NCBI GenBank assembly: GCA_001724265.1
Contig: MEDY01000004.1
Coordinates: forward strand, 62,001 to 126,000
Reading direction: 5' to 3'
Origin: Rhizaria sp. SCN 62-66
Lineage: Eukaryota
Length of the DNA stretch: 64,000 nucleotides
Shown: in pieces, positions 1 to 64,000 of the stretch
How positions within the stretch are numbered: the stretch's first letter is position 1
Layout: each line of letters starts with the position of its first letter
Program-made: the position numbers and the translations under genes
Notes under the pieces: generated by a model
The model's database searches: none
The model's input: the letters and a program-made list of their open reading frames with translations, nothing else
Told to the model about the DNA's origin: nothing

Positions 1-1582
1 CCACGCTCGAGGCGTCCACGCCAATAGCGTCCACGGCGCACACGCACAGGTGCAGCGCAACCCCAACGGCGCTCGCTGCCGCGGCCCGATGCGCCGCGCG
101 AAGACCGGCGGCAACGGGCCGCTCTGCGAGAGGCGCGAAGGCGGCTTCGTCCTCGCCGTCGTCGGCGGGCGCGCGCAGGCGGCGCAGAGCAGCGGACAGC
201 GCGGAGGCGAGCGAGACCGCGGCCGCATGCGCGCGGACGGCCAGCCCCAGCAGCGCCGCAGTGCTGACAGAGCCAGCAGTGGAGGACGCGGTGGCCCGCG
301 AGTCGGCAGCAAGCTTCGCGCAGAGCGCGTTCACAACGCCCACCTCGGCGGCCGCGGCGAGTGGCACCCACACGACGCGCACGGGCGACACGGCCCACGC
401 CGCTGTGGCGGCAGCCGTGGCCGCGGCAGCGGCGGCGGCGGGGCCAAAAGGGCGCAGCACGGCAGGCGCGTCCGCGGGCCCGTTGCGGCGGCCGGGCAGT
501 GCAAAGCCCTCTTCATTGTCGTCGCCGCCACTGATGGCGCTGCCGTCGTAGTGGTCTCCAGCAAACTCGGGCTGAGGTATGGTCCTGCTGCGCGCATCAG
601 CGTCTTCAGCTGTACGTGTGTCGTAGGTGTAGTTGTGCTCGTAATCGTTGACTTCACCATGATCAGCTGGGCTGTCATAGGCCACGCCCCTGTGTGTCGC
701 GTGCGCCGCGGTGCCGTGCGTCTCATTATCGTGCGCCGCGGTGCCATGTGCCGCGGTGCCAGGCGCTGCACCGTAAAGCGCCGCAGCCGCCGTGGGCGTG
801 TCGGCAACCTGTGTGCTGCGCGGGCGCGGGGCCACGCCAGACGCATATACTGAGCCTGAGACTGGAGCTGCGGCGGAGTCTGTGGCTGAGGGGGGCGTGA
901 CCAGGATCGTCACCGGCGGGCCCCACTGCGCGCGCCGCGCGCGGGGCGGGCTGCGCGAGCTCGTGGCCCCAGCCCGGCTGCCGCTGTTGAAGTCCGGCTG
1001 CGCCCGCGACGGACTCAGCGGCACACCGCGCTGCGTTGCCGTCGAGGATGAAAGTACGGCTGCTATCGCAGGGGAGGAGGGGTCTGTGAGAGGCTTCGTA
1101 GGGCTGCGACGCGCGGCTGCTGATGAGACGCGCGCGAGCACTTGCGCGGCCTCCTGCGAGGCGAAGAACGAACTCGACAGCGGGGCCGACTCCAAATCGG
1201 CGTCAGCGTCAGCATCAGCGACAACGATCGCGTTTGCAGTGGGTTCGCGGCCAGCAGCAGAGACGCCGTGCTCGAGCGCAAAGAGGTCTGAGACCGCGAA
1301 GGGGGCCGTTCGGGACCGAGAGCGCAAGGGCGTGCAACGAATTGGTGCGCGTACGGGCGCAGGGGCGGGCGCGTGTGCGGGCGGCGCAGGCTCATCCTCC
1401 GGTGGCGGCGTTGGGGGCAGCACTGGCGGGCGAGTAACCGTTGGCGCTAGGGAGCGCTTCAGAGGCACCTGCGGGTCGTCGAAGCCAGGGTAGGTCGCGT
1501 AGCTCTTCTTGGTGGAGTAGTTAAGCTCTTCTGCCAGAGCGTCGAGCTCACTCTCCTGCTCTGGTTGCAGGACGCGGCTCAT
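1..1582 (-). CDS. Hypothetical protein, N-terminal part (runs off the window start); long Pro/Ser/Ala-rich disordered N-terminus
   Basis: My own translation from ATG at 1582 (MSRVLQPEQESELDALAEELNYSTKKSYATYPGFDDPQVPLK...) stays open to position 1. It is GC-rich like the other CDSs and bounded upstream by an AT-rich spacer. It is absent from the ORF track because no stop falls in the window. No family recognised. Confidence 0.75.
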   Translation of the reverse strand, partial: MSRVLQPEQESELDALAEELNYSTKKSYATYPGFDDPQVPLKRSLAPTVTRPPVLPPTPPPEDEPAPPAHAPAPAPVRAPIRCTPLRSRSRTAPFAVSDLFALEHGVSAAGREPTANAIVVADADADADLESAPLSSSFFASQEAAQVLARVSSAAARRSPTKPLTDPSSPAIAAVLSSSTATQRGVPLSPSRAQPDFNSGSRAGATSSRSPPRARRAQWGPPVTILVTPPSATDSAAAPVSGSVYASGVAPRPRSTQVADTPTAAAALYGAAPGTAAHGTAAHDNETHGTAAHATHRGVAYDSPADHGEVNDYEHNYTYDTRTAEDADARSRTIPQPEFAGDHYDGSAISGGDDNEEGFALPGRRNGPADAPAVLRPFGPAAAAAAATAAATAAWAVSPVRVVWVPLAAAAEVGVVNALCAKLAADSRATASSTAGSVSTAALLGLAVRAHAAAVSLASALSAALRRLRAPADDGEDEAAFAPLAERPVAAGLRAAHRAAAASAVGVALHLCVCAVDAIGVDASSV

Positions 1583-2142
1583 CGGGGTACTAAGGTGCGT
1601 CCCACCTAGGGGTGCGATTCAAGCAGTCAACTCACTGTGCAATGAAAATACCAAAACGACGATGAGAATGGCATTTGGCGTAATATAATTTATGAGTTAT
1701 AGTTAAAGTGTATATTTGATTTTGGTTTAGTTATACTGCGCGCATCTTGCGGACTTAACACCAGCATCTACCTATCCAAAGATTCGTGAAGTTCGTCCGC
1801 CACAACTCGACTCTTCGCTCTACGACCACATTTAAAGACATTATGAGCTGCGATGAAGGCGCTTGTATGTTGGATCGTGCCACTGTGCTGTAGTTGGTGT
1901 TAGTTGCCTGAATATGCGGGTTCCTACTTGCCTCGCTAAGCACAACGCACTACAGATACGGATGAAGATTTGTTGGTCTCGATGCCCCGCTTCTTAAGTC
2001 AAGTGCGCAGTCGCACTGCAGTGGCTTTAAATAATCATCAAGTGAACAAGCGTATGTATTCTAGTTTTATTATCTCATTAAATTCCATCGCCCACACTGT
2101 TTTTCTTCCTTTCACACGTTGCAGAAGCCTCGCAGCGTCTCG

Positions 2143-5100
2143 ATGCAGAGCTTCAGCCTCGTGACCTCGTTCACGACGGACCGGACGTGTTTCGTCACGT
2201 TCCCGCTCGCGTTCGTGCCGCTCGACGAGCTGGTCGCCGCGCAGCCGCAGCGCTCGAGCTGGGTGTTTCAGTTGACATGGCACACGGCCTCGGCCGCGGG
2301 CGGCGCCGAGCAGACGCATAGCGCGTACGTCGGCTGGCGCGGCGCTCGCACCAACGCGGCCCAGGAGGTCGTCGGCATCCCCGTGCGCCTCGCGGAGTGC
2401 CTCGGCGTCCCCAGCGGCGTGCGCGTGGCGATCTCGCTGTGCGCAGACGTGCTGCCGTCGCTGCACGTGGAGCTCGAGCCCGCGGGAGCGGACGACTACG
2501 AGGTGCTGGAGCTGAACCAGGCCTTCGTGATCGACCACCTGCTGGATCAGGTCGCGGTGCTGCAGCACGGAGCGCGATTCCCCGTCTACGTCCGCAACGC
2601 GCTCGTGCACCTCCGCGTTGTTGCTGACTGGCACGACAACGCCGCCGAGGGCTTTCGCGAGCGCGGCATTGTCACCCGCCGCACCGTGGCCTCCGGTGCT
2701 AACGGGGCCGGTGCGCGCCCCTTCTCGGTCATCGGGCCCGACTCCGAGCTCGCCATCGCCACCAAGCTGCGCCCTGCCGCGCCCTCCGCCGCCGCTTCGG
2801 ATGCCGCTGCTGGTGTTGCGGTAGCCGCGGAGCCCGCGCACGAGGCCGTGCTGCGCGTGCAGCCCTTCCCGCTCCCGCCGCCCCGCGCCGCCGCGCCCGG
2901 CGCGCTGACGCCCTCCAGCTCATCAGCATCATCCTCGCCCTTATCTTTGTCTGCGAACGCGCCGTCCGCGGTGGCCGAGGACGCGCCGTTTGAGGGCGTG
3001 GTGTGGCTTCACGCGGCCGAGCTCGCCGCCCTGCGCGCCCGCGACGGCGACCTCGCGCTGCTGCGCTACGCACCGCCCGCCGCCGCGCTCGCCGCCTCGC
3101 GCGCGCCCGCTGCCGACGCCGATGGGTCCCAGGACGGCGACGGCGACTATGACGACGACGGCGATGAGAGCAAGACAGAGCCCTTCTCGGGCCCTTGGGC
3201 ACCCGGCGCCGACCCCGCGAACCCCGCCTCCGCCGCCGCCGCCGCCGCTGCAGCCCGCGCCGGCGGCCCCGCGCCGCCCGCCGCGCTGGTGCGCGTGCGA
3301 AGCGCTCAGGCACTGCCCCCCACGCTGCGCGGCGGCCCCGCGGCGGGCCACGCTGTGCTGCCGCGCTGCCTGCGCGCCGCGCTGGGCGTCGCGGCGGGCG
3401 AGCGCGTGAGTCTCGCGCGCGCCGACCCCCGCGCGCTGCACGCCGCGCCCGCGCCCGCGGCTATCGCGCTCCGCCAGGTGCTGCCCGCGCCTGCCGAGCC
3501 CGCGCTGCGCCGCGCGCACGCCGCACGCGTGGCCGTGGCTTGGGACGCCGCCGCCATCGCCGCGAGCGAGTCCGCCGGTGCGCAGGTACTAGGCTACCCC
3601 GCCGCCGCGGCCTCGGCCGCCACCGCCGCGGGCGCCGGCGCGGCGTGGGTGGCCCCCGACGAGCTGCTCGCGTCGGTCATCGCCTGGCTGGCCTCGGGCG
3701 CCGCCGCCGCACCGCTGCCCGTGGCCGCGGGCGTCGCCGCGCCCGGCGCGCTCGTGCGCGTGCCACTCCTGCGCCGCCCCGCGCCCGGCGCGCCGCTGCA
3801 GCGCTGCGGCGCGCTCGTGACTGTTGCGCTCACGCCGCTGCTTGCGGGCGACGCGCCGGAGCTCTCCGCGGCCGCCGCCGCAGCCGCGACGGCCGCTGAG
3901 GGCGCGCGCCCGCTGGTGGCAGCGGCCGAGGCGAGTGCGCGCTACGCGGCGACGGCTGCGCAGCGCGCCGAGGCCGCGGCGGCGCTGGGCCCGCAGGTCG
4001 CGTTCCTGGCCTCGGCGTCGGCCTGCGCGGGACCCGCGGGCGCGCACGGTGTGTGTCCGCGCCAGCTCGCTCTCTCCCGCTCGCCCGGTGCGGTGGCGGC
4101 CGCGCCCGCCGCGGCGGCGTGGGTGGCGCCCACCTCGGCGCTGCGGCCCGTCGCGGTTCCCGTGTGCGCGCACTGCGCCAGCGACAGCGGCAGCGCCAAT
4201 AGCACGTGCGGGTTGACCTACGCCGCGCTGCCCGCCGCGCTGGGCGGCGTGGTGCCGCTACTGACCTGCGCGCCGCTGCTCGCGCCCGCGCGGCCCGTTG
4301 ACGGTGCGCTCGCCGTGCGCTGGGACGCCGCCGCCGAGCGCGCGGTGCTTGCCCCGCTGCCGCTGTCGGCCGAGGCGCTGGCCGCGCTCGGCGGCGTTGC
4401 GCCCGCGCTTGCCGCGCTCGCCGCCGAGTGCGCCCGCGCGCGCGCCGCGGGCGGGTTCGCCGTCGCGCTGGTGACGGGCGCGGCAACGGCGGGTAAGTCG
4501 TCGCTGCTTGCGCGGCTGGCGCTGGCCGTGCAGTCCCCGGCGCTGCGGATGCTGCGCACGGCGTGGGTCGACTGCGCCGCGCTCGCCGGCCTGCGCGCGG
4601 CGGCCGTGCGCGCCGTGCTCTCCGCGGCTGTCGCGGCCGCGCAGGCCTCGGCGCCCGCGCTGCTGGTACTCGACGACTTGGACGCGCTGTGCCCGGCGCC
4701 CGTGCAGGCCGAGGGCGGCGCCGGCGGGGACCCAGGGCAGGCGCTCGCGCAGGCCGCCGTGGCCGCCATCGTGCGCGATGTGCTCGAGCGCGCCGCCGCC
4801 GCGGCTGCGGCGGGCGCGGGGCAGCTGGCCGTGGTTGCGACGGCCACCGCTGTCACGCGCCTCGCTCCTGCGCTGCGCCAGACGGGGCTCTTCGCCGACG
4901 CCACCGTGGCGCTCAAGCCGCCCGCGCTCGAAGCGCGCGGCGAGATCATCGCGGCGGCCGTGGCGGCGCTGGCGCGCGACGAGGGCGCGGCCGTGGCGCT
5001 GCCGCGCGCGCTGGCGGTGCGGCTGGCGCAGGACACCGAAGGCCACTCGCCGCAGGACATTGCGCAGCTGCTGCACCGCGCCCTTCACGCAGCACTCGCG

Positions 5101-6270
5101 CGCACCGACGTCATTGACGCACACGCGCGCGCGCCTTTCCAGGCTAAGCAACTGCACCCGCAGCAGCAGGTGCAGGTGCAGCTGACTGCGGGCGATCTGG
5201 CGACCGCGTCGGCGGGCTTCGTGCACAGCGCGCTCCAGGCGTTGTCGCTGAGCGCCAAGCCCCAGGTGTCGTGGAGCGACATCGGCGGGCTGGCCGACGT
5301 CAAGGAGACGCTGGTCGAGACGCTGGAGCTGCCCGCGCGGTTTGCCCGCGTGTTCAAGACGGTGCCGCTGAAGCTGCGGTCGGGCATCCTCCTCTACGGC
5401 CCGCCCGGCTGCGGCAAAACGATGCTCGCGCAGGCCGTGGCCGCGCAGTGCGGGCTCAACTTCATCTCCGTCAAGGGCCCCGAGCTGCTCAACAAGTACA
5501 TCGGCGCGTCGGAGGAGAACGTGCGCGCGCTCTTTGCCCGCGCCGCGGCGGCCGCGCCGTGCGTGCTTTTCTTCGACGAGTTCGACTCGATCGCGCCCAA
5601 GCGTGGCGGCGACTCTACGGGCGTGACGGACCGCGTGGTGAACCAGTTCCTGTGCCAGCTCGACGGCGTCGAGGGCCGCGAGGGCGTCTACGTGCTCGCG
5701 GCCTCCAGCCGGCCCGACCTCATCGACGCCGCGCTGCTGCGCCCGGGGCGGCTCGACAAGGCCATCTACTGCCCGCTGCCCGAGTCGGCTGCTGAGCGCG
5801 AGGCCGTGCTGCGCGCTGTGGGGCAGTTGCGGCCCGCGGCGGAGCTCTCGGCGACCGAAACCGCGGCGCTGGGCGCGTACGCCGTGCCCGGCGCGCGGTG
5901 GGTGACGCGCTCGCGGCGCTTCGTGCTGGGGCCCGACGCGGACATCGCCGCCGTGGCCGCGCGCGCGGTGGAGATGACGGCCGCAGACCTGGGCGCGGTG
6001 CTGCGCAACGCCACGCTGGCGGCCGTGCGCGAGGTAGAGGCCAAGGCCGCCGCGGGCGGGGAAGTCACCGACGCCGACGAGCGCGGCGGCCGGCCCGTGG
6101 TGTGGGCGCGGCACCTGAACCAGGCGCTGGCGACGACGGCCGTGTCGCTGCCGCGCAGGGAGCGCGAGCGCTTCGGACGCATCTACAGCAAGTTCATCGC
6201 CAGCAAGACGCCCTCTGAGGCCGAGACTGAGTTTGATCCCACGAAACCCATGATGACCGCGACCAAGTGA
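2143..6270 (+). CDS. PEX1: Peroxisome biogenesis AAA+ ATPase PEX1
   Basis: N-terminus TCFVTFP followed by PEX-1N-like VELEPAGADDYEVLELNQAFVIDHLLDQVAVL. Degenerate D1 (GAATAGKS, LLVLDDLD). Canonical D2: WSDIGGL, LRSGILLYGPPGCGKT, FISVKGPELLNKYIGASEE, FFDEFDSIAPKRGGDSTGVTDRVVNQFL, SRPDLIDAALLRPGRLDK. First ATG 2143; stop TGA. Confidence 0.95.
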   Translation: MQSFSLVTSFTTDRTCFVTFPLAFVPLDELVAAQPQRSSWVFQLTWHTASAAGGAEQTHSAYVGWRGARTNAAQEVVGIPVRLAECLGVPSGVRVAISLCADVLPSLHVELEPAGADDYEVLELNQAFVIDHLLDQVAVLQHGARFPVYVRNALVHLRVVADWHDNAAEGFRERGIVTRRTVASGANGAGARPFSVIGPDSELAIATKLRPAAPSAAASDAAAGVAVAAEPAHEAVLRVQPFPLPPPRAAAPGALTPSSSSASSSPLSLSANAPSAVAEDAPFEGVVWLHAAELAALRARDGDLALLRYAPPAAALAASRAPAADADGSQDGDGDYDDDGDESKTEPFSGPWAPGADPANPASAAAAAAAARAGGPAPPAALVRVRSAQALPPTLRGGPAAGHAVLPRCLRAALGVAAGERVSLARADPRALHAAPAPAAIALRQVLPAPAEPALRRAHAARVAVAWDAAAIAASESAGAQVLGYPAAAASAATAAGAGAAWVAPDELLASVIAWLASGAAAAPLPVAAGVAAPGALVRVPLLRRPAPGAPLQRCGALVTVALTPLLAGDAPELSAAAAAAATAAEGARPLVAAAEASARYAATAAQRAEAAAALGPQVAFLASASACAGPAGAHGVCPRQLALSRSPGAVAAAPAAAAWVAPTSALRPVAVPVCAHCASDSGSANSTCGLTYAALPAALGGVVPLLTCAPLLAPARPVDGALAVRWDAAAERAVLAPLPLSAEALAALGGVAPALAALAAECARARAAGGFAVALVTGAATAGKSSLLARLALAVQSPALRMLRTAWVDCAALAGLRAAAVRAVLSAAVAAAQASAPALLVLDDLDALCPAPVQAEGGAGGDPGQALAQAAVAAIVRDVLERAAAAAAAGAGQLAVVATATAVTRLAPALRQTGLFADATVALKPPALEARGEIIAAAVAALARDEGAAVALPRALAVRLAQDTEGHSPQDIAQLLHRALHAALARTDVIDAHARAPFQAKQLHPQQQVQVQLTAGDLATASAGFVHSALQALSLSAKPQVSWSDIGGLADVKETLVETLELPARFARVFKTVPLKLRSGILLYGPPGCGKTMLAQAVAAQCGLNFISVKGPELLNKYIGASEENVRALFARAAAAAPCVLFFDEFDSIAPKRGGDSTGVTDRVVNQFLCQLDGVEGREGVYVLAASSRPDLIDAALLRPGRLDKAIYCPLPESAAEREAVLRAVGQLRPAAELSATETAALGAYAVPGARWVTRSRRFVLGPDADIAAVAARAVEMTAADLGAVLRNATLAAVREVEAKAAAGGEVTDADERGGRPVVWARHLNQALATTAVSLPRRERERFGRIYSKFIASKTPSEAETEFDPTKPMMTATK

Positions 6271-7378
6271 CCGAGTGACACGCTCGGTGACGGAGAACTG
6301 TGTGTACCAGCGATTCCAAGGACTTCTGAGTTTGCGAGGTTACAATTACGGTCAGGATTTGACACGCGTAAATTGGTGTGTCAACAGCTTTGGGAGGTCG
6401 AGTGTATTTTTAAGTGTTTGTTACTCAGTATATTTTTGTCTATTTATCATAGAGTCCCTCGATAATGTGCTCGTTGTCATAGTATGCATTTTGCAGTCTG
6501 GCTGAAAGTGCGCCAGCTCACTTTCGCTCACTTAAATCAGCATTTCGCTGTTTTTAAACGTTACTAAATCGTAATATATGGATTCAATGCATTATAACAA
6601 AAGGATGATGCGTCTTTCGCATTGAACAATTGACTAAACAACTGATTATTACGAAAATATCGTGTCTGTTTGCATGTTTTTGTATTCTTCGCCACTACAC
6701 ACGTGCTGCAGTCAAAAAAGAGAAATAAAACTGTATTATGTGGTGCAAATGCACCAGTCAGGCGGTATAAAGCATTTTTCGGTTTAGCACAAGTGTGATC
6801 GCCTCTGGGATAAATGGCGGACATTTCCAGGTGAATGTTAGTTGTTTTATCATAATGGTGCTTTTTCGCACCTCTAAACAACGTAGTTGTGCAACTCAAC
6901 TGGAATTCACGACTTTGCCGCAACCCTCGAGTCGTTGGGGTTGCACGCAAAATATGACGTTTAGCTGTGCACATGTGTTCAATCCTTTGTGCGACTATAC
7001 TGTGGCAACGGAATGACTACTCAACTGTCTGAATTGCAACATAGCGCGGTCGGGCATGTGTAGAACATCGTCTTCTGCGACATCTTGAAGTTTGGGTGCG
7101 ATTTGACTGAGGTTGGTGCAGTTCAAATCTAACACAGTTCAGCTTGGGCGTATTGTGAATACTTTCGATCTAACAGAGATGCGCGAAAGTGCTATCATTT
7201 GTGTCGAGCTGGCGTGGAGTGGAGATGGTAGTTTTAACATTTGATCTTTCCCAGACTGTATATTTGCTGTGATTTTAACCTCCAAAGTCGACATCGTAAC
7301 CGTACCCCTCTGACCCTCCACCCTTCTTTTCTTTCTTCGCGTTGACGATCGATGCCTCCCTAGATCAAACAATCAACC

Positions 7379-8811
7379 ATGCTTCGCTCCCGCGTCTTTT
7401 CTGCCGTGACCAAGTCTTCGACTTCGAGTCTTTGCAAGCCCGCGCTCTCGCTCTTCAAGGCCCCTGCGGTCTCGGCGCGCGTGCCCAAGATGGCCACCAC
7501 CACTCGCCCCTCCTCTTTCTTCTCGACCACCGTCGCCGCTGGTGCCGTGCCGCCCGTCGCTCCTGCGGCCGTGGACAAGATCGTGTCCGCGACCAAGGCC
7601 AACGGCAGCCGCGCTTACGACTGGATTGACGCCGAGGCTGAGACGCTCATCGCCAAGGTCCGGATCTTGTCTTGCCTCCGTTTCATATCTTCTCTCCTCG
7701 TTCAACGTAACGCCCCACTCCACGTTCTCTCCTTCCTCGTCCGAACAAGACTTCCTATCACTTATTGTCCAAACCACTCTCTCCTCTATCTCTTGTTTGT
7801 TCAATCACTGTCCACTCACTTCTTCCCAACCGCTCTCCTTGGTTCCTCGCCTTTGCCGTCGCCTCTGTCCTCCTCCCACCCAGACCTACGCCCTCCACAA
7901 CCCCGAGAGCGTTCACCTCTTCCCTCGCCGCCCCGTGACCAACGAGGAGCTCGAGGCCGTCGGCGCGCCCGTCCACTTCCCCCCCAAGTCCCCTCTCGAC
8001 TACCTCGCCTACGGCACCATGCGCTTCCTCCGCATCTTCACTGTACGTTACTCGCGCCCTTCATCTCATTAGCTCATTAGCGAACTGACAAGACAGATAT
8101 GCCTTCGTGTGTGTGGTGTTTTATATCTTGAATGTCTTCCTGATGTCGTCGCGCGCACTTGCCCTGTCTCACGTCTTTTCAACCTCTTATTTTATGTTAC
8201 ACTCTTCACTCGCACTCGCACGCACTCGCACGCAGCACATGTTCTTCCGCGAGAAGTACGACCACCACGCCGTGGTGCTCGAGACCGTGGCCGCGGTGCC
8301 CGGCGTTGTGGCGGCCGCGTTCCGCCACCTGCGCGCGCTGCGCCGCATGGCCCCCGACCACGGCTGGATCCCCGCGCTGCAGGAGGAGGCCGAGAACGAG
8401 CGCATGCACCTGCTCATCTTCCTCCAGCTCACCAAGCCCTCGGGCCTGGAGCGCTTCCTCGTCATGCTCGCGCAGGGCGGCTACCTGGCCTTCTACGCCG
8501 CGCTCTACACCTTCTCGGCGCAGTCCGCGCACCGCATGGTAGGCTACCTGGAGGAGGAGGCGCACCTCGCCTACACGGCCTACCTGGCCGCCATCGACTC
8601 CGGCGCGCTCGAGAACAAGCCCGCGCCCGAGATCGCCAAGAAGTACTACGGCCTGCCCGCTGATGCGCGTCTGCGCGACGTCGTGCTGCGCGTGCGCGCC
8701 GACGAGTGCACGCACCGCGATTTCAACCACATGCTCGCCAACAAGGTCCGCGACAACGATACCAGCTCGCCCCCCTTCTTCATGGGCCAGGCCCCCGCCG
8801 CCCACATGTAA
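7379..8811 (+). CDS. AOX: Mitochondrial alternative oxidase (3 exons)
   Basis: Exons 7379-7657, 7884-8042, 8236-8811 join in frame across GT-AG introns. Di-iron motifs LETVAAVPG, EEAENERMHL, GYLEEEA, RADECTH. Arg/Ser/Lys-rich, acid-poor N-terminus resembles a mitochondrial presequence. Stop TAA. Confidence 0.95.
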
Positions 8812-9609
8812 GGTGACACGCAACCCATGTGTAATCCCTATGTAACGCGGACGCGCGGTGTGACTGACAGCAAAACGAGCGCGGCCCAGAACAGGACTCC
8901 TGAGCCCTGTACCATGCTGTCTCACTTTGTGTGTCTGTCTCTGCGTGTGTACGTTCGTTCGTGCGTCACTTTATGTGAGCATGACTTGTGTGAGCCCACA
9001 TTGAGCTGTTGCAGATGTGCCTTTTCCCTGGGCCCGCTGCAGTCAACTGCAATGTCAGAATCGGACTCGTGGTAGAGCAGTTGTGTGTGTTTTTTATCAT
9101 CATACGGCTATCAAGACACAGCACCCTCAACCACAGGCTGATATCAATGAAGATTGAACTAATCTATAATATAGCAGTAGTAACAAACAAGGAGAGGTGT
9201 GGGAGAAGCAAAAAAAAAATCGAAACTCAGTCACAATTTTTCCCTTCGTGAGACCCATAAGGGGTTTAACAAATGAAATGACCTCAATCGACAGCTGTTA
9301 TATTTAAGGCTCGATCGATTTTCTAAACTCTGAATGTTCCCTACCTTTCGTAATAACTCCCCTCTTTTCGCGCTGCGTGTGAACATTGCAGCCGCGAGCA
9401 TATCCGTATCATCGTGATGCACGCGCGCTGTACTGTAGCAACGACAGCATATATCAAAACGTGACTTAATACAAGAACTTTTCGCTTCGATTGATACGAT
9501 AGTTGAGCGCTGTGATAATGAATTTATGTTAGTGTATGATTACATGATTTAAAAATTACTCCTAAAAAATGAAACCGTGATTTTCAGTCAGCGCCAGTGT
9601 GTGTCCCTC

Positions 9610-12600
9610 TTACATCTTGCGCTTCATCTTGCCGCCCTTCATGTAGCCGGAGTACTGCCAGCCAACCAACATGGAGATGTCGTCGTCGAGCCCGTCCTTC
9701 TTCTGCTTGCCGCCGTAGCCGGCCAAGTACTCTGGTGACGAGCGGTACGCCTCGGTGTGCAAGTGCGCCTGCATGTGGAGCGTGGCACCGCCGCCGGAGC
9801 CGCCCGCGTGGGCGGGGATGAAGTTGCGCGAGGAGATGTTGTGCAGCGAGATGGCGTCGGCGTTCAGATGCGTCTCGTAATGTTCCTTCTGCTGCCGGTA
9901 CTGCTGCAACGTGCGCTCGCGCAGCTCAGCCTCCTCCTTGCGCCGCGTCTCCTCCTCCTCCAGGAAGTGCAGCGAGATCGCAGTCTCCTTCGGGATCACG
10001 ATGTCCTTGACCGACATGCCCGGCGCGACGCCCTCGCCCGCGGACCCCGCGCCCGCGGAGCCCGCGCCCGCGCCGGAGCCCGACGCGGCGGCGGCGCCTC
10101 GGCCGGCGCGCGCGAGGAGGCGGAACTTGATGTTCTCTGCGCCGTGCTCGAGCGCGCTGCGCGCCTCCTCGGCCTCGCGCTCGAACAGGTCACGGTTCTG
10201 CCGCAGGTACACGCTGGCCGACGCCATGTGCTCGGCGCGCGGCCGCGCCTCGCCGGCGCCGCGCGCGACCTCGCCGAGCAGCGCGTCGAGCTGCTGCTCG
10301 AACTCGGCGTCGGCGCGCGACTTGACCTGCGGCTGGAAGCCGACGCGGCGGCGGAAGCGCACCAGCTCCTCGCCCCGTGCGCTCTCGGGCTCGTCGGCGT
10401 ACACCCAGTCCGCTCCGCTCGCCTCGAACAACTTCGCGCGCTCCGCCTTGGACTTGTCGCGCGCCGCGAGCAGCTTCTCCAGCTCCTCCAGCTGGCGCCC
10501 GCCGCCGCTGAGCCCGGAGCCCACGCCCGCGCTCTCGCCGGCGTCAGCGCCCGACGACACAGCGGCAGAGGCGGAGCCAGAGGCGGATGCGGAGGCTGAG
10601 GCGGAGTCGCCAGCGGCAGGCTGATCGGGACGCCGCAGCAGCATTGCCTTGTAGCTCGGCGCAGCGGCCACAGCGGCGGCAGAAGACGCGGACGCGGACG
10701 CAACGAGCGCGGCAGCGGATGCAGTGGTGGGCTTTTTGTCCCCGCTGCCGCTGCCGCCACCGAAGACCGCGGACGCGCCGGCCATGAGCCGCGCGACCTC
10801 ATCCTCGTCGACGGCGTCGTCGTCCTCGCCGCCGAGGCCCTCGTCGTCCTCGTCCTCGTCCTCGCCGCCGCCGCCGCGCGCCGCAGACGACGGCTGCTGC
10901 CACAGGCGCTGCGGGCCCAGCGACGACGCTGGCGCAGACTGCTGTTGTTGCTGCTGCTGTTGCGCTGCAGAGGGCGGCGCGGGGCCCGCGGCCGCGGCGG
11001 CTGCAAGCGCAGCCGAGGCGTCTGGTGCGGCGGCCGCGGCGGCGACGGCGTTGGCAACGCGCGCGGGGTCGAGCGCGGCGACGTCGGCAAAGCGGAAGTG
11101 CTGCGCGGCGCGCGCGGCGCGGATGTGGGCGCGCTGCTGCTCCGACTGCGCGGCGGCCTCGGCGTCGGCGAGCGCGCGCAGCGTGAGCGCCAGCCCAGCG
11201 GCCTGGCGGTCGAGCACCGTGTCGCAGTCGGCCAGCGCGGCGACGCGCGGGAAGGCGGGGCCCAGCGCGGACAGCAGCGCGCGCAGCGAGAGCTCGATCT
11301 CCACGGGCACGACCTGCTTAAGCGCGAGGTAGCGCTGGAAGCAGACGAGCAGGAGCTCGAAGCGCGGGCGCAGCGCGGGCGACAGTAGCGCCGGCAGCGC
11401 CGTGCGGCAAATGCCCAGCACCAGCGACGCGCGGAACGTTGAGTGCGGCGGGTCCGCGGGCGCCACCAGAGCGCCGTTGACGACGCTGTGGCCGTGCGAC
11501 ACGCACAGTGCCAGCGCGTGGAACAGCGTCGCGGGCGGCACCAGCCCCAGCAGCGTGAGATGCGCGAGCAGCGCGCCGCGCAGCACCATCGTCTGCTTGG
11601 CGTGCGCGGGCGCGGCGGGCGCAGCGAGCCCGGCGCGGAAGTGCTCGAGCAGCAGGTCGACAACGTGCGGCGCGATGGGATACACGGCCGAGAGCCCGAC
11701 TAGCACGCGCGCGGTCAGCGGCAGCATGTCTGCCGAGGCCGCGCTGACGTCGACGAAGGCGGCTACGACGACCTGCCACAGCGGCGTGCCGTCGCGCGGC
11801 AGCAGCGGCACCTCGCTCTCGTTGCTCTCGGCCGCAGAGTCCGCCGCGGCGGACCCGGCGGCGGCCGCGGGGGCGCCGTGCATGCGCGGGAAAGCGGAGC
11901 AGGGCGGCGCGTCCCACGGCAGGCGGCTAAGCGCGCGTACGGCGGCGTCGACCAGCCATTGCTGCGCCGCGGGCGACAGCGACGTCACGTGCGGCAGCCC
12001 CGCGCCCACCACGCCGCCCAGTCCGCCCAGCGCGCCCGCAGTCTGGCAGTGCGGATTGTCAGCAGCGCGCCAAAGCGTGGCGAGCGGCGCGTGCGCGACA
12101 CGGCGCGCCCACTGCTCGGCCAGCGAGCGCGGGGCGCGGCGGCGCGCCGACACGGGCGGCGGCGGACGGCAGTACGCGTAGGCCGTCTCGAGCGTGAAGG
12201 CCAGGTAGCGGTCGGGCCCGCCAGCCATGTTGCGCACGGCCTCATCGAGCACCGAGAGGAAGCGCGCCGTGGTGTCGTGTGTCGTGGGCTCGCAGTAGAG
12301 CCAGCGGCCGCAGTGCTCGAGCAGCGACGCGAGCGCGTGCACGTTCTGCGGAGTGGGCGCCGCCAGCAGCCCGGTCCACGCGCGGAAGGCCAGCAGCGGG
12401 GGCGCGACGCGCATCTTGACCATCTCGGCGATGAGGCGTACGTTGCGCAGCTTGAGGTCGACGCGGCGCGCGAGGCGCGGCGTCGACTGCAGGCGCGAGA
12501 ACTCGTGCTGCACCAGGTCCGTGAGCTGCTCGCCCATGTGTGTGAAGACTCGCGAGAAGGTCGCGACGAGGCGCACGTAAAAGGGCACGCGGTCCAGCTG

Positions 12601-15204
12601 GCTGGAGCGCAGCGCAAAGACGTGCTCCACCAGTCGGTGCTGGCGCTGGTGCGCGCGACGGCCGCAGATGGCGATGAAGCGCTGCGCAATGGCGTCGACG
12701 CCGTCGCGCGAGCTCACGCCTGCCATCTCGGCCATCAGCGCGTCCAGGTCGCCCTGCGGCGCCGACATCGCGACCGTCGCGCTCGCGCCCGCGGCGGTGC
12801 CCGCGGCGGCGGCGGCGGCGGAGGCGGCGGCGGCAGCGGCGCCGCGAGACGCGGAGGGCAGCTCGGGCAGCGCGGAGCCGTCGGCCGCAATAGCAGACTC
12901 AGGAGCAACGGCGCTGTCGGTCTCGGCGTCGGCGTCGGCGTCGACGTCGACGTCGTCGCCGTCGTCGGCCGCGTCGTCCTCTTCCAGGTGCGCGCGGCGC
13001 GCCTGCGAGGCCGCGGCGCCGGTGAGCGAGAGCTGGAGGTGCTCTGGGTGCTCGGCCGTGGCGGCCAGCAGCTCGGCCTCGCGCGCCATGCGGTCCTCAT
13101 CGTACTCGTCCTCGTCCTCGTCCTCCGCGTCCGCGTCCGCGTCGCCGCCAATGACACTGTTAGCGGCGTTCGCGCTGGTGTTGTTGTCGGTGCGGCGGAG
13201 CGCGCGGGCAAGGAAATCGAGCACCTGACCGGTCTCGCCGTCGGGCTCGCGCGTGGCGGCCGCTGAGGTGTCGTAATCGTCGTCCTCGTCGTCGTCGTCG
13301 CTGTCGTCGGACCCGTCGCCCGCAGTGGCGGCAGCAGCGGACTCGGGGTCAGCAGAGTCGCCCTTCTTGGCCTTCTTGTCCTTCTTGTCTTTCTTATCCT
13401 TCTTGTCAGCTTTGTCCGCTTTGTCAGCTTTGTCAGACTTGGCAGCGCTGGAGCCGGATTCATCCTTCTTGTCGTCCTTTTTGTCCTTCTTGTCGGTTTT
13501 GTCGCTCTTGTCGGCCTTCTTGTCCTTCTTATCAGCCTTGTCAGCCTTATCGCCCTTCTTGTCCTTCTTGTCGATCTTGACGCCGTCGCCGTCGCCGTCC
13601 TTGCTCTTGCGCTCCTCCTTGCCGTCGCCGTCGGCAGCGTCCTCGGCGCACGAGTTGTTCTTGCGTCCGCCCACGCTCTCGGGCAGCAGGTGCGCGGGCA
13701 CGAACCCGGGCGGCGCGGTGGCAACGACGTCCAGCAGTTGCGTGTAAAACGCCTGCTCCTCGGCGTCGGCGTACTGGTGCTGCTGCAGCAGCGAGAGCTC
13801 GCTCTCGGTCGCACCGCGCTCCTCGTCCTCGTCGGCGTCCTCGACCACGGGCGCCGGCAGCAGCTCGCGGCCCACGGCGCCCAGCAGTGCGTTGGCGGCG
13901 CGGTGGTACGCCGCCACGTTGTCGCGCACCACGCGCGCCTCGGCGCGGTGCACCTCGGGCACCTCGCCCTTAAACCGCAGGATCGACCGGTTACGCCGCT
14001 CGCGCCGCCGCGCCGCCGCCGCCAGCGCCGCGCACCGCGCCGACAGCGTCTCAGCCAGCGCGCGCAGCGGCCGCGCGCCGCGCTCGGCGCCCACGGCGGG
14101 CGGGACAATGAAGCCCAGGCGCGCCGCCACGGCCGCCGGCACGGCCTCGAGCAGCGCCGCCACGGCCGCGGCGTCGGCGCCCACGGGCAGCGGTGGTGCG
14201 GAGGCCGAGGAAACGGAGAGCGCGGCGGCGAGCCGCTCGCGGGCGAGGCGTTCCTGCGTGGGGACGGCGCCTGTGAGCTCGGCGCCGGCCGCGGCGAGCG
14301 TGTCGAGCAGCGTGGGCGCGAAGACGAAGTGCGCGTCGTGGCGCACGTAGTCCTTCTTCTTGGCCGCGAGCGCAAGGCGCTGCGCAAGCGCGTCGAGCAG
14401 CGCATGCAGCGGGGCCGCGTCGGGCAGCACGCCGCGCAGCAGCAGCTCGGCGAGCAGTTGCGCGCGGAAGCGGAGCCGCGACAGCGCGGGCTCGTCGTCG
14501 GCCTCGGCGCGCAGCTCGGCCTCGCCGGCCAGCCGCGGCAGCGCGACGGCGCGGCGCAGGGCTTCGCGCAGCGCGGGCGTAAAGTCGGGCGCGTAGCGGC
14601 GATGCATGGCCTGCGCGACGTCGGCCACGCGCGCCACGTGTGCGGGCGTCGTGGCCGGGACCTCGACGAGCGCCGCGGCGATCTCGGACGCGAACTTGGA
14701 CAGGTTCAGCGCGGCCAGGGACGAGAGTACGCCCTCCATGTCACGCTCCAGGTGCAGCTGGCTCGTGCGGTTGCGGAAGGACTGGACCTTCTTGAGCGTG
14801 GCGTCGGCGCCGCCCGCGAGCGGCGGCCCGCCCTGCGCGATGGGCAGGTTCACTGCGCGCGCCGCGGCGTGGGCCGCCAGCCGCGCGCGCAGGCCCGAGA
14901 GCAGCGCCCACGCCGTGTTCGACTGCGTCTGCTCGTCCTCCACGCCGGGCAGCGTCGCGACAGAGGTGGCGGACGCAGAGGTGGGCGCGGCCGTCGCTGT
15001 GGCGGGCGAGGAGGACGAAGAACTGGATACGGAGGCGGCAGCGTTGCTGGGCTGCGTCGAGGAGGAGATAACGATGGGATGAGGGCCCTGGATCGTCAGT
15101 GCTCCGAAGACACGTAGGTCCGGTGTGGAGCTATGCGCTGCAGTAGCGCTGAGTCGGGAGCTGGGCATGGCGCGCCCCGACGGCGTCGACAACCCCAGAG
15201 TCAT
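9610..15204 (-). CDS. UPF2: Nonsense-mediated decay factor UPF2 (MIF4G domains), expanded
   Basis: DATLKKVQSFRNR, LNLSKFASEIAAALVE, EEQAFYTQLLD, LDRVPFYVRLVATFS, NVRLIAEMVKM, LLEHCGRWLY, LETAYAYCRPP, and a C-terminal FRLLAR...EEAELRERTL region match UPF2. Single 1864-aa ORF; alternative ATG at 15168; stop TAA. Confidence 0.9.
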   Translation of the reverse strand: MTLGLSTPSGRAMPSSRLSATAAHSSTPDLRVFGALTIQGPHPIVISSSTQPSNAAASVSSSSSSSPATATAAPTSASATSVATLPGVEDEQTQSNTAWALLSGLRARLAAHAAARAVNLPIAQGGPPLAGGADATLKKVQSFRNRTSQLHLERDMEGVLSSLAALNLSKFASEIAAALVEVPATTPAHVARVADVAQAMHRRYAPDFTPALREALRRAVALPRLAGEAELRAEADDEPALSRLRFRAQLLAELLLRGVLPDAAPLHALLDALAQRLALAAKKKDYVRHDAHFVFAPTLLDTLAAAGAELTGAVPTQERLARERLAAALSVSSASAPPLPVGADAAAVAALLEAVPAAVAARLGFIVPPAVGAERGARPLRALAETLSARCAALAAAARRRERRNRSILRFKGEVPEVHRAEARVVRDNVAAYHRAANALLGAVGRELLPAPVVEDADEDEERGATESELSLLQQHQYADAEEQAFYTQLLDVVATAPPGFVPAHLLPESVGGRKNNSCAEDAADGDGKEERKSKDGDGDGVKIDKKDKKGDKADKADKKDKKADKSDKTDKKDKKDDKKDESGSSAAKSDKADKADKADKKDKKDKKDKKAKKGDSADPESAAAATAGDGSDDSDDDDEDDDYDTSAAATREPDGETGQVLDFLARALRRTDNNTSANAANSVIGGDADADAEDEDEDEYDEDRMAREAELLAATAEHPEHLQLSLTGAAASQARRAHLEEDDAADDGDDVDVDADADAETDSAVAPESAIAADGSALPELPSASRGAAAAAASAAAAAAGTAAGASATVAMSAPQGDLDALMAEMAGVSSRDGVDAIAQRFIAICGRRAHQRQHRLVEHVFALRSSQLDRVPFYVRLVATFSRVFTHMGEQLTDLVQHEFSRLQSTPRLARRVDLKLRNVRLIAEMVKMRVAPPLLAFRAWTGLLAAPTPQNVHALASLLEHCGRWLYCEPTTHDTTARFLSVLDEAVRNMAGGPDRYLAFTLETAYAYCRPPPPVSARRRAPRSLAEQWARRVAHAPLATLWRAADNPHCQTAGALGGLGGVVGAGLPHVTSLSPAAQQWLVDAAVRALSRLPWDAPPCSAFPRMHGAPAAAAGSAAADSAAESNESEVPLLPRDGTPLWQVVVAAFVDVSAASADMLPLTARVLVGLSAVYPIAPHVVDLLLEHFRAGLAAPAAPAHAKQTMVLRGALLAHLTLLGLVPPATLFHALALCVSHGHSVVNGALVAPADPPHSTFRASLVLGICRTALPALLSPALRPRFELLLVCFQRYLALKQVVPVEIELSLRALLSALGPAFPRVAALADCDTVLDRQAAGLALTLRALADAEAAAQSEQQRAHIRAARAAQHFRFADVAALDPARVANAVAAAAAAPDASAALAAAAAAGPAPPSAAQQQQQQQQSAPASSLGPQRLWQQPSSAARGGGGEDEDEDDEGLGGEDDDAVDEDEVARLMAGASAVFGGGSGSGDKKPTTASAAALVASASASSAAAVAAAPSYKAMLLRRPDQPAAGDSASASASASGSASAAVSSGADAGESAGVGSGLSGGGRQLEELEKLLAARDKSKAERAKLFEASGADWVYADEPESARGEELVRFRRRVGFQPQVKSRADAEFEQQLDALLGEVARGAGEARPRAEHMASASVYLRQNRDLFEREAEEARSALEHGAENIKFRLLARAGRGAAAASGSGAGAGSAGAGSAGEGVAPGMSVKDIVIPKETAISLHFLEEEETRRKEEAELRERTLQQYRQQKEHYETHLNADAISLHNISSRNFIPAHAGGSGGGATLHMQAHLHTEAYRSSPEYLAGYGGKQKKDGLDDDISMLVGWQYSGYMKGGKMKRKM
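13366..13620 (-). repeat. Coding low-complexity Lys/Asp repeat (KKDKK/KADKADK) inside UPF2
   Basis: Translation KIDKKDKKGDKADKADKKDKKADKSDKTDKKDKKDDKKD...KSDKADKADKADKKDKKDKKDKKAKK; imperfect tandem codon repeats. Confidence 0.85.
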
Positions 15205-15700
15205 AGCTTGCCGGTGTAGAACGCCCTCTTCACAAAGGAGTCAAAGTCAAGGTTCACGTGCCACGGTGAGCACGTTGATAAAAGAATCGCTATTAAAATC
15301 GACTGGGCAAACAATAAATGGGCTCTAAGTACTAGCTAGCGGACGACATAACGAGGTCCAGCATGTGATTTGGCTGGCTCCAGTCAGACGCCCAAGTGAC
15401 CGTGGGCGAGCTGCCCAGCCGACGCGGCCTGATTTTTGTCGACAGTCTCAAGACAGACACGCGCGTCGATCTTTGAAGTTAGACATCCACACGCAGAAAA
15501 TGCTTTGAGCTGCAGTATAGTGATATAATCTGTAACGCAGTGACTCCTAAATCACCACTTTTTAATGCATGCAATCGGCTTTGTTTAGCACGTGATATGG
15601 CGGGCTTCCTCCGGGTGAGCTCCAAAGAAGTGTTTGTGGTTTCTTCTTAATCCGCGTTTCACTGTCCCTCGTATCACTTGTATTTATAGAAACTAACAGC

Positions 15701-16559
15701 ATGTCTGGTAAGACTGAGTGGGAGGACGCCCTCATTGCGGTACGTTAATGCTTAGTGACTCGTTTTTGCCCATGTTCGTGAACTGAAGAGTCATCTGACC
15801 AAACCGGACCGTTGTTGCCAAGCAGCGCTCACTCCTTTACGCACCAACGTACGTCTGTCCCTTTGCCCCCACTTTTAGCACGGTATCATGGCGCCCCCGG
15901 AGGAAAAGCCTACTGAGGATGACATCATCGAGGAGACGCAGGACATCATGGACGAGATGGACGTGATGAACCCGCTCCACAAGTACGAGGGCAAGACTCT
16001 GGACCAGCTCAAGGAGCTCGAGGACGACATCGAGGAGGACGCCATGGCCGTGCTGCGCCGCCGTCGCGTGCAGATGCTCAAGGAGCAAGCCGCGCGCAAC
16101 AAGTACGGCCAGGTCATCAACATCCACGAGCCCGAGTGGAAGGCCGAGGTGACTGAGGCCGGCGACGTGTGGGTCGTCGTCAACCTCTGGGCCGCGGGCC
16201 GCCAGGAGTGCACGCTGATCGACAACATCATGCGCCAGCTCGCAAACAAGTTCCGCGACGTCAAGTTCGTCCGCATTGAGGGCCGCCAAGCGATCAAGAA
16301 CTTCCCCGACTCCAAGTGTCCGACGATGATCGTGTACAACAAGGGCGATGTGAAGCTCCAGCTGGTCGGTCTGCCCGAGCTGGGCGGCCCCAAGGCCAGC
16401 GCCAACTCGCTCGAGTGGGTGCTCTCTAAGATCGGCGCCGTCAAGACCGAGCTCACCGAGGACCCCGCACTGGAGGAGCAGCGCATGCGCATCAATCGCC
16501 TCGACAAGGCGCGCTCCAAGTTCGAGGACGATGGCGATGATGACTGGCTCAGCAAGTAA
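15701..16559 (+). CDS. PDCL3: Phosducin-like protein 2/3 (PhLP2, CCT co-chaperone), 2 exons
   Basis: Exon 15701-15739 (MSGKTEWEDALIA), GTACGT...TAG intron, exon 15879-16559 (HGIMAPP...). Thioredoxin-like part: EVTEAGDVWVVVNL, LANKFRDVKFVRI, IKNFPDSKCPTMIVY, LEWVLSKIGAV. Stop TAA. Confidence 0.92.
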
Positions 16560-16885
16560 GCGAGACGCGACAGCGGAAGACTACGAACTTCATTTATCAC
16601 TGTAACAACACACTTATCAAGGACTTTACGCCACACATTTGTACAGACAGCGGCTTTTGATGTCGTCCAGCTACATTAGTTATACACTTTTTGCTTTTAT
16701 TCGTTCACTACCTCATGAATTGTTCACTTATGGTAGTCAGCAATCTCTAACGGCTCGATGTTGCACAAACTTGATCGAACGAATTTGCCGTGTTTAGTCG
16801 ATATTTTTAAACTACAACGTATGTCTACGACTGTAACAAAACTAGTCTTTATTGTCCCTCAATTATATTCCTTGCAAACAGAACG

Positions 16886-19197
16886 ATGGACGCCTCAGGC
16901 AATCTTGACCTGGCGCTCTATCACCTGAAGGCTTCAGCTGCCAAGGTACGGACAAACCACCGTCTACAGAGTTCATGTTAGACCCGATTGTCAATTTCTG
17001 CATCTCTTGGATACTAACATATTGTTTCATAGTGTTATTTTGTGTAGGCTAAGCAAATTGGGATTGCTATGGGACACACAGTGCAGGAGTGGCCCCACCT
17101 ACATCCACTGCTGCAAATCCACTCGCAGTTTGCGATCGTCCCCACATCACGCGTGCAGAGCATTCGCAATCGGTACGCACCATCACGCAATAAGCCTGCT
17201 TTAGTTATCTGATTATTTTATTTGCCGTTTCTTTGACCCGTTTGTCCTTGTTTACCTCGAAACTTCTCTCACTCCCCTTTCCCACTCTCTCCTCTGACAA
17301 CGTTGACACAACGCGAACGTATAGTCTGCGCGAGGAGCAAGACAAGGCTCTCCGTGGGCTTGCCGACGCGGCGCAAGTCTTTTTGTCACGGCTGGAGCAG
17401 TCCGCGACACAGGTGCACGAGCGCTACAGCGACGTGCTGCGTGAGCTAGAGACGCAGATGGCCTCCGCCTTCGACGGGATCCACGCCGAAGAGACCGCTC
17501 AGCTCGACGCACTCGCCCGCGAGGTACGACACAGGAAGCCAGTTGTATACTCGCAATGTCACGTTTTAACATCGCGTTCTAGCTTCCATTCTCGTCCGCA
17601 CTTTTCATAACTCGACCCTTTGTTGTTCCTCACACAACCCTTTACGCGCATGCAGACGGGCTCACTGGAGGCCGAGGCCGGCCGGCTTGACGCGGCACTG
17701 AGCGCTGCCGTGAGCGTGTCCGCCGCGCTCTCCGAGGACATCGCCGCGCAGGCCACCGTTTCGCTGTCCAACGATAGTGGTAATGGCAGCTCTGGCGACG
17801 GCGCTGCGAGCGGCACGACGCTCGCGCTGTCTGCGGACCTGGTGGCGGCACAGGAGCTCGACAACGCGCAGGCCGCCGCGGACGTGCGCGCGCTGCAGAC
17901 CGCGGCCAAGGAGCTGCAGATGGAGCTCTCGGACGTGCGCCTGCTGCTCGAGCACGCGCGCGTCTTCCACGGTGGCGTACAGAGTGCGCGCGCGGACGCA
18001 GAGATGGACTCTGACGCAGAGGACAACGCCGGCGACAGGATGCGCGCAGCACGCGAGAAAGATTATGGTGATTTTGCTGTGGTGCGCCGTAAGGGTCGCG
18101 GGCGCAAGTCAGTTGTGCACGCATTCGCGCAGCTGCAGCGCGCACACGGTGGCGCTGGTGTTGCGCGCGACCTGCTGCCCACTGCCGCCGCCTCGGCCTC
18201 CGCTGCAGCGGGCGACTCCAGCGAAGACGACGGTGACAATGCGCAGGAGTGCGGCCCGCGCGGCAAGCGCGCGCGCGGTGCTGACGCGGCTGCTGATGCA
18301 GCGGTCCCCGCGAGTGCGACAGTGGAGGAGCTAGCTGCGCTGCGCGCTGAGGCGGCCGAGCTTGAGGCCGAGGCCAACCAGGCCGCCGCGGAGCTCTACC
18401 TTCTCGAGCCCGCGCTTGCGGCCGCGGATTCTGCGGCCAGCGCGAAGACTGGCAGCGCCGTGGCTACGCCCGCACGCGGCGCTCGGCCCAGTGCGCTCGA
18501 CGCCAGCACGGCCTCGCCGCTGCCGCTGGACTCGAGCCTGCTGGCGGGCATCGCGCCGCTGCTGCGCACCGCGCGCAAGGCGCCCGCGACCGTCGGCCGC
18601 GCGGAGCGTCGTGTGCTGGCGCAAGCGCGCCTAGGCCGTGAGGCTGCGGAGCGCGCGCTTGAGGACGTGCTGCAGCAGCGGCTAGCCGCAGGCGCCGAGG
18701 CCGACGCTGCTGTCGCGCGCGCGGCCGCGCTCGGCCGCGCCGCAGCCAGCACGGTCGCCGTGGCCGTCGGGGCCGGCGCGGGCACGCGCATGCGTGGCAT
18801 GACTGAGCGCGTGCTGCGCTGGCTGCTGGCGCTGCCCGGCGACGTCGATGACGGCAGTGTCGCCGAGGGTGCCCAGTCTGCGGCTGAGGCCAGCAATGCA
18901 GCGCGCGCGGCGGCGAAGGCAGCGCTGGCAGCGCGCTTGGCTCCCGTGGCGAGTCTCCGCGCCGCGTGCGGCGTAGTCGTTGACGTCACTGCGGGCCTTA
19001 GTGCCGCAGGCCGGCCCTTTGCGTTGATTAACCAGCCGGTGCAGCAGGCGGCCGCAGCGGCGTCGGCGGGCGCAGAGAGCACGGACGAAGCTGCGTTCAC
19101 TGCGGCCCTCGACGTGCTCGCGCGCGCTGGCGTGGTGCGTTGGGATCGCGATGCGGACACAGTCGCGCTTGCCCTCCCACTCCAGACCGCCACTTGA
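16886..19197 (+). CDS. Hypothetical coiled-coil protein, 4 exons
   Basis: Exons 16886-16945, 17048-17172, 17325-17523, 17656-19197 join in frame via three GTACG...YAG introns. Heptad-like Glu/Leu/Ala segments. Stop TGA. No family recognised. Confidence 0.75.
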
Positions 19198-19456
19198 ACG
19201 CGCCCTCCTGGCGCGCAAAAACACCCGCAGCCTCTAGGATAACAAACTTGATAGTTAGTCTTGATACCAAAAGAATGGCCAATAAACATGCAATGATCAC
19301 AAAATAGACATGTGTATTACTAATTTCATTAACATAAGTCAACAAAAGGAATGAAAATAAACCACACAGAATGAATAATTATTGTAAAACCAAGTTACAA
19401 TTCGATCATAATATATCACATGACGAGTGAATAACTGTCGGGATTTGACTCTTTGC

Positions 19457-22400
19457 TTACTGACGGTCAATACCCTTGTCCTTCTTCCACTGCTCAATTT
19501 CCTTCTTGAAAGCGAGTTGCGGCACGATCTTGTCAAGTGTGAGCGGCACGCGCGTGAAGGGATCCGTGGGGTTGGTCATCAGGTGGCGCTTGAGCAGCCA
19601 GAAGTCGAGCACAGTGCCCGAGGGCAGCTTCACAGGGTGCGTCATCACTTCGTAGAAGCAAATGTCGCGGAACTCGTCGGGCGCCTCATCCAGCACGCGC
19701 TCGCGCTCCGCCGCGCCCGCGCAGAAGCGCTCGATGTAGTCGACCGCGCGCGCCACTTCGCCCGCGCCGCCGCGCACGCCGAGCGTGAGCACGCGGCCGT
19801 CCGCCGAGGGCGCGGGCGCTGCCATGGGGCCCTGTGGGAGGCGGCCGCGCGAGACGAGGATCTGCGCCGCGCGCAGCATCACAGGTGCGGAGAACTTGGT
19901 CTCAGCCTGCAGGAACGACTCGAGGAACGCGGCGCCGCCACGCAGCGTCATGTCCTCGGCCTCCTCCTCCTCAACCAGCTCGCGCACCGCGGCCGACACG
20001 CCGGTCGCGGGCGGCGCGGCGGGCGCACGGGCCAGCGGGGCGACGGCGCCCAGCGTGAGGAAGATGGTGACCATCTGCGCCAGCAGCGTGCCGGGCTTGA
20101 AGTAGTACTTCTTGGGGTCCGCGACGTGCAGTTCGGAGACCTGCTTGCCGACGAGCTTGTCGACATACACGCCGACGACGATGCCGACGCGGCCCACGAA
20201 GTCGCGCCGCAGCAGCGCGCGCGGCGCGCTGGCAGCCACCATCGCAACAAGGCGCACGGCCGCGAGTCCGAAGACGTTGAGAGCGCCAGCGTGGCGCTCC
20301 AGGTCCGCGAGACTCGACTCTTCGGTGTCGCCGCTATCTTCGGGCGCGCCCTCCGCGGCGCCCCCGTCCTCAGGCTCATCGTTGCCGTCGTTGTTCGCAG
20401 CGTCGTCGTCCGCGCCACCCGCGGCGGCGTCAAGGCGCAGCAGGCGGCGGCGCGCACGCTGAGAGTCGCCGCGGCGGCGCACGGGCACTCCGCGGAGCTC
20501 GGCGTCCTGCAGCACCTTGATCTTGGCCAGCACTTGCAGCGCCTCGTCAAGCAGGTAGTGGATGTCGTTGAACAGAACGTGCACGAACTTGTCGAACAGC
20601 GGAAACTCGATCGGCACCTCAGGAGCGCGACCACCAGACTCAGCGACGCGCTCAGCAATGGCGGCAAGACGCGAGTAAGAGATTGCGCGCGAGGACGCGG
20701 CGGCGACGCGCTTGAAGGACCACACGAAGGGGTTCAGCGCCTGCGCAGCCGAGTCCTCCTTGTCGTCGTCAACAAACGCCGACAGGCCCAGGAAGCGGTC
20801 CGACTTGCTTGAGTCAGCCGCGTCAGCGCCAGCAATATTCGAAGCCGCAGCGCGCGTGGGGTCGACGGGCGTCATGCGGTGCGAGTAGGGAATGGCGCGG
20901 CCGCGGGGCACGGCTCCGGCGCGCGCGGCGATACCAACAAGCCCGCGGTCAAGAATCGCACTCAGCACACGCGTGGCGGTGAAACGGAACGTGTACTTGT
21001 CGTAGAAAGCCGTGCGCGAGCCCGTCTCCGCGCGGTCGCACAGGAAAAGCAGCAGCGGCACCAGGTACGACCGCGCCTCGGGCACGATGAAGAACGGGTG
21101 CCGGTCCGGGTCGATGTCGGCGCGAATCAGCTCCTGGTCCTCTTCGGCGCCGCGCTCGGCCGGCAGCTGCGGCACCAGTGCCTCGATAAGCGAGCCGATC
21201 TGCTGCTGCAGGTTCTTGCGCAGCTCAAAGTGGCGCTGCACCAGCGTCGCGCCGCCATCGCCAGCAATCGCTGCGCGCACCACAGCGCTAGGAATGCGCG
21301 CGGCAAGCGCGGCGTCCGCAGCAGAGGAAGTCGCCACCGTGGAGCCAGAAGCGCAAGTCGAGGCGCCAGATGCGGCGGCAGCGGCCTTGGCATATGCAGC
21401 AGCCGCAGCGCCCGCACCAATGGGCGCGAAGCCGACGTGGCCGACGAACGCGGCAAAAGAGGGCGAAGTGAGCAGGCCAGAGAAGCGGATGCAGAAGACG
21501 AGCACGTTGTCGAGCCCGCCATCGTTGATCACACCCGTCAGCGTGGAGTCCTGGTAGCGCTTCAGCAGCGTCACGAGCGCAAAGCAGTCGTCGACGACGT
21601 AGTCGGGCACAGCCGCGAGCGCCGCCAGCGGGGACACCTTGGCGCCGCCGGGCGCGGGCGCGCAAGGCACCTCGGAGTCGGCACATGCGAGCACCCATCC
21701 CAGTGCCCAGTTGTACAGCGCAAGCGCGCGGCGCACGAGCAGCGGATCGAAGAGCGCCATCTTGCGCACGCCGAACGCGCGCGTGAGCATGTCGACCTCG
21801 CGCTCCTGGCGCCGCAGCTCGCGCTCGAGCAGCTCGATGCGCTGCTGCACGGCGTGTGTGCGCGCCTCGGCGGGCGCGTACTCGTTCTGCAGCAGCGCGG
21901 CGCCGCGGGCGAGCACCTCGGCGGGGCCCAGCTCGCGCAGGTGCGCCATCTCCTGGCGGATCTGCGTGACAGTTCTCTCGGCGTTCTGCAGCTGGCGCAA
22001 ACTCATGTCGCCGCCGCGCAGCATCGGCACCAGCGACAGGTGCAGTGCCTCGAGCGACAGTGCCACCAGCTCCGTGCGCAGCGAAAACTCAGGGATGCCC
22101 GTCGGCGGCTCCGCCAGCGTCGGCATCGTGGGCGCGACGGGTGCCGCAGCACCGGCAGCCGCGCCCTCGGCCAGGAAAGCAGCGGCTTCGCGGGAGAAGC
22201 GCTCCTCAGCGGCGCGGGCCTCCGCAGCGGCGGCCATCGCGCTTGAAGCATAGGCCTCGGCCGCAAGGCGCGTCTGGTGGGCGAGCTGCTCCTGCATGGG
22301 GGCCAGATCGGCCTGCGTGCAGAAGAGCCGCTGCTGGCGCAGGTAGCACACGTGGCGCGAGCCCGTGAGCGCGTAGCGCGGCAGCGGGTACGCCAGCGCG

Positions 22401-25400
22401 CCCAGCGTCGTGGAGCCGGGCAGCGCGTCGGCCGCCTCGTCCTCGGGCGCGGTGGCGGGGCCACCGAGGCGCAGCGCGGTCAGCGTCGCAGACGCCGGCA
22501 CGGACGCGGGGCCGCCCACGGGCGAGCCGGGCGCGCCCGGGACTCCAGCGGCGGCGGCAGCAGAAGAGCCAGAGCCCGAGGCGGAACCGGTGCCGGCGGC
22601 GCGCTTGAGCTCAGTGCGCAGCGCGAGGCGCGCGCGGCGAGTGCGCGAGGCCGAGAGCACCGCACGCTCGGTGGGGCGCGCCCAGGGCGAGACCTCGAGC
22701 GAGGCGCGAGCCGCGGAGAGCGTGCAAGGTGGTGGCGCGAAGGGGCCCTCGGCGGCGGACATGGCCGTGTAGGCCAGCGCGGCGGGCGCGGCCACGACGG
22801 CGCCCGGCGCGGGCAGCGCGGGGACGGTCACCAGGTCGCGAGAGGGCCGCGCCAGAAGCTCAGGCAGCGTGGGCATTGAGCTGCGCGCGGGCAGGCCGCC
22901 GGGCAGCGACACGACGCCGCGGCCGCTGGGCGCAGTCACTGCGTAGCTGACGGAGGGGCCAGCAGCGACGCCAGGCAGGTTGCGCAGAGCGGCGCCGAGC
23001 AGACCGCCCGCGCCGGCCGCACCAGCGGCGCCGTCGGGTGCGCCCTCGGAGCCGCGCGAGAAGACGCCCTGCGCGGCAAGCGCGGCGGCGTCACCCGCGG
23101 CAGCGCCCGCACGCACGTAGTCGCTGTGGGCCACGGCAACGGGCTCGTCGTCGTCGCCCGAAGCGAGCGAGCGCGAGATGGCAGCCGTGGCGACAGTGAG
23201 CGCTGAGGTGACGCTGCCCAGCAGGCGCTGCACAGCCTCGGAGGACGGCAGCGGCAGAGAGGGCGGGAGCGGATAGGAGCCGTCGACGTCGTAGCCGTCG
23301 TCCTCACCCTCGGCCTCGCCCTCCTCGTCCTCGCCGTCGATCTCGCTGTCCAGGTCCGTCGAGCGGTCCAGCGCGTCGCCCTCATCCGTGTCCAGCGACG
23401 CCAGCGACTCGAGCTCGGCCATTTCATCCGCCGAGTACCGGTCGGCGCCCAGCCCCAGCTCGCTGGCAGCAGCCGCGGCGGCGGCGGCGCCGTCCTCGCA
23501 GCACACTGCCTTCTCCTCGGGGCCCGGCGCGCGCGCGGCGACAGCGGCGGCCACGGCCTCCGCGCGCGCCTTGACGCGCCACGCCGCGGCGTCGATGATC
23601 TCCTGCGCGTGCGCCGCGGCGACGGCGGCGCTCACGGCGGGATCGGCCCCAGGCGCGGGGACTTCGTCAGCGCGCAGGAAGTACGCGGGGTCCACGCTCG
23701 CGGGCCAGGCAAAGGAGCCGTCGGGGCCCGGGCGCGTGGGCAGCGCGGGCGCGCCCAGCGCGGGCTCCGTCACCGCGAGCAGCACCGAGGCGAGGTTGAG
23801 CACGGTGTGCGCCGAGGGCGCGGCCGAGGTGTCGCCCTGCAGCGCGGCGTGCGGCTTGGCCGTGAAGAGGAACTGCGCGCACCAGTCGAGCACGCGGCGG
23901 CGCGCGCCGCGGTTCTGCGTCTGCATGGCGCGCTTGAGCATGGCGGCCACGGCAGCGTGCACGGCGTGGAAGCTGGCGCGGTAGCGGTCGAATGTGGTGA
24001 CGACTTCGCGCATGTCACGCCCGCGCAGGTTCGCGAACGCAGGGTCGCTGGGCGTCGGCTGCACGATCAGCAACGCCGACAGCAGTGACGCCAGCGCGAA
24101 GGCGCGGCCAGTGCCCATGGCGGCCGAGCCGCGGTGCGGGTATGGCAGCACGGCCGCGGGCTCCTCTTGCAGCGCCGCGAGCGTGCGCGCCAGCGCAAGC
24201 TTGGGGAAGTTGAGCGACGCCAGCGACAGTGACGGCAGCGTCGGCAGCGCGACCGCGCCGAGGCGCAGCTGCGGCAGCGAGAGCGACGACAGTGAGAAGT
24301 TGAGATCTGAGACCGACTGGCCCAGCCTCGCGAACACGCGCTTCGAGAGCTGGGACCAGGACGACACGGGCGGCTCGGCGGGCACCAGAGCGCCAGCAGC
24401 GGCGGGCGCGGGGGGCGCGTCGGCGGCGTCGTCAAGTGCAGCGAGCGACACTGGCACACTGAGCTGGCGAGCGCCACCGGGCTGCACGAGGGGCGCATGC
24501 AGGTTCAGCGCGGGCAGCGCCAGCGACAGCGACGCGAGCGTGAGCTTCGAGTACAGCGCGCGCGGCATCAGCGCCGAGACCAGGCGCGCGACCTGCGATT
24601 GCTGGCCCGGTGCGGCGCTGTCGCCCGCGCTCGAGCCCGCCTTGGCCTCGGACGCAGTGGCAGGCGCGGGCAGTGCGGGCGTCTCGGTAGAAACAGGCGC
24701 GGGCAGCGCAGCAGCGGCGCGGCTGAGATAGAGCGTGGCGAGGTGCGCACGCAGGGCTTCGAGCTGCATGGTGTGGCCGACAGCGGCGGCGTCGGGCAGC
24801 GCAAGCGCGGGCGCCATCGGGGCAAAGGCTGGGTGCGCGAGCACGAGCGGCGCGACGCCGGGCAGCGAGAGCAGACGCGTGAGCACGCGCACGAAGGGCA
24901 TGGTGCCGGGCAGCGAGAGCGGGCGGCGCGAAGACGGCGCGAGCCCCGCCAGCCCGGTGAGCGGCGACACAGGCGCGCCGAGCCCGCGCATAACCTCGGC
25001 GTCGGAGACCTGGGCTGCGAGCGTGAGGCCCAGGCACGACACGAGCGGGTACACCACGCAGCCCAGCGCCACGCTGGTCTCCTCCGCTGCCGAGGCGACG
25101 GCGGCGGAGACGGGCGCGGTGGCCGCGGGGGCGGGGACGAGCTTGCCGGAGCGGCTCTTGTGGCGCACGACCGTTCCCTCCATCGCGGCCTCGGCCTCGG
25201 CGGCGGCCTGCTCGGCGGTCGGCACGGCCGTGCGCTGCAGCGCCATGAGCACGGCCTCGACGAAGCCCAGCGCCGCGCCCAGCGGCTCCACGCGCGGGTG
25301 CGAGAGGAAGCGCACCGTGGGCAGCACCCAACTGGGCGACAACGGCGTCGCCGTGGGCACTACCGTCACTGCGATCGTGGCCGAGCCCTCAACGGGCACG

Positions 25401-28400
25401 GGGCGCACGGGCGCGGCCAGCAGCGCGGCCGGTGGCGGCATGTGCGTCGCCGAGGGGGTCGAGGCCGCGGGCGGCGCGGCCGGCGCGAAGGGATTCGCCA
25501 GCGAGGCCGAGGCCAGCTCGGAGTCCTCGAAGACCATCTGCGCCAGCGCGGGCGCCGTGTCGACGGCCGTGGCGAGCGCGGGCAACAGTGCGTCGCGCGC
25601 CTCGTCGGGCCCCACCACGGCGCCGACCGCGGACGCGTGCGCGGGGCCAATGTGCGCACCCGACGCGAACGGCGCGCCCACCGCGGTGACGCGCTCCCAG
25701 TCGCGCATGCGCCCCAGCAGCACCTCGGCGGCGCGCGCGGGCGTGGCCAGGTGGCCGGCATGCCGCAGCGCAAGCCGCGAGCCCGAGCAGGCGACCGTGG
25801 CGGGCCAAGGCGCGCCCGCGGGCGTCAGCGGCGCCGCGAGCGCGGCCAGAAAGGACGCAAAGCGCGGCGGCACGTGCTCCGCGGGCCGCTGCGCCGCGCC
25901 CGAAGAGTGCGCGTGCGCGGCGACGAGCGCCTGGTGCGAGTGCTCGAGCAGGCAGCGCGCGGCGAAGGCAGCCAGCGCGGCGCCGAGTGCGCCGAGCACG
26001 CGCCCGCACTCGCGGGCGGCCGTGGCGGCGTCAGGGTACGCCGCGCCGGCGCCGGTCTGCGCAGCTTGGCCCGGGTGTGCGCCACGCAGCACGAGGCGCA
26101 TGGCGTCGAAGGCCGGCAGCGCCGCGGGCGCGGGCACGCGCACGGACGGGAGGTCGGGCACGAGCGCGGGAGCGGGCCACACCGGCAGCTCGTCGACGGC
26201 CGCGCCGCCGACAGATCCCGCAGTGGCGGCGCCAGTCGCGGGTGCGATGTAGACGGCGGGCACGGCCACGGGCGCGTTGGCGGCGCTGCCGGTGGCCGAG
26301 AGCGCGGACGCCGCGGCGGAGGGCGCGCGCCGCTGCAGCCCGTCGGCGCCGTCGTCCGAGTCCGAGTCGTTGCCGGTCATGGAGCGCGCGAAGCGGCGCG
26401 CCGCGGCGCTCTTGCGCGCCTTGGCCGCCGCCGCACCGGCAGCGGTGGTCGTACCGGAGCCGGAACTAGCGCCCGAAGCCGCGGGCGACACAGGTGACGC
26501 ACTCAGCGTAGTCTCATTCACACTGGCGCTGGCACTGGCTCCAGCGCTGACGGCGGCCACAGCGCCACCGGGGGACTCGCCGGCGACGAGGGCGTAGAAA
26601 AGCGCGTCGCCGGTGATGGCCTCGAGCGGGAGTGGCTCGGGGCCCCACGCGGCGGCGGCGCCGGCCCACGCCGCGGCTGCGGGCGGCGCGGGCGCGTCCG
26701 CGGAGGCGGCGACGAGCGCAGCGAGCGCGAGCGTGCGGCGGTACGCGCCCGCGAGCAGGTCGATGATGGTGAGCTTCGACTGCGGGCCCAGCGCGGCGTT
26801 GGTGTAGAGCGCGTACGGCAGACGCGGGCGCGCGTGCCCCGCCGAGGGCAGCGGCACGGCCACGGGCGCGGGCGCGGGGCCCGTGGAAGGGGGCTGCATC
26901 ACGGTGACCCATGACGCCGTCGCGCCGACGACGAGCGGCGCCGCGGTGGGGTCCACGCTGCCCGCGCCGGAGGAGCGCGAGCGCAGCACGGGCGGCTGCA
27001 GCGCGGACGACGGGGACCCCGCCGGCTTCTGCTGCTGCTGCTGCTCTTTGTGCTGGCGGAGGCGCTCGAGCAGGTCGCTCTGCACGCGCGGCGCGACGCC
27101 GGTGAAGTTGAAGTAGGCGGTGTGCACGAGCGTGGCCTCGACCAGGCCCTGCGACTGCACGTGCCGCAGCCGCCGCAGCGCGCCCGCGCCCGCGGTCGAC
27201 TCGCTGCGCGCGCGCCCGCTCTCAGTCGCCGCGGCAGCACCCGGGAGCGCGGCAGCGGCGGCAGCGAGCTGCTTGTTGCGCTCGAGGTGCTCGTAATACA
27301 CCGCCAGTGCGGCCTCAGCAGGGTCCGTGGTCGCCAGCGACGCCACCTCGTGCAGCGCCGCCGTGACGTGCTCCAGTGATAACAGCGGGCGCCGCGACGC
27401 GCCGGGAGCGGCCGCGGCAGCGTCGGCGCCGGCGCCGGCGCGCTTCTGCTTCTGAAGCGCGCGCTGGAGGCGGAACTCTGCGACGAGGAACTTGGAGAGT
27501 ACCGGAAGGTACACGTAGCCCGTACGCTGCATCAGCTGGTTGAGGTCCATCGCCACCACGGGCGCAGGCCCGCTGCTGCCGCTGTTGCCGCCGCCGGCGG
27601 CTGCGGCGCCGGAGACCGCGGCGGCGACGGAGATGGGCGCTGCGAGCGGCAGCCCGCCCGGCACGACGGGCAGGGCGCCGTGCGCGGCCGCCAGCAGCGC
27701 AGTCTGCGCGGCGCCCGTGCCGGAGAGAAGCGCGGCGCGCGCGTTGCTGCGCGCGTCGGTGTCGGTGACGACCTGGAGCGCGTGCGCGATGACCTCGTGC
27801 GTCCACTCGGCCAGCAGCGCGGGCCACGCAACCGCCGTCAGCGCGCCCGGGGCGCTGGGCGCCGGCGCGGGGCCGGGTCCGGGTGACTGCGTCGGCGCGG
27901 GCGACGGCGACGGCGACGGGGACGGGCGCGCAGACACGGCGGCGGCGGCGGGCGCGGCAAGGCTGTTGGGGCTGCGCGCGGGCGTGCGGACCGGCGTGAC
28001 GGTCGCCGCAGGCGACGCAGCGGCGGGCGCGGACGCCGCCGTAGTCGCCGCCGCGGGCGTCAGGCGCAGCACGGCCGGGGACGCGGCGGCCGACGGCGCG
28101 GCGGACAGCGCGGCCGCGGGCGAGGGCGCGTTCGAGGTCGTTGGCACAGCGGGCTTGGCGGGCGTCGCAGGGCCCTCAGGGCTCGCAGCACTGGACGCAC
28201 CCGCGCTCGCACCTGCGCCAGCACTGGATGGGTTCGTGTTTTGTGAGGCGGCCATAGTGGCGCGCAGACGGGCAAGTGCTGAGAGCGCGCCGCCCGCGGG
28301 CGCAGCACCGGACTCGTCGCTGCCGAGACTCGCGCCACCGAGACTGGTGCCGGAGCTGAGCGCATTGGACTGCGAGGACTGCGCCGGGGACGGGGCCTGA

Positions 28401-29080
28401 GGCTGCAGGCCGGGGTTGAGCACGCGCCCCGCCGACGGCTGCGAAGGCTGCGAAGGCTCGGCGGCGGCGGGGGTGGTGGCGCTCACGAGGCGGAAGCGGC
28501 GCAGCGGGGCTGCGTCGCCGCTGCTGCCGGTCGCGGCGGGGGCGGCGGGGGCGGCGGGGGCGAGCGCGGGGGAGCCCTGCGCCGAGGGCGGGGCGGACGG
28601 GGCGGGGGTCGACGCGCTGCTGGCACCGGCACCGCTCACGGCAGTGGGGGCAGCAGAGGGGGCGGCTGCGGCGGCAGTAGAGGGGCGGGGCTCAGCAGGC
28701 GCAGAGGCAGGGGCCGAGGGCGCGGAAGGCGCAAGCGAGACAGGGCCCGTAACGCTGGACTGCGCAGACGCAGGCGCAGGCGCGGCAGTGGCGGTGGAGT
28801 CAGTTGTGGAGGCGGCGCCGGCCGAAGCGGCGGCGGAGGGCGCGAGGCGGGAGAGCGCGGCCAGACGGCGCTGGCGGAGCTCTTCTTGAGACAGCATGGT
28901 CGCGGGAGACCCGGTCGAGGCGGGCGCGGGCGCAGGCGCGGGTACGGCGGGCTCGGGCGAGGCGGGACGCAGGAAGCGAAGAACGCGCGAGCAGCAGTTG
29001 GGACGCAGTGGGGGCGTGCCAGGAGTCGGGTCAGCGGGATCGGTGTCGGGAATCGAACCTTTCTCGGGGTGATCACTCAT
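19457..29080 (-). CDS. UFD2: Ubiquitin conjugation factor E4 (Ufd2/UBE4, U-box), about 3200 aa
   Basis: N-terminal SQEELRQRRLAAL. Ufd2 core: FSLRTELVALSL, AAVPDYVVDD, FYDKYTFR, FVHVLFNDIHYLLDEAL, LHVADPKKYYFKPGTLL. C-terminal U-box: EAPDEFRDICFYEVMTHPVKLPSG...RHLMTNPTDPFTRVPLTLDKIVPQLAFKKEIEQW. Start is ATG 29080 or 28897; stop TAA. Confidence 0.92.
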   Translation of the reverse strand: MSDHPEKGSIPDTDPADPTPGTPPLRPNCCSRVLRFLRPASPEPAVPAPAPAPASTGSPATMLSQEELRQRRLAALSRLAPSAAASAGAASTTDSTATAAPAPASAQSSVTGPVSLAPSAPSAPASAPAEPRPSTAAAAAPSAAPTAVSGAGASSASTPAPSAPPSAQGSPALAPAAPAAPAATGSSGDAAPLRRFRLVSATTPAAAEPSQPSQPSAGRVLNPGLQPQAPSPAQSSQSNALSSGTSLGGASLGSDESGAAPAGGALSALARLRATMAASQNTNPSSAGAGASAGASSAASPEGPATPAKPAVPTTSNAPSPAAALSAAPSAAASPAVLRLTPAAATTAASAPAAASPAATVTPVRTPARSPNSLAAPAAAAVSARPSPSPSPSPAPTQSPGPGPAPAPSAPGALTAVAWPALLAEWTHEVIAHALQVVTDTDARSNARAALLSGTGAAQTALLAAAHGALPVVPGGLPLAAPISVAAAVSGAAAAGGGNSGSSGPAPVVAMDLNQLMQRTGYVYLPVLSKFLVAEFRLQRALQKQKRAGAGADAAAAAPGASRRPLLSLEHVTAALHEVASLATTDPAEAALAVYYEHLERNKQLAAAAAALPGAAAATESGRARSESTAGAGALRRLRHVQSQGLVEATLVHTAYFNFTGVAPRVQSDLLERLRQHKEQQQQQKPAGSPSSALQPPVLRSRSSGAGSVDPTAAPLVVGATASWVTVMQPPSTGPAPAPVAVPLPSAGHARPRLPYALYTNAALGPQSKLTIIDLLAGAYRRTLALAALVAASADAPAPPAAAAWAGAAAAWGPEPLPLEAITGDALFYALVAGESPGGAVAAVSAGASASASVNETTLSASPVSPAASGASSGSGTTTAAGAAAAKARKSAAARRFARSMTGNDSDSDDGADGLQRRAPSAAASALSATGSAANAPVAVPAVYIAPATGAATAGSVGGAAVDELPVWPAPALVPDLPSVRVPAPAALPAFDAMRLVLRGAHPGQAAQTGAGAAYPDAATAARECGRVLGALGAALAAFAARCLLEHSHQALVAAHAHSSGAAQRPAEHVPPRFASFLAALAAPLTPAGAPWPATVACSGSRLALRHAGHLATPARAAEVLLGRMRDWERVTAVGAPFASGAHIGPAHASAVGAVVGPDEARDALLPALATAVDTAPALAQMVFEDSELASASLANPFAPAAPPAASTPSATHMPPPAALLAAPVRPVPVEGSATIAVTVVPTATPLSPSWVLPTVRFLSHPRVEPLGAALGFVEAVLMALQRTAVPTAEQAAAEAEAAMEGTVVRHKSRSGKLVPAPAATAPVSAAVASAAEETSVALGCVVYPLVSCLGLTLAAQVSDAEVMRGLGAPVSPLTGLAGLAPSSRRPLSLPGTMPFVRVLTRLLSLPGVAPLVLAHPAFAPMAPALALPDAAAVGHTMQLEALRAHLATLYLSRAAAALPAPVSTETPALPAPATASEAKAGSSAGDSAAPGQQSQVARLVSALMPRALYSKLTLASLSLALPALNLHAPLVQPGGARQLSVPVSLAALDDAADAPPAPAAAGALVPAEPPVSSWSQLSKRVFARLGQSVSDLNFSLSSLSLPQLRLGAVALPTLPSLSLASLNFPKLALARTLAALQEEPAAVLPYPHRGSAAMGTGRAFALASLLSALLIVQPTPSDPAFANLRGRDMREVVTTFDRYRASFHAVHAAVAAMLKRAMQTQNRGARRRVLDWCAQFLFTAKPHAALQGDTSAAPSAHTVLNLASVLLAVTEPALGAPALPTRPGPDGSFAWPASVDPAYFLRADEVPAPGADPAVSAAVAAAHAQEIIDAAAWRVKARAEAVAAAVAARAPGPEEKAVCCEDGAAAAAAAASELGLGADRYSADEMAELESLASLDTDEGDALDRSTDLDSEIDGEDEEGEAEGEDDGYDVDGSYPLPPSLPLPSSEAVQRLLGSVTSALTVATAAISRSLASGDDDEPVAVAHSDYVRAGAAAGDAAALAAQGVFSRGSEGAPDGAAGAAGAGGLLGAALRNLPGVAAGPSVSYAVTAPSGRGVVSLPGGLPARSSMPTLPELLARPSRDLVTVPALPAPGAVVAAPAALAYTAMSAAEGPFAPPPCTLSAARASLEVSPWARPTERAVLSASRTRRARLALRTELKRAAGTGSASGSGSSAAAAAGVPGAPGSPVGGPASVPASATLTALRLGGPATAPEDEAADALPGSTTLGALAYPLPRYALTGSRHVCYLRQQRLFCTQADLAPMQEQLAHQTRLAAEAYASSAMAAAAEARAAEERFSREAAAFLAEGAAAGAAAPVAPTMPTLAEPPTGIPEFSLRTELVALSLEALHLSLVPMLRGGDMSLRQLQNAERTVTQIRQEMAHLRELGPAEVLARGAALLQNEYAPAEARTHAVQQRIELLERELRRQEREVDMLTRAFGVRKMALFDPLLVRRALALYNWALGWVLACADSEVPCAPAPGGAKVSPLAALAAVPDYVVDDCFALVTLLKRYQDSTLTGVINDGGLDNVLVFCIRFSGLLTSPSFAAFVGHVGFAPIGAGAAAAAYAKAAAAASGASTCASGSTVATSSAADAALAARIPSAVVRAAIAGDGGATLVQRHFELRKNLQQQIGSLIEALVPQLPAERGAEEDQELIRADIDPDRHPFFIVPEARSYLVPLLLFLCDRAETGSRTAFYDKYTFRFTATRVLSAILDRGLVGIAARAGAVPRGRAIPYSHRMTPVDPTRAAASNIAGADAADSSKSDRFLGLSAFVDDDKEDSAAQALNPFVWSFKRVAAASSRAISYSRLAAIAERVAESGGRAPEVPIEFPLFDKFVHVLFNDIHYLLDEALQVLAKIKVLQDAELRGVPVRRRGDSQRARRRLLRLDAAAGGADDDAANNDGNDEPEDGGAAEGAPEDSGDTEESSLADLERHAGALNVFGLAAVRLVAMVAASAPRALLRRDFVGRVGIVVGVYVDKLVGKQVSELHVADPKKYYFKPGTLLAQMVTIFLTLGAVAPLARAPAAPPATGVSAAVRELVEEEEAEDMTLRGGAAFLESFLQAETKFSAPVMLRAAQILVSRGRLPQGPMAAPAPSADGRVLTLGVRGGAGEVARAVDYIERFCAGAAERERVLDEAPDEFRDICFYEVMTHPVKLPSGTVLDFWLLKRHLMTNPTDPFTRVPLTLDKIVPQLAFKKEIEQWKKDKGIDRQ

Positions 29081-29803
29081 ACAAGAGTGAAGAAAGACAA
29101 GTTCTTGCAAACACCAACTGGCCAATCTTCTTAATGAAAACTGGTGTCAGTCAGAGACGCTTGCTGGAAAGCAGGAGGATAAGAGGCAAACGCAGAAAGC
29201 AAGATGAGTCACCATAACCAAAGCCGAGAGTCATTAGAGAAAATTCGCCTGTAGAGGTACAGAACGCAGGAAACCCAATTCATGAAGTTGAAACTGAATA
29301 CAAAACTACAAGTTTTGTTGGCATAGGAAGAAATAAAAGCAAAAACGAGCATCTCAGTACAGAACCTGCAGCCAAAGGAGCATGAGGGATCGAGAAGACA
29401 ACGAGGCTCGAGAGCCATGATTCGGACAAGATACCAGGGCCACAGGAGCTTGTGTTACAATATGCCAAAAACATGTTAGACACAATAAAACGTGAATGTC
29501 AACAAACATCTTGTATATCGTCATAACATCGTCCCAAACACGCATAACCATGACTTTCGGATCCGATGTCGCCCGTGCATCATCAGCATTGCTACAGCAA
29601 AACATTTTTCGACCCCGTCGGCAGTGTCACTTACGACAACTTTGAGAGCGCATATCAGTGCCGTGATGGTGGGAACATGTTAAAATCTTTGTATATGTTA
29701 CTATTCATACAGAAGAAAAACGTGTGGTGTGGTACTATTTAATCAGAAACTTAACTTTGTAGTCGTATCTGCGCCGCCCGAAGAGTCGTGTCACTGGGTG
29801 TAA

Positions 29804-31036
29804 TCACTCGGCCGCCGCGAGCGCGAACGCGCCGGCCAGGTTGTTGCCCTCGGCCCTGGCCCTGCCGCTGCTGCGCCTGCTCGCGCCCGCGTTAGCGTTG
29901 CCCGCCAGCGCCGCCGCGGCTTGCGCCCCGGCCTGCTCGACCGCGCCCGCAGCCGCCGCAGCCGCGGCGGCGGCCTCGGCGGCGTCAGCCGCGGCCTCGG
30001 CAGCCAGCGCCTCGGCGGCCGCGGCGGCCTCAAGCGCGGCGCGCGTAGCGCGCACGGCCTCGAGGTGCGCCTCGACCGCGGCGAGCGCGTGCGAGTTGTC
30101 CGGGTCGTCCTGGTCGACGAAGCCGTGCAGTCCCAGCCCGGCGGCCTGCGCGTACCGCTCCACCTCGTCATCCTGTGGCGCAGCGCCGTACGCCGCCGCA
30201 CCCGAGAGCGCCTGCTGCGCGGCGGGCGCGGGAGGGAGGCAGCGGAAGGCAAGGAGCGCCCAGCGGCCGACGAGGATGGCGAGGTTGAGCAGCGCGAAGG
30301 CAAGCACCCAGGCGCGCGCCGAGTGCAGCAGCAGCCGCGTCGCCGTGAGGAACACGAGAGCGGCGGCCAGCGATACCGCGGCCGTGAGCCCCAGCTGCGC
30401 CGCGCGCGAGGCCGCGGGGCGGCGCGTAAACGCGGGTGTCAGGATCGCGTCCAGCCACGAGCGGTCCACGCTCAGCCGCATCGCGCCGCCGCCGCCGCCG
30501 GAGAGGGAAAGGACGGCGCCGCTGCCGCTGCCGGGGACCGGGGAGGCGTTGGGGGAGCCGGGGGCGAGGAGCCCACGCGCACGGGACGACGAGCGCGCGC
30601 CGGGGAGCCGCCCGCCCTGCGCCGTGGAAGACGATGGCAGTGGGGGCAGCGCGGCAACCATGGTGAGCTCGGTGACGCGGTCCGCGAACGGCGACGGCGT
30701 GGGGACGGACTCGGGCGAGAGAGGGGCGCGGACGCGCTCGCGCAGGGTCGACGACGACGACGCGTGCGCGGGGGTGCGCATCTTCAGCGGGACAATCACA
30801 GAAACCTCCTCAAATGCGGTATCACGTGCAGAAGCAGACGCGGAAGCCTTCTTAGACGTAGACGAGGCTGCCGGGGACGCGGCGGCGGAGGCGCGAGAAC
30901 GGGCCGGCGACTTGGCAGCAGTGCGAGCACGGCTGGAGGAGCGGTTCGAGGCCGCCTTAGAAGATGTACCAGCGGTGCGTGCGCGCGAGCTAGAGCGCGA
31001 GCGCGAGCGCGAATTTGAGCCTGCGGAACGGGGCAT
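29804..31036 (-). CDS. Hypothetical membrane protein: RS/SP-rich basic N-terminus, two hydrophobic helices, Ala-rich helical tail
   Basis: ATG 31036 gives MPRSAGSNSRSRSRSSSRAR...; hydrophobic stretches LGLTAAVSLAAALVFLTAT and AWVLAFALLNLAILVGRWALLAF; stop TGA. Confidence 0.7.
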   Translation of the reverse strand: MPRSAGSNSRSRSRSSSRARTAGTSSKAASNRSSSRARTAAKSPARSRASAAASPAASSTSKKASASASARDTAFEEVSVIVPLKMRTPAHASSSSTLRERVRAPLSPESVPTPSPFADRVTELTMVAALPPLPSSSTAQGGRLPGARSSSRARGLLAPGSPNASPVPGSGSGAVLSLSGGGGGAMRLSVDRSWLDAILTPAFTRRPAASRAAQLGLTAAVSLAAALVFLTATRLLLHSARAWVLAFALLNLAILVGRWALLAFRCLPPAPAAQQALSGAAAYGAAPQDDEVERYAQAAGLGLHGFVDQDDPDNSHALAAVEAHLEAVRATRAALEAAAAAEALAAEAAADAAEAAAAAAAAAGAVEQAGAQAAAALAGNANAGASRRSSGRARAEGNNLAGAFALAAAE

Positions 31037-31703
31037 GCTCGCCAACGTGACCTGTTTACAGAAGGTCGGATTGAGTTGATGATGTTGAGGTGGCAGTGAA
31101 AATTGTGAGTCAGATATGACATGGTTCCCAAGCGCGCGTTTAAATATCACGGGAGAAGAATATACAAAACAAAGAATTGTATCCGCTCATCTCTCCTTAT
31201 AAACTTGATACGCAGTATCTCACTGGGTTTCGTCATTGCAAACTTGCACGCGCCCCAGGATTTGAGAGGCCGTTTTTCGACCATAACTCGGGTGGCCAGC
31301 CCGAATTCCTCTCATTTCGTCGGCATGTGTGCTATTTTACGTGCTTCAACTTAGACATTGCTATACTTCTTGTACCCGCTATTGAATTGCAATAAAAATA
31401 ACGATAATTTGTATTTCAAAGTGCCTAGACCCTGATAAACCTTTCAAGGATTCACTCATAGCGGTCACAATCGAGTTACAATTGTTACTCAGCAGTGATT
31501 AAGCAGCGCATCAGCTTGAACTGTCATGGGCGATGTCTGAGAGTGATCGACGTCCTTCCGGAACGCAACAATAGTCCGCTGGCCAATTGATACAGAGAAA
31601 TAATAGCAAAATTCGACACGTAACAAGCCAGATCACTGTTCTACACGTTTGGTTTCGTCTCACGTCAACATATCATGTTGCAGATGTCATCACGGCTTAC
31701 TCC

Positions 31704-33086
31704 TCACTTGCACTGCCCGCAGAAAATCTCTCCGTCTGCGCAGTTGTCCATGTGGACGTGGTCGCCCTGCGCCTTGGCGTCGAGCCAGGCCTTGACAGCG
31801 GGCCGGTGCGAGAGTCCGCCGATCTTGGGCGCGGTGGCCGAGAACTCGGTGTGCAAGAAGCACGAGGCGAAAAAGGCGCCCGCGCCGGGCAGCGTGCGCG
31901 ACGTCACGGGTTTAAGTGCGGCGCGCATGCGCTCGGTCCAGCCGACGAGGTACTCGGCCACGGGCGCGGGGCAGACCTGGAGCTGGTTGAAGCACGGGCG
32001 CGGCGACTGGTCCGCGGGCAGCCAGACTTGCGGGACGCCTGCGTGCAGCGAGACCACCACAGCGTCGGTCTGCGCCTGCACAGCAAAGACGGGCATCGAG
32101 ACCGTGGGGTAGGAAGCCTCGGAGAAGATGCAGCGCCAGGGCTCGGCCGCGTGCGCCGCGACGCAGGCCGCGGGCAGAAACGCGTTCCAGAGCGTGGCGT
32201 ACTTCTGCAGGTCCTTCCACGCCCAGGGGATGTATGCACCGGGCCGCGGCTCGGGACCCGTGTACACAACCTCGCCGTTAAAGTAGGAGCCCGCGATGGG
32301 GACCAGGTAGTACTCCTTGGTCGCGGCCACGGCGGTGGAGGCAGAGAACGCACCGGTGGAACTAGGGAGACCGACGGAGGCAGCGAGAGACTCCAGACCC
32401 ACAGTCAGAGGGCTGCTGGTAGAGACGCCAGAGCCAAGGCCAACAGAAACGGCAAGAGCCTCTGACTGGGCGGTCTCAGCAGCGACAAAGTCCTCGATCT
32501 GCTTCTTGATCGCGTCTGCGACGGCGACGGCCGCGATGCCGCCGGCGGACTCGCCGGTGATGATGACGCGGCGAGCATTCCACAGACTCGTGGTGCGGAG
32601 CGCGAAGTCCACGGCTGCGGTAACGCCGTGGAAGCCGGAAAACTGGAGCCCGTAGGCGCGATCGTTGGGCGCCTTGTCGAGGCCGAGGAAGAGGTCGCCG
32701 GAGCAGTAGGGCACGAGAAGCTGGTTCCACGCATAGAACTCGGGGTTCTGCGTCTCGCGGTGGTCCTGCATGCCGTAGAAGCCGCGCACCTCGGGCCACT
32801 CGCGAGAAGAGCCAAGTGTGGTGTTGGCGCGCTTCGTGCAGCCCATGCGCGTGACGCACTCGCCGCCGCCCTCGAACATGATGATCCAGTCAGTCTCGTG
32901 CGCGGGCAACAGGTTCGCGCGCGCGTACACGCCCGCTGGAGACCCGTCCAGGCATTTGGCCGCGCTGTACTTCACCGAGTCAAACAGATAGCGCTTACCG
33001 TGCACATCAGCAGACACGTCCTCCCGGACAGCGCTCACGGCCACCAAGCCAGCGACAGTGGCGAGAACGAGCAGAGCAAGCTTCAT
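31704..33086 (-). CDS. Secreted pectin acetylesterase / Notum-family esterase
   Basis: Signal peptide MKLALLVLATVAGLVAVSA; AKCLDGSPAG, WIIMFEGGGEC, NPEFYAWNQLLVPYCSGDLFLG, nucleophile motif GESAGG, FFASCFLH. Stop TGA. Confidence 0.9.
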   Translation of the reverse strand: MKLALLVLATVAGLVAVSAVREDVSADVHGKRYLFDSVKYSAAKCLDGSPAGVYARANLLPAHETDWIIMFEGGGECVTRMGCTKRANTTLGSSREWPEVRGFYGMQDHRETQNPEFYAWNQLLVPYCSGDLFLGLDKAPNDRAYGLQFSGFHGVTAAVDFALRTTSLWNARRVIITGESAGGIAAVAVADAIKKQIEDFVAAETAQSEALAVSVGLGSGVSTSSPLTVGLESLAASVGLPSSTGAFSASTAVAATKEYYLVPIAGSYFNGEVVYTGPEPRPGAYIPWAWKDLQKYATLWNAFLPAACVAAHAAEPWRCIFSEASYPTVSMPVFAVQAQTDAVVVSLHAGVPQVWLPADQSPRPCFNQLQVCPAPVAEYLVGWTERMRAALKPVTSRTLPGAGAFFASCFLHTEFSATAPKIGGLSHRPAVKAWLDAKAQGDHVHMDNCADGEIFCGQCK

Positions 33087-34624
33087 CCTGAATCTGGGCA
33101 AGACAAAAAAGGAGGCATACAAGATGAATTTATACTATTCTCGATGTGTTATTAAATTAAATAATATTATGCAATAATTAAGTCGGGGAATCGCAATAGC
33201 ATTGTGAAAACAACGAGTGTGTAAGGTGGAGTAGTCTGTGCATAAATGGACACGTCGCTCTATGACGACGTGCGACAGTACTGTGCGAAACTGTCTTGTG
33301 GTGACGTTTTGTTCATGTTAGACATCGCATCTTAGTATTACATAATAAGATAATTAGGCAACAATAATGTACATTGTTAATTATAATAATACATACGGAA
33401 GTTTCGCATTAACCCGGATTTGTTTATCTTCAAAATAGCTCCAATATGAAAATGGAACATCCGCGTAACAATTGACATGAGTAAAACATTTAGCGCTGCA
33501 ACGCGCCACCATCGCTATTTCTTTCTTCAAAACAAGTACATGTTATAGAGATAGCACTAATTTTGCGAATAATTGATTTTTTAATGCTTGAGCGACTATT
33601 GCACTTTAGGATTATAGAACAAAATATTTGTCAGTGAAGTTGTGATACAGGTTGCACAAGCGCGTGCGGATCTCCCGACCCGTATGTTCCAGATGAAGCA
33701 CGTGTTTTCATTGTGTTGCGTAATGCTCATGTTGTTTTTGAATCTGCTTTAAGTGTATTTAAAGATATTCTTAACGACTTCATCTTGATATTACACATCT
33801 TAACTCACAACTCTTCGTTAACACACAACATGACAAACCAAAATAGAGATGGGCAAATGACACCGAGAAAAATTAGCAATGTTTTGAATAGATATTATGC
33901 ATATTAGCGCACTTTACATATAATACATCTTGTTGATGCAAATATAACAACACTATCAACTAGAACAATCATTGATACATGATGAAAGTAAGTTTGCTTG
34001 ACCTACGCAAGAGAATTAAAATCATGTAGTTCATAGGTCTCAATTTGTATTAATGCAGAGACTGACTTAGTAACAACATGTAAATTAGTATCTCTAACGT
34101 GTCCATTGGTTGTTGTTTTTAAATGCCCTCGATTAAAATCTGTATTCTGCTCTGGATTCATCAGTGACCGATACGAATCTCGCGTAACACATACACAATC
34201 AACTTTATATCCCCCCGTTTCTGTTAGCTTCAAGATGTTTTAACACAAGCTGCCAAAATAAATGTAGTATACACATAGTGTACTTGACTGATGTTCCTTA
34301 ACCCTTTTATTCCGCAAAGCTATATCTTGAAGTAAAAGAGCTTTGGATGTGAAAAAACACCGTCTTGCTGACCAACCTGACTGACGACCTGCGCTTGCTG
34401 ACTGTCCAACATTGCTAACGCGCCCTTCAATAATATGATCGTCGTTCTTGATTTAATCTGGGAATCGTGATTTTGCGTTATATTTTATTTTGAATTCGCT
34501 TATTTTATCTCTAAAACAAAATGTTTATGCTTGTGTAATCCACTTACAAATCCAGGTTTTGTAAGAGTACCACTCATAACAATTAAGCAACTTTGTCGCA
34601 GCTGACTGCGCCCGCCCGTTTGTA

Positions 34625-37600
34625 ATGAGCACCGACCCGGCCCTGTCGTGGCAGGTAGAGGATGTGGCGTATGATGAGGACAACTCGGAGATGGAGACGC
34701 TTGTGTTCCCGGACGAGGATGTGCCGTTTGTTGACGGTGAGTACCTCGCACTCCCATCGTTCACCAATATCTACGGACTCGCCTCCTTCACGTACCGCAA
34801 CATGCCGCAGACTGTCGTTGCTACACACAAGTCCATTGCGCTGTTGCTTACTCACCACGATGGCGCTCTCAAGCTTCGGTACGCACACAAGACCTCGACG
34901 CTGAACTTCTTGCCCCTCTCGGCGCTGCCTCCACGCTCGCAGCTCATCGGCGCAACAGCCTTCACCGCGTACCCCGACGGCCGCCCCATCATTGCCATTG
35001 TGCTCTCGCAGTCGCTGCCGGACCAGGACGAGCAGCGGTCGTACCTGTACCTTTACGGCGAGCGCTGTCCCGTCGGACTTGACCTCGGCGCCATCTGCGC
35101 GGACCGCCACATGATCGAGCTACCCTTCACGCCCTTCTCCATCTCGCACACGCAGCTGCTCTCACCCGTGCCTTCGCCCGCGCGCGTGCGCGAGTGGGCC
35201 TCCGCCCCGGCCGAGGCTTTTGACGCGCCGCTGATCCACACTGACATCGTCATCACCGGCTCCGACCGCAGCGTCCATGTGTACCGCCAGCAGCTCCCCG
35301 TCTGCGCGGCGGCCGCGCCGCACGAGCACGCCGCGCTCGTCGTCACCGCGCAGGCCGCGGCCGCCGCGGCTGCTGCTGCAGACGCGCCCTCCGCCGCCGC
35401 CGCGCCTGCGGCTGCTGCGACCGCAGCCTCAGCGGCTGCGGCCGTGTGGAGCGTGTCCGCCGCTGGCACGCACGCGCTGTCGCCCGCCGCACTGGCGCTG
35501 CTGTCCCAGTCCGTCGCGCGCCTGCCCGCGGGCCACGACCTCACGCCCATTGCGCCCCGCACGCAGACCTCGCGCGCCACCGCCGCCGCCGTTGCCGCCG
35601 CAGCCGCAGCCGGGACAAACTCCGGCTCAGCGGGCGCTGGCGCTAACGCAAATGCGTCGTCGTTCGTACAGGTGTGGGCGCCGGTGATGCGGCGCCGCGA
35701 CATGCCGCCCGACGACCCCGTTGTAGCGCCGCTGCGGGGGCCCGCCGCGGCCCCCTGGGACGGCGCGCTCGCCTCCGCGCTGGCCCCGCGCGCGCCCGCC
35801 GAGGCTGCCGCGGCCGCGCGTCACGCCGCCGCGGCCGCGCACTTCACAGCGCGCGTTGAGGGACGCGTGGAGCCGCCCGCGCTGCGCCTGCTGCCGCCGC
35901 ACGTCGCCGTGGCCGCCGCAGTTGCAGGTGCGACTCCCGGCCCCGACAGCGCTGGCGCGGTGACCGTGGCGGTGCCCGCGGTGCTCTTCTCCGAGCTGCC
36001 GCTCACTGCGCCAGACCACCCGCTGCGCGCGCTCGTGGCGCTGCCGACCTCGGCGACGACCTTCGTTGCCGGCGTGCGGCCCGCCGACGGCACGCGCGTC
36101 ATCGCCGTCGGCTGCCAGAACGGGCTCGTGCGGCTGCTTGTCACGCCGCGCGCGTTCGGCAGCTACCTGTGTCCGCGCGAGTGCCGCTGCGAGGCCGCCG
36201 ACGCCGGCGCGGGCGCTGCGTCCTGCGCCTGTGTCTTCGGCTCGGAGGCCTCGCTGCGTGGCGCTCGCCCGCCCCCCGCCGCTCGTGCGTCGCTGGTCAC
36301 GCAGGCCTTTGTCGACGGCGGGCCCGTGTCGTCGCTGCTACTCTTCGCGCCTGGCGGCGATGTGCCCGCCGCGCGCCGTCCCTGCACGTGCGCCTGCGCC
36401 GCCGCGGCCGCCGCGCCGGCAGGTTCGGCCGTGCGGCCCTGGCTCGTGCCGCCTGACCGCCTCTACGGCCCCGCGCGCGGTGTTACTGCTGCGCCCGCGC
36501 CGCCCGCTGTCGCCGCGGCAGCAGCTGCTGCGGCTGCTGCAGCAGCGGCCGCTGCGGCTGAGGAAGATGACGAGGACGAAGCCGCTGCCGCCGCGGTTGC
36601 TGCTGCCGCTGCCGCCGCGGCGCTTCCCGCGCAGTCGCCCACTGCAACTGCTGCCGCTGTGTCGCCGCTGGAGCGCGTCATGCGTCGCGCGCTGACCGCG
36701 GCGGCCGCGGCGGCTGTGAACAGCGGCAGCGGTGGCAGCGGCGCCGACGCAGGGATGCGCGCGCGGGGCGGGTCCGTTGCGCGGCGCGGCTCGCACCCGG
36801 AAGCCGGGCTTGCGCCTGTCGCCGAAGGCAGCGAAGGCGGCGAGGAGGACTCTGAGCACGAGATACATGACAGCGCGAGCAAGCACACCGCAGTGGCGCA
36901 CGGAGTCGAGGAGGAAGACGAAGCTGAGGACGAGGGTGACACTTTCCCGAACGTCAATGCTCACGCAGGCACTAGCGCAACAGCTGACAGTGACTCACGC
37001 GCTGATACTACCCAAGACCGTGACCGTGCGCGCGAGCGTGAACGTCAGCGTGAGCGCGCGCTGCCGCCGTCGCTGCTTGCCTGCGCAGACGTGCATCTGG
37101 TGGTGGGCTCCGCAGCTGGCGGCGCAACGTGCTTCTGCGACGTCGCACACGCCCAGCTGACTGTGCCCGTCGCGGTGCCCGTGCCGCCCGTTGTGCCCGC
37201 GGATGCGCCCGGCGCTGCACTGGCTGACGCGGTGACGCCAGACTCTGTACTCAGCCTTGCGGCCGATGACGCTGACGCTGATGGTGTTAAAGAGCTGCTC
37301 GTAGGCACCTATTCTGGCCGCGTCTGTGCGTTCACTGTGGAGCCGGAGCCGCTCCCCGCGGCCGCTGCGACTGCGTCCGTGACCGCGACCGAGCATGGTC
37401 AACAAGAACAGCAACAGCAGCAACAGGATGCGGGTGCCAAGGCGCGTGCGCGGCCGCTGCGGTTTGTATTGTCGTGGCTGCGGCGCGTGCCAGGACCAGT
37501 GTCAGCGATGCAGGTGACCTCTCTTCGGCGCCCGCGCCCCACAGCAGAGCCCGTGCGTGGTAACGCCGGCCCAGCTGTCGGACAATCGCAGCTTGCACTC

Positions 37601-37780
37601 GAAGCGCAGCCGCTCGGCAAGGTTGACCCGGGCCCGCTTGCGGTGCTGACGATGAGCGCGATGCACCTGCTTGAGCGCAGGCACATTACACTTGCGAGGA
37701 ACCTTGCTAGGAAGCTTAAGCTGCTCAAGGAGATTGCGCAACTTGAGAAACAGCTCCAGGAGAAGGCAGCACTCAATTAA
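34625..37780 (+). CDS. KPTN: Kaptin (KICSTOR subunit) homologue with Ala-rich insertions
   Basis: Colinear motifs resembling kaptin as I recall it: LPSFTNIYGL, IELPFTPFSISH, ITGSDRSVHVYR, IAVGCQNGLVRL, DGGPVSSLLLF, DSVLSLAADDADADGVKELLVGTY, FVLSWLR, LAVLTMSAMHLL, then a C-terminal coil. Stop TAA. Confidence 0.85.
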   Translation: MSTDPALSWQVEDVAYDEDNSEMETLVFPDEDVPFVDGEYLALPSFTNIYGLASFTYRNMPQTVVATHKSIALLLTHHDGALKLRYAHKTSTLNFLPLSALPPRSQLIGATAFTAYPDGRPIIAIVLSQSLPDQDEQRSYLYLYGERCPVGLDLGAICADRHMIELPFTPFSISHTQLLSPVPSPARVREWASAPAEAFDAPLIHTDIVITGSDRSVHVYRQQLPVCAAAAPHEHAALVVTAQAAAAAAAAADAPSAAAAPAAAATAASAAAAVWSVSAAGTHALSPAALALLSQSVARLPAGHDLTPIAPRTQTSRATAAAVAAAAAAGTNSGSAGAGANANASSFVQVWAPVMRRRDMPPDDPVVAPLRGPAAAPWDGALASALAPRAPAEAAAAARHAAAAAHFTARVEGRVEPPALRLLPPHVAVAAAVAGATPGPDSAGAVTVAVPAVLFSELPLTAPDHPLRALVALPTSATTFVAGVRPADGTRVIAVGCQNGLVRLLVTPRAFGSYLCPRECRCEAADAGAGAASCACVFGSEASLRGARPPPAARASLVTQAFVDGGPVSSLLLFAPGGDVPAARRPCTCACAAAAAAPAGSAVRPWLVPPDRLYGPARGVTAAPAPPAVAAAAAAAAAAAAAAAAEEDDEDEAAAAAVAAAAAAAALPAQSPTATAAAVSPLERVMRRALTAAAAAAVNSGSGGSGADAGMRARGGSVARRGSHPEAGLAPVAEGSEGGEEDSEHEIHDSASKHTAVAHGVEEEDEAEDEGDTFPNVNAHAGTSATADSDSRADTTQDRDRARERERQRERALPPSLLACADVHLVVGSAAGGATCFCDVAHAQLTVPVAVPVPPVVPADAPGAALADAVTPDSVLSLAADDADADGVKELLVGTYSGRVCAFTVEPEPLPAAAATASVTATEHGQQEQQQQQQDAGAKARARPLRFVLSWLRRVPGPVSAMQVTSLRRPRPTAEPVRGNAGPAVGQSQLALEAQPLGKVDPGPLAVLTMSAMHLLERRHITLARNLARKLKLLKEIAQLEKQLQEKAALN

Positions 37781-38205
37781 CTCAACACTAAGGCATAACG
37801 TAGTGTTAGGCTGAGATTTTTCGATGAATTACTTAGAAATGATACTTGAATGTATTGCTTATTTAGATTACTCTCCAAATAAACAAGATTTTATGACCTG
37901 TGACAATGATTGTCACTAGTACAGCGGCCATTCTCAGCCGCTCATACCCATGATATGAGGATGATAGTGTCGCCCGCCGCTTTTATGCTTCCAAACTTCA
38001 CCCCGCTTCCTGGCGCAACGCTGATGCACTTTAATGCCGAGTAGCTGCGAGCATATGTTGAAGGTGAGAATATTGAAACGAGTCAAAAACGTCACCATCG
38101 ACAAGCTGCACAACACGTCTATGAACACGTGTTGCCGTCAACTTAAAGCTCTGGCATCTCAAGCTTACATTATATAATCTAATCGTTAAACATCCTGCAG
38201 CTGAG

Positions 38206-39015
38206 TTAAAGCGCAGAGCTCAGGACGGCCGCGGCAACGGAGACAAGTGCAAGCGCGGCAGCCGCGGTGCGCGTGCGGTCGTCTCCTGTGGCGGCGTTGG
38301 ACGCACCCACCGACACAACGCGGACGGGGTTTGTGGCAGGCGTAGACCCGCTAGATAACTCTGTCACAGGCGTTGGCAGAACCGCCGTGTGCGTTGCCAG
38401 CGGCAGATTCGTGGTTGAAGTCACGCTCTCATCAGTCGCTGTCCACGTCTCAGTATCCGTATCAGTCTCCATAGCACTCGCAGTGGCGTCAACAGGTTCC
38501 GCGGTGTGCTCTGGGATGCCTGAGAGCGCAAGCGTGACACTTGATGCTACGGACCCAACCTTGAAGGTGACTCGCTCCGTCGCAAACATCCCGCGGCCAG
38601 GTCCAGAGCTATGCACGCACCACACTGAGAAGCTTCCTGAGGCGGGTGCGCGCAGCGCGTAGGCCATCTCGTTGCTCTGGCGGTGGCAGCCGCCGGGGAA
38701 AGTGGCGCCGTCGGTGGCCTCGCATAGAACCTGCTCGCCGGGCAGTGAGGGGAGCTCGACGGACACCACTGAGCCTGCGGCGACGGTGGCGCCCGACGCC
38801 AGTGGTTCGCGCGTGGCAGCATTAGTTACTGTGAGCGTACGCGTGGATGAGTCGATGAGTCCACGGCCCATGCCGCGCGGTAGTGGAGCACCGAGCTCAA
38901 GCGACACATTGGCACCACGCTCGCCGCACTCGGCAAACATTGCATGTGCTGACACCAGCGTCGCCAGCGCGGACAGGCTCAGCGCCACCAGAAAAGTAGT
39001 CTTAATCTTGCGCAT
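38206..39015 (-). CDS. Secreted, probably GPI-anchored surface protein with a small Cys-containing (reeler-like) domain and Ser/Thr-rich stalk
   Basis: Signal peptide MRKIKTTFLVALSLSALATLVSA; a domain of about 140 aa with 4 Cys; T/S/D/E-rich linker; hydrophobic C-terminus AAAALALVSVAAAVLSSAL. The reeler assignment is tentative. Stop TAA. Confidence 0.7.
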   Translation of the reverse strand: MRKIKTTFLVALSLSALATLVSAHAMFAECGERGANVSLELGAPLPRGMGRGLIDSSTRTLTVTNAATREPLASGATVAAGSVVSVELPSLPGEQVLCEATDGATFPGGCHRQSNEMAYALRAPASGSFSVWCVHSSGPGRGMFATERVTFKVGSVASSVTLALSGIPEHTAEPVDATASAMETDTDTETWTATDESVTSTTNLPLATHTAVLPTPVTELSSGSTPATNPVRVVSVGASNAATGDDRTRTAAAALALVSVAAAVLSSAL

Positions 39016-40193
39016 CCTTATAACTAAAGTTCTCTCTCTCATACAGCAATAAAACAAAAGAATAAAACAGTAAAATCACAAAACATGCCGTAGATGAGTT
39101 GCTCAACTTGTAATTACCTTCGAAAACGTCTCTTTTCTCGCGATATCAAATCACTTTAAGTTTCCAATCGATCTCTTCAAGTCGAGCTTTCAATGCTTTG
39201 GTGGCAGACAGCATGCAGATTGACATGCCACGTTGTCGCTGACTGCGAACAACTTAAAATAAAAAAATACTACAAATTTTACGTGTTTTAACATGAGTGG
39301 TTATTGTGATTCACATAAGGAACGCATGCTTCTCGATATTGCTTGCCGAGCATAATGAAGCAATATCTGTCGCACACAACAGTGTCCTTGGAGGTAAAGT
39401 TCTTAAATGATAAGAATCTGTATTTGTCGATGACTCGTGGCGAGTAGAAGGAGACACATAAACAAACAACAAACAAACAGAAAAAAAGTGAAGCACTGAT
39501 ATGCAATGTAACGTCGCAGTATTGGGCGCGCGTTGGCTCTCTAACCATAGTTGGAAGTATGAAGTGAGCGGAGTCACAGTCAAATATAGCTGTGACAATG
39601 AGCGCTGATATAAAGATTACAAAATACACAAGAAAACACGACAACACAACGCTGCGATACCATAGTGAGGATGATCGGCTGACAACTATGATCAAAAAGA
39701 ATGACGCAGATAGAACTGATGACCACCAGAGTTGATTTAATGGTGCAGGTGGCATAAAGGAAATACAAAACCAAATAGAAGAAAAAAAATGAGAATATGT
39801 AATTTTTTAAATGAAAAAATGTAAATCAAAAATGTAAAATTCCGTGCTTATAGTAATGAAAAAAATACTCGGATGAGACTAGTCGGAGAAGGAAACGACT
39901 GTAGGATTAACGACCATTGTTACGGTCGCGACGGCACACTCAATCTCTCAACCAAACTCGTTCGATGAGAGATCGGAGAAAGAGAAAGATAAAAACTCGA
40001 AGATAAGCTCTCTAGCCTTGCTCAAGGATTTGCTAGCTCATAAACTCGCGAACTTGCGTACGTATCCACCGCCAGCAGTCACATGCGTCCTCGCGCTGTG
40101 CGCGCCAAGGCTGTCGCGCGCGCATTCGCCCTGCCGCACGTTCACTGGCTCTCGGAGTTGACGTGTGGCGCTCTCAGCTCGATCGCGTTGCAA

Positions 40194-42188
40194 TTAACGG
40201 ATAAGAGTGAAGTGGTCGTGAACGCGGCGGGAGGCAGAGCCAATGAAAGAAAAGTCAAAGTGAGTACCGTTCGCGTGGATGTGGGTGTAGCCAATGCCCA
40301 TGGAGCGGAAAATCACCCAGTCAGGCTGTTGGTGAGTGTCGAGCTTCGTCGCAAGCGGCGACTTCGGGTAGAAGTTCGCCCAGTTGGAGTTGTGGGCGTT
40401 GCCAGCCATACCGACGACGACGTGGATGGGGCCCTTGCCAGCGGCGAACTCGGATCCCTCGCGAGCGACGCAATCAAAGTTGGCTCTCATCTGGCACGAG
40501 CGCTCGTAGTTGTGGAAGTGACCGTAGAGGCCGACATCAACGTTGAACTGCTTGTAGACGTTCTCGAACGTCTCGCGCAGCTTGTCGATGATGGTGCCCT
40601 TGAGGTTTTTGGACGACACGGAGCAGCCCTCGATGGAGCAGTACATCGGCCGGTGTGCGGCGACGACGACCCACGGCGTGCGGGTGCGGTCGACGGAGCC
40701 GAGGTCGCGGGAGATGAACTGGTACTGCTTGGAGCCCGGGAGGAAGTTGTGCTCCGAACTGAAGATGAGCACGTGCACAGGGCCAGTCTCGAACGAGTAA
40801 GCGACGTTGCGCATGTCGGTGTAGTCGTCCTCGCCCTCCTCGCGCATGGCCAGCTGCTCGGTATCGAAGCGCATCGGCGCCGCGTAAGGAAGCGGGGTGA
40901 AGTTCGGAGGCATGAAGAAGCGGCGGGCAGCAGGAACAGAGCACTCGCCGCCACTATCATTCTCATAATCAGCCCACTTAGGCATAAACGGCTGCCCAGT
41001 ATAAATAGATTCGTGATTGCCAAACGAAACCATCCAAGGAACCCTTGCGGCCACAGGCTCAATGTTCCGCATGAACAGATCCCAGATGCGGCCCTTGCCG
41101 TTGGCGTACGCGAGGTCGCCGACGTGAAGCACCGTCACGGGCCGGTCGCCCAGCGCGTCCACGGCCGCAGTCAGCGCGCGCACAGTGCCCGCGGCGTCGA
41201 TCTGCATCACGGACTCGGTGAACCACTCGACCGAGGTGCCCATGTCGCCGAACGCGATGATGTCGGCCTCGGAGTTGCGGCCCACGGGGCGCGGCGAGAC
41301 GAAGGACGACGTGGCCGAGATGACCTTGCCGGCCGAGTCAACGACGCGGTACCAGTAGCGCGTGGCGGGGGCCAGTTCCGTCAGCATCGCGAGGCGGAAG
41401 TTGCCGGGCGCGAGGAAGTTCTTCTTCTTGCTCGCCGGCTCGGCGCACATGTCGGTGATGGTGTAGGTCTTGTAGTGCTCGGCGGGGACGGTGCGCACGG
41501 CGAGCAGCTCGGCCGCCTCACTGGGCTCAACCTCGGCGCCGACCCACGTCGACAGCGCGGCGCGGGGCACGTACTTGCCCGCTCTCTGCCAGGCCGAGTG
41601 CCAGGCGCCGGCGCCGAGGACGAGGCCCGCGGAGGAGCGCGACGACGGAAACGGTGACGGGGAGAACTGGAGCGAGTGCTCGACAGACGCGGCCGCGCCC
41701 GTGGTGTACATGAGCGCCATGGTCGAGGTGTTGTGCGTGAGCGAGAGGTGGAGCTGCGACGCGAGCCCGGGCTCGGCGGCGGGCACGACCTCGGAGGTCG
41801 CGAGCGTCTGCAGGGACTTGTCGACGAGCTCGAAGTAGTAGCCGTGGTCGCGCGGGTGGAACACGGGCACGGTGATGAGGCCGGAACCGGTCTGCCAGCC
41901 CTCGGCCATGGACATCGGGTAGTAGCCGAGCGTGTGGTCCTTCTTGGTGTCGATGGCGGCGATGTAGATGATGATCGCGTCCGTCTCGGCGGGGTTCTTG
42001 ACGCCCGACCAGCGCACGGTCACCGAGGTCGTGTCGAGGCCGATCTTCTCGGGGAACACCGACAGCGATGCGCCGTTGGTCACCGTCGCCAGACGGTCGA
42101 ACACAGACGGACGGGCCTCGCCGAGGTGAGGGAGCGCGGCAAACGCAAGCAGGGCCGCAAGCAGCAGGACAAGCCGAGTCCACAGCAT
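40194..42188 (-). CDS. Secreted purple acid phosphatase (metallophosphoesterase, plant PAP/NPP-like with N-terminal Fn3-like domain)
   Basis: Signal peptide; all five metal-ligand blocks FGDMG, VGDLAYA, GNHE, AHRPMY, GHFHNYERS; DSGGECSVP; SSEHNFLPGSKQY. Stop TAA. Confidence 0.93.
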   Translation of the reverse strand: MLWTRLVLLLAALLAFAALPHLGEARPSVFDRLATVTNGASLSVFPEKIGLDTTSVTVRWSGVKNPAETDAIIIYIAAIDTKKDHTLGYYPMSMAEGWQTGSGLITVPVFHPRDHGYYFELVDKSLQTLATSEVVPAAEPGLASQLHLSLTHNTSTMALMYTTGAAASVEHSLQFSPSPFPSSRSSAGLVLGAGAWHSAWQRAGKYVPRAALSTWVGAEVEPSEAAELLAVRTVPAEHYKTYTITDMCAEPASKKKNFLAPGNFRLAMLTELAPATRYWYRVVDSAGKVISATSSFVSPRPVGRNSEADIIAFGDMGTSVEWFTESVMQIDAAGTVRALTAAVDALGDRPVTVLHVGDLAYANGKGRIWDLFMRNIEPVAARVPWMVSFGNHESIYTGQPFMPKWADYENDSGGECSVPAARRFFMPPNFTPLPYAAPMRFDTEQLAMREEGEDDYTDMRNVAYSFETGPVHVLIFSSEHNFLPGSKQYQFISRDLGSVDRTRTPWVVVAAHRPMYCSIEGCSVSSKNLKGTIIDKLRETFENVYKQFNVDVGLYGHFHNYERSCQMRANFDCVAREGSEFAAGKGPIHVVVGMAGNAHNSNWANFYPKSPLATKLDTHQQPDWVIFRSMGIGYTHIHANGTHFDFSFIGSASRRVHDHFTLIR

Positions 42189-42858
42189 GCTGGGGGTCTG
42201 TTTGTTCGTGTAGGGAAAAGTCGGGCGAAGAGGAGTGTCGTGAGGATAATGAGGAATAGGGAATTGATACGCAAGATATGTGGGAGACGTGGTCTAGCAT
42301 TATGATATAGAGATAGTATGCAGTTCGTGATGCATCTTTAAGAGCCGCAAGGCGTGGGAAAAGTGCTCGTCACCAGCATGTCGCGAAGCACGTTGTCTTG
42401 AATTGACAAGTCGCAACAGCAACGTAAAATGTGGGGCACAGCGAGGTCAAACGCGGGCAATAGATACACCTAATAAGGAACTTTGCATTGATATCAGTTA
42501 CAACGCATGAATGAAGTAGCTATACCGCAATAATCGAGTCACCGCAAAAAAGGAAGAGCGACTGAGCGACGTCGTCCGAAATTTTACTTTCATCACTCGC
42601 GACACTTCGAAAGTGCAGCCAGTCGGCATATTAAGAAATGAGCAAAATAAAACTCGTATACACGTTAAAACTCGAAGCAGTACGCCCGGGAAAATGCAAT
42701 TGGGATGTTTTATTAAAGAAAAGAGAATCTGGCTCGGGTAAGCCTTCCTGGCCCTCCCCACAGTCGTTGGAGTGTGACGCAAATAGCATCAATTGAAAAA
42801 AAGTGCGCGACAGCAAGCTATTATCGCGTGCCGCGCAGTCTCATTAAGAGCTACGTGT

Positions 42859-44169
42859 TCACAGACGCGCCTTGGCGTGGATCTTCTTGTCGATGACGTC
42901 GGGCACAAGCGGGCGCAGATAACTATGCGAAAATGTGGATATATCAAGTGCAAAGTAAATGTGAGCAAGAAAGTAACGGATTCGGATAGGACGAGCGTGT
43001 TTACAGAAATAACGGAGGTGTTGTCGGGTATGTACGTACCTAGCAACGGTGGAGGTCCAGGGGAAAAAGGCCTTGCGGAGCCGGCGGTCCGTGGCGTCGA
43101 CGACGCAGGACGCGCAGTCCTCCACGGTCATGGCCTTGTCGTCGGCGGGGGTCTCTGTGAGGCGCGGGAACAAATGAAGCAAGAGGGTACACAGGGCACA
43201 TAAGCGAAATAGACTCGAAAACAATTAAAAACAATGAAATAAAAGGCAATAATAACGATTCATAAGCTAATAAAACATCAAAATTGGAAAACAACTCTCA
43301 AGACAATGCAATAAAGGGGTGACATCATCGTAGTAGATGTGACTGTACGTACCGGTCTTGAGCTTCGCGTCGGTGGTGAGCGAGTTGGTCCGCAGCGCCG
43401 TGTTGGTGGTGGGCGGGCACACAAGTACGATGTCGAAGGCGGGCGCGCCGCCCAGCTCGAGCATCTCGGCCCGCAGCGCCTCGAGGAAGCCCGTGACGGC
43501 GAACTTGCTCGCACAGTAGGCCGAGCGGTACGGCAGCCCCACCTCGCCACTGAAGGACGTGATCGCCGTCAGCACGCCGCGCGACTTAACCAAGTGCGCA
43601 AAGGCGGCGTGCGTGCAGTAGAGGTACCCGTAGAAGTTGACGTCCATGCACTTGCGGAAGATGGCCAAGTCCTCTGTGCGCGCGAAGACGTTGTGGGCGC
43701 CGATGCCCGCACACAGCAGTAGCACGTCGATGCGGCCGAAGCGCGTCACGCCCAGGTCTACAAAGCGCTGGCAGTCGGCCTGCTTGGTGACGTCGGTGAC
43801 AACGCCGAGCACGTCCTCATCCGCGGCGTGCAGGAACGCGTCGCGCGCCTCAGCCGAGAGAGCCGCGCCGGAGCGCAGCGACGACAGCGCCGACGGGTCC
43901 GGCTGGGGCTTGCGCGCCTCGGCGAGGATCTTGCGGCACTCGTCGACGGCCTCGACAAGCCCGGCGGCGTTGAAGTCACAGAGCACGAGCTTGGCGCCGC
44001 GCGCAGCGTAGGTGCGCGCGACCTGGCGGGCAATGCCCGAGGCCCCGCCCGTGATAAGCACCACGGTGCCAGGCACGAAGTCGGCCGTGCGCTCCCAGAA
44101 AAACAGGTTGCGCACGTGCGCGCTCTTCTTCGTGCTCAGCGGGAACAGCGAGGCAGGAGGGGTCGACAT
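42859..44169 (-). CDS. Short-chain dehydrogenase/reductase (DHRS7B-like) with C-terminal PTS1 (-ARL), 3 exons
   Basis: Exons 44169-43353, 43154-43040, 42922-42859 join in frame (GTACGT donors). TGGASGIA, GRIDVLLLCAG, MDVNFYG, catalytic YCASK. Ends ...KKIHAKARL, stop TGA. Confidence 0.9.
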
Positions 44170-44660
44170 ACAGGAGGTGTCTGGAGACGTGCGCGGTCGC
44201 GAAGAATGAAGCAAGAAAATATCGGGGTTGAGATTCGGTGACGAGAAGAAGCAAAGGAAGCATTCAGCGATCAGCAAGAAGACCCTCTTGGAATAATAAA
44301 GAGAAAGTACAATTGGCATCTATTCGTATCAGTATCTGCTGAACAAAACTCTATAGACGGTGGCTGGCCAAAGTTATGTTCCGTTAAAGTTGCCTCCTCG
44401 TGCCGCTTCTTGGCTTTGTTGTCCACGATCATGGAGCAAGTTTCGATTGCATTCTCTTTAAAACAATGTCTGTATCGGCGAGATTACGCACTGCATCACT
44501 AATTTTGCTATGTATCCAAAATTTACTTTGTTATCTATCGCATATAAACTTGAAGATCACGACCTGGGTCAAGTATGTCGCGGTATACTTCTTCGTCACA
44601 CATCTCTCAGCATCACCAATGAGCCCTACAAGACCTTAATAGTCTAGCACTGACACAAGC

Positions 44661-46752
44661 TCACATACCAAGCGACGCGCGCATGTTTTGCAGCGCCTCC
44701 AGCGCCTCTGTGTCGCCCGCGGTGCGTTCCATCTCCTCCACTGCAGTCAGCCGCGCCAGGCCCAGCTCTGTATGTGGTGGTTAAAGCAGGAATACCAAAG
44801 TGTAAAATGCAGCCAAAAATGAGTGATGTGAGAAATATATCTATAGTGCGATTCGTTTCATAACTAAAAAAAATAGGCTTTCAAGATTGATTATTCTTTT
44901 ACGTACCGCGCCAGTCCTTATGCGAGTTGGCGACGCTGAAAGCCTTGACCCAGCCCGCGACGACTGCGCGCGAAGCGTCGTTCAGTGCAGCGCCAGCCGC
45001 ATTATCTGCCGCAGCAGCCTCAGAGGCGGCATCAGCCTCCGCAGCGTTGGCCTCGAAGACGCGCGCCAGCGAGAGCAGGTACGCCGACAGCGGGATCAGC
45101 TCACGGTCCTACGAACGTTAGTTGAAAAAAGTACATAAAAGCCGTATATGTTAGTGAAATCAGGATAAATTTGAAAAACCAAAATAAAACGTAATGAATC
45201 ATAATATATTGTAGATTCAAAACGCGACTCAATCATTTTAATGAATTTCTTGTCTTGTTGAGCATCCTATCGCACACATACACTCCTGCCGCGCGAAGAC
45301 AGCGCGCGCTTGAAGGGCTCAATCTGCAGCCCTGCGGCCGGGTTCATCGCGAAGTTGCGCGCCAGGTCATCGACGTGCACGGTGTTGTGCGGGCCCCAGC
45401 GCGCCTGCGGCAGCGCGCGCCACAGCAGCTCGAGCGCCTTGACCTGGTGCCGGCGGGTGCGGCCCGCGACGGAGCCCTGGACGGAGAACATCGTGGAGCG
45501 GTCCATAACAACCGTGAGCGCAAAGCGCGGGTGCGACAGCAGCCCCAGCGCGCCCAGCTTGAGCTCCAGAGAGCGCGCGGAGGACTGTGACCAGATGCAC
45601 AGGTCGTAGCGGCGGTACGCGAGCGCCAAGAACTCGAGAGTCAGCGGACGACGCAGAGACGGCATGTCGGCGCGCTCTGTGAGGCAAGCAAGAAAGCAAA
45701 TATGACAGCGAAGTGATGTGTGAGAAAACCAATGATGAATATATCCCTGCTCCCGGTAACTCAACTTCATAAACAACGCAGCTGTCTTCGAGCTGTCACG
45801 TACCGGTTTTCATGTCGAAGAGCGTGTAGTCGAGGTCGAGCACAAGCAGCGGGAACCCGCGGCGCGGCGCGCGCAGCAGCGTCACGCCGCTGTCCGCGTG
45901 CAACCCCTGCGCAAAGCGGTCCGCGTGCAGCGCGGGCGCCGCCTGCGTCGGCTCCTACAGCGCGGTGGCGTGCGGCGAGTCGAGCAGCCCGGTCTGCAGA
46001 CGGGTCAGAGTGGCCTCGAGCGCGGCGCGCGTGTGCAGGCACGTCTGGAGCCGCAGCAGATCCTCGTCGGCAAAGCTAGGGTAGACGTAGTCGGGCGCGT
46101 TCTCGTCCAGGTCGTTGACGACGCTGGCGCTAACCTCGCCGACCACGCGCTCCGCCGCGGGGGTCCCGATCAGCAGCGCGCGCACCGGTGCGGAAGACCG
46201 GGCCGCGTCCACCACCGGCGCCGCGGGCCGCGGGGCGGCGGGCGACGTGGGCGTCGCGCCCTCGGCCTCGTCCGCGTCGGTGGCTGCGACAGCGACTTTC
46301 GTCGCGGTCTCGAGCTCAGCCTCTGATGCAGCGGCCGTGGCGGCTGCGGCGGCCTCAGCGTCTGCGGCTGCAAGCGTCTCGGCGGAGCACTGCGCGGCTG
46401 CGGTGCCAACAACCTGGCCGACGAGTGTGGCGTCGGTGGCGGGCTTGCCGCCGATCTGCTTGATGTTGAGCAGCTTCTGCGCCGCGACGTCCACGCCCGT
46501 GCGATCCTCCAGACTGAGCTTGACGGACTCGAGCGTCGCCGAGGCAGGCACGTGCACCATAAACGTGTTCGAGCGCCACTTAACCGCAAACTGAAGTGAC
46601 ACATGGGCAAGAGGACGAAGGAAAGAGTGAGAATTGAACGAGCAGGAGAAACGGAGGACATGGAAGTTGGGAGCGGGAACAAGCGTACGTACCTCGATGA
46701 AGACCTCGGACGCGTTGGACGCGTTCGCGAGGGGAACAGACTCGGTAGACAT
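44661..46752 (-). CDS. UBLCP1: Ubiquitin-like domain-containing CTD phosphatase 1, 5 exons, with an in-frame TAG at 45955-45957
   Basis: Exons 46752-46693, 46590-45804, 45676-45282, 45108-44907, 44767-44661. UBL domain FAVKWRSNTF...TGVDVAAQKLLNIK; LLIGTP; VVNDLD; HAD motif LLVLDLDYTLFD; RPLTLEFLALAYRRYDLCIWS; VKALELLW; NTVHVDDLARNFAMNPAAGLQIEPFK; DRELIPLSAYL. Final stop TGA. Confidence 0.9.
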
Positions 46753-47239
46753 TGGTTTTAAGAGAACGATTCCCAGATAGCGAAGTGAAAACTGGTCACA
46801 AAGCTGTTATCACGTAGTCTGAGGTGATTTTCTGAGAAAGGTAAAGGTCAAGTCGCAGATTCAAAAGAGTTGATCAGAAAATACAGAATTTACAATGAAT
46901 ATCGAGTTAAAACTAGTATAATTTTCGGAGAATTTAAAATGGCGTTTTTAGTATATATATTCTCGCGAGAATCTCGTAATGGCGATCATTTGAGCGATAT
47001 CAATGTCATTTCATGGAAGCAGAAGAGCAGAAAAATGGCTCGTGGTGAAATGAGTTTGGACTTGAAATATTTTGATCGCCTAAAAGTATTTTTGAAAATA
47101 CGACAAATACTAGGAAAAAAAGGCTATGTATTGAGATTAAGGCAAAATTAGATATTAAAAGCTAAGTAACAAAACTGGAAAAAGGATCCCTTAAACACAA
47201 AAGCATCAGTAATAACATGCGTCTCGCACACTGTTGCGC

Positions 47240-50200
47240 TCAAAGGAGCATGGTACGGAGGAGCGCGCCGCCGATGCTGACGGCGAGCAGTGCGGTAGCA
47301 ACGACAATAAGTCCGCGGGCCATAGCAGGCGCACGCGTGGCACCGAGTCCCGCAGCGGGCAGTCCCAGCCGCGGCAGCCAGTGCGGCGCAACGTGCTCCC
47401 ACGGATCACTTCCGCCGGAAGATGCAGCCGACACAGGCGTGCCGGAGCTCACGGCCACATGCGCAGTCGTCTGAGAGAGCGGCGCAGACGCAGGGGCAGA
47501 AGACGAGAGGAGAGAGATCCCCTCAGCCGCGGTGGCGGCCTCCGAGGCGTCCTCTGCATCGGCGGCGTGCGCCTCAGCAGCCGCATTATTGCCTGCGCGC
47601 GGCGTCAGTTCAGCCTTCGCCGTAACCGTGATTGCCGCACTGCGCGCAGCCTCGGCGTCCGCGTCCGCGTCAGCGTACGCCGCGTCTGTCGCGTCTTCAC
47701 CGGCCACGAGCACCACGAGCGCGCGCGCCACGGCGCCCCACGGCACCGCGGCCTCCGCTGCGGACTGCTCACGGTCACTGCCACGGTCGCTGCCGTGGCT
47801 GCCGCTGAGACCGCGGCGGTCAGAGTCCTTGCGCGGGGCGCGCACGGCGAGCGCGGCCGCGGCGACGGCGGCGGCCACGGCGCCGTCCGCCATAAGCACG
47901 GGCGCGGCGTTGAGCACGGCGAGCGAGGCCGACACGGCGGCCGTCGCGGCCAGCCAGGACAGCACCACGGCAGGTGCGTCGAGACACAGCAGCCGCCACG
48001 CCGCGGCCGCGCTGTCGGCCAGCAGGTCAGCAAGAGTGTCCGCCACGGCGGCGTGCGCGGCGGCCGGCAGCGCGCCCGCGGCGGCGAGGAGCGCGAGCGG
48101 TAGCGCGATGACCGCGGCGAGCAGAGCGGCCGCAGCGCTGAGCAGCAGCGACAGCAGAACCTGCAGCAGGAGCAGCGGACCGGGCGGCGGCGGCGCCAGC
48201 GCGATGCCCCGCGCGAGCGCAACCGCGGCCTCAGGCACCAGCAGCGCGCGCGCGCCGTCGCGCAGCCGCGTCGCGCCGGGCGGGTCCCCGGGCTGCGCAG
48301 GCGCCGCGGCGGCCTCGGCAGCGGTCGCCGCGAGCCCGCTGCCACCGTGGAGCCCGCTGCGCAGCGCGGCCGAGGCGGGCGCGGGCAGCAGCAGGCCGCG
48401 GAGGCGCGCCGGGAGCGTGTGGTGCGGCAGCAGCGCGGCGACGAGCGAGATGGGCCGCTCGCGCGAGCCAGCGCCAGTGACGCGCACCACAGAGCCAGCG
48501 CCGGCGTCAGCGTCGGTGTCGTCGGGCTCGGTGTGGGACGCGAGAGTGTGCGGCCACAGCAACGCGTGCGCGCAGCGCGTGCCGGGCGGGCAGTCGGCGG
48601 CGCCGGCGCAGCCAGCGGCCAGGGAAGCGACGCCAGCGCCCGCGCCAGCGGCGGAGGCCGCCGCGGCGAGAGCGTGCGCGCGCAGCGAGAGCGTGGACTC
48701 GGCCAGCGCCACGCGCGGCGCCGCCACGCACGCCAGCGCCGCAGCCGCACCCGTGCCAGCGCCCGCACCCGCGCCGGCGCGCGCGGTGGCGCTCTGGCTC
48801 GGGCAGTTGGCGGGCACGGGCGTCCAATGCCGCGGCAGGTACGGGTGTGGGGCGCGCGCGCAGGTGGGCGGCGTCCAGACGCACAGGGGCCGGCCGCCGA
48901 GGGGCTCGGTGTCGCTGTTATCGCCGTCCGTCACAGCAGCGCTCGTGGACTTGCTGTCACCGACGAAAGAGGTCGCCAGGTGCGCGGGCGCGCGACCGCG
49001 GCAGCACGCGGGCGCTGTCACACTTGACCAAGTCTTGCTGTTGCTCACGCTGTTGTTGTCAGTCTCAGTGGAGGAAAGGGTGGAGGAAAGCGCGACTGCT
49101 TGAAGCAACGTATTCTCGGGCAGACAACGTCCCCATGCAGGCAGCGGCACGACACTCCCACTTGCACTCGCACGCGCGCTCGCACTGGAGCTTGAGCTTG
49201 AGCTTGCTACACCGCTAGAGCTGGCCGCAAGTGCCTTGCGCGCGTCAGCGTCCGCGTCGTCTGCGAGTGCGAGCAGGTCCGCCCACTGCGCGGGGCTCTC
49301 CAGCGGGGCTCCGTCCAGCGCGAGCACGGCGGCACCCGCGGGCAGCGCCTGCTGCAGCGCGGGCAGCGCGGCGCCGTGGCCGGGCCAGACCGCGGCGACA
49401 GTTGGCGCGAGCGGCCACGAGGGCGCCCAGCCCGCCGCCACCGCCGCCGCCGCGCCTGCTAGACCGGCGCCGGGCGCAGCACGCAGTAGGGCCGTCAGAG
49501 GCGCGTCGCCGGGCGCGACGGCGAGTCCCCAGACGGCGGCGGCGGGCGCGGCGGCGGCCAGCGGGGTGGCGCTCGGGGTAAGCAACCACGCCAGCGCCGC
49601 GGCCGCGAGCGCGAGCAGCACGTTGTGCCAGACACCCGCGGCAATAACCGTCAGCTTGGCGCGCGGCGAGGGCCGCAGCAGCGCAGCGTCGGGCAGCTGG
49701 ACGTACGCGCCGGGGAAGAGCAGCGCCCAAAAGGCGCCGACGCGGCCGACGGGCACGCCGTGTGCGGCGGCGGCGAGCGCATGGCCCAGCTCGTGCACCG
49801 ACACGGCCGCCAGCACGGCGCACGCAAACAGCGGCAGCGCCGACAGCGGCAGCGTCACGCCGGGCAGCGCCAGCGCGAGGGCAGGCACCGCGGGGGCGGC
49901 AGCAGACGCTGTGGCAGTCGCAGTAGTGACTGTGGCGAGTGCAGGAGCTGCTTCCGGAAGGGCGGCGTTAGCGGCAGTGATCGTCGGGGCAGCGCTAAGT
50001 GTGGTAACAAGCGCCGAAAAAAGCGTAGCAACCTCGCGACACGCAGTGAAGGCAAGATAAAGCAGGGCGAGCGCGCCGCAGAGCACGAAGCAGAGGCGTG
50101 CGTAGTGGAACCATGTCAGCAGCGCGCGCCTGCGCTGACAACCCCACGCGTAGATGCGCTCGCCCAGCGCCACGGAAGACCACTGCACCGTGCAGAACTC

Positions 50201-50329
50201 AAAGCTAAGGCCCATACGGGCAAAAAAGTTGCGTACTGGAGGGATGCGGGCGATGGCCATGGTGAGCACGGCCCAGGCGGCGAGCCACACGGCGAAGTAG
50301 ACCACCACCGGGCTCGCTAAAAGCGACAT
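47240..50329 (-). CDS. MBTPS2: Site-2 protease (M50 intramembrane metalloprotease), expanded
   Basis: LPGVTLPLS, zinc motif VHELGHALAA, LLFPGAYV, VIAAGVWHNVLL, Cys-rich lumenal region, LAVLNAAPVLMADG (NxxPxxxxDG); multiple hydrophobic helices. Stop TGA. Confidence 0.92.
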   Translation of the reverse strand: MSLLASPVVVYFAVWLAAWAVLTMAIARIPPVRNFFARMGLSFEFCTVQWSSVALGERIYAWGCQRRRALLTWFHYARLCFVLCGALALLYLAFTACREVATLFSALVTTLSAAPTITAANAALPEAAPALATVTTATATASAAAPAVPALALALPGVTLPLSALPLFACAVLAAVSVHELGHALAAAAHGVPVGRVGAFWALLFPGAYVQLPDAALLRPSPRAKLTVIAAGVWHNVLLALAAAALAWLLTPSATPLAAAAPAAAVWGLAVAPGDAPLTALLRAAPGAGLAGAAAAVAAGWAPSWPLAPTVAAVWPGHGAALPALQQALPAGAAVLALDGAPLESPAQWADLLALADDADADARKALAASSSGVASSSSSSSASARASASGSVVPLPAWGRCLPENTLLQAVALSSTLSSTETDNNSVSNSKTWSSVTAPACCRGRAPAHLATSFVGDSKSTSAAVTDGDNSDTEPLGGRPLCVWTPPTCARAPHPYLPRHWTPVPANCPSQSATARAGAGAGAGTGAAAALACVAAPRVALAESTLSLRAHALAAAASAAGAGAGVASLAAGCAGAADCPPGTRCAHALLWPHTLASHTEPDDTDADAGAGSVVRVTGAGSRERPISLVAALLPHHTLPARLRGLLLPAPASAALRSGLHGGSGLAATAAEAAAAPAQPGDPPGATRLRDGARALLVPEAAVALARGIALAPPPPGPLLLLQVLLSLLLSAAAALLAAVIALPLALLAAAGALPAAAHAAVADTLADLLADSAAAAWRLLCLDAPAVVLSWLAATAAVSASLAVLNAAPVLMADGAVAAAVAAAALAVRAPRKDSDRRGLSGSHGSDRGSDREQSAAEAAVPWGAVARALVVLVAGEDATDAAYADADADAEAARSAAITVTAKAELTPRAGNNAAAEAHAADAEDASEAATAAEGISLLSSSAPASAPLSQTTAHVAVSSGTPVSAASSGGSDPWEHVAPHWLPRLGLPAAGLGATRAPAMARGLIVVATALLAVSIGGALLRTMLL

Positions 50330-50632
50330 TTTCAGCGTGGTCTCTTCTTCCTACAGAGTTTAATATTAATGGTAGAAAGAAATCGTAGAATTATTATAGA
50401 TACAGGTAACATGGCTTCAACGACAAAGTTAACTGCTCGCGCGGCTAATTTTTGAGAGCCGCCATGACGCACTCTACCAACTCAGCACAGGCTTCGCGCC
50501 CTTTCACAACCTATGAAATGATGATAGTATGGCATAATTTCATCGTCACCAGACTTATTATTGCTATCTCCGCAAACTCTCACGACTTTTCTTCATTAAT
50601 TTCTTTTTGTACACTCCAGCTCTTCGTCTATC

Positions 50633-51914
50633 ATGGGTGTTAAGGGTACGTTTACATATACTGCTTGCGTTGCTCTGCCTCGTTTTTGTCGCTTCTGTAC
50701 CCCTTCGCTTTCACTCATTGAGACATCTTTGCCGAGCATCTTACTCACCCGCCACATGTATTTTTGCCACTTATGTACTCTCTGCAGGTCTTATGCGCTT
50801 CATCAGCGAGCGCGCGCCTGGCGCGGTGCGCGAGTACGACATCGCCAACTACTTCGGCCGCCGCATCGCGATCGACGCGAGTACGTGCCTGTACCAGTTC
50901 CTGGTCGCCATCCGCTCCGGCGCCGACGGCCAGAACATGGCGTCCGAGGACGGCGAGGCGACGTCGCACCTGATCGGCTTGTTTTACCGCACGCTGCGCA
51001 TGCTGGACCACGGCATCAAGCCCGTGTACGTGTTCGACGGCAAGCCGCCGGAGCTCAAGGGCGGCGAGCTGGCCAAGCGCCGCGAGCGCCGCCAGGCCGC
51101 CGAGGAGTCGCTCAAGGAAGCCAAGGACTCGGGCGACGCGGACGACGTGCAGAAGTTTGAGCGCCGCCTGGTGCGCGTGAGTCCCGAGCAGAACGCCGAG
51201 GCGAAGCGTCTGCTCAAGCTCATGGGCGTGCCGTACGTCGAGGCGCCCGGAGAGGCCGAGGCGACCTGCGCGGCCCTCGCGCGCGCGGGCGCGGTGTACG
51301 GCGCCGGCACGGAGGACATGGACGCGCTGCCGTTCGGCGCGACGAAGCTCATCCGCAACCTCACGGTGTCTGCGAACAAGGAGGCCGCGATCGTCGAGGT
51401 GGACCTGGACAAGGTGCTCGAGGGGCTGGAGCTCACCATGGAGCAGTTCATCGACATGTGCGTGCTCTTCGGCTGCGACTACACGTCGACGATCCGCGGC
51501 ATCGGCCCGCAGAAGGCGTACGAGATGATCAAGCAGCATGGCTCCACGGCGGCGGGCCTCAAGGAGCTCAATCGCGAGAAGTACCCCGTCCCCGAGGACT
51601 TCATGCCGGAAGCCGCGGCGGAGCTGTTCCGCAACGCTGAGGTCGCCGACGCCGCCGAGCTCGACCTTAAGGCGCGCGAGCCCGACGAGGAGGGACTCAT
51701 TGCGTTCCTGTGCGGCGAGAAGGGCTTCCAGGAGCCTCGCGTGCGCGCCGGACTGGCGCGGCTGACCAAGGCCAAGTCCAAGGGCACGCAGCAGCGGCTG
51801 GAGAACTTCTTCTCCATCATCCCCAAGTCCCCCACCGCCAACGCCAACGCCAAGACCGGGCAGACCAAGCGTCCTGCCGACAAGAAGGGCGCTGCCGCCA
51901 CCAAGAAGAAGTAA
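50633..51914 (+). CDS. FEN1: Flap endonuclease 1, 2 exons
   Basis: Exon 50633-50645 (MGVKG), GTACGT...CAG intron, exon 50788-51914. YFGRRIAIDAS, TSHLIGLFYRT, PVYVFDGKPP, EAPGEAEATCA, TEDMDALPFG, GCDY, PIP box QQRLENFF, basic tail. Stop TAA. Confidence 0.97.
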
Positions 51915-53006
51915 CTAAGAAGCAAGCAAGCGATCACGTGAGCAACCGAAATGGCTGCAGCGCTAAGCAAAATAAGTTTAGACCATTTTGTTTCGAGAAA
52001 AAAGAAAAGTTTTATATTAGTAGTATTAGTATTAATAGTAATCGTATTATCATTGTTAGTATTCGAGGTCAGCCTTATTAACTTGCGAGGCTGTTTGGGT
52101 TTTTGACACACATTTAAACAAAGTTTGTACAAAAGTAGATTCGTGATTCACGCGACCAGATCACGTATGGCGTGAACAGGGTCAAATCAACAGACATTCA
52201 TTGACAGAGACTCAGAACATGTCAAACAACAAACAACAAAACAAAATATAGGTCAGATAATGCCGTAATACTGATTCATGACAAAGTAGAAATACAAAAC
52301 CTTATCCCAACAACACACTGACGGTGACTGACTGATCACTTAAACTTATCGAAATTAAGCATGAGTTGAATTTAACAACAACTCAGGTGCGCGTGCAGCG
52401 ACACATAGAAAAGTTTTGATGTGTAAAATTATTTGTACGTGCGTAGAGCTGCGACAGCGATGACAAGCTTGAGACAGCAAAGTGCGCTGTCGGAAAAGCG
52501 GCGTGAAGTAAGTGGCAGTGACAGACGACTGGTGGGCGGATGACGCCGAGAATGAAGGAAACATTTTGAAAACACAAAGAATCTTCACGGCGGAAGCGAC
52601 GCGCAAAGGAAAGACTAAAGAATGACAAATCACAAAGAGAAAACAGCCTCAAGCAGCCTCACAACCAATTAGGAGAGAAGCATACACAGATACAGGGACA
52701 GGAACCAAGACAAAAGAGAGGTACTGGTTGGGATAAAACCAAGGGGGATAAAAAACAGGTTAACAGAAAAAAGATGCACAGCTAATAACGAAATAGCGCG
52801 CATCAGAGAGTCTTCGACAGCACAAGATGATGCAACTGCGAGAGACGGAAATAAGAGAGAGCGACAAAAAAAGAAAAAAACAAATTTTGAATTACATACA
52901 ACATCAAACGTCAAAACACACGTTTGTCACATTTCATTTTTGATTTTACTCTCTCTCATTCAAGGCGAATATTTAAGATTCAGTCAAAAGACAGCAACTA
53001 AGTCCG

Positions 53007-56000
53007 TTACGCGTTGGCGTTGGCGTTCGCTGCGGCTGCGGCCTCAGCGTCACGGCGCTGCTGCTTGGCCTTAATGAGTGCGCGCTTGGCGTCGTAGTTG
53101 TTGAGGACCTGCTCGGTCTGCATGAAGTGCAGGATCTGCGTCTGCAGCACCTCGTTCCACGTCGTGTCCTCGGCCAGCGCGTTGTCCGTCTCGGCCGACG
53201 CGATCACGTAGGGCGCCGCCAGTGCCGCCACGGCCGCGTTGGCTGACACACGCGGCACCTCGAGCTGCCCCTCGGCCTCCTCATCCGCCGCGCTGGCCAA
53301 CGCGCCGCCCGCTCGGCAGTCCGAGTCGTCCGAGTCGTCGCCCTCGCCGGGACCCATGCGGCCCGCGCGGCCCTTGCCCGGCGCGGCCGCGGGCGCCGCG
53401 GGGGAAGCGCACATCGGCACGCCGCCGCCGCTGCCGTTGCCGCTCTCGCCGCAGTCGTAGTCGCCGGTGTTGCTGCTGCTGAGCGCGATCTGCGCGCTGG
53501 ACAGCGCGGCGGCGGCCGAGGGCGCGCGCTTGAGCGCGGTGAGGCGGCGGAACACGCCCTCGGGATCCTTGTACCGCGCCAGCGGCTCCGCGGCGTCGAG
53601 CGCAAAGCGGTGCACGTTGGCGGCCATGATGTGCGCCATCGCGGCGTGAGTGCCCGACAGCGGCGGCTGCATCGTATCGCAGTGCTGCAGGTGCGCTGTG
53701 TACGTGTAGTGGTAGCTCACCACGGGCACGTTCAGCGCCGTCGCGCAGTGCAGCGAGTACACGATGCACGCCGTGTTGAGCTCGCGGTCGTCCACGAACA
53801 CCAGCTCAGGCGGCAGCGACGGGAAGCGCGGCAGGTCCTCGGGGTACAGCCGCGCCGCGGGCGGGCACCACGGCGCCAAGGGCGTCGCACCGCTGCCGCC
53901 GCCGCCGCCGGTGCTGTTGGCCACGGCGTTGCTGACGTCAGCGTCGGGACGACCCTGGGCAGCGGCCTCGGCCGCGGCCTGCTCGGCGGCGGCGGCGCGC
54001 ACGGCGGCCAGGTGCTGCTGCAGCCGCGCCAGCGTGCAGCCCTCGTGGCCGACGCGCGGGTCCAGCCCGGCCCGCGCGGCACACGCCGCAGCAGCAGCGG
54101 CCGCGGCGCTCCCGCTCGTGCCGCTGCTGCTGTGCGCGCGGACGTGGCTGTTGCGCGCGGCGATGGCGTCGAGCTTGTGGCGCCATTCGTGCGCGTTCAG
54201 CCTGCCGCCGGCCAGCACCACGTTCTCGAGGAAGCGGTTCAGCACCATGCCCTTGTCCATGGCGTTGGTGAAGATGACGCCGCGGTCGTACACGGCGCCC
54301 AGTTCCGTGTCGGTGATCGGACCCGCGGCCTCGTCAAACGGTGCCATCAGTGTGAGGTCGATGCCGAGGTCGTTGAGCGACTTAACCGTCACGTGCGACA
54401 TGTCCGCGTAGCGCGAAGTGAGCCCGAACACGAGGCATCCGCGCGCCTGGAGCTCGTCGATGACGTCCTTGGTGCAACGCTCGACGAGGCGCTTGCGGTG
54501 CAGCGCCTCCTGGAGCCGGCGGATGTAGCCGTTCTTGACGTCCATGGGCACAGCGGCGTAGGCCGGGTGCGAGCCCAGCAGGCCGCGGAAGGCCTGCACG
54601 CCCTGCTGCGTCATGAGCGTGCACGGGTGGTGCACGTTGCAGTGCACAGTGTCGTCGATGTCCAGCGCAACGAGCGTGCCGGGCGCCGAGTGCCGCAGCA
54701 GGTGCGCAAAACGGTGCAGCACCCAGACCGAGCCCGTGGTGCCAGCGCACACGAACTGCGGCTGCGACGTGCACGGCGTCGGCAACGCGAACAGCGCCGA
54801 TCGCAGCGCCTTGCGCCGCAGCGCCTCCAATGCGGCCGCCTGCTCCGCAGTGAGACAGACGGCGGGCACGGGCACCAGCGGTGCAGCGGCCAGCAGCGCA
54901 GGCGACGCCGCCGCGGACTGGTACGCGTGGCACTGTGCGGGCACCGGCGGCAGCACGGGGCTCACGGCGTTGACCGACGCGGCGGCAGCGGCAAGGTCCG
55001 CGGCGGCCGCGGCGGCGGGGTCGGGCGCGAAGAGCGACGCCGAGGCCGAGCCCGCAGCGTTGGCCGCGTTGGCGGCACTAGTGCTGAGCGTGGGCGTGTC
55101 CATCGACGGCGTGTCGAGCGCGCTGGAGAAAGCGCGCGCGTGCAGCGGCGGCGGCTGCGCGGGCGAGCTCACCATCGGCAGCCCGCTGCTGTTGCCGCTG
55201 TCCGTCGCCAGCGTCAGCGCAGACGCGCGCAGAGCGAAGCCAGAGGTGGAGCCCGTGCTGGAGCCCGAGCCGGGCGCAGCGGCGGGCACTCGCGCGGGGC
55301 GGCCGGGCGTGCTGACGCCGTTGTAGCCGTGCGTGGCCGAGGACGACGTGGACGCGGTCGACAGCTTGCTGTGGCTGCGCGCGCGCGCCGTGCGCTGCAG
55401 CGGCAGCTCGTCGTCGTCCAGCATGCCCTCGCCGCCGCCCGTCGCGCTGTCGGCGCCGCCGGGCGTGTTGCTGTTGCCGTTGGCGCCATCGTCGCCCTCG
55501 CCCAGCGCGGGCGTCACAGGCGTCGCCGGCGACAGCGCCAGCTTGCGCTTCAGCGCGCGCGCAACCACAGTCGTGTCGGGGCCGACCATGAGGCCGCCGG
55601 CGCCGCTGTTGGCGCTGTTGAGGCTGGCGTTGCCGCTGACGGGCGCGGAGCCGGGCAGCGAGCTCGACGCCGAGGCCGAGCGCCACAGCGAGCCCAGCGC
55701 GGGGGCCGCGCCAAACCGCGCGCCGCCACCCAGCCCCGGCGCCGTGCCGAGCTGCGGCGGCGGCGGAAGCCCGTCTCTGGCCGCGGCGGCCATGGCGGCC
55801 TCGCGCTGGCGGAAGAAGCGCAGCAGATCTCTGCGGCAGCGGCGGTGCTGCTCGGCGAGCGCGGCGTCGGCGTGCGCGCGCACAGCGTCGATGGCGCGCT
55901 GGCGCACCTCGGCGTTGTGCGAGCGGACGACGTTGTGCTGGTGGCAGTAGCAGGTGGAGCCGCCGCGCGCGACGCCGGCGACGTTTGCGGCCACCACGGC

Positions 56001-59000
56001 GGGCTCCTGCTGCAGCACAGTGGCTAGGTCGTACGACGGCGGCGCCGCGGGCAGCGCCGCGCGCGCGTCGTAGTGGCCCGGGTGCAGGTGAAACTCCTCT
56101 TCGTTGACGTAGGCCTCGAAGCGCTCGGCCTCCAGGTTCGTGTCTGTCGCCACAGTCGCCGCGCCCGCCGCGCTGGCGAGCGCGCCGCCGACGCCGAAGC
56201 TGAAGACGCCGCCGGAGCTGGCGGCCGAGGACACGGATCCGCGCCACGACGCGGGGCCCGGGCTCGCGGGCGCGGTCACGCTGCCGCCAGCAGTCCCGCC
56301 GTTGGTCGCGGCGGCGGCGGCGGCGAGCACGGCACGGTGCGCGTCGGCGGTCAGCGGACCGATGCCCGCGTAGTCGACCGAGGGGCACTGCAGCTGCGCG
56401 AGCGCAATCACGCGCGCGCACGCCGCGATGGACGCGGCGACGCCGGCCGTGCACGCCTGCTGGTGGATCGCGTCGGCGTTGGCAATGCGCCACGCGTGCG
56501 CGCGTGCCTCGCGGACGAAGTCCACGGGGAACTGACTCGGCAGCGGCGCGGGCCGCAGCCGCAGCCGCGCGGGCGTGTCCGAGAGCGCGGCCGCGACCGA
56601 CGCGGCGGCAGTGGACGCGAACGCGGAGGCCGCGGTGACGGACTGGCCGTTGCGGTCCTCGGCCTCCTCGACCGGCGCCAGCAGCGTGCGGTTGCTCGAG
56701 CTGGAGCTGGCCGTGGCCGCCGTCAGCGGCGTGGGCGCGCGCGCCGACGGGGCGGCGGCGTCGTCGGCGCCGCTGAGGGAAAGCGAGTCGGGCGCGGAGA
56801 CGGGCGCTGAGGCCGAGGCGGGCGTGGGCGTCGCAGTCGCGGGCTCTGTGCCGGCCGCCGAAGGCGTCAGCGACAGCACGGCGGGGCGGCACACGCCGGC
56901 CGCGGACACGACCGAGGGCGTGGGCGCGGGCGCCGTGGAGAGCGTGGCCGAGGACACGGTCGCATTGCCCGACACGGGCGTGGCCATCATCGCCGCGCCG
57001 GGGCCCGCGGCCGTGGCAGCGGCTACGGCGGCGCGCGCGCGCGCGGGGGGCGCGGCGTGGCGCAGCCCTGGGTCCGTGGGCAGGCGCCCGTCGCACAGCA
57101 GGTCGATCAGGCCCTCCTCTTCCTGCTGATGCGGCGGCTGCTGTTGTTGAGGCAGCGTCTCAGCGTCCTCCTCGTTAGTCGCAACGTGGCGGCCGTCCTC
57201 GTCGTCCTCGTCGGAGGCGCCGGCGAAGATGTCTCCCTGCCGCGCCCAGAGCGCCTCTTCATCCTCCTCGTCCGCCTCCGCCTCCGCCTCGGCGTCGGCG
57301 TCGGCCTCAGCGCTGGCCTCGGCGCTGGCCTCGGCGTCGGCGTCGGTGCCGGTCTTGCGCGCGCGGCGGCGCAGCGCGGAGCCCAAGCCGGGCGCCGACC
57401 GCCGACCCGCACCGCTGGCGCTGACGGCGTTGCTGTCCGCGTCGCCCATCTGGCTCTGCTGCGAGGGCGGCTGGGCCTGCGTGTGGCCGCGGGGCGTCCA
57501 CCGCGGCGGCGCGGCGGCGGCCACGGCGGCCTCAGCGTCGGCCTCGACCTGCGCGCGCAGCCGGCTCAGCTCGCCCTGGCCGTGACCGTGGGCGTGCGAG
57601 TGACCGTGAGCAAGCGAATGACCGTGGGTCGGGACGGGCGAGACAGAGTTCGAAGAGCGCCCGCCCGCGCCGGGCGATGCCGCGCCCCCCGCGGTCGTGG
57701 CCGCAACCGCGCCGGCCTGGGCTGCGCCACTGGCCTGAGCTGCGGCGCCAGCCTGGGCTGCGGCGCCGGTCTGGCTGACGGGGCCGGTTTGGCTGACGGG
57801 GCGGAACGCGGTACGCAGGATCGTCACCGGGGACGCCGTCGTGCCACGCACATTGTTCCCGTTCGCGATCGCGGCGCTGCTGCCGTTGTTGGCCGCGAGC
57901 GCGGGCTGTGGCGTGACGCGCAGCAGGTGCGTGGCGGGCCCGGAGCCGGCCGCGCGGCGCCCGCCCGAAAGCCCCGACAGCCCGGAGAGGCCGGAGAGCC
58001 CGGACAGGGCCTCGACGGCCGAGAGCGGGGACGCGCGGCCTGAGCCGGTGCGCGAGGGCGGCGGCATCAGCGATCGCGCCTGCTGCGCCTGCGGAGACCC
58101 GCCTGGCGCCTCGGCAGCCAGTGCGGGCCCGCCGGCCCCGACCCCAGCGCCGACGCGGTCGCCGAGTGAGGACGAGAGGGACATGGGCGAGGCGCGGCCG
58201 CCCACGCCCGCGGCCCCGGCGGCGGCGGGCGCGGCGGCGGCCAGAGGCGAGGGCCGCGCGTTGGCCGCGGGACTGCCGCCCGCGCTGGCGCCCGCGCCGG
58301 GCGCGGGCAGCGAGCGGATCACCGGCGTCGACTCGGGCGTGAACTGCCGCCGGGGCCCGCCGCGGGGGCCGCGCACCCCCGTACCCAGCGTCTGGCTGCC
58401 CGAGAACGGGCTCCCGCCGCCCGTCCCGGTTCCGCCGCCGCTGACGCTGGCCGCGCCGGAGAGGCTGTGGCGCAGCTCGGCGCGCCCGCGGCCGCCGGCG
58501 CCGCCGTGGGCCGAGCCCGTGCCGGCGCTGTTGCCGCCCGCGGCCAGGTCCATCGGCAGCGGCACCACCACGGTCGAGCCCGCGCCCGCGCCCGCACCCG
58601 CGCCCGAGCCGGAGCCGGAGCCGGAGAGCGGGTGTGGGCGGCGCTCGCTGCCGCTGCGGCCGGTGGGCCCGAAGTGCCCGTCCCCGCCGTGGCTGTGGCT
58701 ATGACTGTGGCCCGGGTGACCGTGGGCGGGACCGTGGGCCGGACTCGACCAGCCCAGCACGGGCGTCGCGGCCGGGGTCACGCCGGCACCGCCCGCCGCG
58801 CCGCCGCGCCAGCCGCCGTGGCCCTGGCCGTGGGCGCCGTGTCCGTGCCCGTGGGCGCCGTGGGCGCTGTGGCTGTAGTGGCTGTGGTGAGCGGGCGTGA
58901 AGGGCTGTGCCGAGGCCGCCGAGGCCGCCGAGAAGGCCGGCGAGCCCCGCACGCCGCCCGCGCCGGCGCCGGCGCCAGTGACGACGACGCCACCCGTGGT

Positions 59001-59405
59001 GCTGTCGAGCGCGCTCACGGCGGGCGTGCCGGGGGTCGACACCGCGCCCGCCCAGCCCTGATGATGCTGCTGCTGCTGCTGCTGCGGCCCGTGGCCGTGG
59101 CCGTGGCCGTGCGCCTGACCGTGGTTGTGGTGCATGGGGCCCGAGACGTGGACCAGTCCGGACCCGCGCTTGCTGGCGCTACCGTGCCCGTGGCCGCCGT
59201 GCGGCTGCTGCGGCTGCGGCTGCGGCTGCGGCGGGGGCGGCATCAGCGGCACCACCATAGTCGTGGCGCGGCTGGCCGACGACAGCACGGACTCGGTGTC
59301 CTCGGTGTCGTGGTCCGCGCCCGCGCCTCCGGAAGGGCCATGCGTCACCAGTACCGAGCTCAGACCGAGCCGCTTGCTGTTGCCGCTGATGCGCTTCTTA
59401 TTGTG

Positions 59406-59456
<51 letters not shown>

Positions 59457-60605
59457 GGCGTTGTTGACGCTGGTGTTGGCGCTATTGTTCGTGGTCGCCG
59501 TGCTGCGCGCGTCGCTGGCGTCGTCACCGTCGCCTGCGAGCTTTCTCTCGGCGCCACCGGCACCGTGCCGTTGCTGCGGCTGTCTGTTGCCCTTGCCACG
59601 GCCCTGAGCCAGACCCTGCGCCTGCTGAGACTGAGACTGAGACTGCGAGCTTCTGCCGTCGTCGTCGTTCCTGTCGTCGTTGTCGTCATCGCTCATGCGC
59701 ACCGGCGTGCCCGCCGCGCCCTGCCGCTGCGCCGCGCGCCGCGCGCAGGCCTCTGCGTCGGCGCCCGCGTCGGCCTCGGCGTCGTCCGACATGCTCACGG
59801 TCGTCGTCGGCGACCGCCCGCCCGCTGCGCGCGTGCCCGCCGCGACCGCAGCGCTGCCGGGGCCCGCGCCGAGGGCGGAGGCCGAGACGGGCAGCGGCAG
59901 CGTGCTGAAGCGGCGCTGGCGGGCGCGTACGGCATCGAGCGCGGCTGAGCCCCAGCCTGCGGCGCCCCCGCCCCCGCCAGCGTCAGCGCGACCGGCGCCG
60001 GGGTGGGCTGCGCTAGCGTTGGCGTGCGCGGCGACAGCGGAGGAAGACGCGGAGAGCGCGCAGACGGCGTCGCCACCGTCGTCTGCGTCGTACGCGCAGT
60101 TGTTGTTGTCGTCGTCGTTGCCGTCACCGGTGACGCCGTCGACGCCGTCGTCGTTGTCGCTGCCGTCGTCGACGTCGCTGTCGCCGGCGGCCGCGTCGCC
60201 CATCGAGCACATCGCGTCGCCGTTGGCCGCGTTGGCACCGCCGTTGGCGGCCGCATTGCCGCCGCCCAGGTTGTTGCCGACGTTGACTGGCGAGGCCGAG
60301 GCCGAGTCACCGCCCCCCGCGGCCGCGGCGAGCGCGCGCAGGTCGTTAGCCGAGGAGCTGCGGCGCGCGCCCAGCCCCGGGGAGCCGCCGGCCGAGGCGG
60401 CGGACCCGCGGCCGAGCGCGTGCGCGTGCGCGTGGGTCGGGCTGACGCCGTCGAGGTGCGCGGGGCCGGCGCTGGCAGTGGACTGGGGCAGGCGGAGCTT
60501 GCGCGGGTGCGCGCCCTGGAAGAGCGGCGGGGACTTGGGCGCGAGCGAAGGCGATGTGTTAGGCACAAACGAGTGGGCGTTAAGCCCGTGCTTGCGGTAG
60601 TTCAT
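53007..60605 (-). CDS. 2532-aa low-complexity protein with a C-terminal HAD-superfamily (DUF2608-like) domain
   Basis: Single uninterrupted ORF. HAD motifs near the C-terminus: LVALDIDDTV (I), VFGLTSR (II), GVIFTNAMDKG (III), LVFVDDRELN (IV). The remainder is Gly/Ala/Ser/His/Asn/Gln-rich. Stop TAA. Confidence 0.8.
59407..59457 (-). repeat. (AAC)17 coding microsatellite encoding poly-Asn
   Basis: Perfect TTG x17 on the + strand, in frame in the 53007-60605 ORF. Confidence 0.95.
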
Positions 60606-61630
60606 GAGAACGAGAGGTGCGTGCGGGCGAGTGGGCCGTTAAGGCACAACTACTGCTCCTGAGCGCGTGGCTCTGACGCGAGAAGTGGCGGGCGAGACTG
60701 TGCGCGCGGAAACAAAGTCATGAGAGCGTAGACAAATAATATGTTAAGGTTGAGTGCGGTGTTGAGATGAAGAATGGTTATCAGAGGACGGTGACGATCG
60801 CATCGGCTCGAATTCATTGATGATATTTGCCAGGCCACAAGTGATGACGTGCTCGCGTGCTTATAAGCGGAAGCGTTTCGAGGGGCTTAGCAAACGTGTT
60901 CAGAAAGTACGCGATGCAGTTTAGCAATAAACAAGTTTACCGCAGACGTACACGAAGAGTTCTTGCCGAGTTGCCTTAGCGTGTGACGCTAGCGGCTGGG
61001 AAGGTTCCGACCCGAGGAGGGTAAGGACGTGAAGGGCTGTTAAGGAAACGCCTCAAACGTGCCTATAGAGACATAATACCAGCGCACAAGTGGTTAAATA
61101 CAGTAAAAGATAAGTTTTAATGGCCCATTAATGGTAAACCCAGCACGTGGCCAGAGTTATGAGGATTACAGCAGCGGGAATCCGTGCAGAGAAGAAAAGA
61201 GATGAGAGGCAGTCGACGCCTAACAAAGTCGCCTTTTCCCTATGAGGATTACAACACTGTAATGACCACTGTTTGCAGTGAGAATTAAATATGGTTTCAA
61301 ACACCCACGTGGCTAACCCAGGAACACAAAATGTGGACTATACCTTGTTCCTCTTGGTCATGACACGCGTAGATTGGGAGCAGACGATGCTCCCCATTTT
61401 ATCACAAATGGGAGCCTTCGACGATCGTTTTTCGCGGGCAACCTTGAACTCAACATCATGCGCTGTATTGTCCAAGATATGATTATACTATATGTTCATA
61501 AGATTTTTAGTTTACATTTTAACATTATATTTCAATTTAAGATCATTCAGATTGTATTTTTGTTCACAATAGCTCACTTCAAACCCTCTCCTGTCATATT
61601 GTTTCGCTCAGACCCGCTGAAGCCGGGAAC

Positions 61631-61927
61631 ATGGAGGCTATCGGCGGCCCATCCGGGCGCTCGCGCCTTGTCGGCCTTGCCCTCGCCGTCCTCAGCGCCA
61701 CTTTTTGGTGCGCCGTCATGCTCTCGGTGGTTGTGCTGAAGCTGTTCCCCGTCGCTGCGCCTCCGCCAGGCAGTGCCTCAGAGTCCTATTCGCTGCGCAC
61801 ACTCGCCGCCGCTGTGTCGGCTGACCGCTACTACTGCCTGCTCGTGCCGCTCACAGTCCCCCTGACGCTGCTTGCGCTTTACCTTGACTGGCTCGGTTTT
61901 AAGCTCTTCAGGCACAATAGCTCTTGA
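61631..61927 (+). CDS. PIGY: GPI-GlcNAc transferase subunit Y (PIG-Y/Eri1 family)
   Basis: 98 aa with two hydrophobic helices and the family-typical end DRYYCLLVPLTVP...YLDWLGFKLFRHN. Stop TGA. Confidence 0.88.
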   Translation: MEAIGGPSGRSRLVGLALAVLSATFWCAVMLSVVVLKLFPVAAPPPGSASESYSLRTLAAAVSADRYYCLLVPLTVPLTLLALYLDWLGFKLFRHNSS

Positions 61928-62745
61928 GCTGTGTCAGTTGCCGTGCGTTCACGGCTTCTGCTGCTTTGCTGACTCACGTATCAGTCGGCGTCTTGTGCGC
62001 GCGCCTCTGGTTTTTCCCATGTTTGTGGCATGTACGGCCACGCGTATGCGCATGTTGCTTAGCACGATTTTGCGTTTGGAGGCTTACAGTGATCATTGTG
62101 TTTCGTTTGGCCATCTTATACTCTCGTGACTTCTGGACCGAAACGCAGGTTCAGTTCAAATAGCAATCCAACATGGATATAAGAAGGTCTTGCAATGACT
62201 TAAGCATATGTATCAGTACATATCCTATATCTGGGATACTTGTGCGCAGACACAATAACTAAATTAAGCTTATTTATGCGCGTATATCCCCGGTTTTACG
62301 TTCATTTTTTCTCTGACGAAGGAGGGCCCGATCGCGTGCGTACGGTTTAGACGGGAGCCTGGACAATTTCGATCATCTATTTAAAAAACAATACACTGCT
62401 GTCTTATTTATTTTAAGTTGAGTTAGTTGAATCGAGTTCGTTCTTGGTCAGATATCGCGTCTTTTGTGCCACTTCTAGAGTCCATTTTTCGACCCCGGCT
62501 TGACTTTTTCCTTCGGGCTCCTAGCCAGGCCGACCGAGTGCTCGCTCCGTGTCGACCCCGCAAGTTTCGCGGCACTCCTCGGTTCGCTATATTTTACTCG
62601 CCTTAAGTGGGAATTTCTTTACTTTAGAGCAGTCGGCGTGTTTTTCTACATAGATCACTTTTCATTTTCCCGACATCGCTCACTTTGCCCTCAACTTTAT
62701 CCACTTTGCGCGCCCGGCCTTCTCTCCCGAATAGTTTCCTGGCAG

Positions 62746-64000
62746 ATGTCCAAGAACAAGACCCGCGTCGCGATTAACGCTGTCGCCGGTAAGGCGAACA
62801 CCAAGGAGAAGGTTTCCAGTGGCCAGGCCTCCGTCGGTATCGACTTCGGCACCACCAAGATCTCCATCGCGGCCTACAAGCCCGACATTGGCGTCTTCGA
62901 CATTATCGTCAACGAGGATGGTGAGCGCGCCACTCCTTGCTACGTTGGTTTCACCAACACCGAGCGTGTCATTGGTACCCCTGCCAAGACTGCCGTCTCC
63001 CGTAACGTCGAGAACACTATCCACTCGTTCCGTGATGCCCTCAACTCCTCCTTCGGCGCCCTCCCCGCCGCGCAGAAGTCCTACGGTGTGTCCGTGCGCC
63101 CCGACGAGAATGACCGCACCGTCTACGAGGTCAAGTTTAAGGCCGAGGCCACGATGGTGACCCCCGACGAGCTCATCCAGGCCCTCTTTGAGCGCGTCAA
63201 GGCGCACGCCGACGGCTACTGGGATGAGGACGTCAAGAACCTCGTCCTCTCCGTGCCCTCCACCTTCTCCGCCGAGGCCCGCGAGGCCATGACCGCGTGC
63301 GCCAACAAGGCCGGCTTCGCCGTCACCGCCGTGCTCGCCGAGCCCCTCGCCGCCGCCATTTCCTTCGGCCTCGATGACGAGACCGCGGCTGATGCTGCCA
63401 TGAAGAAGAACATCCTCGTCGTCGACGTCGGTTCCTACTCGACCACCTTCTCCGTGCTCTCATCCCAGCACGGCCTGCTGTCACTCATCGACACCGACTG
63501 CACCCAGGAGATCGGCGCTACCCACGTCGACGCCCAGCTCTTCACGCACTTCTCCAAGGTCTTCACCACAAAGTTCCAGCTCGACCTCTCCGAGTCCAAG
63601 CGCGCCACCACGCGTCTGCTGCAGGCCTGCGAGGGCGTCAAGAAGTCCCTGTCGTCCATGCCCGCCGCGTCGGTCAAGCTCGACTCGCTGTTCGAGGGCC
63701 AGGACCTCTTCGCTGACGTCACCCGCGCGCGCATGGAGATGATGTGCGACTCGCTCTTCCGTTCCCTCCACAACGCGCTCGTCGCCTTCTTCAAGCGCCC
63801 CCACAACGTCCGCGCCTCGGCCATCACCCACATCGTGCTCGCCGGTGGCGGCGCCGCGCTGCCCCGCACCCAGGCCGTCATCGAGAACTTTTTCGCCGAG
63901 CAGACCGGCGCCTTCACGGCCACCGTGCTCAAGCAGACGCACCCCTCCGAGGCCGCCGTGTTCGGCTGCGCCAAGCAGGCCTCGCTGCTCGCCGGTGTCC
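62746..64000 (+). CDS. HSPA14: Atypical Hsp70 of the Ssz1/HSPA14 (ribosome-associated complex) type, partial
   Basis: My own translation from ATG 62746 stays open to the window end: VGIDFGTTKI, IVNEDGERATPCYVGF, VLSVPSTF, LAEPLAAAISFGL, ILVVDVGSYST, LDSLFEGQD, VTRARMEMMC, IVLAGG, PSEAAVFGCAKQASL. The divergent ATP-site motifs fit the Ssz1/HSPA14 subfamily rather than canonical Hsp70. Confidence 0.8.
   Translation, partial: MSKNKTRVAINAVAGKANTKEKVSSGQASVGIDFGTTKISIAAYKPDIGVFDIIVNEDGERATPCYVGFTNTERVIGTPAKTAVSRNVENTIHSFRDALNSSFGALPAAQKSYGVSVRPDENDRTVYEVKFKAEATMVTPDELIQALFERVKAHADGYWDEDVKNLVLSVPSTFSAEAREAMTACANKAGFAVTAVLAEPLAAAISFGLDDETAADAAMKKNILVVDVGSYSTTFSVLSSQHGLLSLIDTDCTQEIGATHVDAQLFTHFSKVFTTKFQLDLSESKRATTRLLQACEGVKKSLSSMPAASVKLDSLFEGQDLFADVTRARMEMMCDSLFRSLHNALVAFFKRPHNVRASAITHIVLAGGGAALPRTQAVIENFFAEQTGAFTATVLKQTHPSEAAVFGCAKQASLLAGV

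Follow-up and report, generated by a model that had tools for sequence, protein, structure and literature searches.

The question raised by this stretch of DNA (the window, 64 kb in length) is whether the acceptor-like sequence that stands just before most of its start codons has anything to do with splicing. A sequence-only reading of the window had listed 15 genes in which a pyrimidine-rich tract ending in YAG precedes the ATG, and had proposed either spliced-leader (SL) trans-splicing or weak-donor introns in the 5'-UTRs of nearly all genes. Nematode outrons end in SL trans-splice acceptors before start codons, and SL trans-splicing is reportedly also found in Paulinella (PMC6053224).

Results

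A YAG triplet precedes most start codons

A curated set of 19 genes was used for the upstream counts. Low-GC, non-coding-looking ORFs (6564-6974, a 20-codon ORF at 7083, 39288-39755 and a minus-strand region at 52xxx) were left out, and the exons of the phosphatase were merged with the 'ubiquitin' ORF into one gene (the UBL-phosphatase gene). The upstream regions are as follows, with positions relative to the ATG in brackets and with names marked 'added' where they lie outside the list of the sequence-only reading.

1583-1666, minus strand: gene 1; CTCAT 1666-1662, TAG 1608-1606 (-24), TAG ending at 1590 (-8), ATG at 1582
2074-2142, plus strand: PEX1; CTCAT 2074-2078, AG-free pyrimidine-rich stretch, CAG 2122-2124 (-19)
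7305-7378, plus strand: AOX; pyrimidine tract 7305-7338, TAG 7361-7363 (-16)
15205-15270, minus strand: MIF4G-domain gene (added); CTCAC 15270-15266, first downstream AG is AAG (-24)
15640-15700, plus strand: phosducin-like gene (PhLP2); tract (-61 to -31), TAG 15687-15689, CAG 15697-15699
16846-16885, plus strand: 16886 gene; tract (-40 to -13), CAG 16879-16881 (-5)
29081-29164, minus strand: UFD2-like gene (added); YAGs solely at -38 and -84, none at -5 to -24
31037-31109, minus strand: 31036 gene; CTCAC 31109-31105, 54 nt AG-free, CAG 31054-31052 (-16)
33087-33128, minus strand: PAE; tract (-42 to -10), CAG 33096-33094 (-8), upstream ATG at -32 within the tract
34573-34624, plus strand: Kaptin gene (KPTN); CTCAT 34573-34577, CAG 34599-34601 (-24)
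39016-39098, minus strand: 'reeler-like' gene; CTCAT 39098-39094, AG-rich run, TAG 39026-39024 (-9)
42189-42253, minus strand: purple acid phosphatase (PAP); CTCAT 42253-42249, CTCAC 42244-42240, 43 nt AG-free, CAG 42200-42198 (-10)
44170-44260, minus strand: SDR; 60-nt pyrimidine tract, CTCAA 44232-44228, CAG 44183-44181 (-12)
46753-46836, minus strand: UBL-phosphatase gene (added); YAGs at -80, -67, -52 and -40
50330-50382, minus strand: S2P (peptidase M50); TAG 50353-50351 (-22)
50579-50632, plus strand: FEN1; CTCAC 50579-50583, 37 nt AG-free, CAG 50617-50619 (-14)
60606-60698, minus strand: DUF2608 gene (added); YAGs at -93 to -45
61573-61630, plus strand: 98-codon gene (putative 'PIG-Y'); CTCAC 61573-61577, 35 nt AG-free, CAG 61609-61611 (-20)
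62679-62745, plus strand: Hsp70-like gene (HSPA14); CTCAC 62679-62683, 52 nt AG-free, TAG 62732-62734 (-12), CAG 62743-62745 (-1)

All 15 YAG coordinates given by the sequence-only reading proved correct when the letters were checked. A YAG with its G at -5 to -24 is present in 15/19 genes; 14 other 20-nt sense intervals out to -304 have one in 3-9/19 genes (pooled rate 0.335, binomial P = 6e-5). Enrichment before ATGs over shuffled spacers, as trans-splicing would predict, was confirmed both when the same 22 nt were shuffled (mean 8.0 genes with YAG, P = 0.0006) and when -80 to -5 was shuffled (mean 6.8 genes, P = 0.0002). No comparable peak was seen in antisense control intervals (YAG in 3-11/19) or in the 3' flanks (5-9/17). 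When eight Y-R-N triplets were tested only YAG was enriched (15 genes, 8.0 expected), the other counts being YAA 6, YAT 3, YGA 5, YGG 5, YAC 10, YGC 10 and YGT 12. The interval -25 to -44 is 68% pyrimidine and holds four AGs in total compared with a distal mean of 17.8; AG is the most depleted dinucleotide just upstream, about twofold beyond AA, GA or GG. Part of the AG excess is accounted for by a Kozak-like AG at -3 to -1 in seven genes. The MIF4G-domain gene has no YAG at -5 to -24. The combination of YAG and a pyrimidine-rich stretch before most start codons is a statistically real pattern in this GC-rich microbial eukaryote. That it arose by chance, common YAGs having been picked by the sequence-only reading where they follow pyrimidines, is very improbable: acceptor-like sites are frequent in pyrimidine-rich spacers (for example eight in roughly 1 kb of minus strand, at 51915-52836) and the sample is limited to 19 genes, but the count of 15/19 against the pooled rate involves no picking, the local shuffle agrees with it and the antisense and 3'-flank controls are negative.

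The sites resemble the organism's own acceptors only in part

Eleven curated introns within coding sequence served for comparison.

8043-8235, plus strand: AOX intron, GTACGT...CTCAC...CGCAG
15740-15878, plus strand: phosducin-like gene intron, reference
16946-17047, plus strand: 16886 gene first intron, with a CTAAC branch-like motif
17173-17324, plus strand: 16886 gene second intron, reference
17524-17655, plus strand: 16886 gene third intron, reference
50646-50787, plus strand: FEN1 intron, after codon 5
46591-46692, minus strand: UBL-phosphatase gene intron, with RNA confirmation (one joint, in X2)
45677-45803, minus strand: UBL-phosphatase gene intron, reference
44768-44906, minus strand: UBL-phosphatase gene intron, with RNA confirmation (joints in both X2 and X3)
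43155-43352, minus strand: SDR first intron, reference
42923-43039, minus strand: SDR second intron, reference

Internal introns had been said to start nearly always with GTACG, and this holds for 11/11, the two RNA-confirmed ones included; in 10/11 the donor GT is preceded by G at -1. The further claim that the upstream tracts look like the 3' ends of real introns stood for composition (Y 0.68 over the 36 nt leading up to each claimed AG, 0.69 at real intron ends) and for the order of CTCA(C), AG-poor stretch and YAG, but did not hold for the finer signals. YRYAG occurs at 4/15 claimed sites compared with 9/11 real acceptors (P = 0.015), the claimed sites being no better than background YAGs (33/101), and CTCAC lies 15-72 nt upstream in 5/15 and 9/11 respectively (P = 0.021). 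The two features occur jointly at 0/15 claimed sites and at 7/11 real acceptors (P = 0.0005), although it should be noted that both were first spotted in the same 11 introns in which they were tested. The last 36 nt of the real introns contain one AG where 9.4 are expected, that is, AG is excluded beyond composition, whereas the claimed sites as a group show no such exclusion (10 AGs, 12.4 expected); 11 of the 15 are nevertheless AG-free over 36 nt. As a group, the claimed sites are without the strict 3' splice-site signature of the organism's own introns. A stricter acceptor definition is satisfied by 7/19 genes, yet by only 6/11 real introns. Where CTCAC is exact, the distance to the first AG is 35-54 nt in six genes, compared with 24-63 nt in real introns and a median of about 17 nt for the other 18 CTCACs in spacers.

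Upstream donors are missing

Most of the upstream tracts had been described as having no donor nearby, and this is borne out by the density of sense GTAYG, which is 1.19 per kb upstream of genes (17 in 14,292 nt) and 1.29 per kb elsewhere in spacers (15 in 11,596 nt). Eight GTAYG candidates were inspected; G at -1 is absent in all of them and C at +4 also absent in four. The two exceptions that had been named (GTATGT at 2052 for PEX1 and at 16819 for the 16886 gene) have the letters claimed but not the G at -1, and the same G is missing from GTATGG at 50527 (FEN1) and GTACGT at 60951 (DUF2608 gene). As there is no donor excess and the candidates lack G at -1, the acceptor-like sites are unpaired. 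That most genes have a cis-spliced 5'-UTR intron, its donor and a first exon lying farther upstream, is consequently improbable, and this second option of the sequence-only reading is disfavoured. In its favour, introns crowd the 5' end of genes in the window (in four genes no more than 60 nt separate an intron from the ATG) and candidate pairs can be drawn for PEX1 (2052-2124), the 16886 gene (16819-16881), FEN1 (50527-50619), the phosducin-like gene (15615-15689, from GTGAGC, a possible non-consensus donor) and the DUF2608 gene (60951 to about 60698). However, these candidates are GTATG, GTGAG or without G at -1, unlike the real donors, and the GTAYG density leaves room for a few real donors at most, not 15. 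Among the RNA joints listed for assembled contigs at 31001-51000, the credible ones are two CDS introns only.

A position-specific CTCA and a long pyrimidine-rich region

CTCA is present at -90 to -46 in 13/19 genes (3.2 expected, P = 7.5e-7), which places it top of 256 4-mers for position specificity; it occurs in 1-4/19 genes in six other 45-nt sense bins and in 0-4/19 in antisense. AOX has no CTCA at -90 to -46. Pyrimidine richness is likewise sense-specific and continues out to -145 (Y 0.57-0.68, 0.41 in antisense). ATG is depleted at -90 to -1 (8, where shuffles give 15.8; P = 0.011) and shows no depletion at -180 to -91 (32 and 28.5); in the 60 nt upstream of the claimed AGs the depletion is not significant (5 and 9.2, P = 0.08) and no different from that in introns. 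In the UBL-phosphatase and DUF2608 genes the final 40 and 45 nt before the ATG, respectively, are pyrimidine-rich and contain no AG at all. No TATA-like peak was found upstream of CTCA.

Discussion

The sequence alone cannot tell leader trans-splicing from promoter and leader design as the meaning of the YAG pattern. Our tentative preference is for the latter, that is, for an initiator followed by a pyrimidine-rich leader rather than a splice site. Transcription would start at or near the initiator-like CTCA(C/T), 46-90 nt before the ATG, and the mRNA would then run colinearly, with no splicing, through a pyrimidine-rich, G-poor leader into sequence that is richer in purines around the start codon, so that the YAG would mark the end of the pyrimidine-rich part. 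As a variant, the Y-A step that follows a pyrimidine patch might itself be the transcription start, in which case leaders would be very short. The strand- and position-specificity of CTCA points this way, as do a pyrimidine-rich region reaching far beyond any branch-to-acceptor distance, the mismatch with real acceptors (including the failure to exclude AG), the confinement of ATG depletion to the last 90 nt, and the two genes whose pyrimidine-rich sequence runs to the ATG with no AG. There is also precedent in Phytophthora infestans, where, in the excerpt of PMC3599244 drawn on here, the initiator YCAYTYY is most frequent 50-100 nt ahead of start codons, with an orientation bias, and promoters without an initiator are pyrimidine-rich in the vicinity of the start site. 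Oomycete initiator promoters (with or without FPR) share with the present upstream regions a short sense-specific Y-C-A-Y motif, pyrimidine-rich surroundings and no TATA signal, but the motif here is CTCA(C/T), with a full YCAYTYY fit in only 2/13 copies by eye, and that excerpt describes no counterpart of the YAG peak near the ATG. The plant Y Patch, as excerpted from PMC2094075 and PMC1832190, is likewise a direction-sensitive pyrimidine-rich patch near the gene start, although it is a core-promoter element known from plants, and its distance from the start site allows no comparison here. Against the initiator and leader, the YAG-specific excess is left unexplained when related triplets are flat or depleted, AG depletion upstream is predicted by a 3' splice site and not by a leader or promoter, CTCA(C), AG-poor stretch and YAG follow one another as in real introns with similar spacing and the same composition, ATG depletion upstream of the claimed AGs falls short of significance, the TATA-like peak is missing, and the features that separate claimed from real sites were tested in the introns that suggested them.

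Trans-splicing, in which primary transcripts would start upstream, a separate SL RNA would donate a short capped leader to be joined at the YAG, and the outron would be discarded, accounts for several of these points but appears less likely overall. CTCA(C/T) would be the branch region, the first YAG at -5 to -24 the acceptor, and the SL RNA donor GTACG. The YAG-specific peak after an AG-poor, 68% pyrimidine stretch, the intron-like composition, the AG-free sites, the six genes with exact CTCAC at intron-like spacing and the unpaired acceptors all fit. With the SL acceptors of nematodes, Paulinella and cryptomonads these sites share a YAG that follows a pyrimidine-rich, AG-poor stretch at a distance from the ATG of a few nucleotides up to about 25, the lack of a paired donor and the presence in intronless genes too. 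According to the excerpt of PMC5619915, SL trans-splicing has arisen repeatedly and is possible without operons, as in cryptomonads, and operon-like gene packing is absent here as it is in Guillardia. What differs from SL systems is that no shared leader was seen, that no SL RNA gene was found in the 64-kb window, a single window being a weak test (an Rfam search found nothing), and that the sites depart from the strict consensus which the cis-introns follow at branch and acceptor and which trans-acceptors would be expected to share where splice signals are so tight. SL RNA genes, which combine a leader exon, a GT donor and an Sm-type site, are usually multi-copy. The window has no repeated short units outside coding low-complexity sequence; at 62032 lies its sole GTACGG that has a U-rich site close by, and the predicted fold there is no stronger than that of shuffled sequence (z = +1.0). 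None of the RNA contigs listed (assembled, sparse, from four runs, 31001-51000) crosses a claimed AG. The best protein matches are to opisthokonts and their neighbours, and among these SL trans-splicing is not known outside animals. On this less likely reading a GC-rich, intron-poor eukaryote of wastewater-type libraries would add a leader by trans-splicing to the majority of its mRNAs, 5-24 nt ahead of the start codon, which would mean an independent SL origin in a lineage with no known case, without operons and with relaxed acceptors beside strict cis-intron signals (G|GTACG, CTCAC, YRYAG).

Should the sites be trans-splice acceptors, the few protists known to trans-splice leaders would be joined by a new and possibly deep-branching lineage, as another operon-free case bearing on why it keeps evolving. 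If they are not, a compact layout has been documented (CTCA at about -60, pyrimidine-rich leader, YAG near the ATG) that mimics intron 3' ends and could mislead gene finders and human readers alike, a practical caution for sequence-only annotation of such genomes. Both readings now have defined positions at which they can be checked.

Observations on individual genes

The name 'reeler-like' is unsupported by Pfam, and the site before this gene is the weakest of those claimed, with many AGs ahead of it and an in-frame ATG 27 nt upstream. The figures originally given for PhLP2 and HSPA14 are those of the first base of the YAG triplet. Pfam matches are PEX-1N/AAA for PEX1 and AOX for AOX. In the latter gene an upstream ATG at -27 opens a three-codon ORF, the stop codon of which is the TAG at 7361-7363.

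A YAG peak before start codons

Upstream regions were compared across 19 curated genes with start codons. The sequence-only reading had listed 15 YAGs shortly 5' of start codons (the claimed sites), and all 15 are correctly positioned. Counted without picking, a YAG with its G at −5 to −24 from the ATG is present in 15 of the 19 genes, against 3–9 of 19 in the other 14 sense 20-nt windows out to −304 (pooled rate 0.335, binomial P = 6e-5). The enrichment proposed over shuffled spacers was upheld, as shuffling the same 22 nt gave a mean of 8.0 genes (P = 0.0006) and shuffling −80 to −5 gave 6.8 (P = 0.0002), and control counts were 3–11 of 19 for antisense windows and 5–9 of 17 for 3' flanks. 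YAG is the sole enriched member of the eight Y-R-N triplets, with YAA, YAT, YGA and YGG at or below expectation; chance is a highly improbable source of the pattern. The pyrimidine-rich tract described 5' of the YAG was also found, the −25 to −44 window being 68% pyrimidine with 4 AG against a distal mean of 17.8. The acceptor-like YAG signal before start codons is confirmed as an observation. Some of the excess of AG close to the ATG is due to a Kozak-like AG at −3 to −1 in seven of the 19 genes (AGC ATG, AGG ATG or CAG ATG; for example 15698-15699, 31038-31039, 42190-42191 and 62744-62745), and the claimed site of the reeler-like gene is a poor one. Maximal pyrimidine-tract ends did not discriminate between the readings weighed below.

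Claimed sites compared with the cis-introns of the window

As a reference we used 11 curated CDS introns, excluding the GTACG sites at 50236 and 40061 (in open frame or past a stop codon); two of the 11, 44768-44906 and 46591-46692, both in the UBL-phosphatase gene, are confirmed by RNA joints from two sequencing runs (X2 and X3). Cis-intron signals in the window are very tight. The donor is GTACG in all 11, as had been said of internal introns, with G at −1 in 10; CTCAC lies 15–72 nt 5' of the acceptor in nine, the acceptor is YRYAG in nine, and the last 36 nt are AG-free in 10 (one AG in total against 9.4 predicted by composition). A literature search on GTACGT donors found nothing useful.

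The claimed sites look like these real acceptors only in part. The likeness noted earlier between the upstream tracts and the 3' ends of real introns holds for composition, which is the same before the claimed AGs as at real intron ends; 11 of the 15 claimed sites are AG-free for 36 nt and eight have CTCA(C/T) or CTAAC upstream. With P values that are flattering, since the small intron set used for testing is also the one in which the acceptor features were noticed, exact CTCAC is found at 5/15 claimed sites against 9/11 real introns (P = 0.021), YRYAG at 4/15 against 9/11 (P = 0.015; at 33/101 background YAGs, the claimed sites being no better), and the two together at 0/15 against 7/11 (P = 0.0005). 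Taken together, the claimed sites do not exclude AG more than their composition would (10 AG against 12.4 expected, the reeler-like site giving four of the 10).

CTCA and upstream ATGs

CTCA is the most position-specific 4-mer 5' of the genes, occurring at −90 to −46 in 13 of 19 (expected 3.2, P = 7.5e-7), compared with 1–4 of 19 in other bins and 0–4 on the opposite strand. The spacers, 25,888 nt in all, contain 24 copies of CTCAC, of which six are in sense 49–70 nt before an ATG; the first AG follows after 35–54 nt in those six and after a median of about 17 nt in the other 18. CTCA may be read as the branch site within an outron (the sequence 5' of a trans-splice acceptor, which is discarded) or as an initiator where transcription begins; no TATA-like peak was found 5' of CTCA in the upstream regions of the genes in the window. 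In Phytophthora infestans, as reported (PMC3599244), the initiator YCAYTYY is biased to the forward orientation and peaks 50–100 nt before start codons, and promoters that lack it have pyrimidine-rich sequence close to the start site; this initiator and the CTCA of the window are alike in being strand-biased, tens of nt before the ATG and set in pyrimidine-rich surroundings. CTCAC reads as GTGAG on the opposite strand, which in head-to-head gene pairs makes a donor-like site on the partner strand, for example at 50583 on the minus strand, 5' of the S2P gene (from CTCAC at 50579-50583).

Upstream ATGs are depleted at −90 to −1 (8 against 15.8, P = 0.011) and not at −180 to −91, a limit as expected of a scanned leader of about 60–90 nt. 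A count confined to the 60 nt 5' of the claimed AGs gives less depletion (5 against 9.2, P = 0.08), with no difference from real introns, and does not discriminate. Two individual upstream ATGs were seen, in the AOX and PAE genes:

7352-7363, plus strand: AOX, upstream ATG opening a 3-codon ORF whose stop is the claimed TAG
33118-33086, minus strand: PAE, upstream ATG at −32 opening an ORF whose stop is a TGA that overlaps the main ATG

Neither would be part of the mRNA should the YAGs serve as acceptors or start sites.

RNA contigs and search for an SL RNA gene

Five sequencing runs contain parts of the window, and four were aligned to 31001-51000 as assembled contigs with thin cover. Among the pieces listed none spans the eight claimed AGs of that interval, and the contigs are silent on 5' ends. 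An X3 contig (38722-39019) stops 4 nt before the reeler-like exon boundary without a loose end, and an X1 contig across 42135 has its end 82 letters away; neither is usable as evidence. X2 and X3, labelled probably DNA, behave as RNA because spliced joints are present and spacers are skipped. X4 covers spacers and genes of 31001-51000 evenly and is DNA-like, and each library is of activated-sludge or wastewater type.

Neither the Rfam nor the tRNA scan of the window gave a match, and the search for a repeated short unit returned only GC-rich coding low complexity; no convincing spliced-leader (SL) RNA-like locus lies within the window, a single window being a weak test. One candidate was rejected:

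62032-62085, plus strand: 3' flank of a 98-codon gene, GTACGG with U-rich GATTTTGC 37 nt on, superficially an SL RNA donor and Sm site

This GTACGG is single-copy, and the fold of 61996-62110 is not better than that of shuffled sequence (z = +1.0).

Origin of the signal

If the tracts were the ends of 5'-UTR introns, donors would be looked for upstream. That the tracts lack paired donors, as first noted, agrees with the counts: on the sense strand 5' of genes there are 17 GTAYG in 14,292 nt, and on other spacer strands 15 in 11,596 nt. The two exceptions put forward, in PEX1 and the 16886 gene, are both GTATGT without G at −1 and without C at +4. All eight GTAYG candidates inspected lack the G at −1 of real donors and four also lack C at +4; a GTGAGC at 15615 in the phosducin-like gene is preceded by G, yet is not a GTACG donor. 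With no donor excess and only non-consensus GTAYG candidates among those inspected, near-universal 5'-UTR cis-introns are therefore distinctly unlikely; there may be a few individual ones.

We tentatively favour an initiator-like CTCA followed by a pyrimidine-rich leader. This arrangement would account for CTCA together with the weak acceptor consensus at the claimed sites, for the sense-specific pyrimidine bias that extends to −145, and for two genes in which an AG-free pyrimidine stretch runs up to the ATG; the YAG-specific peak is left unexplained by it. It would be another instance of an already known type of promoter layout, for which the plant Y Patch, a pyrimidine patch in the core promoter, offers a comparison (PMC2094075, PMC1832190). 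SL trans-splicing at the claimed sites would cover the full ordered pattern, from CTCA through an AG-poor pyrimidine stretch to YAG, and also the absence of donors, but it needs acceptors looser than those of the organism's own introns and has a low prior in this part of the tree, and we regard it as possible but doubtful. SL trans-splicing is reported from many animal groups and, among protists, from euglenids, kinetoplastids, dinoflagellates, cercozoans and cryptomonads, in Guillardia without operons (PMC5619915), and Paulinella serves as a further comparison (PMC6053224). Were it true of the claimed sites, it would mean a new origin of trans-splicing.

Gene content, relatives and other features

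The window is eukaryotic, with long reading frames of 65–77% GC between which lie spacers and short introns of 35–45% GC. Left out of the gene set were low-GC ORFs that look non-coding (6564-6974, a 20-codon ORF at 7083, 39288-39755 and the 52xxx minus-strand region). The ubiquitin-like ORF and the downstream phosphatase exons were counted as a single gene. For the SDR and UBL-phosphatase genes only approximate 3' ends were set, and these serve only as spacer limits. The gene names first given were supported by Pfam for PEX1, AOX, phosducin-like, UFD2-type, PAE, purple acid phosphatase, SDR, peptidase M50, FEN1 and Hsp70-like and by the atlas for kaptin, but not for 'reeler-like', which has zero family matches.

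No close named relative emerged from FEN1, AOX or Hsp70-like protein searches or from the atlas. The best named matches of FEN1 are in animals and early fungi (~55%), those of AOX in red algae (67–70%), ichthyosporeans (62–64%) and Thecamonas (56%), and the Hsp70-like search gave 28 matches only, all weak. A scan of metagenomes with FEN1 returned 16 loci, every one distant (26–61% identity). Six of 10 window proteins looked up are present in the protein-cluster collection, with cluster sizes of one or two members; the sole longer member, PAE with 12 additional residues, was called from a TTG start, is colinear with the window and is uninformative.

Three further features were observed:

44650-46752, minus strand: ubiquitin-like ORF (45955-46752) and downstream exons with a DLDYTLFD phosphatase-type motif, apparently a single gene of UBLCP1 type; the in-frame TAG between them (45955-45957) therefore points to an unrecognised intron or frame change there
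13339-13600: internal run of 9-nt repeats in the MIF4G-domain gene, CTTCTTGTC-like when read on the plus strand, coding for a Lys/Asp-rich repeat and forming a low-GC island inside the CDS
51915-53006, minus strand: spacer past the stop of the DUF2608 gene, T-rich over ~700 nt, with eight sites that resemble acceptors and a GTATGT...CAG that resembles an intron (52899-52836); this spacer may represent a long 3' UTR or else a non-coding transcript missing from the annotation

Follow-up and report, generated by a model that had tools for sequence, protein, structure and literature searches.

The ubiquitin-like domain-containing CTD phosphatase 1 (UBLCP1) is a proteasome phosphatase found in animals, fungi, and many protists. 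Exitrons are intronised coding sequences, that is, GT..AG pieces lying within a coding exon. Changes of the nuclear genetic code that affect UAG only have been described in Iotanema spirale, in which UAG encodes Gln, and a reading of UAG as Leu has been described in the rhizarian exLh (Panek et al. 2017, PMC5304391). Among 71 genes of exLh, 384 in-frame UAGs are reported, many of them at conserved Leu positions, and 0 of the 71 genes end in UAG (PMC5304391). The preliminary description of the locus presented here referred to the same work for UAG-only reassignment, and that citation is correct (PMC5304391).

The locus is a UBLCP1 homologue on the minus strand of a 64-kb window (the whole stretch of DNA analysed), and was modelled by sequence reading as five exons with 516 codons (Table 1). 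It is like UBLCP1 in its order of domains, with a putative UBL domain at the N-terminus followed by a linker and, at the C-terminus, an FCP1/NIF-type HAD phosphatase domain with the DLDYT motif, and unlike UBLCP1 in having an in-frame TAG ahead of the catalytic domain and large Ala-rich insertions, one of about 80 residues in the linker and one of 32 around the TAG. The frame of the UBL and phosphatase parts is not continuous, as the TAG separates them. Around this codon exon 2 reads ...GCC ACC GCG CTG TAG GAG CCG ACG CAG... and goes on in the same frame to ...LLVLDLDYTLFDMKT, with a distance of 38 codons from the TAG to DLDYT and no ATG between the two.

Table 1. Features of the UBLCP1 homologue and positions of the terminators read in the window.
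Feature	Position	Strand	Description
Exon 1	46693..46752	-	ATG at 46752, 20 codons, stop-free
Intron 1	46591..46692	-	102 nt, GTACGT..CAG, GC 0.52
Exon 2	45804..46590	-	Putative UBL domain, Ala-rich linker, NDLDE..DYVY block, TAG-bearing insertion, start of phosphatase domain
In-frame TAG	45955..45957	-	Codon 213 of exon 2, about codon 233 of the 516-codon gene
Lineage-specific insertion	45892..45987	-	32 codons, LLDSPHATAL-TAG-EPTQ...GLHAD; absent from P0166 and other aligned homologues
Candidate intron	45890..45958	-	69 nt, GTAGGAGC...GCGGACAG; GT..AG, frame-keeping; donor GT overlaps TAG; judged unlikely
HAD motif I, catalytic DLDYT	45823..45837	-	Intact, downstream of TAG; invariant D252, D254, and T256 in alignment A1
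Intron 2	45677..45803	-	127 nt, GTACGT..CAG, GC 0.45
Exon 3	45282..45676	-	FCP1/NIF-type phosphatase core, no lesion; PF03031
Intron 3	45109..45281	-	173 nt, GTATGT..TAG, CTAAC branch motif, GC 0.30
Exon 4	44907..45108	-	DRELIPLSAYL...HKDWR; homologue match by eye, BLASTP not significant
Intron 4	44768..44906	-	GTACGT..CAG
Exon 5	44661..44767	-	Own terminator TGA at 44663..44661
17 terminators read, part 1	6268, 8809, 9612, 16557, 19195, 19459, 29806, 31706, 37778, 38208		Window positions
17 terminators read, part 2	40196, 42861, 44663, 47242, 51912, 53009, 61925		Window positions

The exons of the window are very GC-rich, with GC3 about 0.9, and its introns are short and AT-richer. Introns are concentrated at the 5' ends of the genes. 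Intron 1 of the UBLCP1 homologue has a length that is a multiple of 3 and contains no in-frame stop, so prokaryote-style ORF callers read across it, and its translation is included in the database ORF P0001. In the FEN1 gene (50633-50800, plus strand) a GTACGT intron directly follows the first five codons (MGVKG), and an internal Met is therefore the start of the database ORF P0044 (373 aa). The best named FEN1 matches come from animals, chytrids/blastoclads, and chlorarachniophytes (52-58%), with one further relative at 75%; a FEN1 scan of genome contigs for further DNA of the organism found no relative. Three genes on the minus strand are single-exon frames with long Ala-rich low-complexity stretches, encoding a UFD2/U-box protein (19460-29146, 3,229 codons), a DUF2608 protein (53010-60638, 2,543 codons), and a MIF4G protein (9613-15240, 1,876 codons). 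An Hsp70-like gene (62746-64000, plus strand) runs off the window and was missed by the codon-bias scan; it differs from the remaining genes in its C-ending codon style with a lower GC3 and may be highly expressed.

Exon 3 of the UBLCP1 homologue matches the FCP1/NIF-type HAD phosphatase domain PF03031 with 41.6 bits (cut-off 21.8), and the N-terminal part of exon 2 matches the ubiquitin family PF00240 with E = 0.0011 and 19.1 bits, which is under the cut-off of 25.4. The UBL region also aligns with the UBL of homologues carrying PF00240, and homologues named UBLCP1 by their sources align across both the UBL and the phosphatase parts. The nearest full-length homologue (P0166), likewise named UBLCP1 by its source, is 51% identical to exon 3. 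Of the alignment columns derived from 19 sequences, all 23 that are invariant and 6 of the 7 that are nearly so are retained in exon 3, the sole miss being T to S in WSQT, and DLDYT (the DxDxT motif) is invariant in alignment A1. A protein-database search with exon 3 gave 41 matches with a maximum of 53% identity, among which the best named UBLCP1 matches are from chytrids and Mortierellomycota at about 50%. A search with exon 2 gave two matches, the window's own ORF and P0002. A metagenome scan with exon 3 identified 20 loci, one from the same organism and the other 19 at most 56% identical. A full HMMER scan with 126 residues surrounding the TAG gave six matches, and none of them covers this codon except the window's own ORF, which ends there.

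The preliminary description placed the TAG in a non-conserved linker between the UBL and phosphatase domains of a gene that is otherwise intact downstream, and both statements hold. The codon lies within a 32-residue insertion, the conserved exon 3 follows it without a second stop, and no second lesion was found in any exon of the gene. BLASTP against P0166 leaves a clean 32-residue gap between ...LEATLTRLQT and GVTLLRAPRRGFPLLVLDLDYT, and the insertion is missing from the 10 homologues of alignment A1 and also from the metagenome loci with readable upstream sequence (13 loci). About a third of the UBLCP1 gene consists of such non-conserved insertion, and the chance placement of a TAG there is therefore not rare. 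Neither TRF nor the repeat finder reported a tandem repeat at the TAG site. An exact 11-nt in-frame repeat (45919-45929 and 45892-45902, minus strand, 27 nt apart), seen by eye, encodes LHAD twice and hints that the insertion grew through small duplications. The closest relative is a fragment, P0164, which derives from a JGI contig of 1,653 nt (protein only), shares 74% identity over 43 residues, and ends before the TAG site. Its similarity is lost directly after ...DYVYPTFPDRDLE, and 12 codons further on its frame is closed. The interruption of the P0164 ORF past ...PDYVYPTFPDRDLE falls in the part that separates the NDxDE block from the phosphatase domain.

The coding signal continues beyond the TAG. 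The 22 codons that follow it have GC contents of 0.82/0.55/0.95 at codon positions 1/2/3 and an in-frame codon log-likelihood of 5.94, compared to -24.6 and -9.1 in the other frames; the in-frame value corresponds to the 25th percentile of 445 true coding windows and is attained by 2.3% of 2,225 off-frame windows. Among 439 candidate stops, defined as stop codons of the window with 30 stop-free codons on each side, this TAG ranks first by coding signal on both flanks. No other in-frame stop occurs in the 16,393 codons that make up 30 coding segments from 19 genes of the window.

Comparison with independent contigs confirmed that the in-frame TAG is present in the DNA and is not an artefact of one assembly. 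A 158-nt contig from another study (record 18 of run X4, 2025) covers 45903..46060 with 0 differences and flanks the TAG by 52 and 103 letters; X4 behaves as DNA because a sister contig is unspliced through introns 3 and 4. With this agreement, the in-frame TAG in exon 2 and the continuation of the frame to the HAD motif, as first described, are confirmed. A contig from X2 and X3, which look like one data set, also covers the TAG with 0 differences, although it ends 8 letters beyond (45965) and was therefore not counted as bridging. Moreover, an ORF that ends in ...ATAL at the TAG is recorded from four contigs, and no alternative letter at the TAG is listed in four runs, in which contigs drop minor variants. 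JGI contig L001, which belongs to this organism, begins 4 nt below the TAG (45951) and so just misses it. Both foreign contigs, L001 and that of X2/X3, thus break within 10 nt of the TAG, and these breaks may stem either from an allelic bubble or from a coverage drop over exon 2, which is GC-rich.

A sequencing or assembly error, or a rare variant chosen by the assembler, would be in keeping with the low depth at the site (2.6 in X4), with the poor coverage of exon 2 across all runs, and with the breaks in two other assemblies, but is highly improbable given the identical letters in the window, X4, and X2/X3, the ORF recorded as closing at the TAG from four contigs, and the four runs without an alternative letter. 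Base-call error had been among the options of the preliminary description and now appears unlikely because an independent contig agrees. The source eukaryote recurs in bioreactor, wastewater, and activated-sludge metagenomes. The carrier samples show 0 differences over 1.5 kb and are one near-clonal strain, and recurrence across years is therefore no argument for selection on the TAG.

A stop-bearing insertion has the usual look of a missed intron, and for this reason all frame-keeping GT..AG pairs that remove the TAG were listed. There are 48 such combinations, only one of which spares the conserved blocks, namely the 69-nt candidate of Table 1 (GTAGGA...GACAG). This segment could be a GC-rich intron or exitron, or the nonsense codon could be tolerated via partial splicing. 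The nearest homologue lacks the stretch in which the TAG lies, homology begins again exactly where the candidate has its 3' end, and excision of the candidate would leave ...HATAL fused in frame with GVTLLRAP..., the length being a multiple of 3. Short introns are known in the window (54 nt in the AOX gene), and the candidate donor agrees with the local consensus at +1, +2, +3, and +5. However, the ten introns read in the window use GTACGT (8), GTATGT (1), and GTACGA (1), so that GTAGGA is off the consensus GTA[CT]G[TA], and G at +4 occurs in 0 of the 10. A CT[ACG]AC branch motif is found by eye near the 3' end in at least 8 of the 10 introns, and the candidate has no usable one. Its GC content is 0.75, compared to 0.30-0.52 in the four introns of the gene, it shows an in-frame coding periodicity of a strength rarely equalled off frame, and its removal would account for just 23 of the 32 inserted residues. 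Like exitrons, the candidate is a GC-rich, coding-like GT..AG piece in a coding exon with a length that is a multiple of 3; unlike exitrons, it has a donor that is off-consensus for the organism and has no branch motif. Removal of the TAG by splicing is therefore judged decidedly unlikely.

Two other forms of intron were rejected. An intron ending at CTGTAG had been regarded in the preliminary description as less likely for lack of a GTACG donor upstream and because of the GC-rich sequence, and it is rejected here, as each of the 11 frame-keeping GT donors that pair with this acceptor would remove conserved residues of the NDLDE..DYVY block, the H.R..LE.TL..LQT block, or both, and bears no resemblance to the GTACGT consensus. 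The opposite arrangement, with the GT of CTG|TAG serving as the donor, was missed there and is the 69-nt candidate considered above. A 153-nt candidate (46042..45890) would delete sequence conserved in P0166 and P0002. In the polyA metatranscriptome X6, contigs are present only at 45450..45742 and 45985..46194, leaving 45743..45984 without a contig. The X6 contig at 45450-45742 runs 66 nt into intron 2, unspliced, and therefore represents unspliced RNA or DNA carry-over and is no proof of expression. None of the runs showed a splice joint, a result that carries no weight for or against splicing because the X6 contigs leave out the TAG.

The terminators of the 17 readable genes in the window are TAA in nine, TGA in eight, and TAG in none. 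TAA is thus the commonest terminator despite a GC3 of about 0.9. TAG typically accounts for 15-20% of terminators, and with a share in this range 0 of 17 has a probability of about 0.02-0.06. One explanation is that UAG is an inefficient terminator in this organism, being leaky, unassigned, or a very rare sense codon, in which case the TAG of the UBLCP1 homologue would be translated and a full-length enzyme would be produced. The lack of TAG terminators where G-ending codons dominate would fit such a code, as would the fully conserved phosphatase domain behind the TAG and the codon bias that continues in frame. True sense codons can be equally rare, as ATA occurs 0 times, TTA 2, AGG 5, and CTA 5 times among 10,472 training codons, and one TAG in 16,393 codons is therefore possible for a sense codon. 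UAG-only reassignments do exist (PMC5304391).

As in exLh, the in-frame stop is UAG and, in the small sample of this window, the terminators seen are UAA and UGA (0 of 17 TAG here and 0 of 71 in exLh). Unlike exLh, with its 384 in-frame UAGs in 71 genes, the window contains one in-frame UAG in 19 genes and 16,393 codons, and this one is at a non-conserved, inserted position (PMC5304391). On these sequences, a genome-wide UAG reassignment of the exLh kind appears excluded. Against the translation of UAG at a lower frequency stand the counts of the rarest G-ending sense codons besides AGG, which are at least 23 per 10,472 (TTG 23), and the expectation, by analogy with the TTG:CTG ratio, that a Gln or Leu TAG at equilibrium would occur some tens of times. 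Furthermore, the TAG, being part of an insertion, has no conserved residue opposite it in the alignment, 17 genes are too few to demonstrate TAG avoidance, and no tRNA gene, including tRNA-CUA, was found in the 64-kb window. The eRF1 gene is not within the 64-kb window either, and a full-text literature search for UAG sense codons in activated-sludge eukaryotes gave unrelated reviews only. Translation of the UBLCP1 TAG under such a code is considered unlikely. A related proposal is that UAG no longer serves as a terminator and is either rarely read as an amino acid or generally leaky, so that a UAG-only code change would be seen near its beginning, when hardly any sense UAGs have accumulated; this is similarly doubtful. 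The option of UAG as a rare sense codon, raised in the preliminary description, stands with a reduced weight; known UAG-only codes look very different, with many in-frame UAGs per gene. The initial list of options was sound, although recoding was given too much emphasis in it. That the stop happens to be TAG says little in this respect, since about 75% of one-step nonsense mutations would give TAG (74-77% under six mutation models with the usage of the 10,472 training codons).

Under an otherwise standard code, readthrough of UAG specific to this gene could yield a UBL-only product and, at a lower level, the full-length phosphatase. The gene is intact on either side of the stop, and since the stop falls where one domain gives way to the next, each product would be a folded unit. 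Known readthrough contexts include CARYYA and a C at +4. The stop context here is UAG-GAG-CCG, which matches neither of these contexts, and the 121 nt downstream fold no better than shuffled sequence (z of 0.17), 112 of 200 shuffles being equally stable. A full-text literature search for UBLCP1 readthrough gave unrelated papers only. Programmed readthrough, also listed among the initial options, shows no signal in the stop context or in the downstream 121-nt fold and seems quite improbable.

On balance, the probable explanation is a genuine nonsense mutation of recent evolutionary origin in the UBLCP1 homologue, with UAG having its standard meaning. This was one of five options in the preliminary description (e.g., CAG>TAG), and is the best supported of them. 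The TAG is isolated, being one in-frame stop in 16,393 codons and not a codon in regular use, and TAG as the stop is what ordinary mutation would be expected to produce, given its share of 74-77% among one-step nonsense mutations. The downstream sequence is undecayed, as expected of a recent lesion, and there is no readthrough signal and no tRNA gene in the window. Several observations speak against a nonsense allele, including the 0 of 17 terminators that are TAG, the retention of all downstream invariant catalytic residues, which fits a still-translated gene equally well, and the position of the TAG precisely within sequence that homologues lack, a pattern classic for introns left unspliced. 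We infer that the TAG ends translation of the UBLCP1 homologue and that the lesion is recent.

Such an allele may have arisen by a change of CAG, GAG, AAG, or TCG to TAG inside the lineage-specific, non-conserved 32-residue insertion. Translation would then stop after about 232 residues, leaving a UBL-plus-linker fragment that lacks the catalytic DLDYT. As there is no ATG between the TAG and DLDYT, the phosphatase could not be made on its own, and as three introns lie downstream of the TAG, the mRNA would probably be a target of NMD as well. The allele may be fixed in the near-clonal, widely spread strain, in which case the locus would be a fresh pseudogene of a dispensable gene, or the strain may be heterozygous for it.

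In a genome dominated by G- and C-ending codons, TAG is the outcome of about three quarters of random nonsense mutations, and a lone in-frame TAG is therefore weak evidence of recoding. If the TAG of the UBLCP1 homologue is an ordinary nonsense allele, it matters little, and a free-living protist would be losing, or carrying a null of, a proteasome phosphatase. This phosphatase is missing from several lineages. If it were true that UAG never terminates here, the window would capture a nuclear stop-codon reassignment at its intermediate stage, with the codon unassigned. Such an intermediate is predicted by codon-capture theory and, to our knowledge, has rarely been observed. The organism recurs in bioreactor samples and could therefore be studied again.
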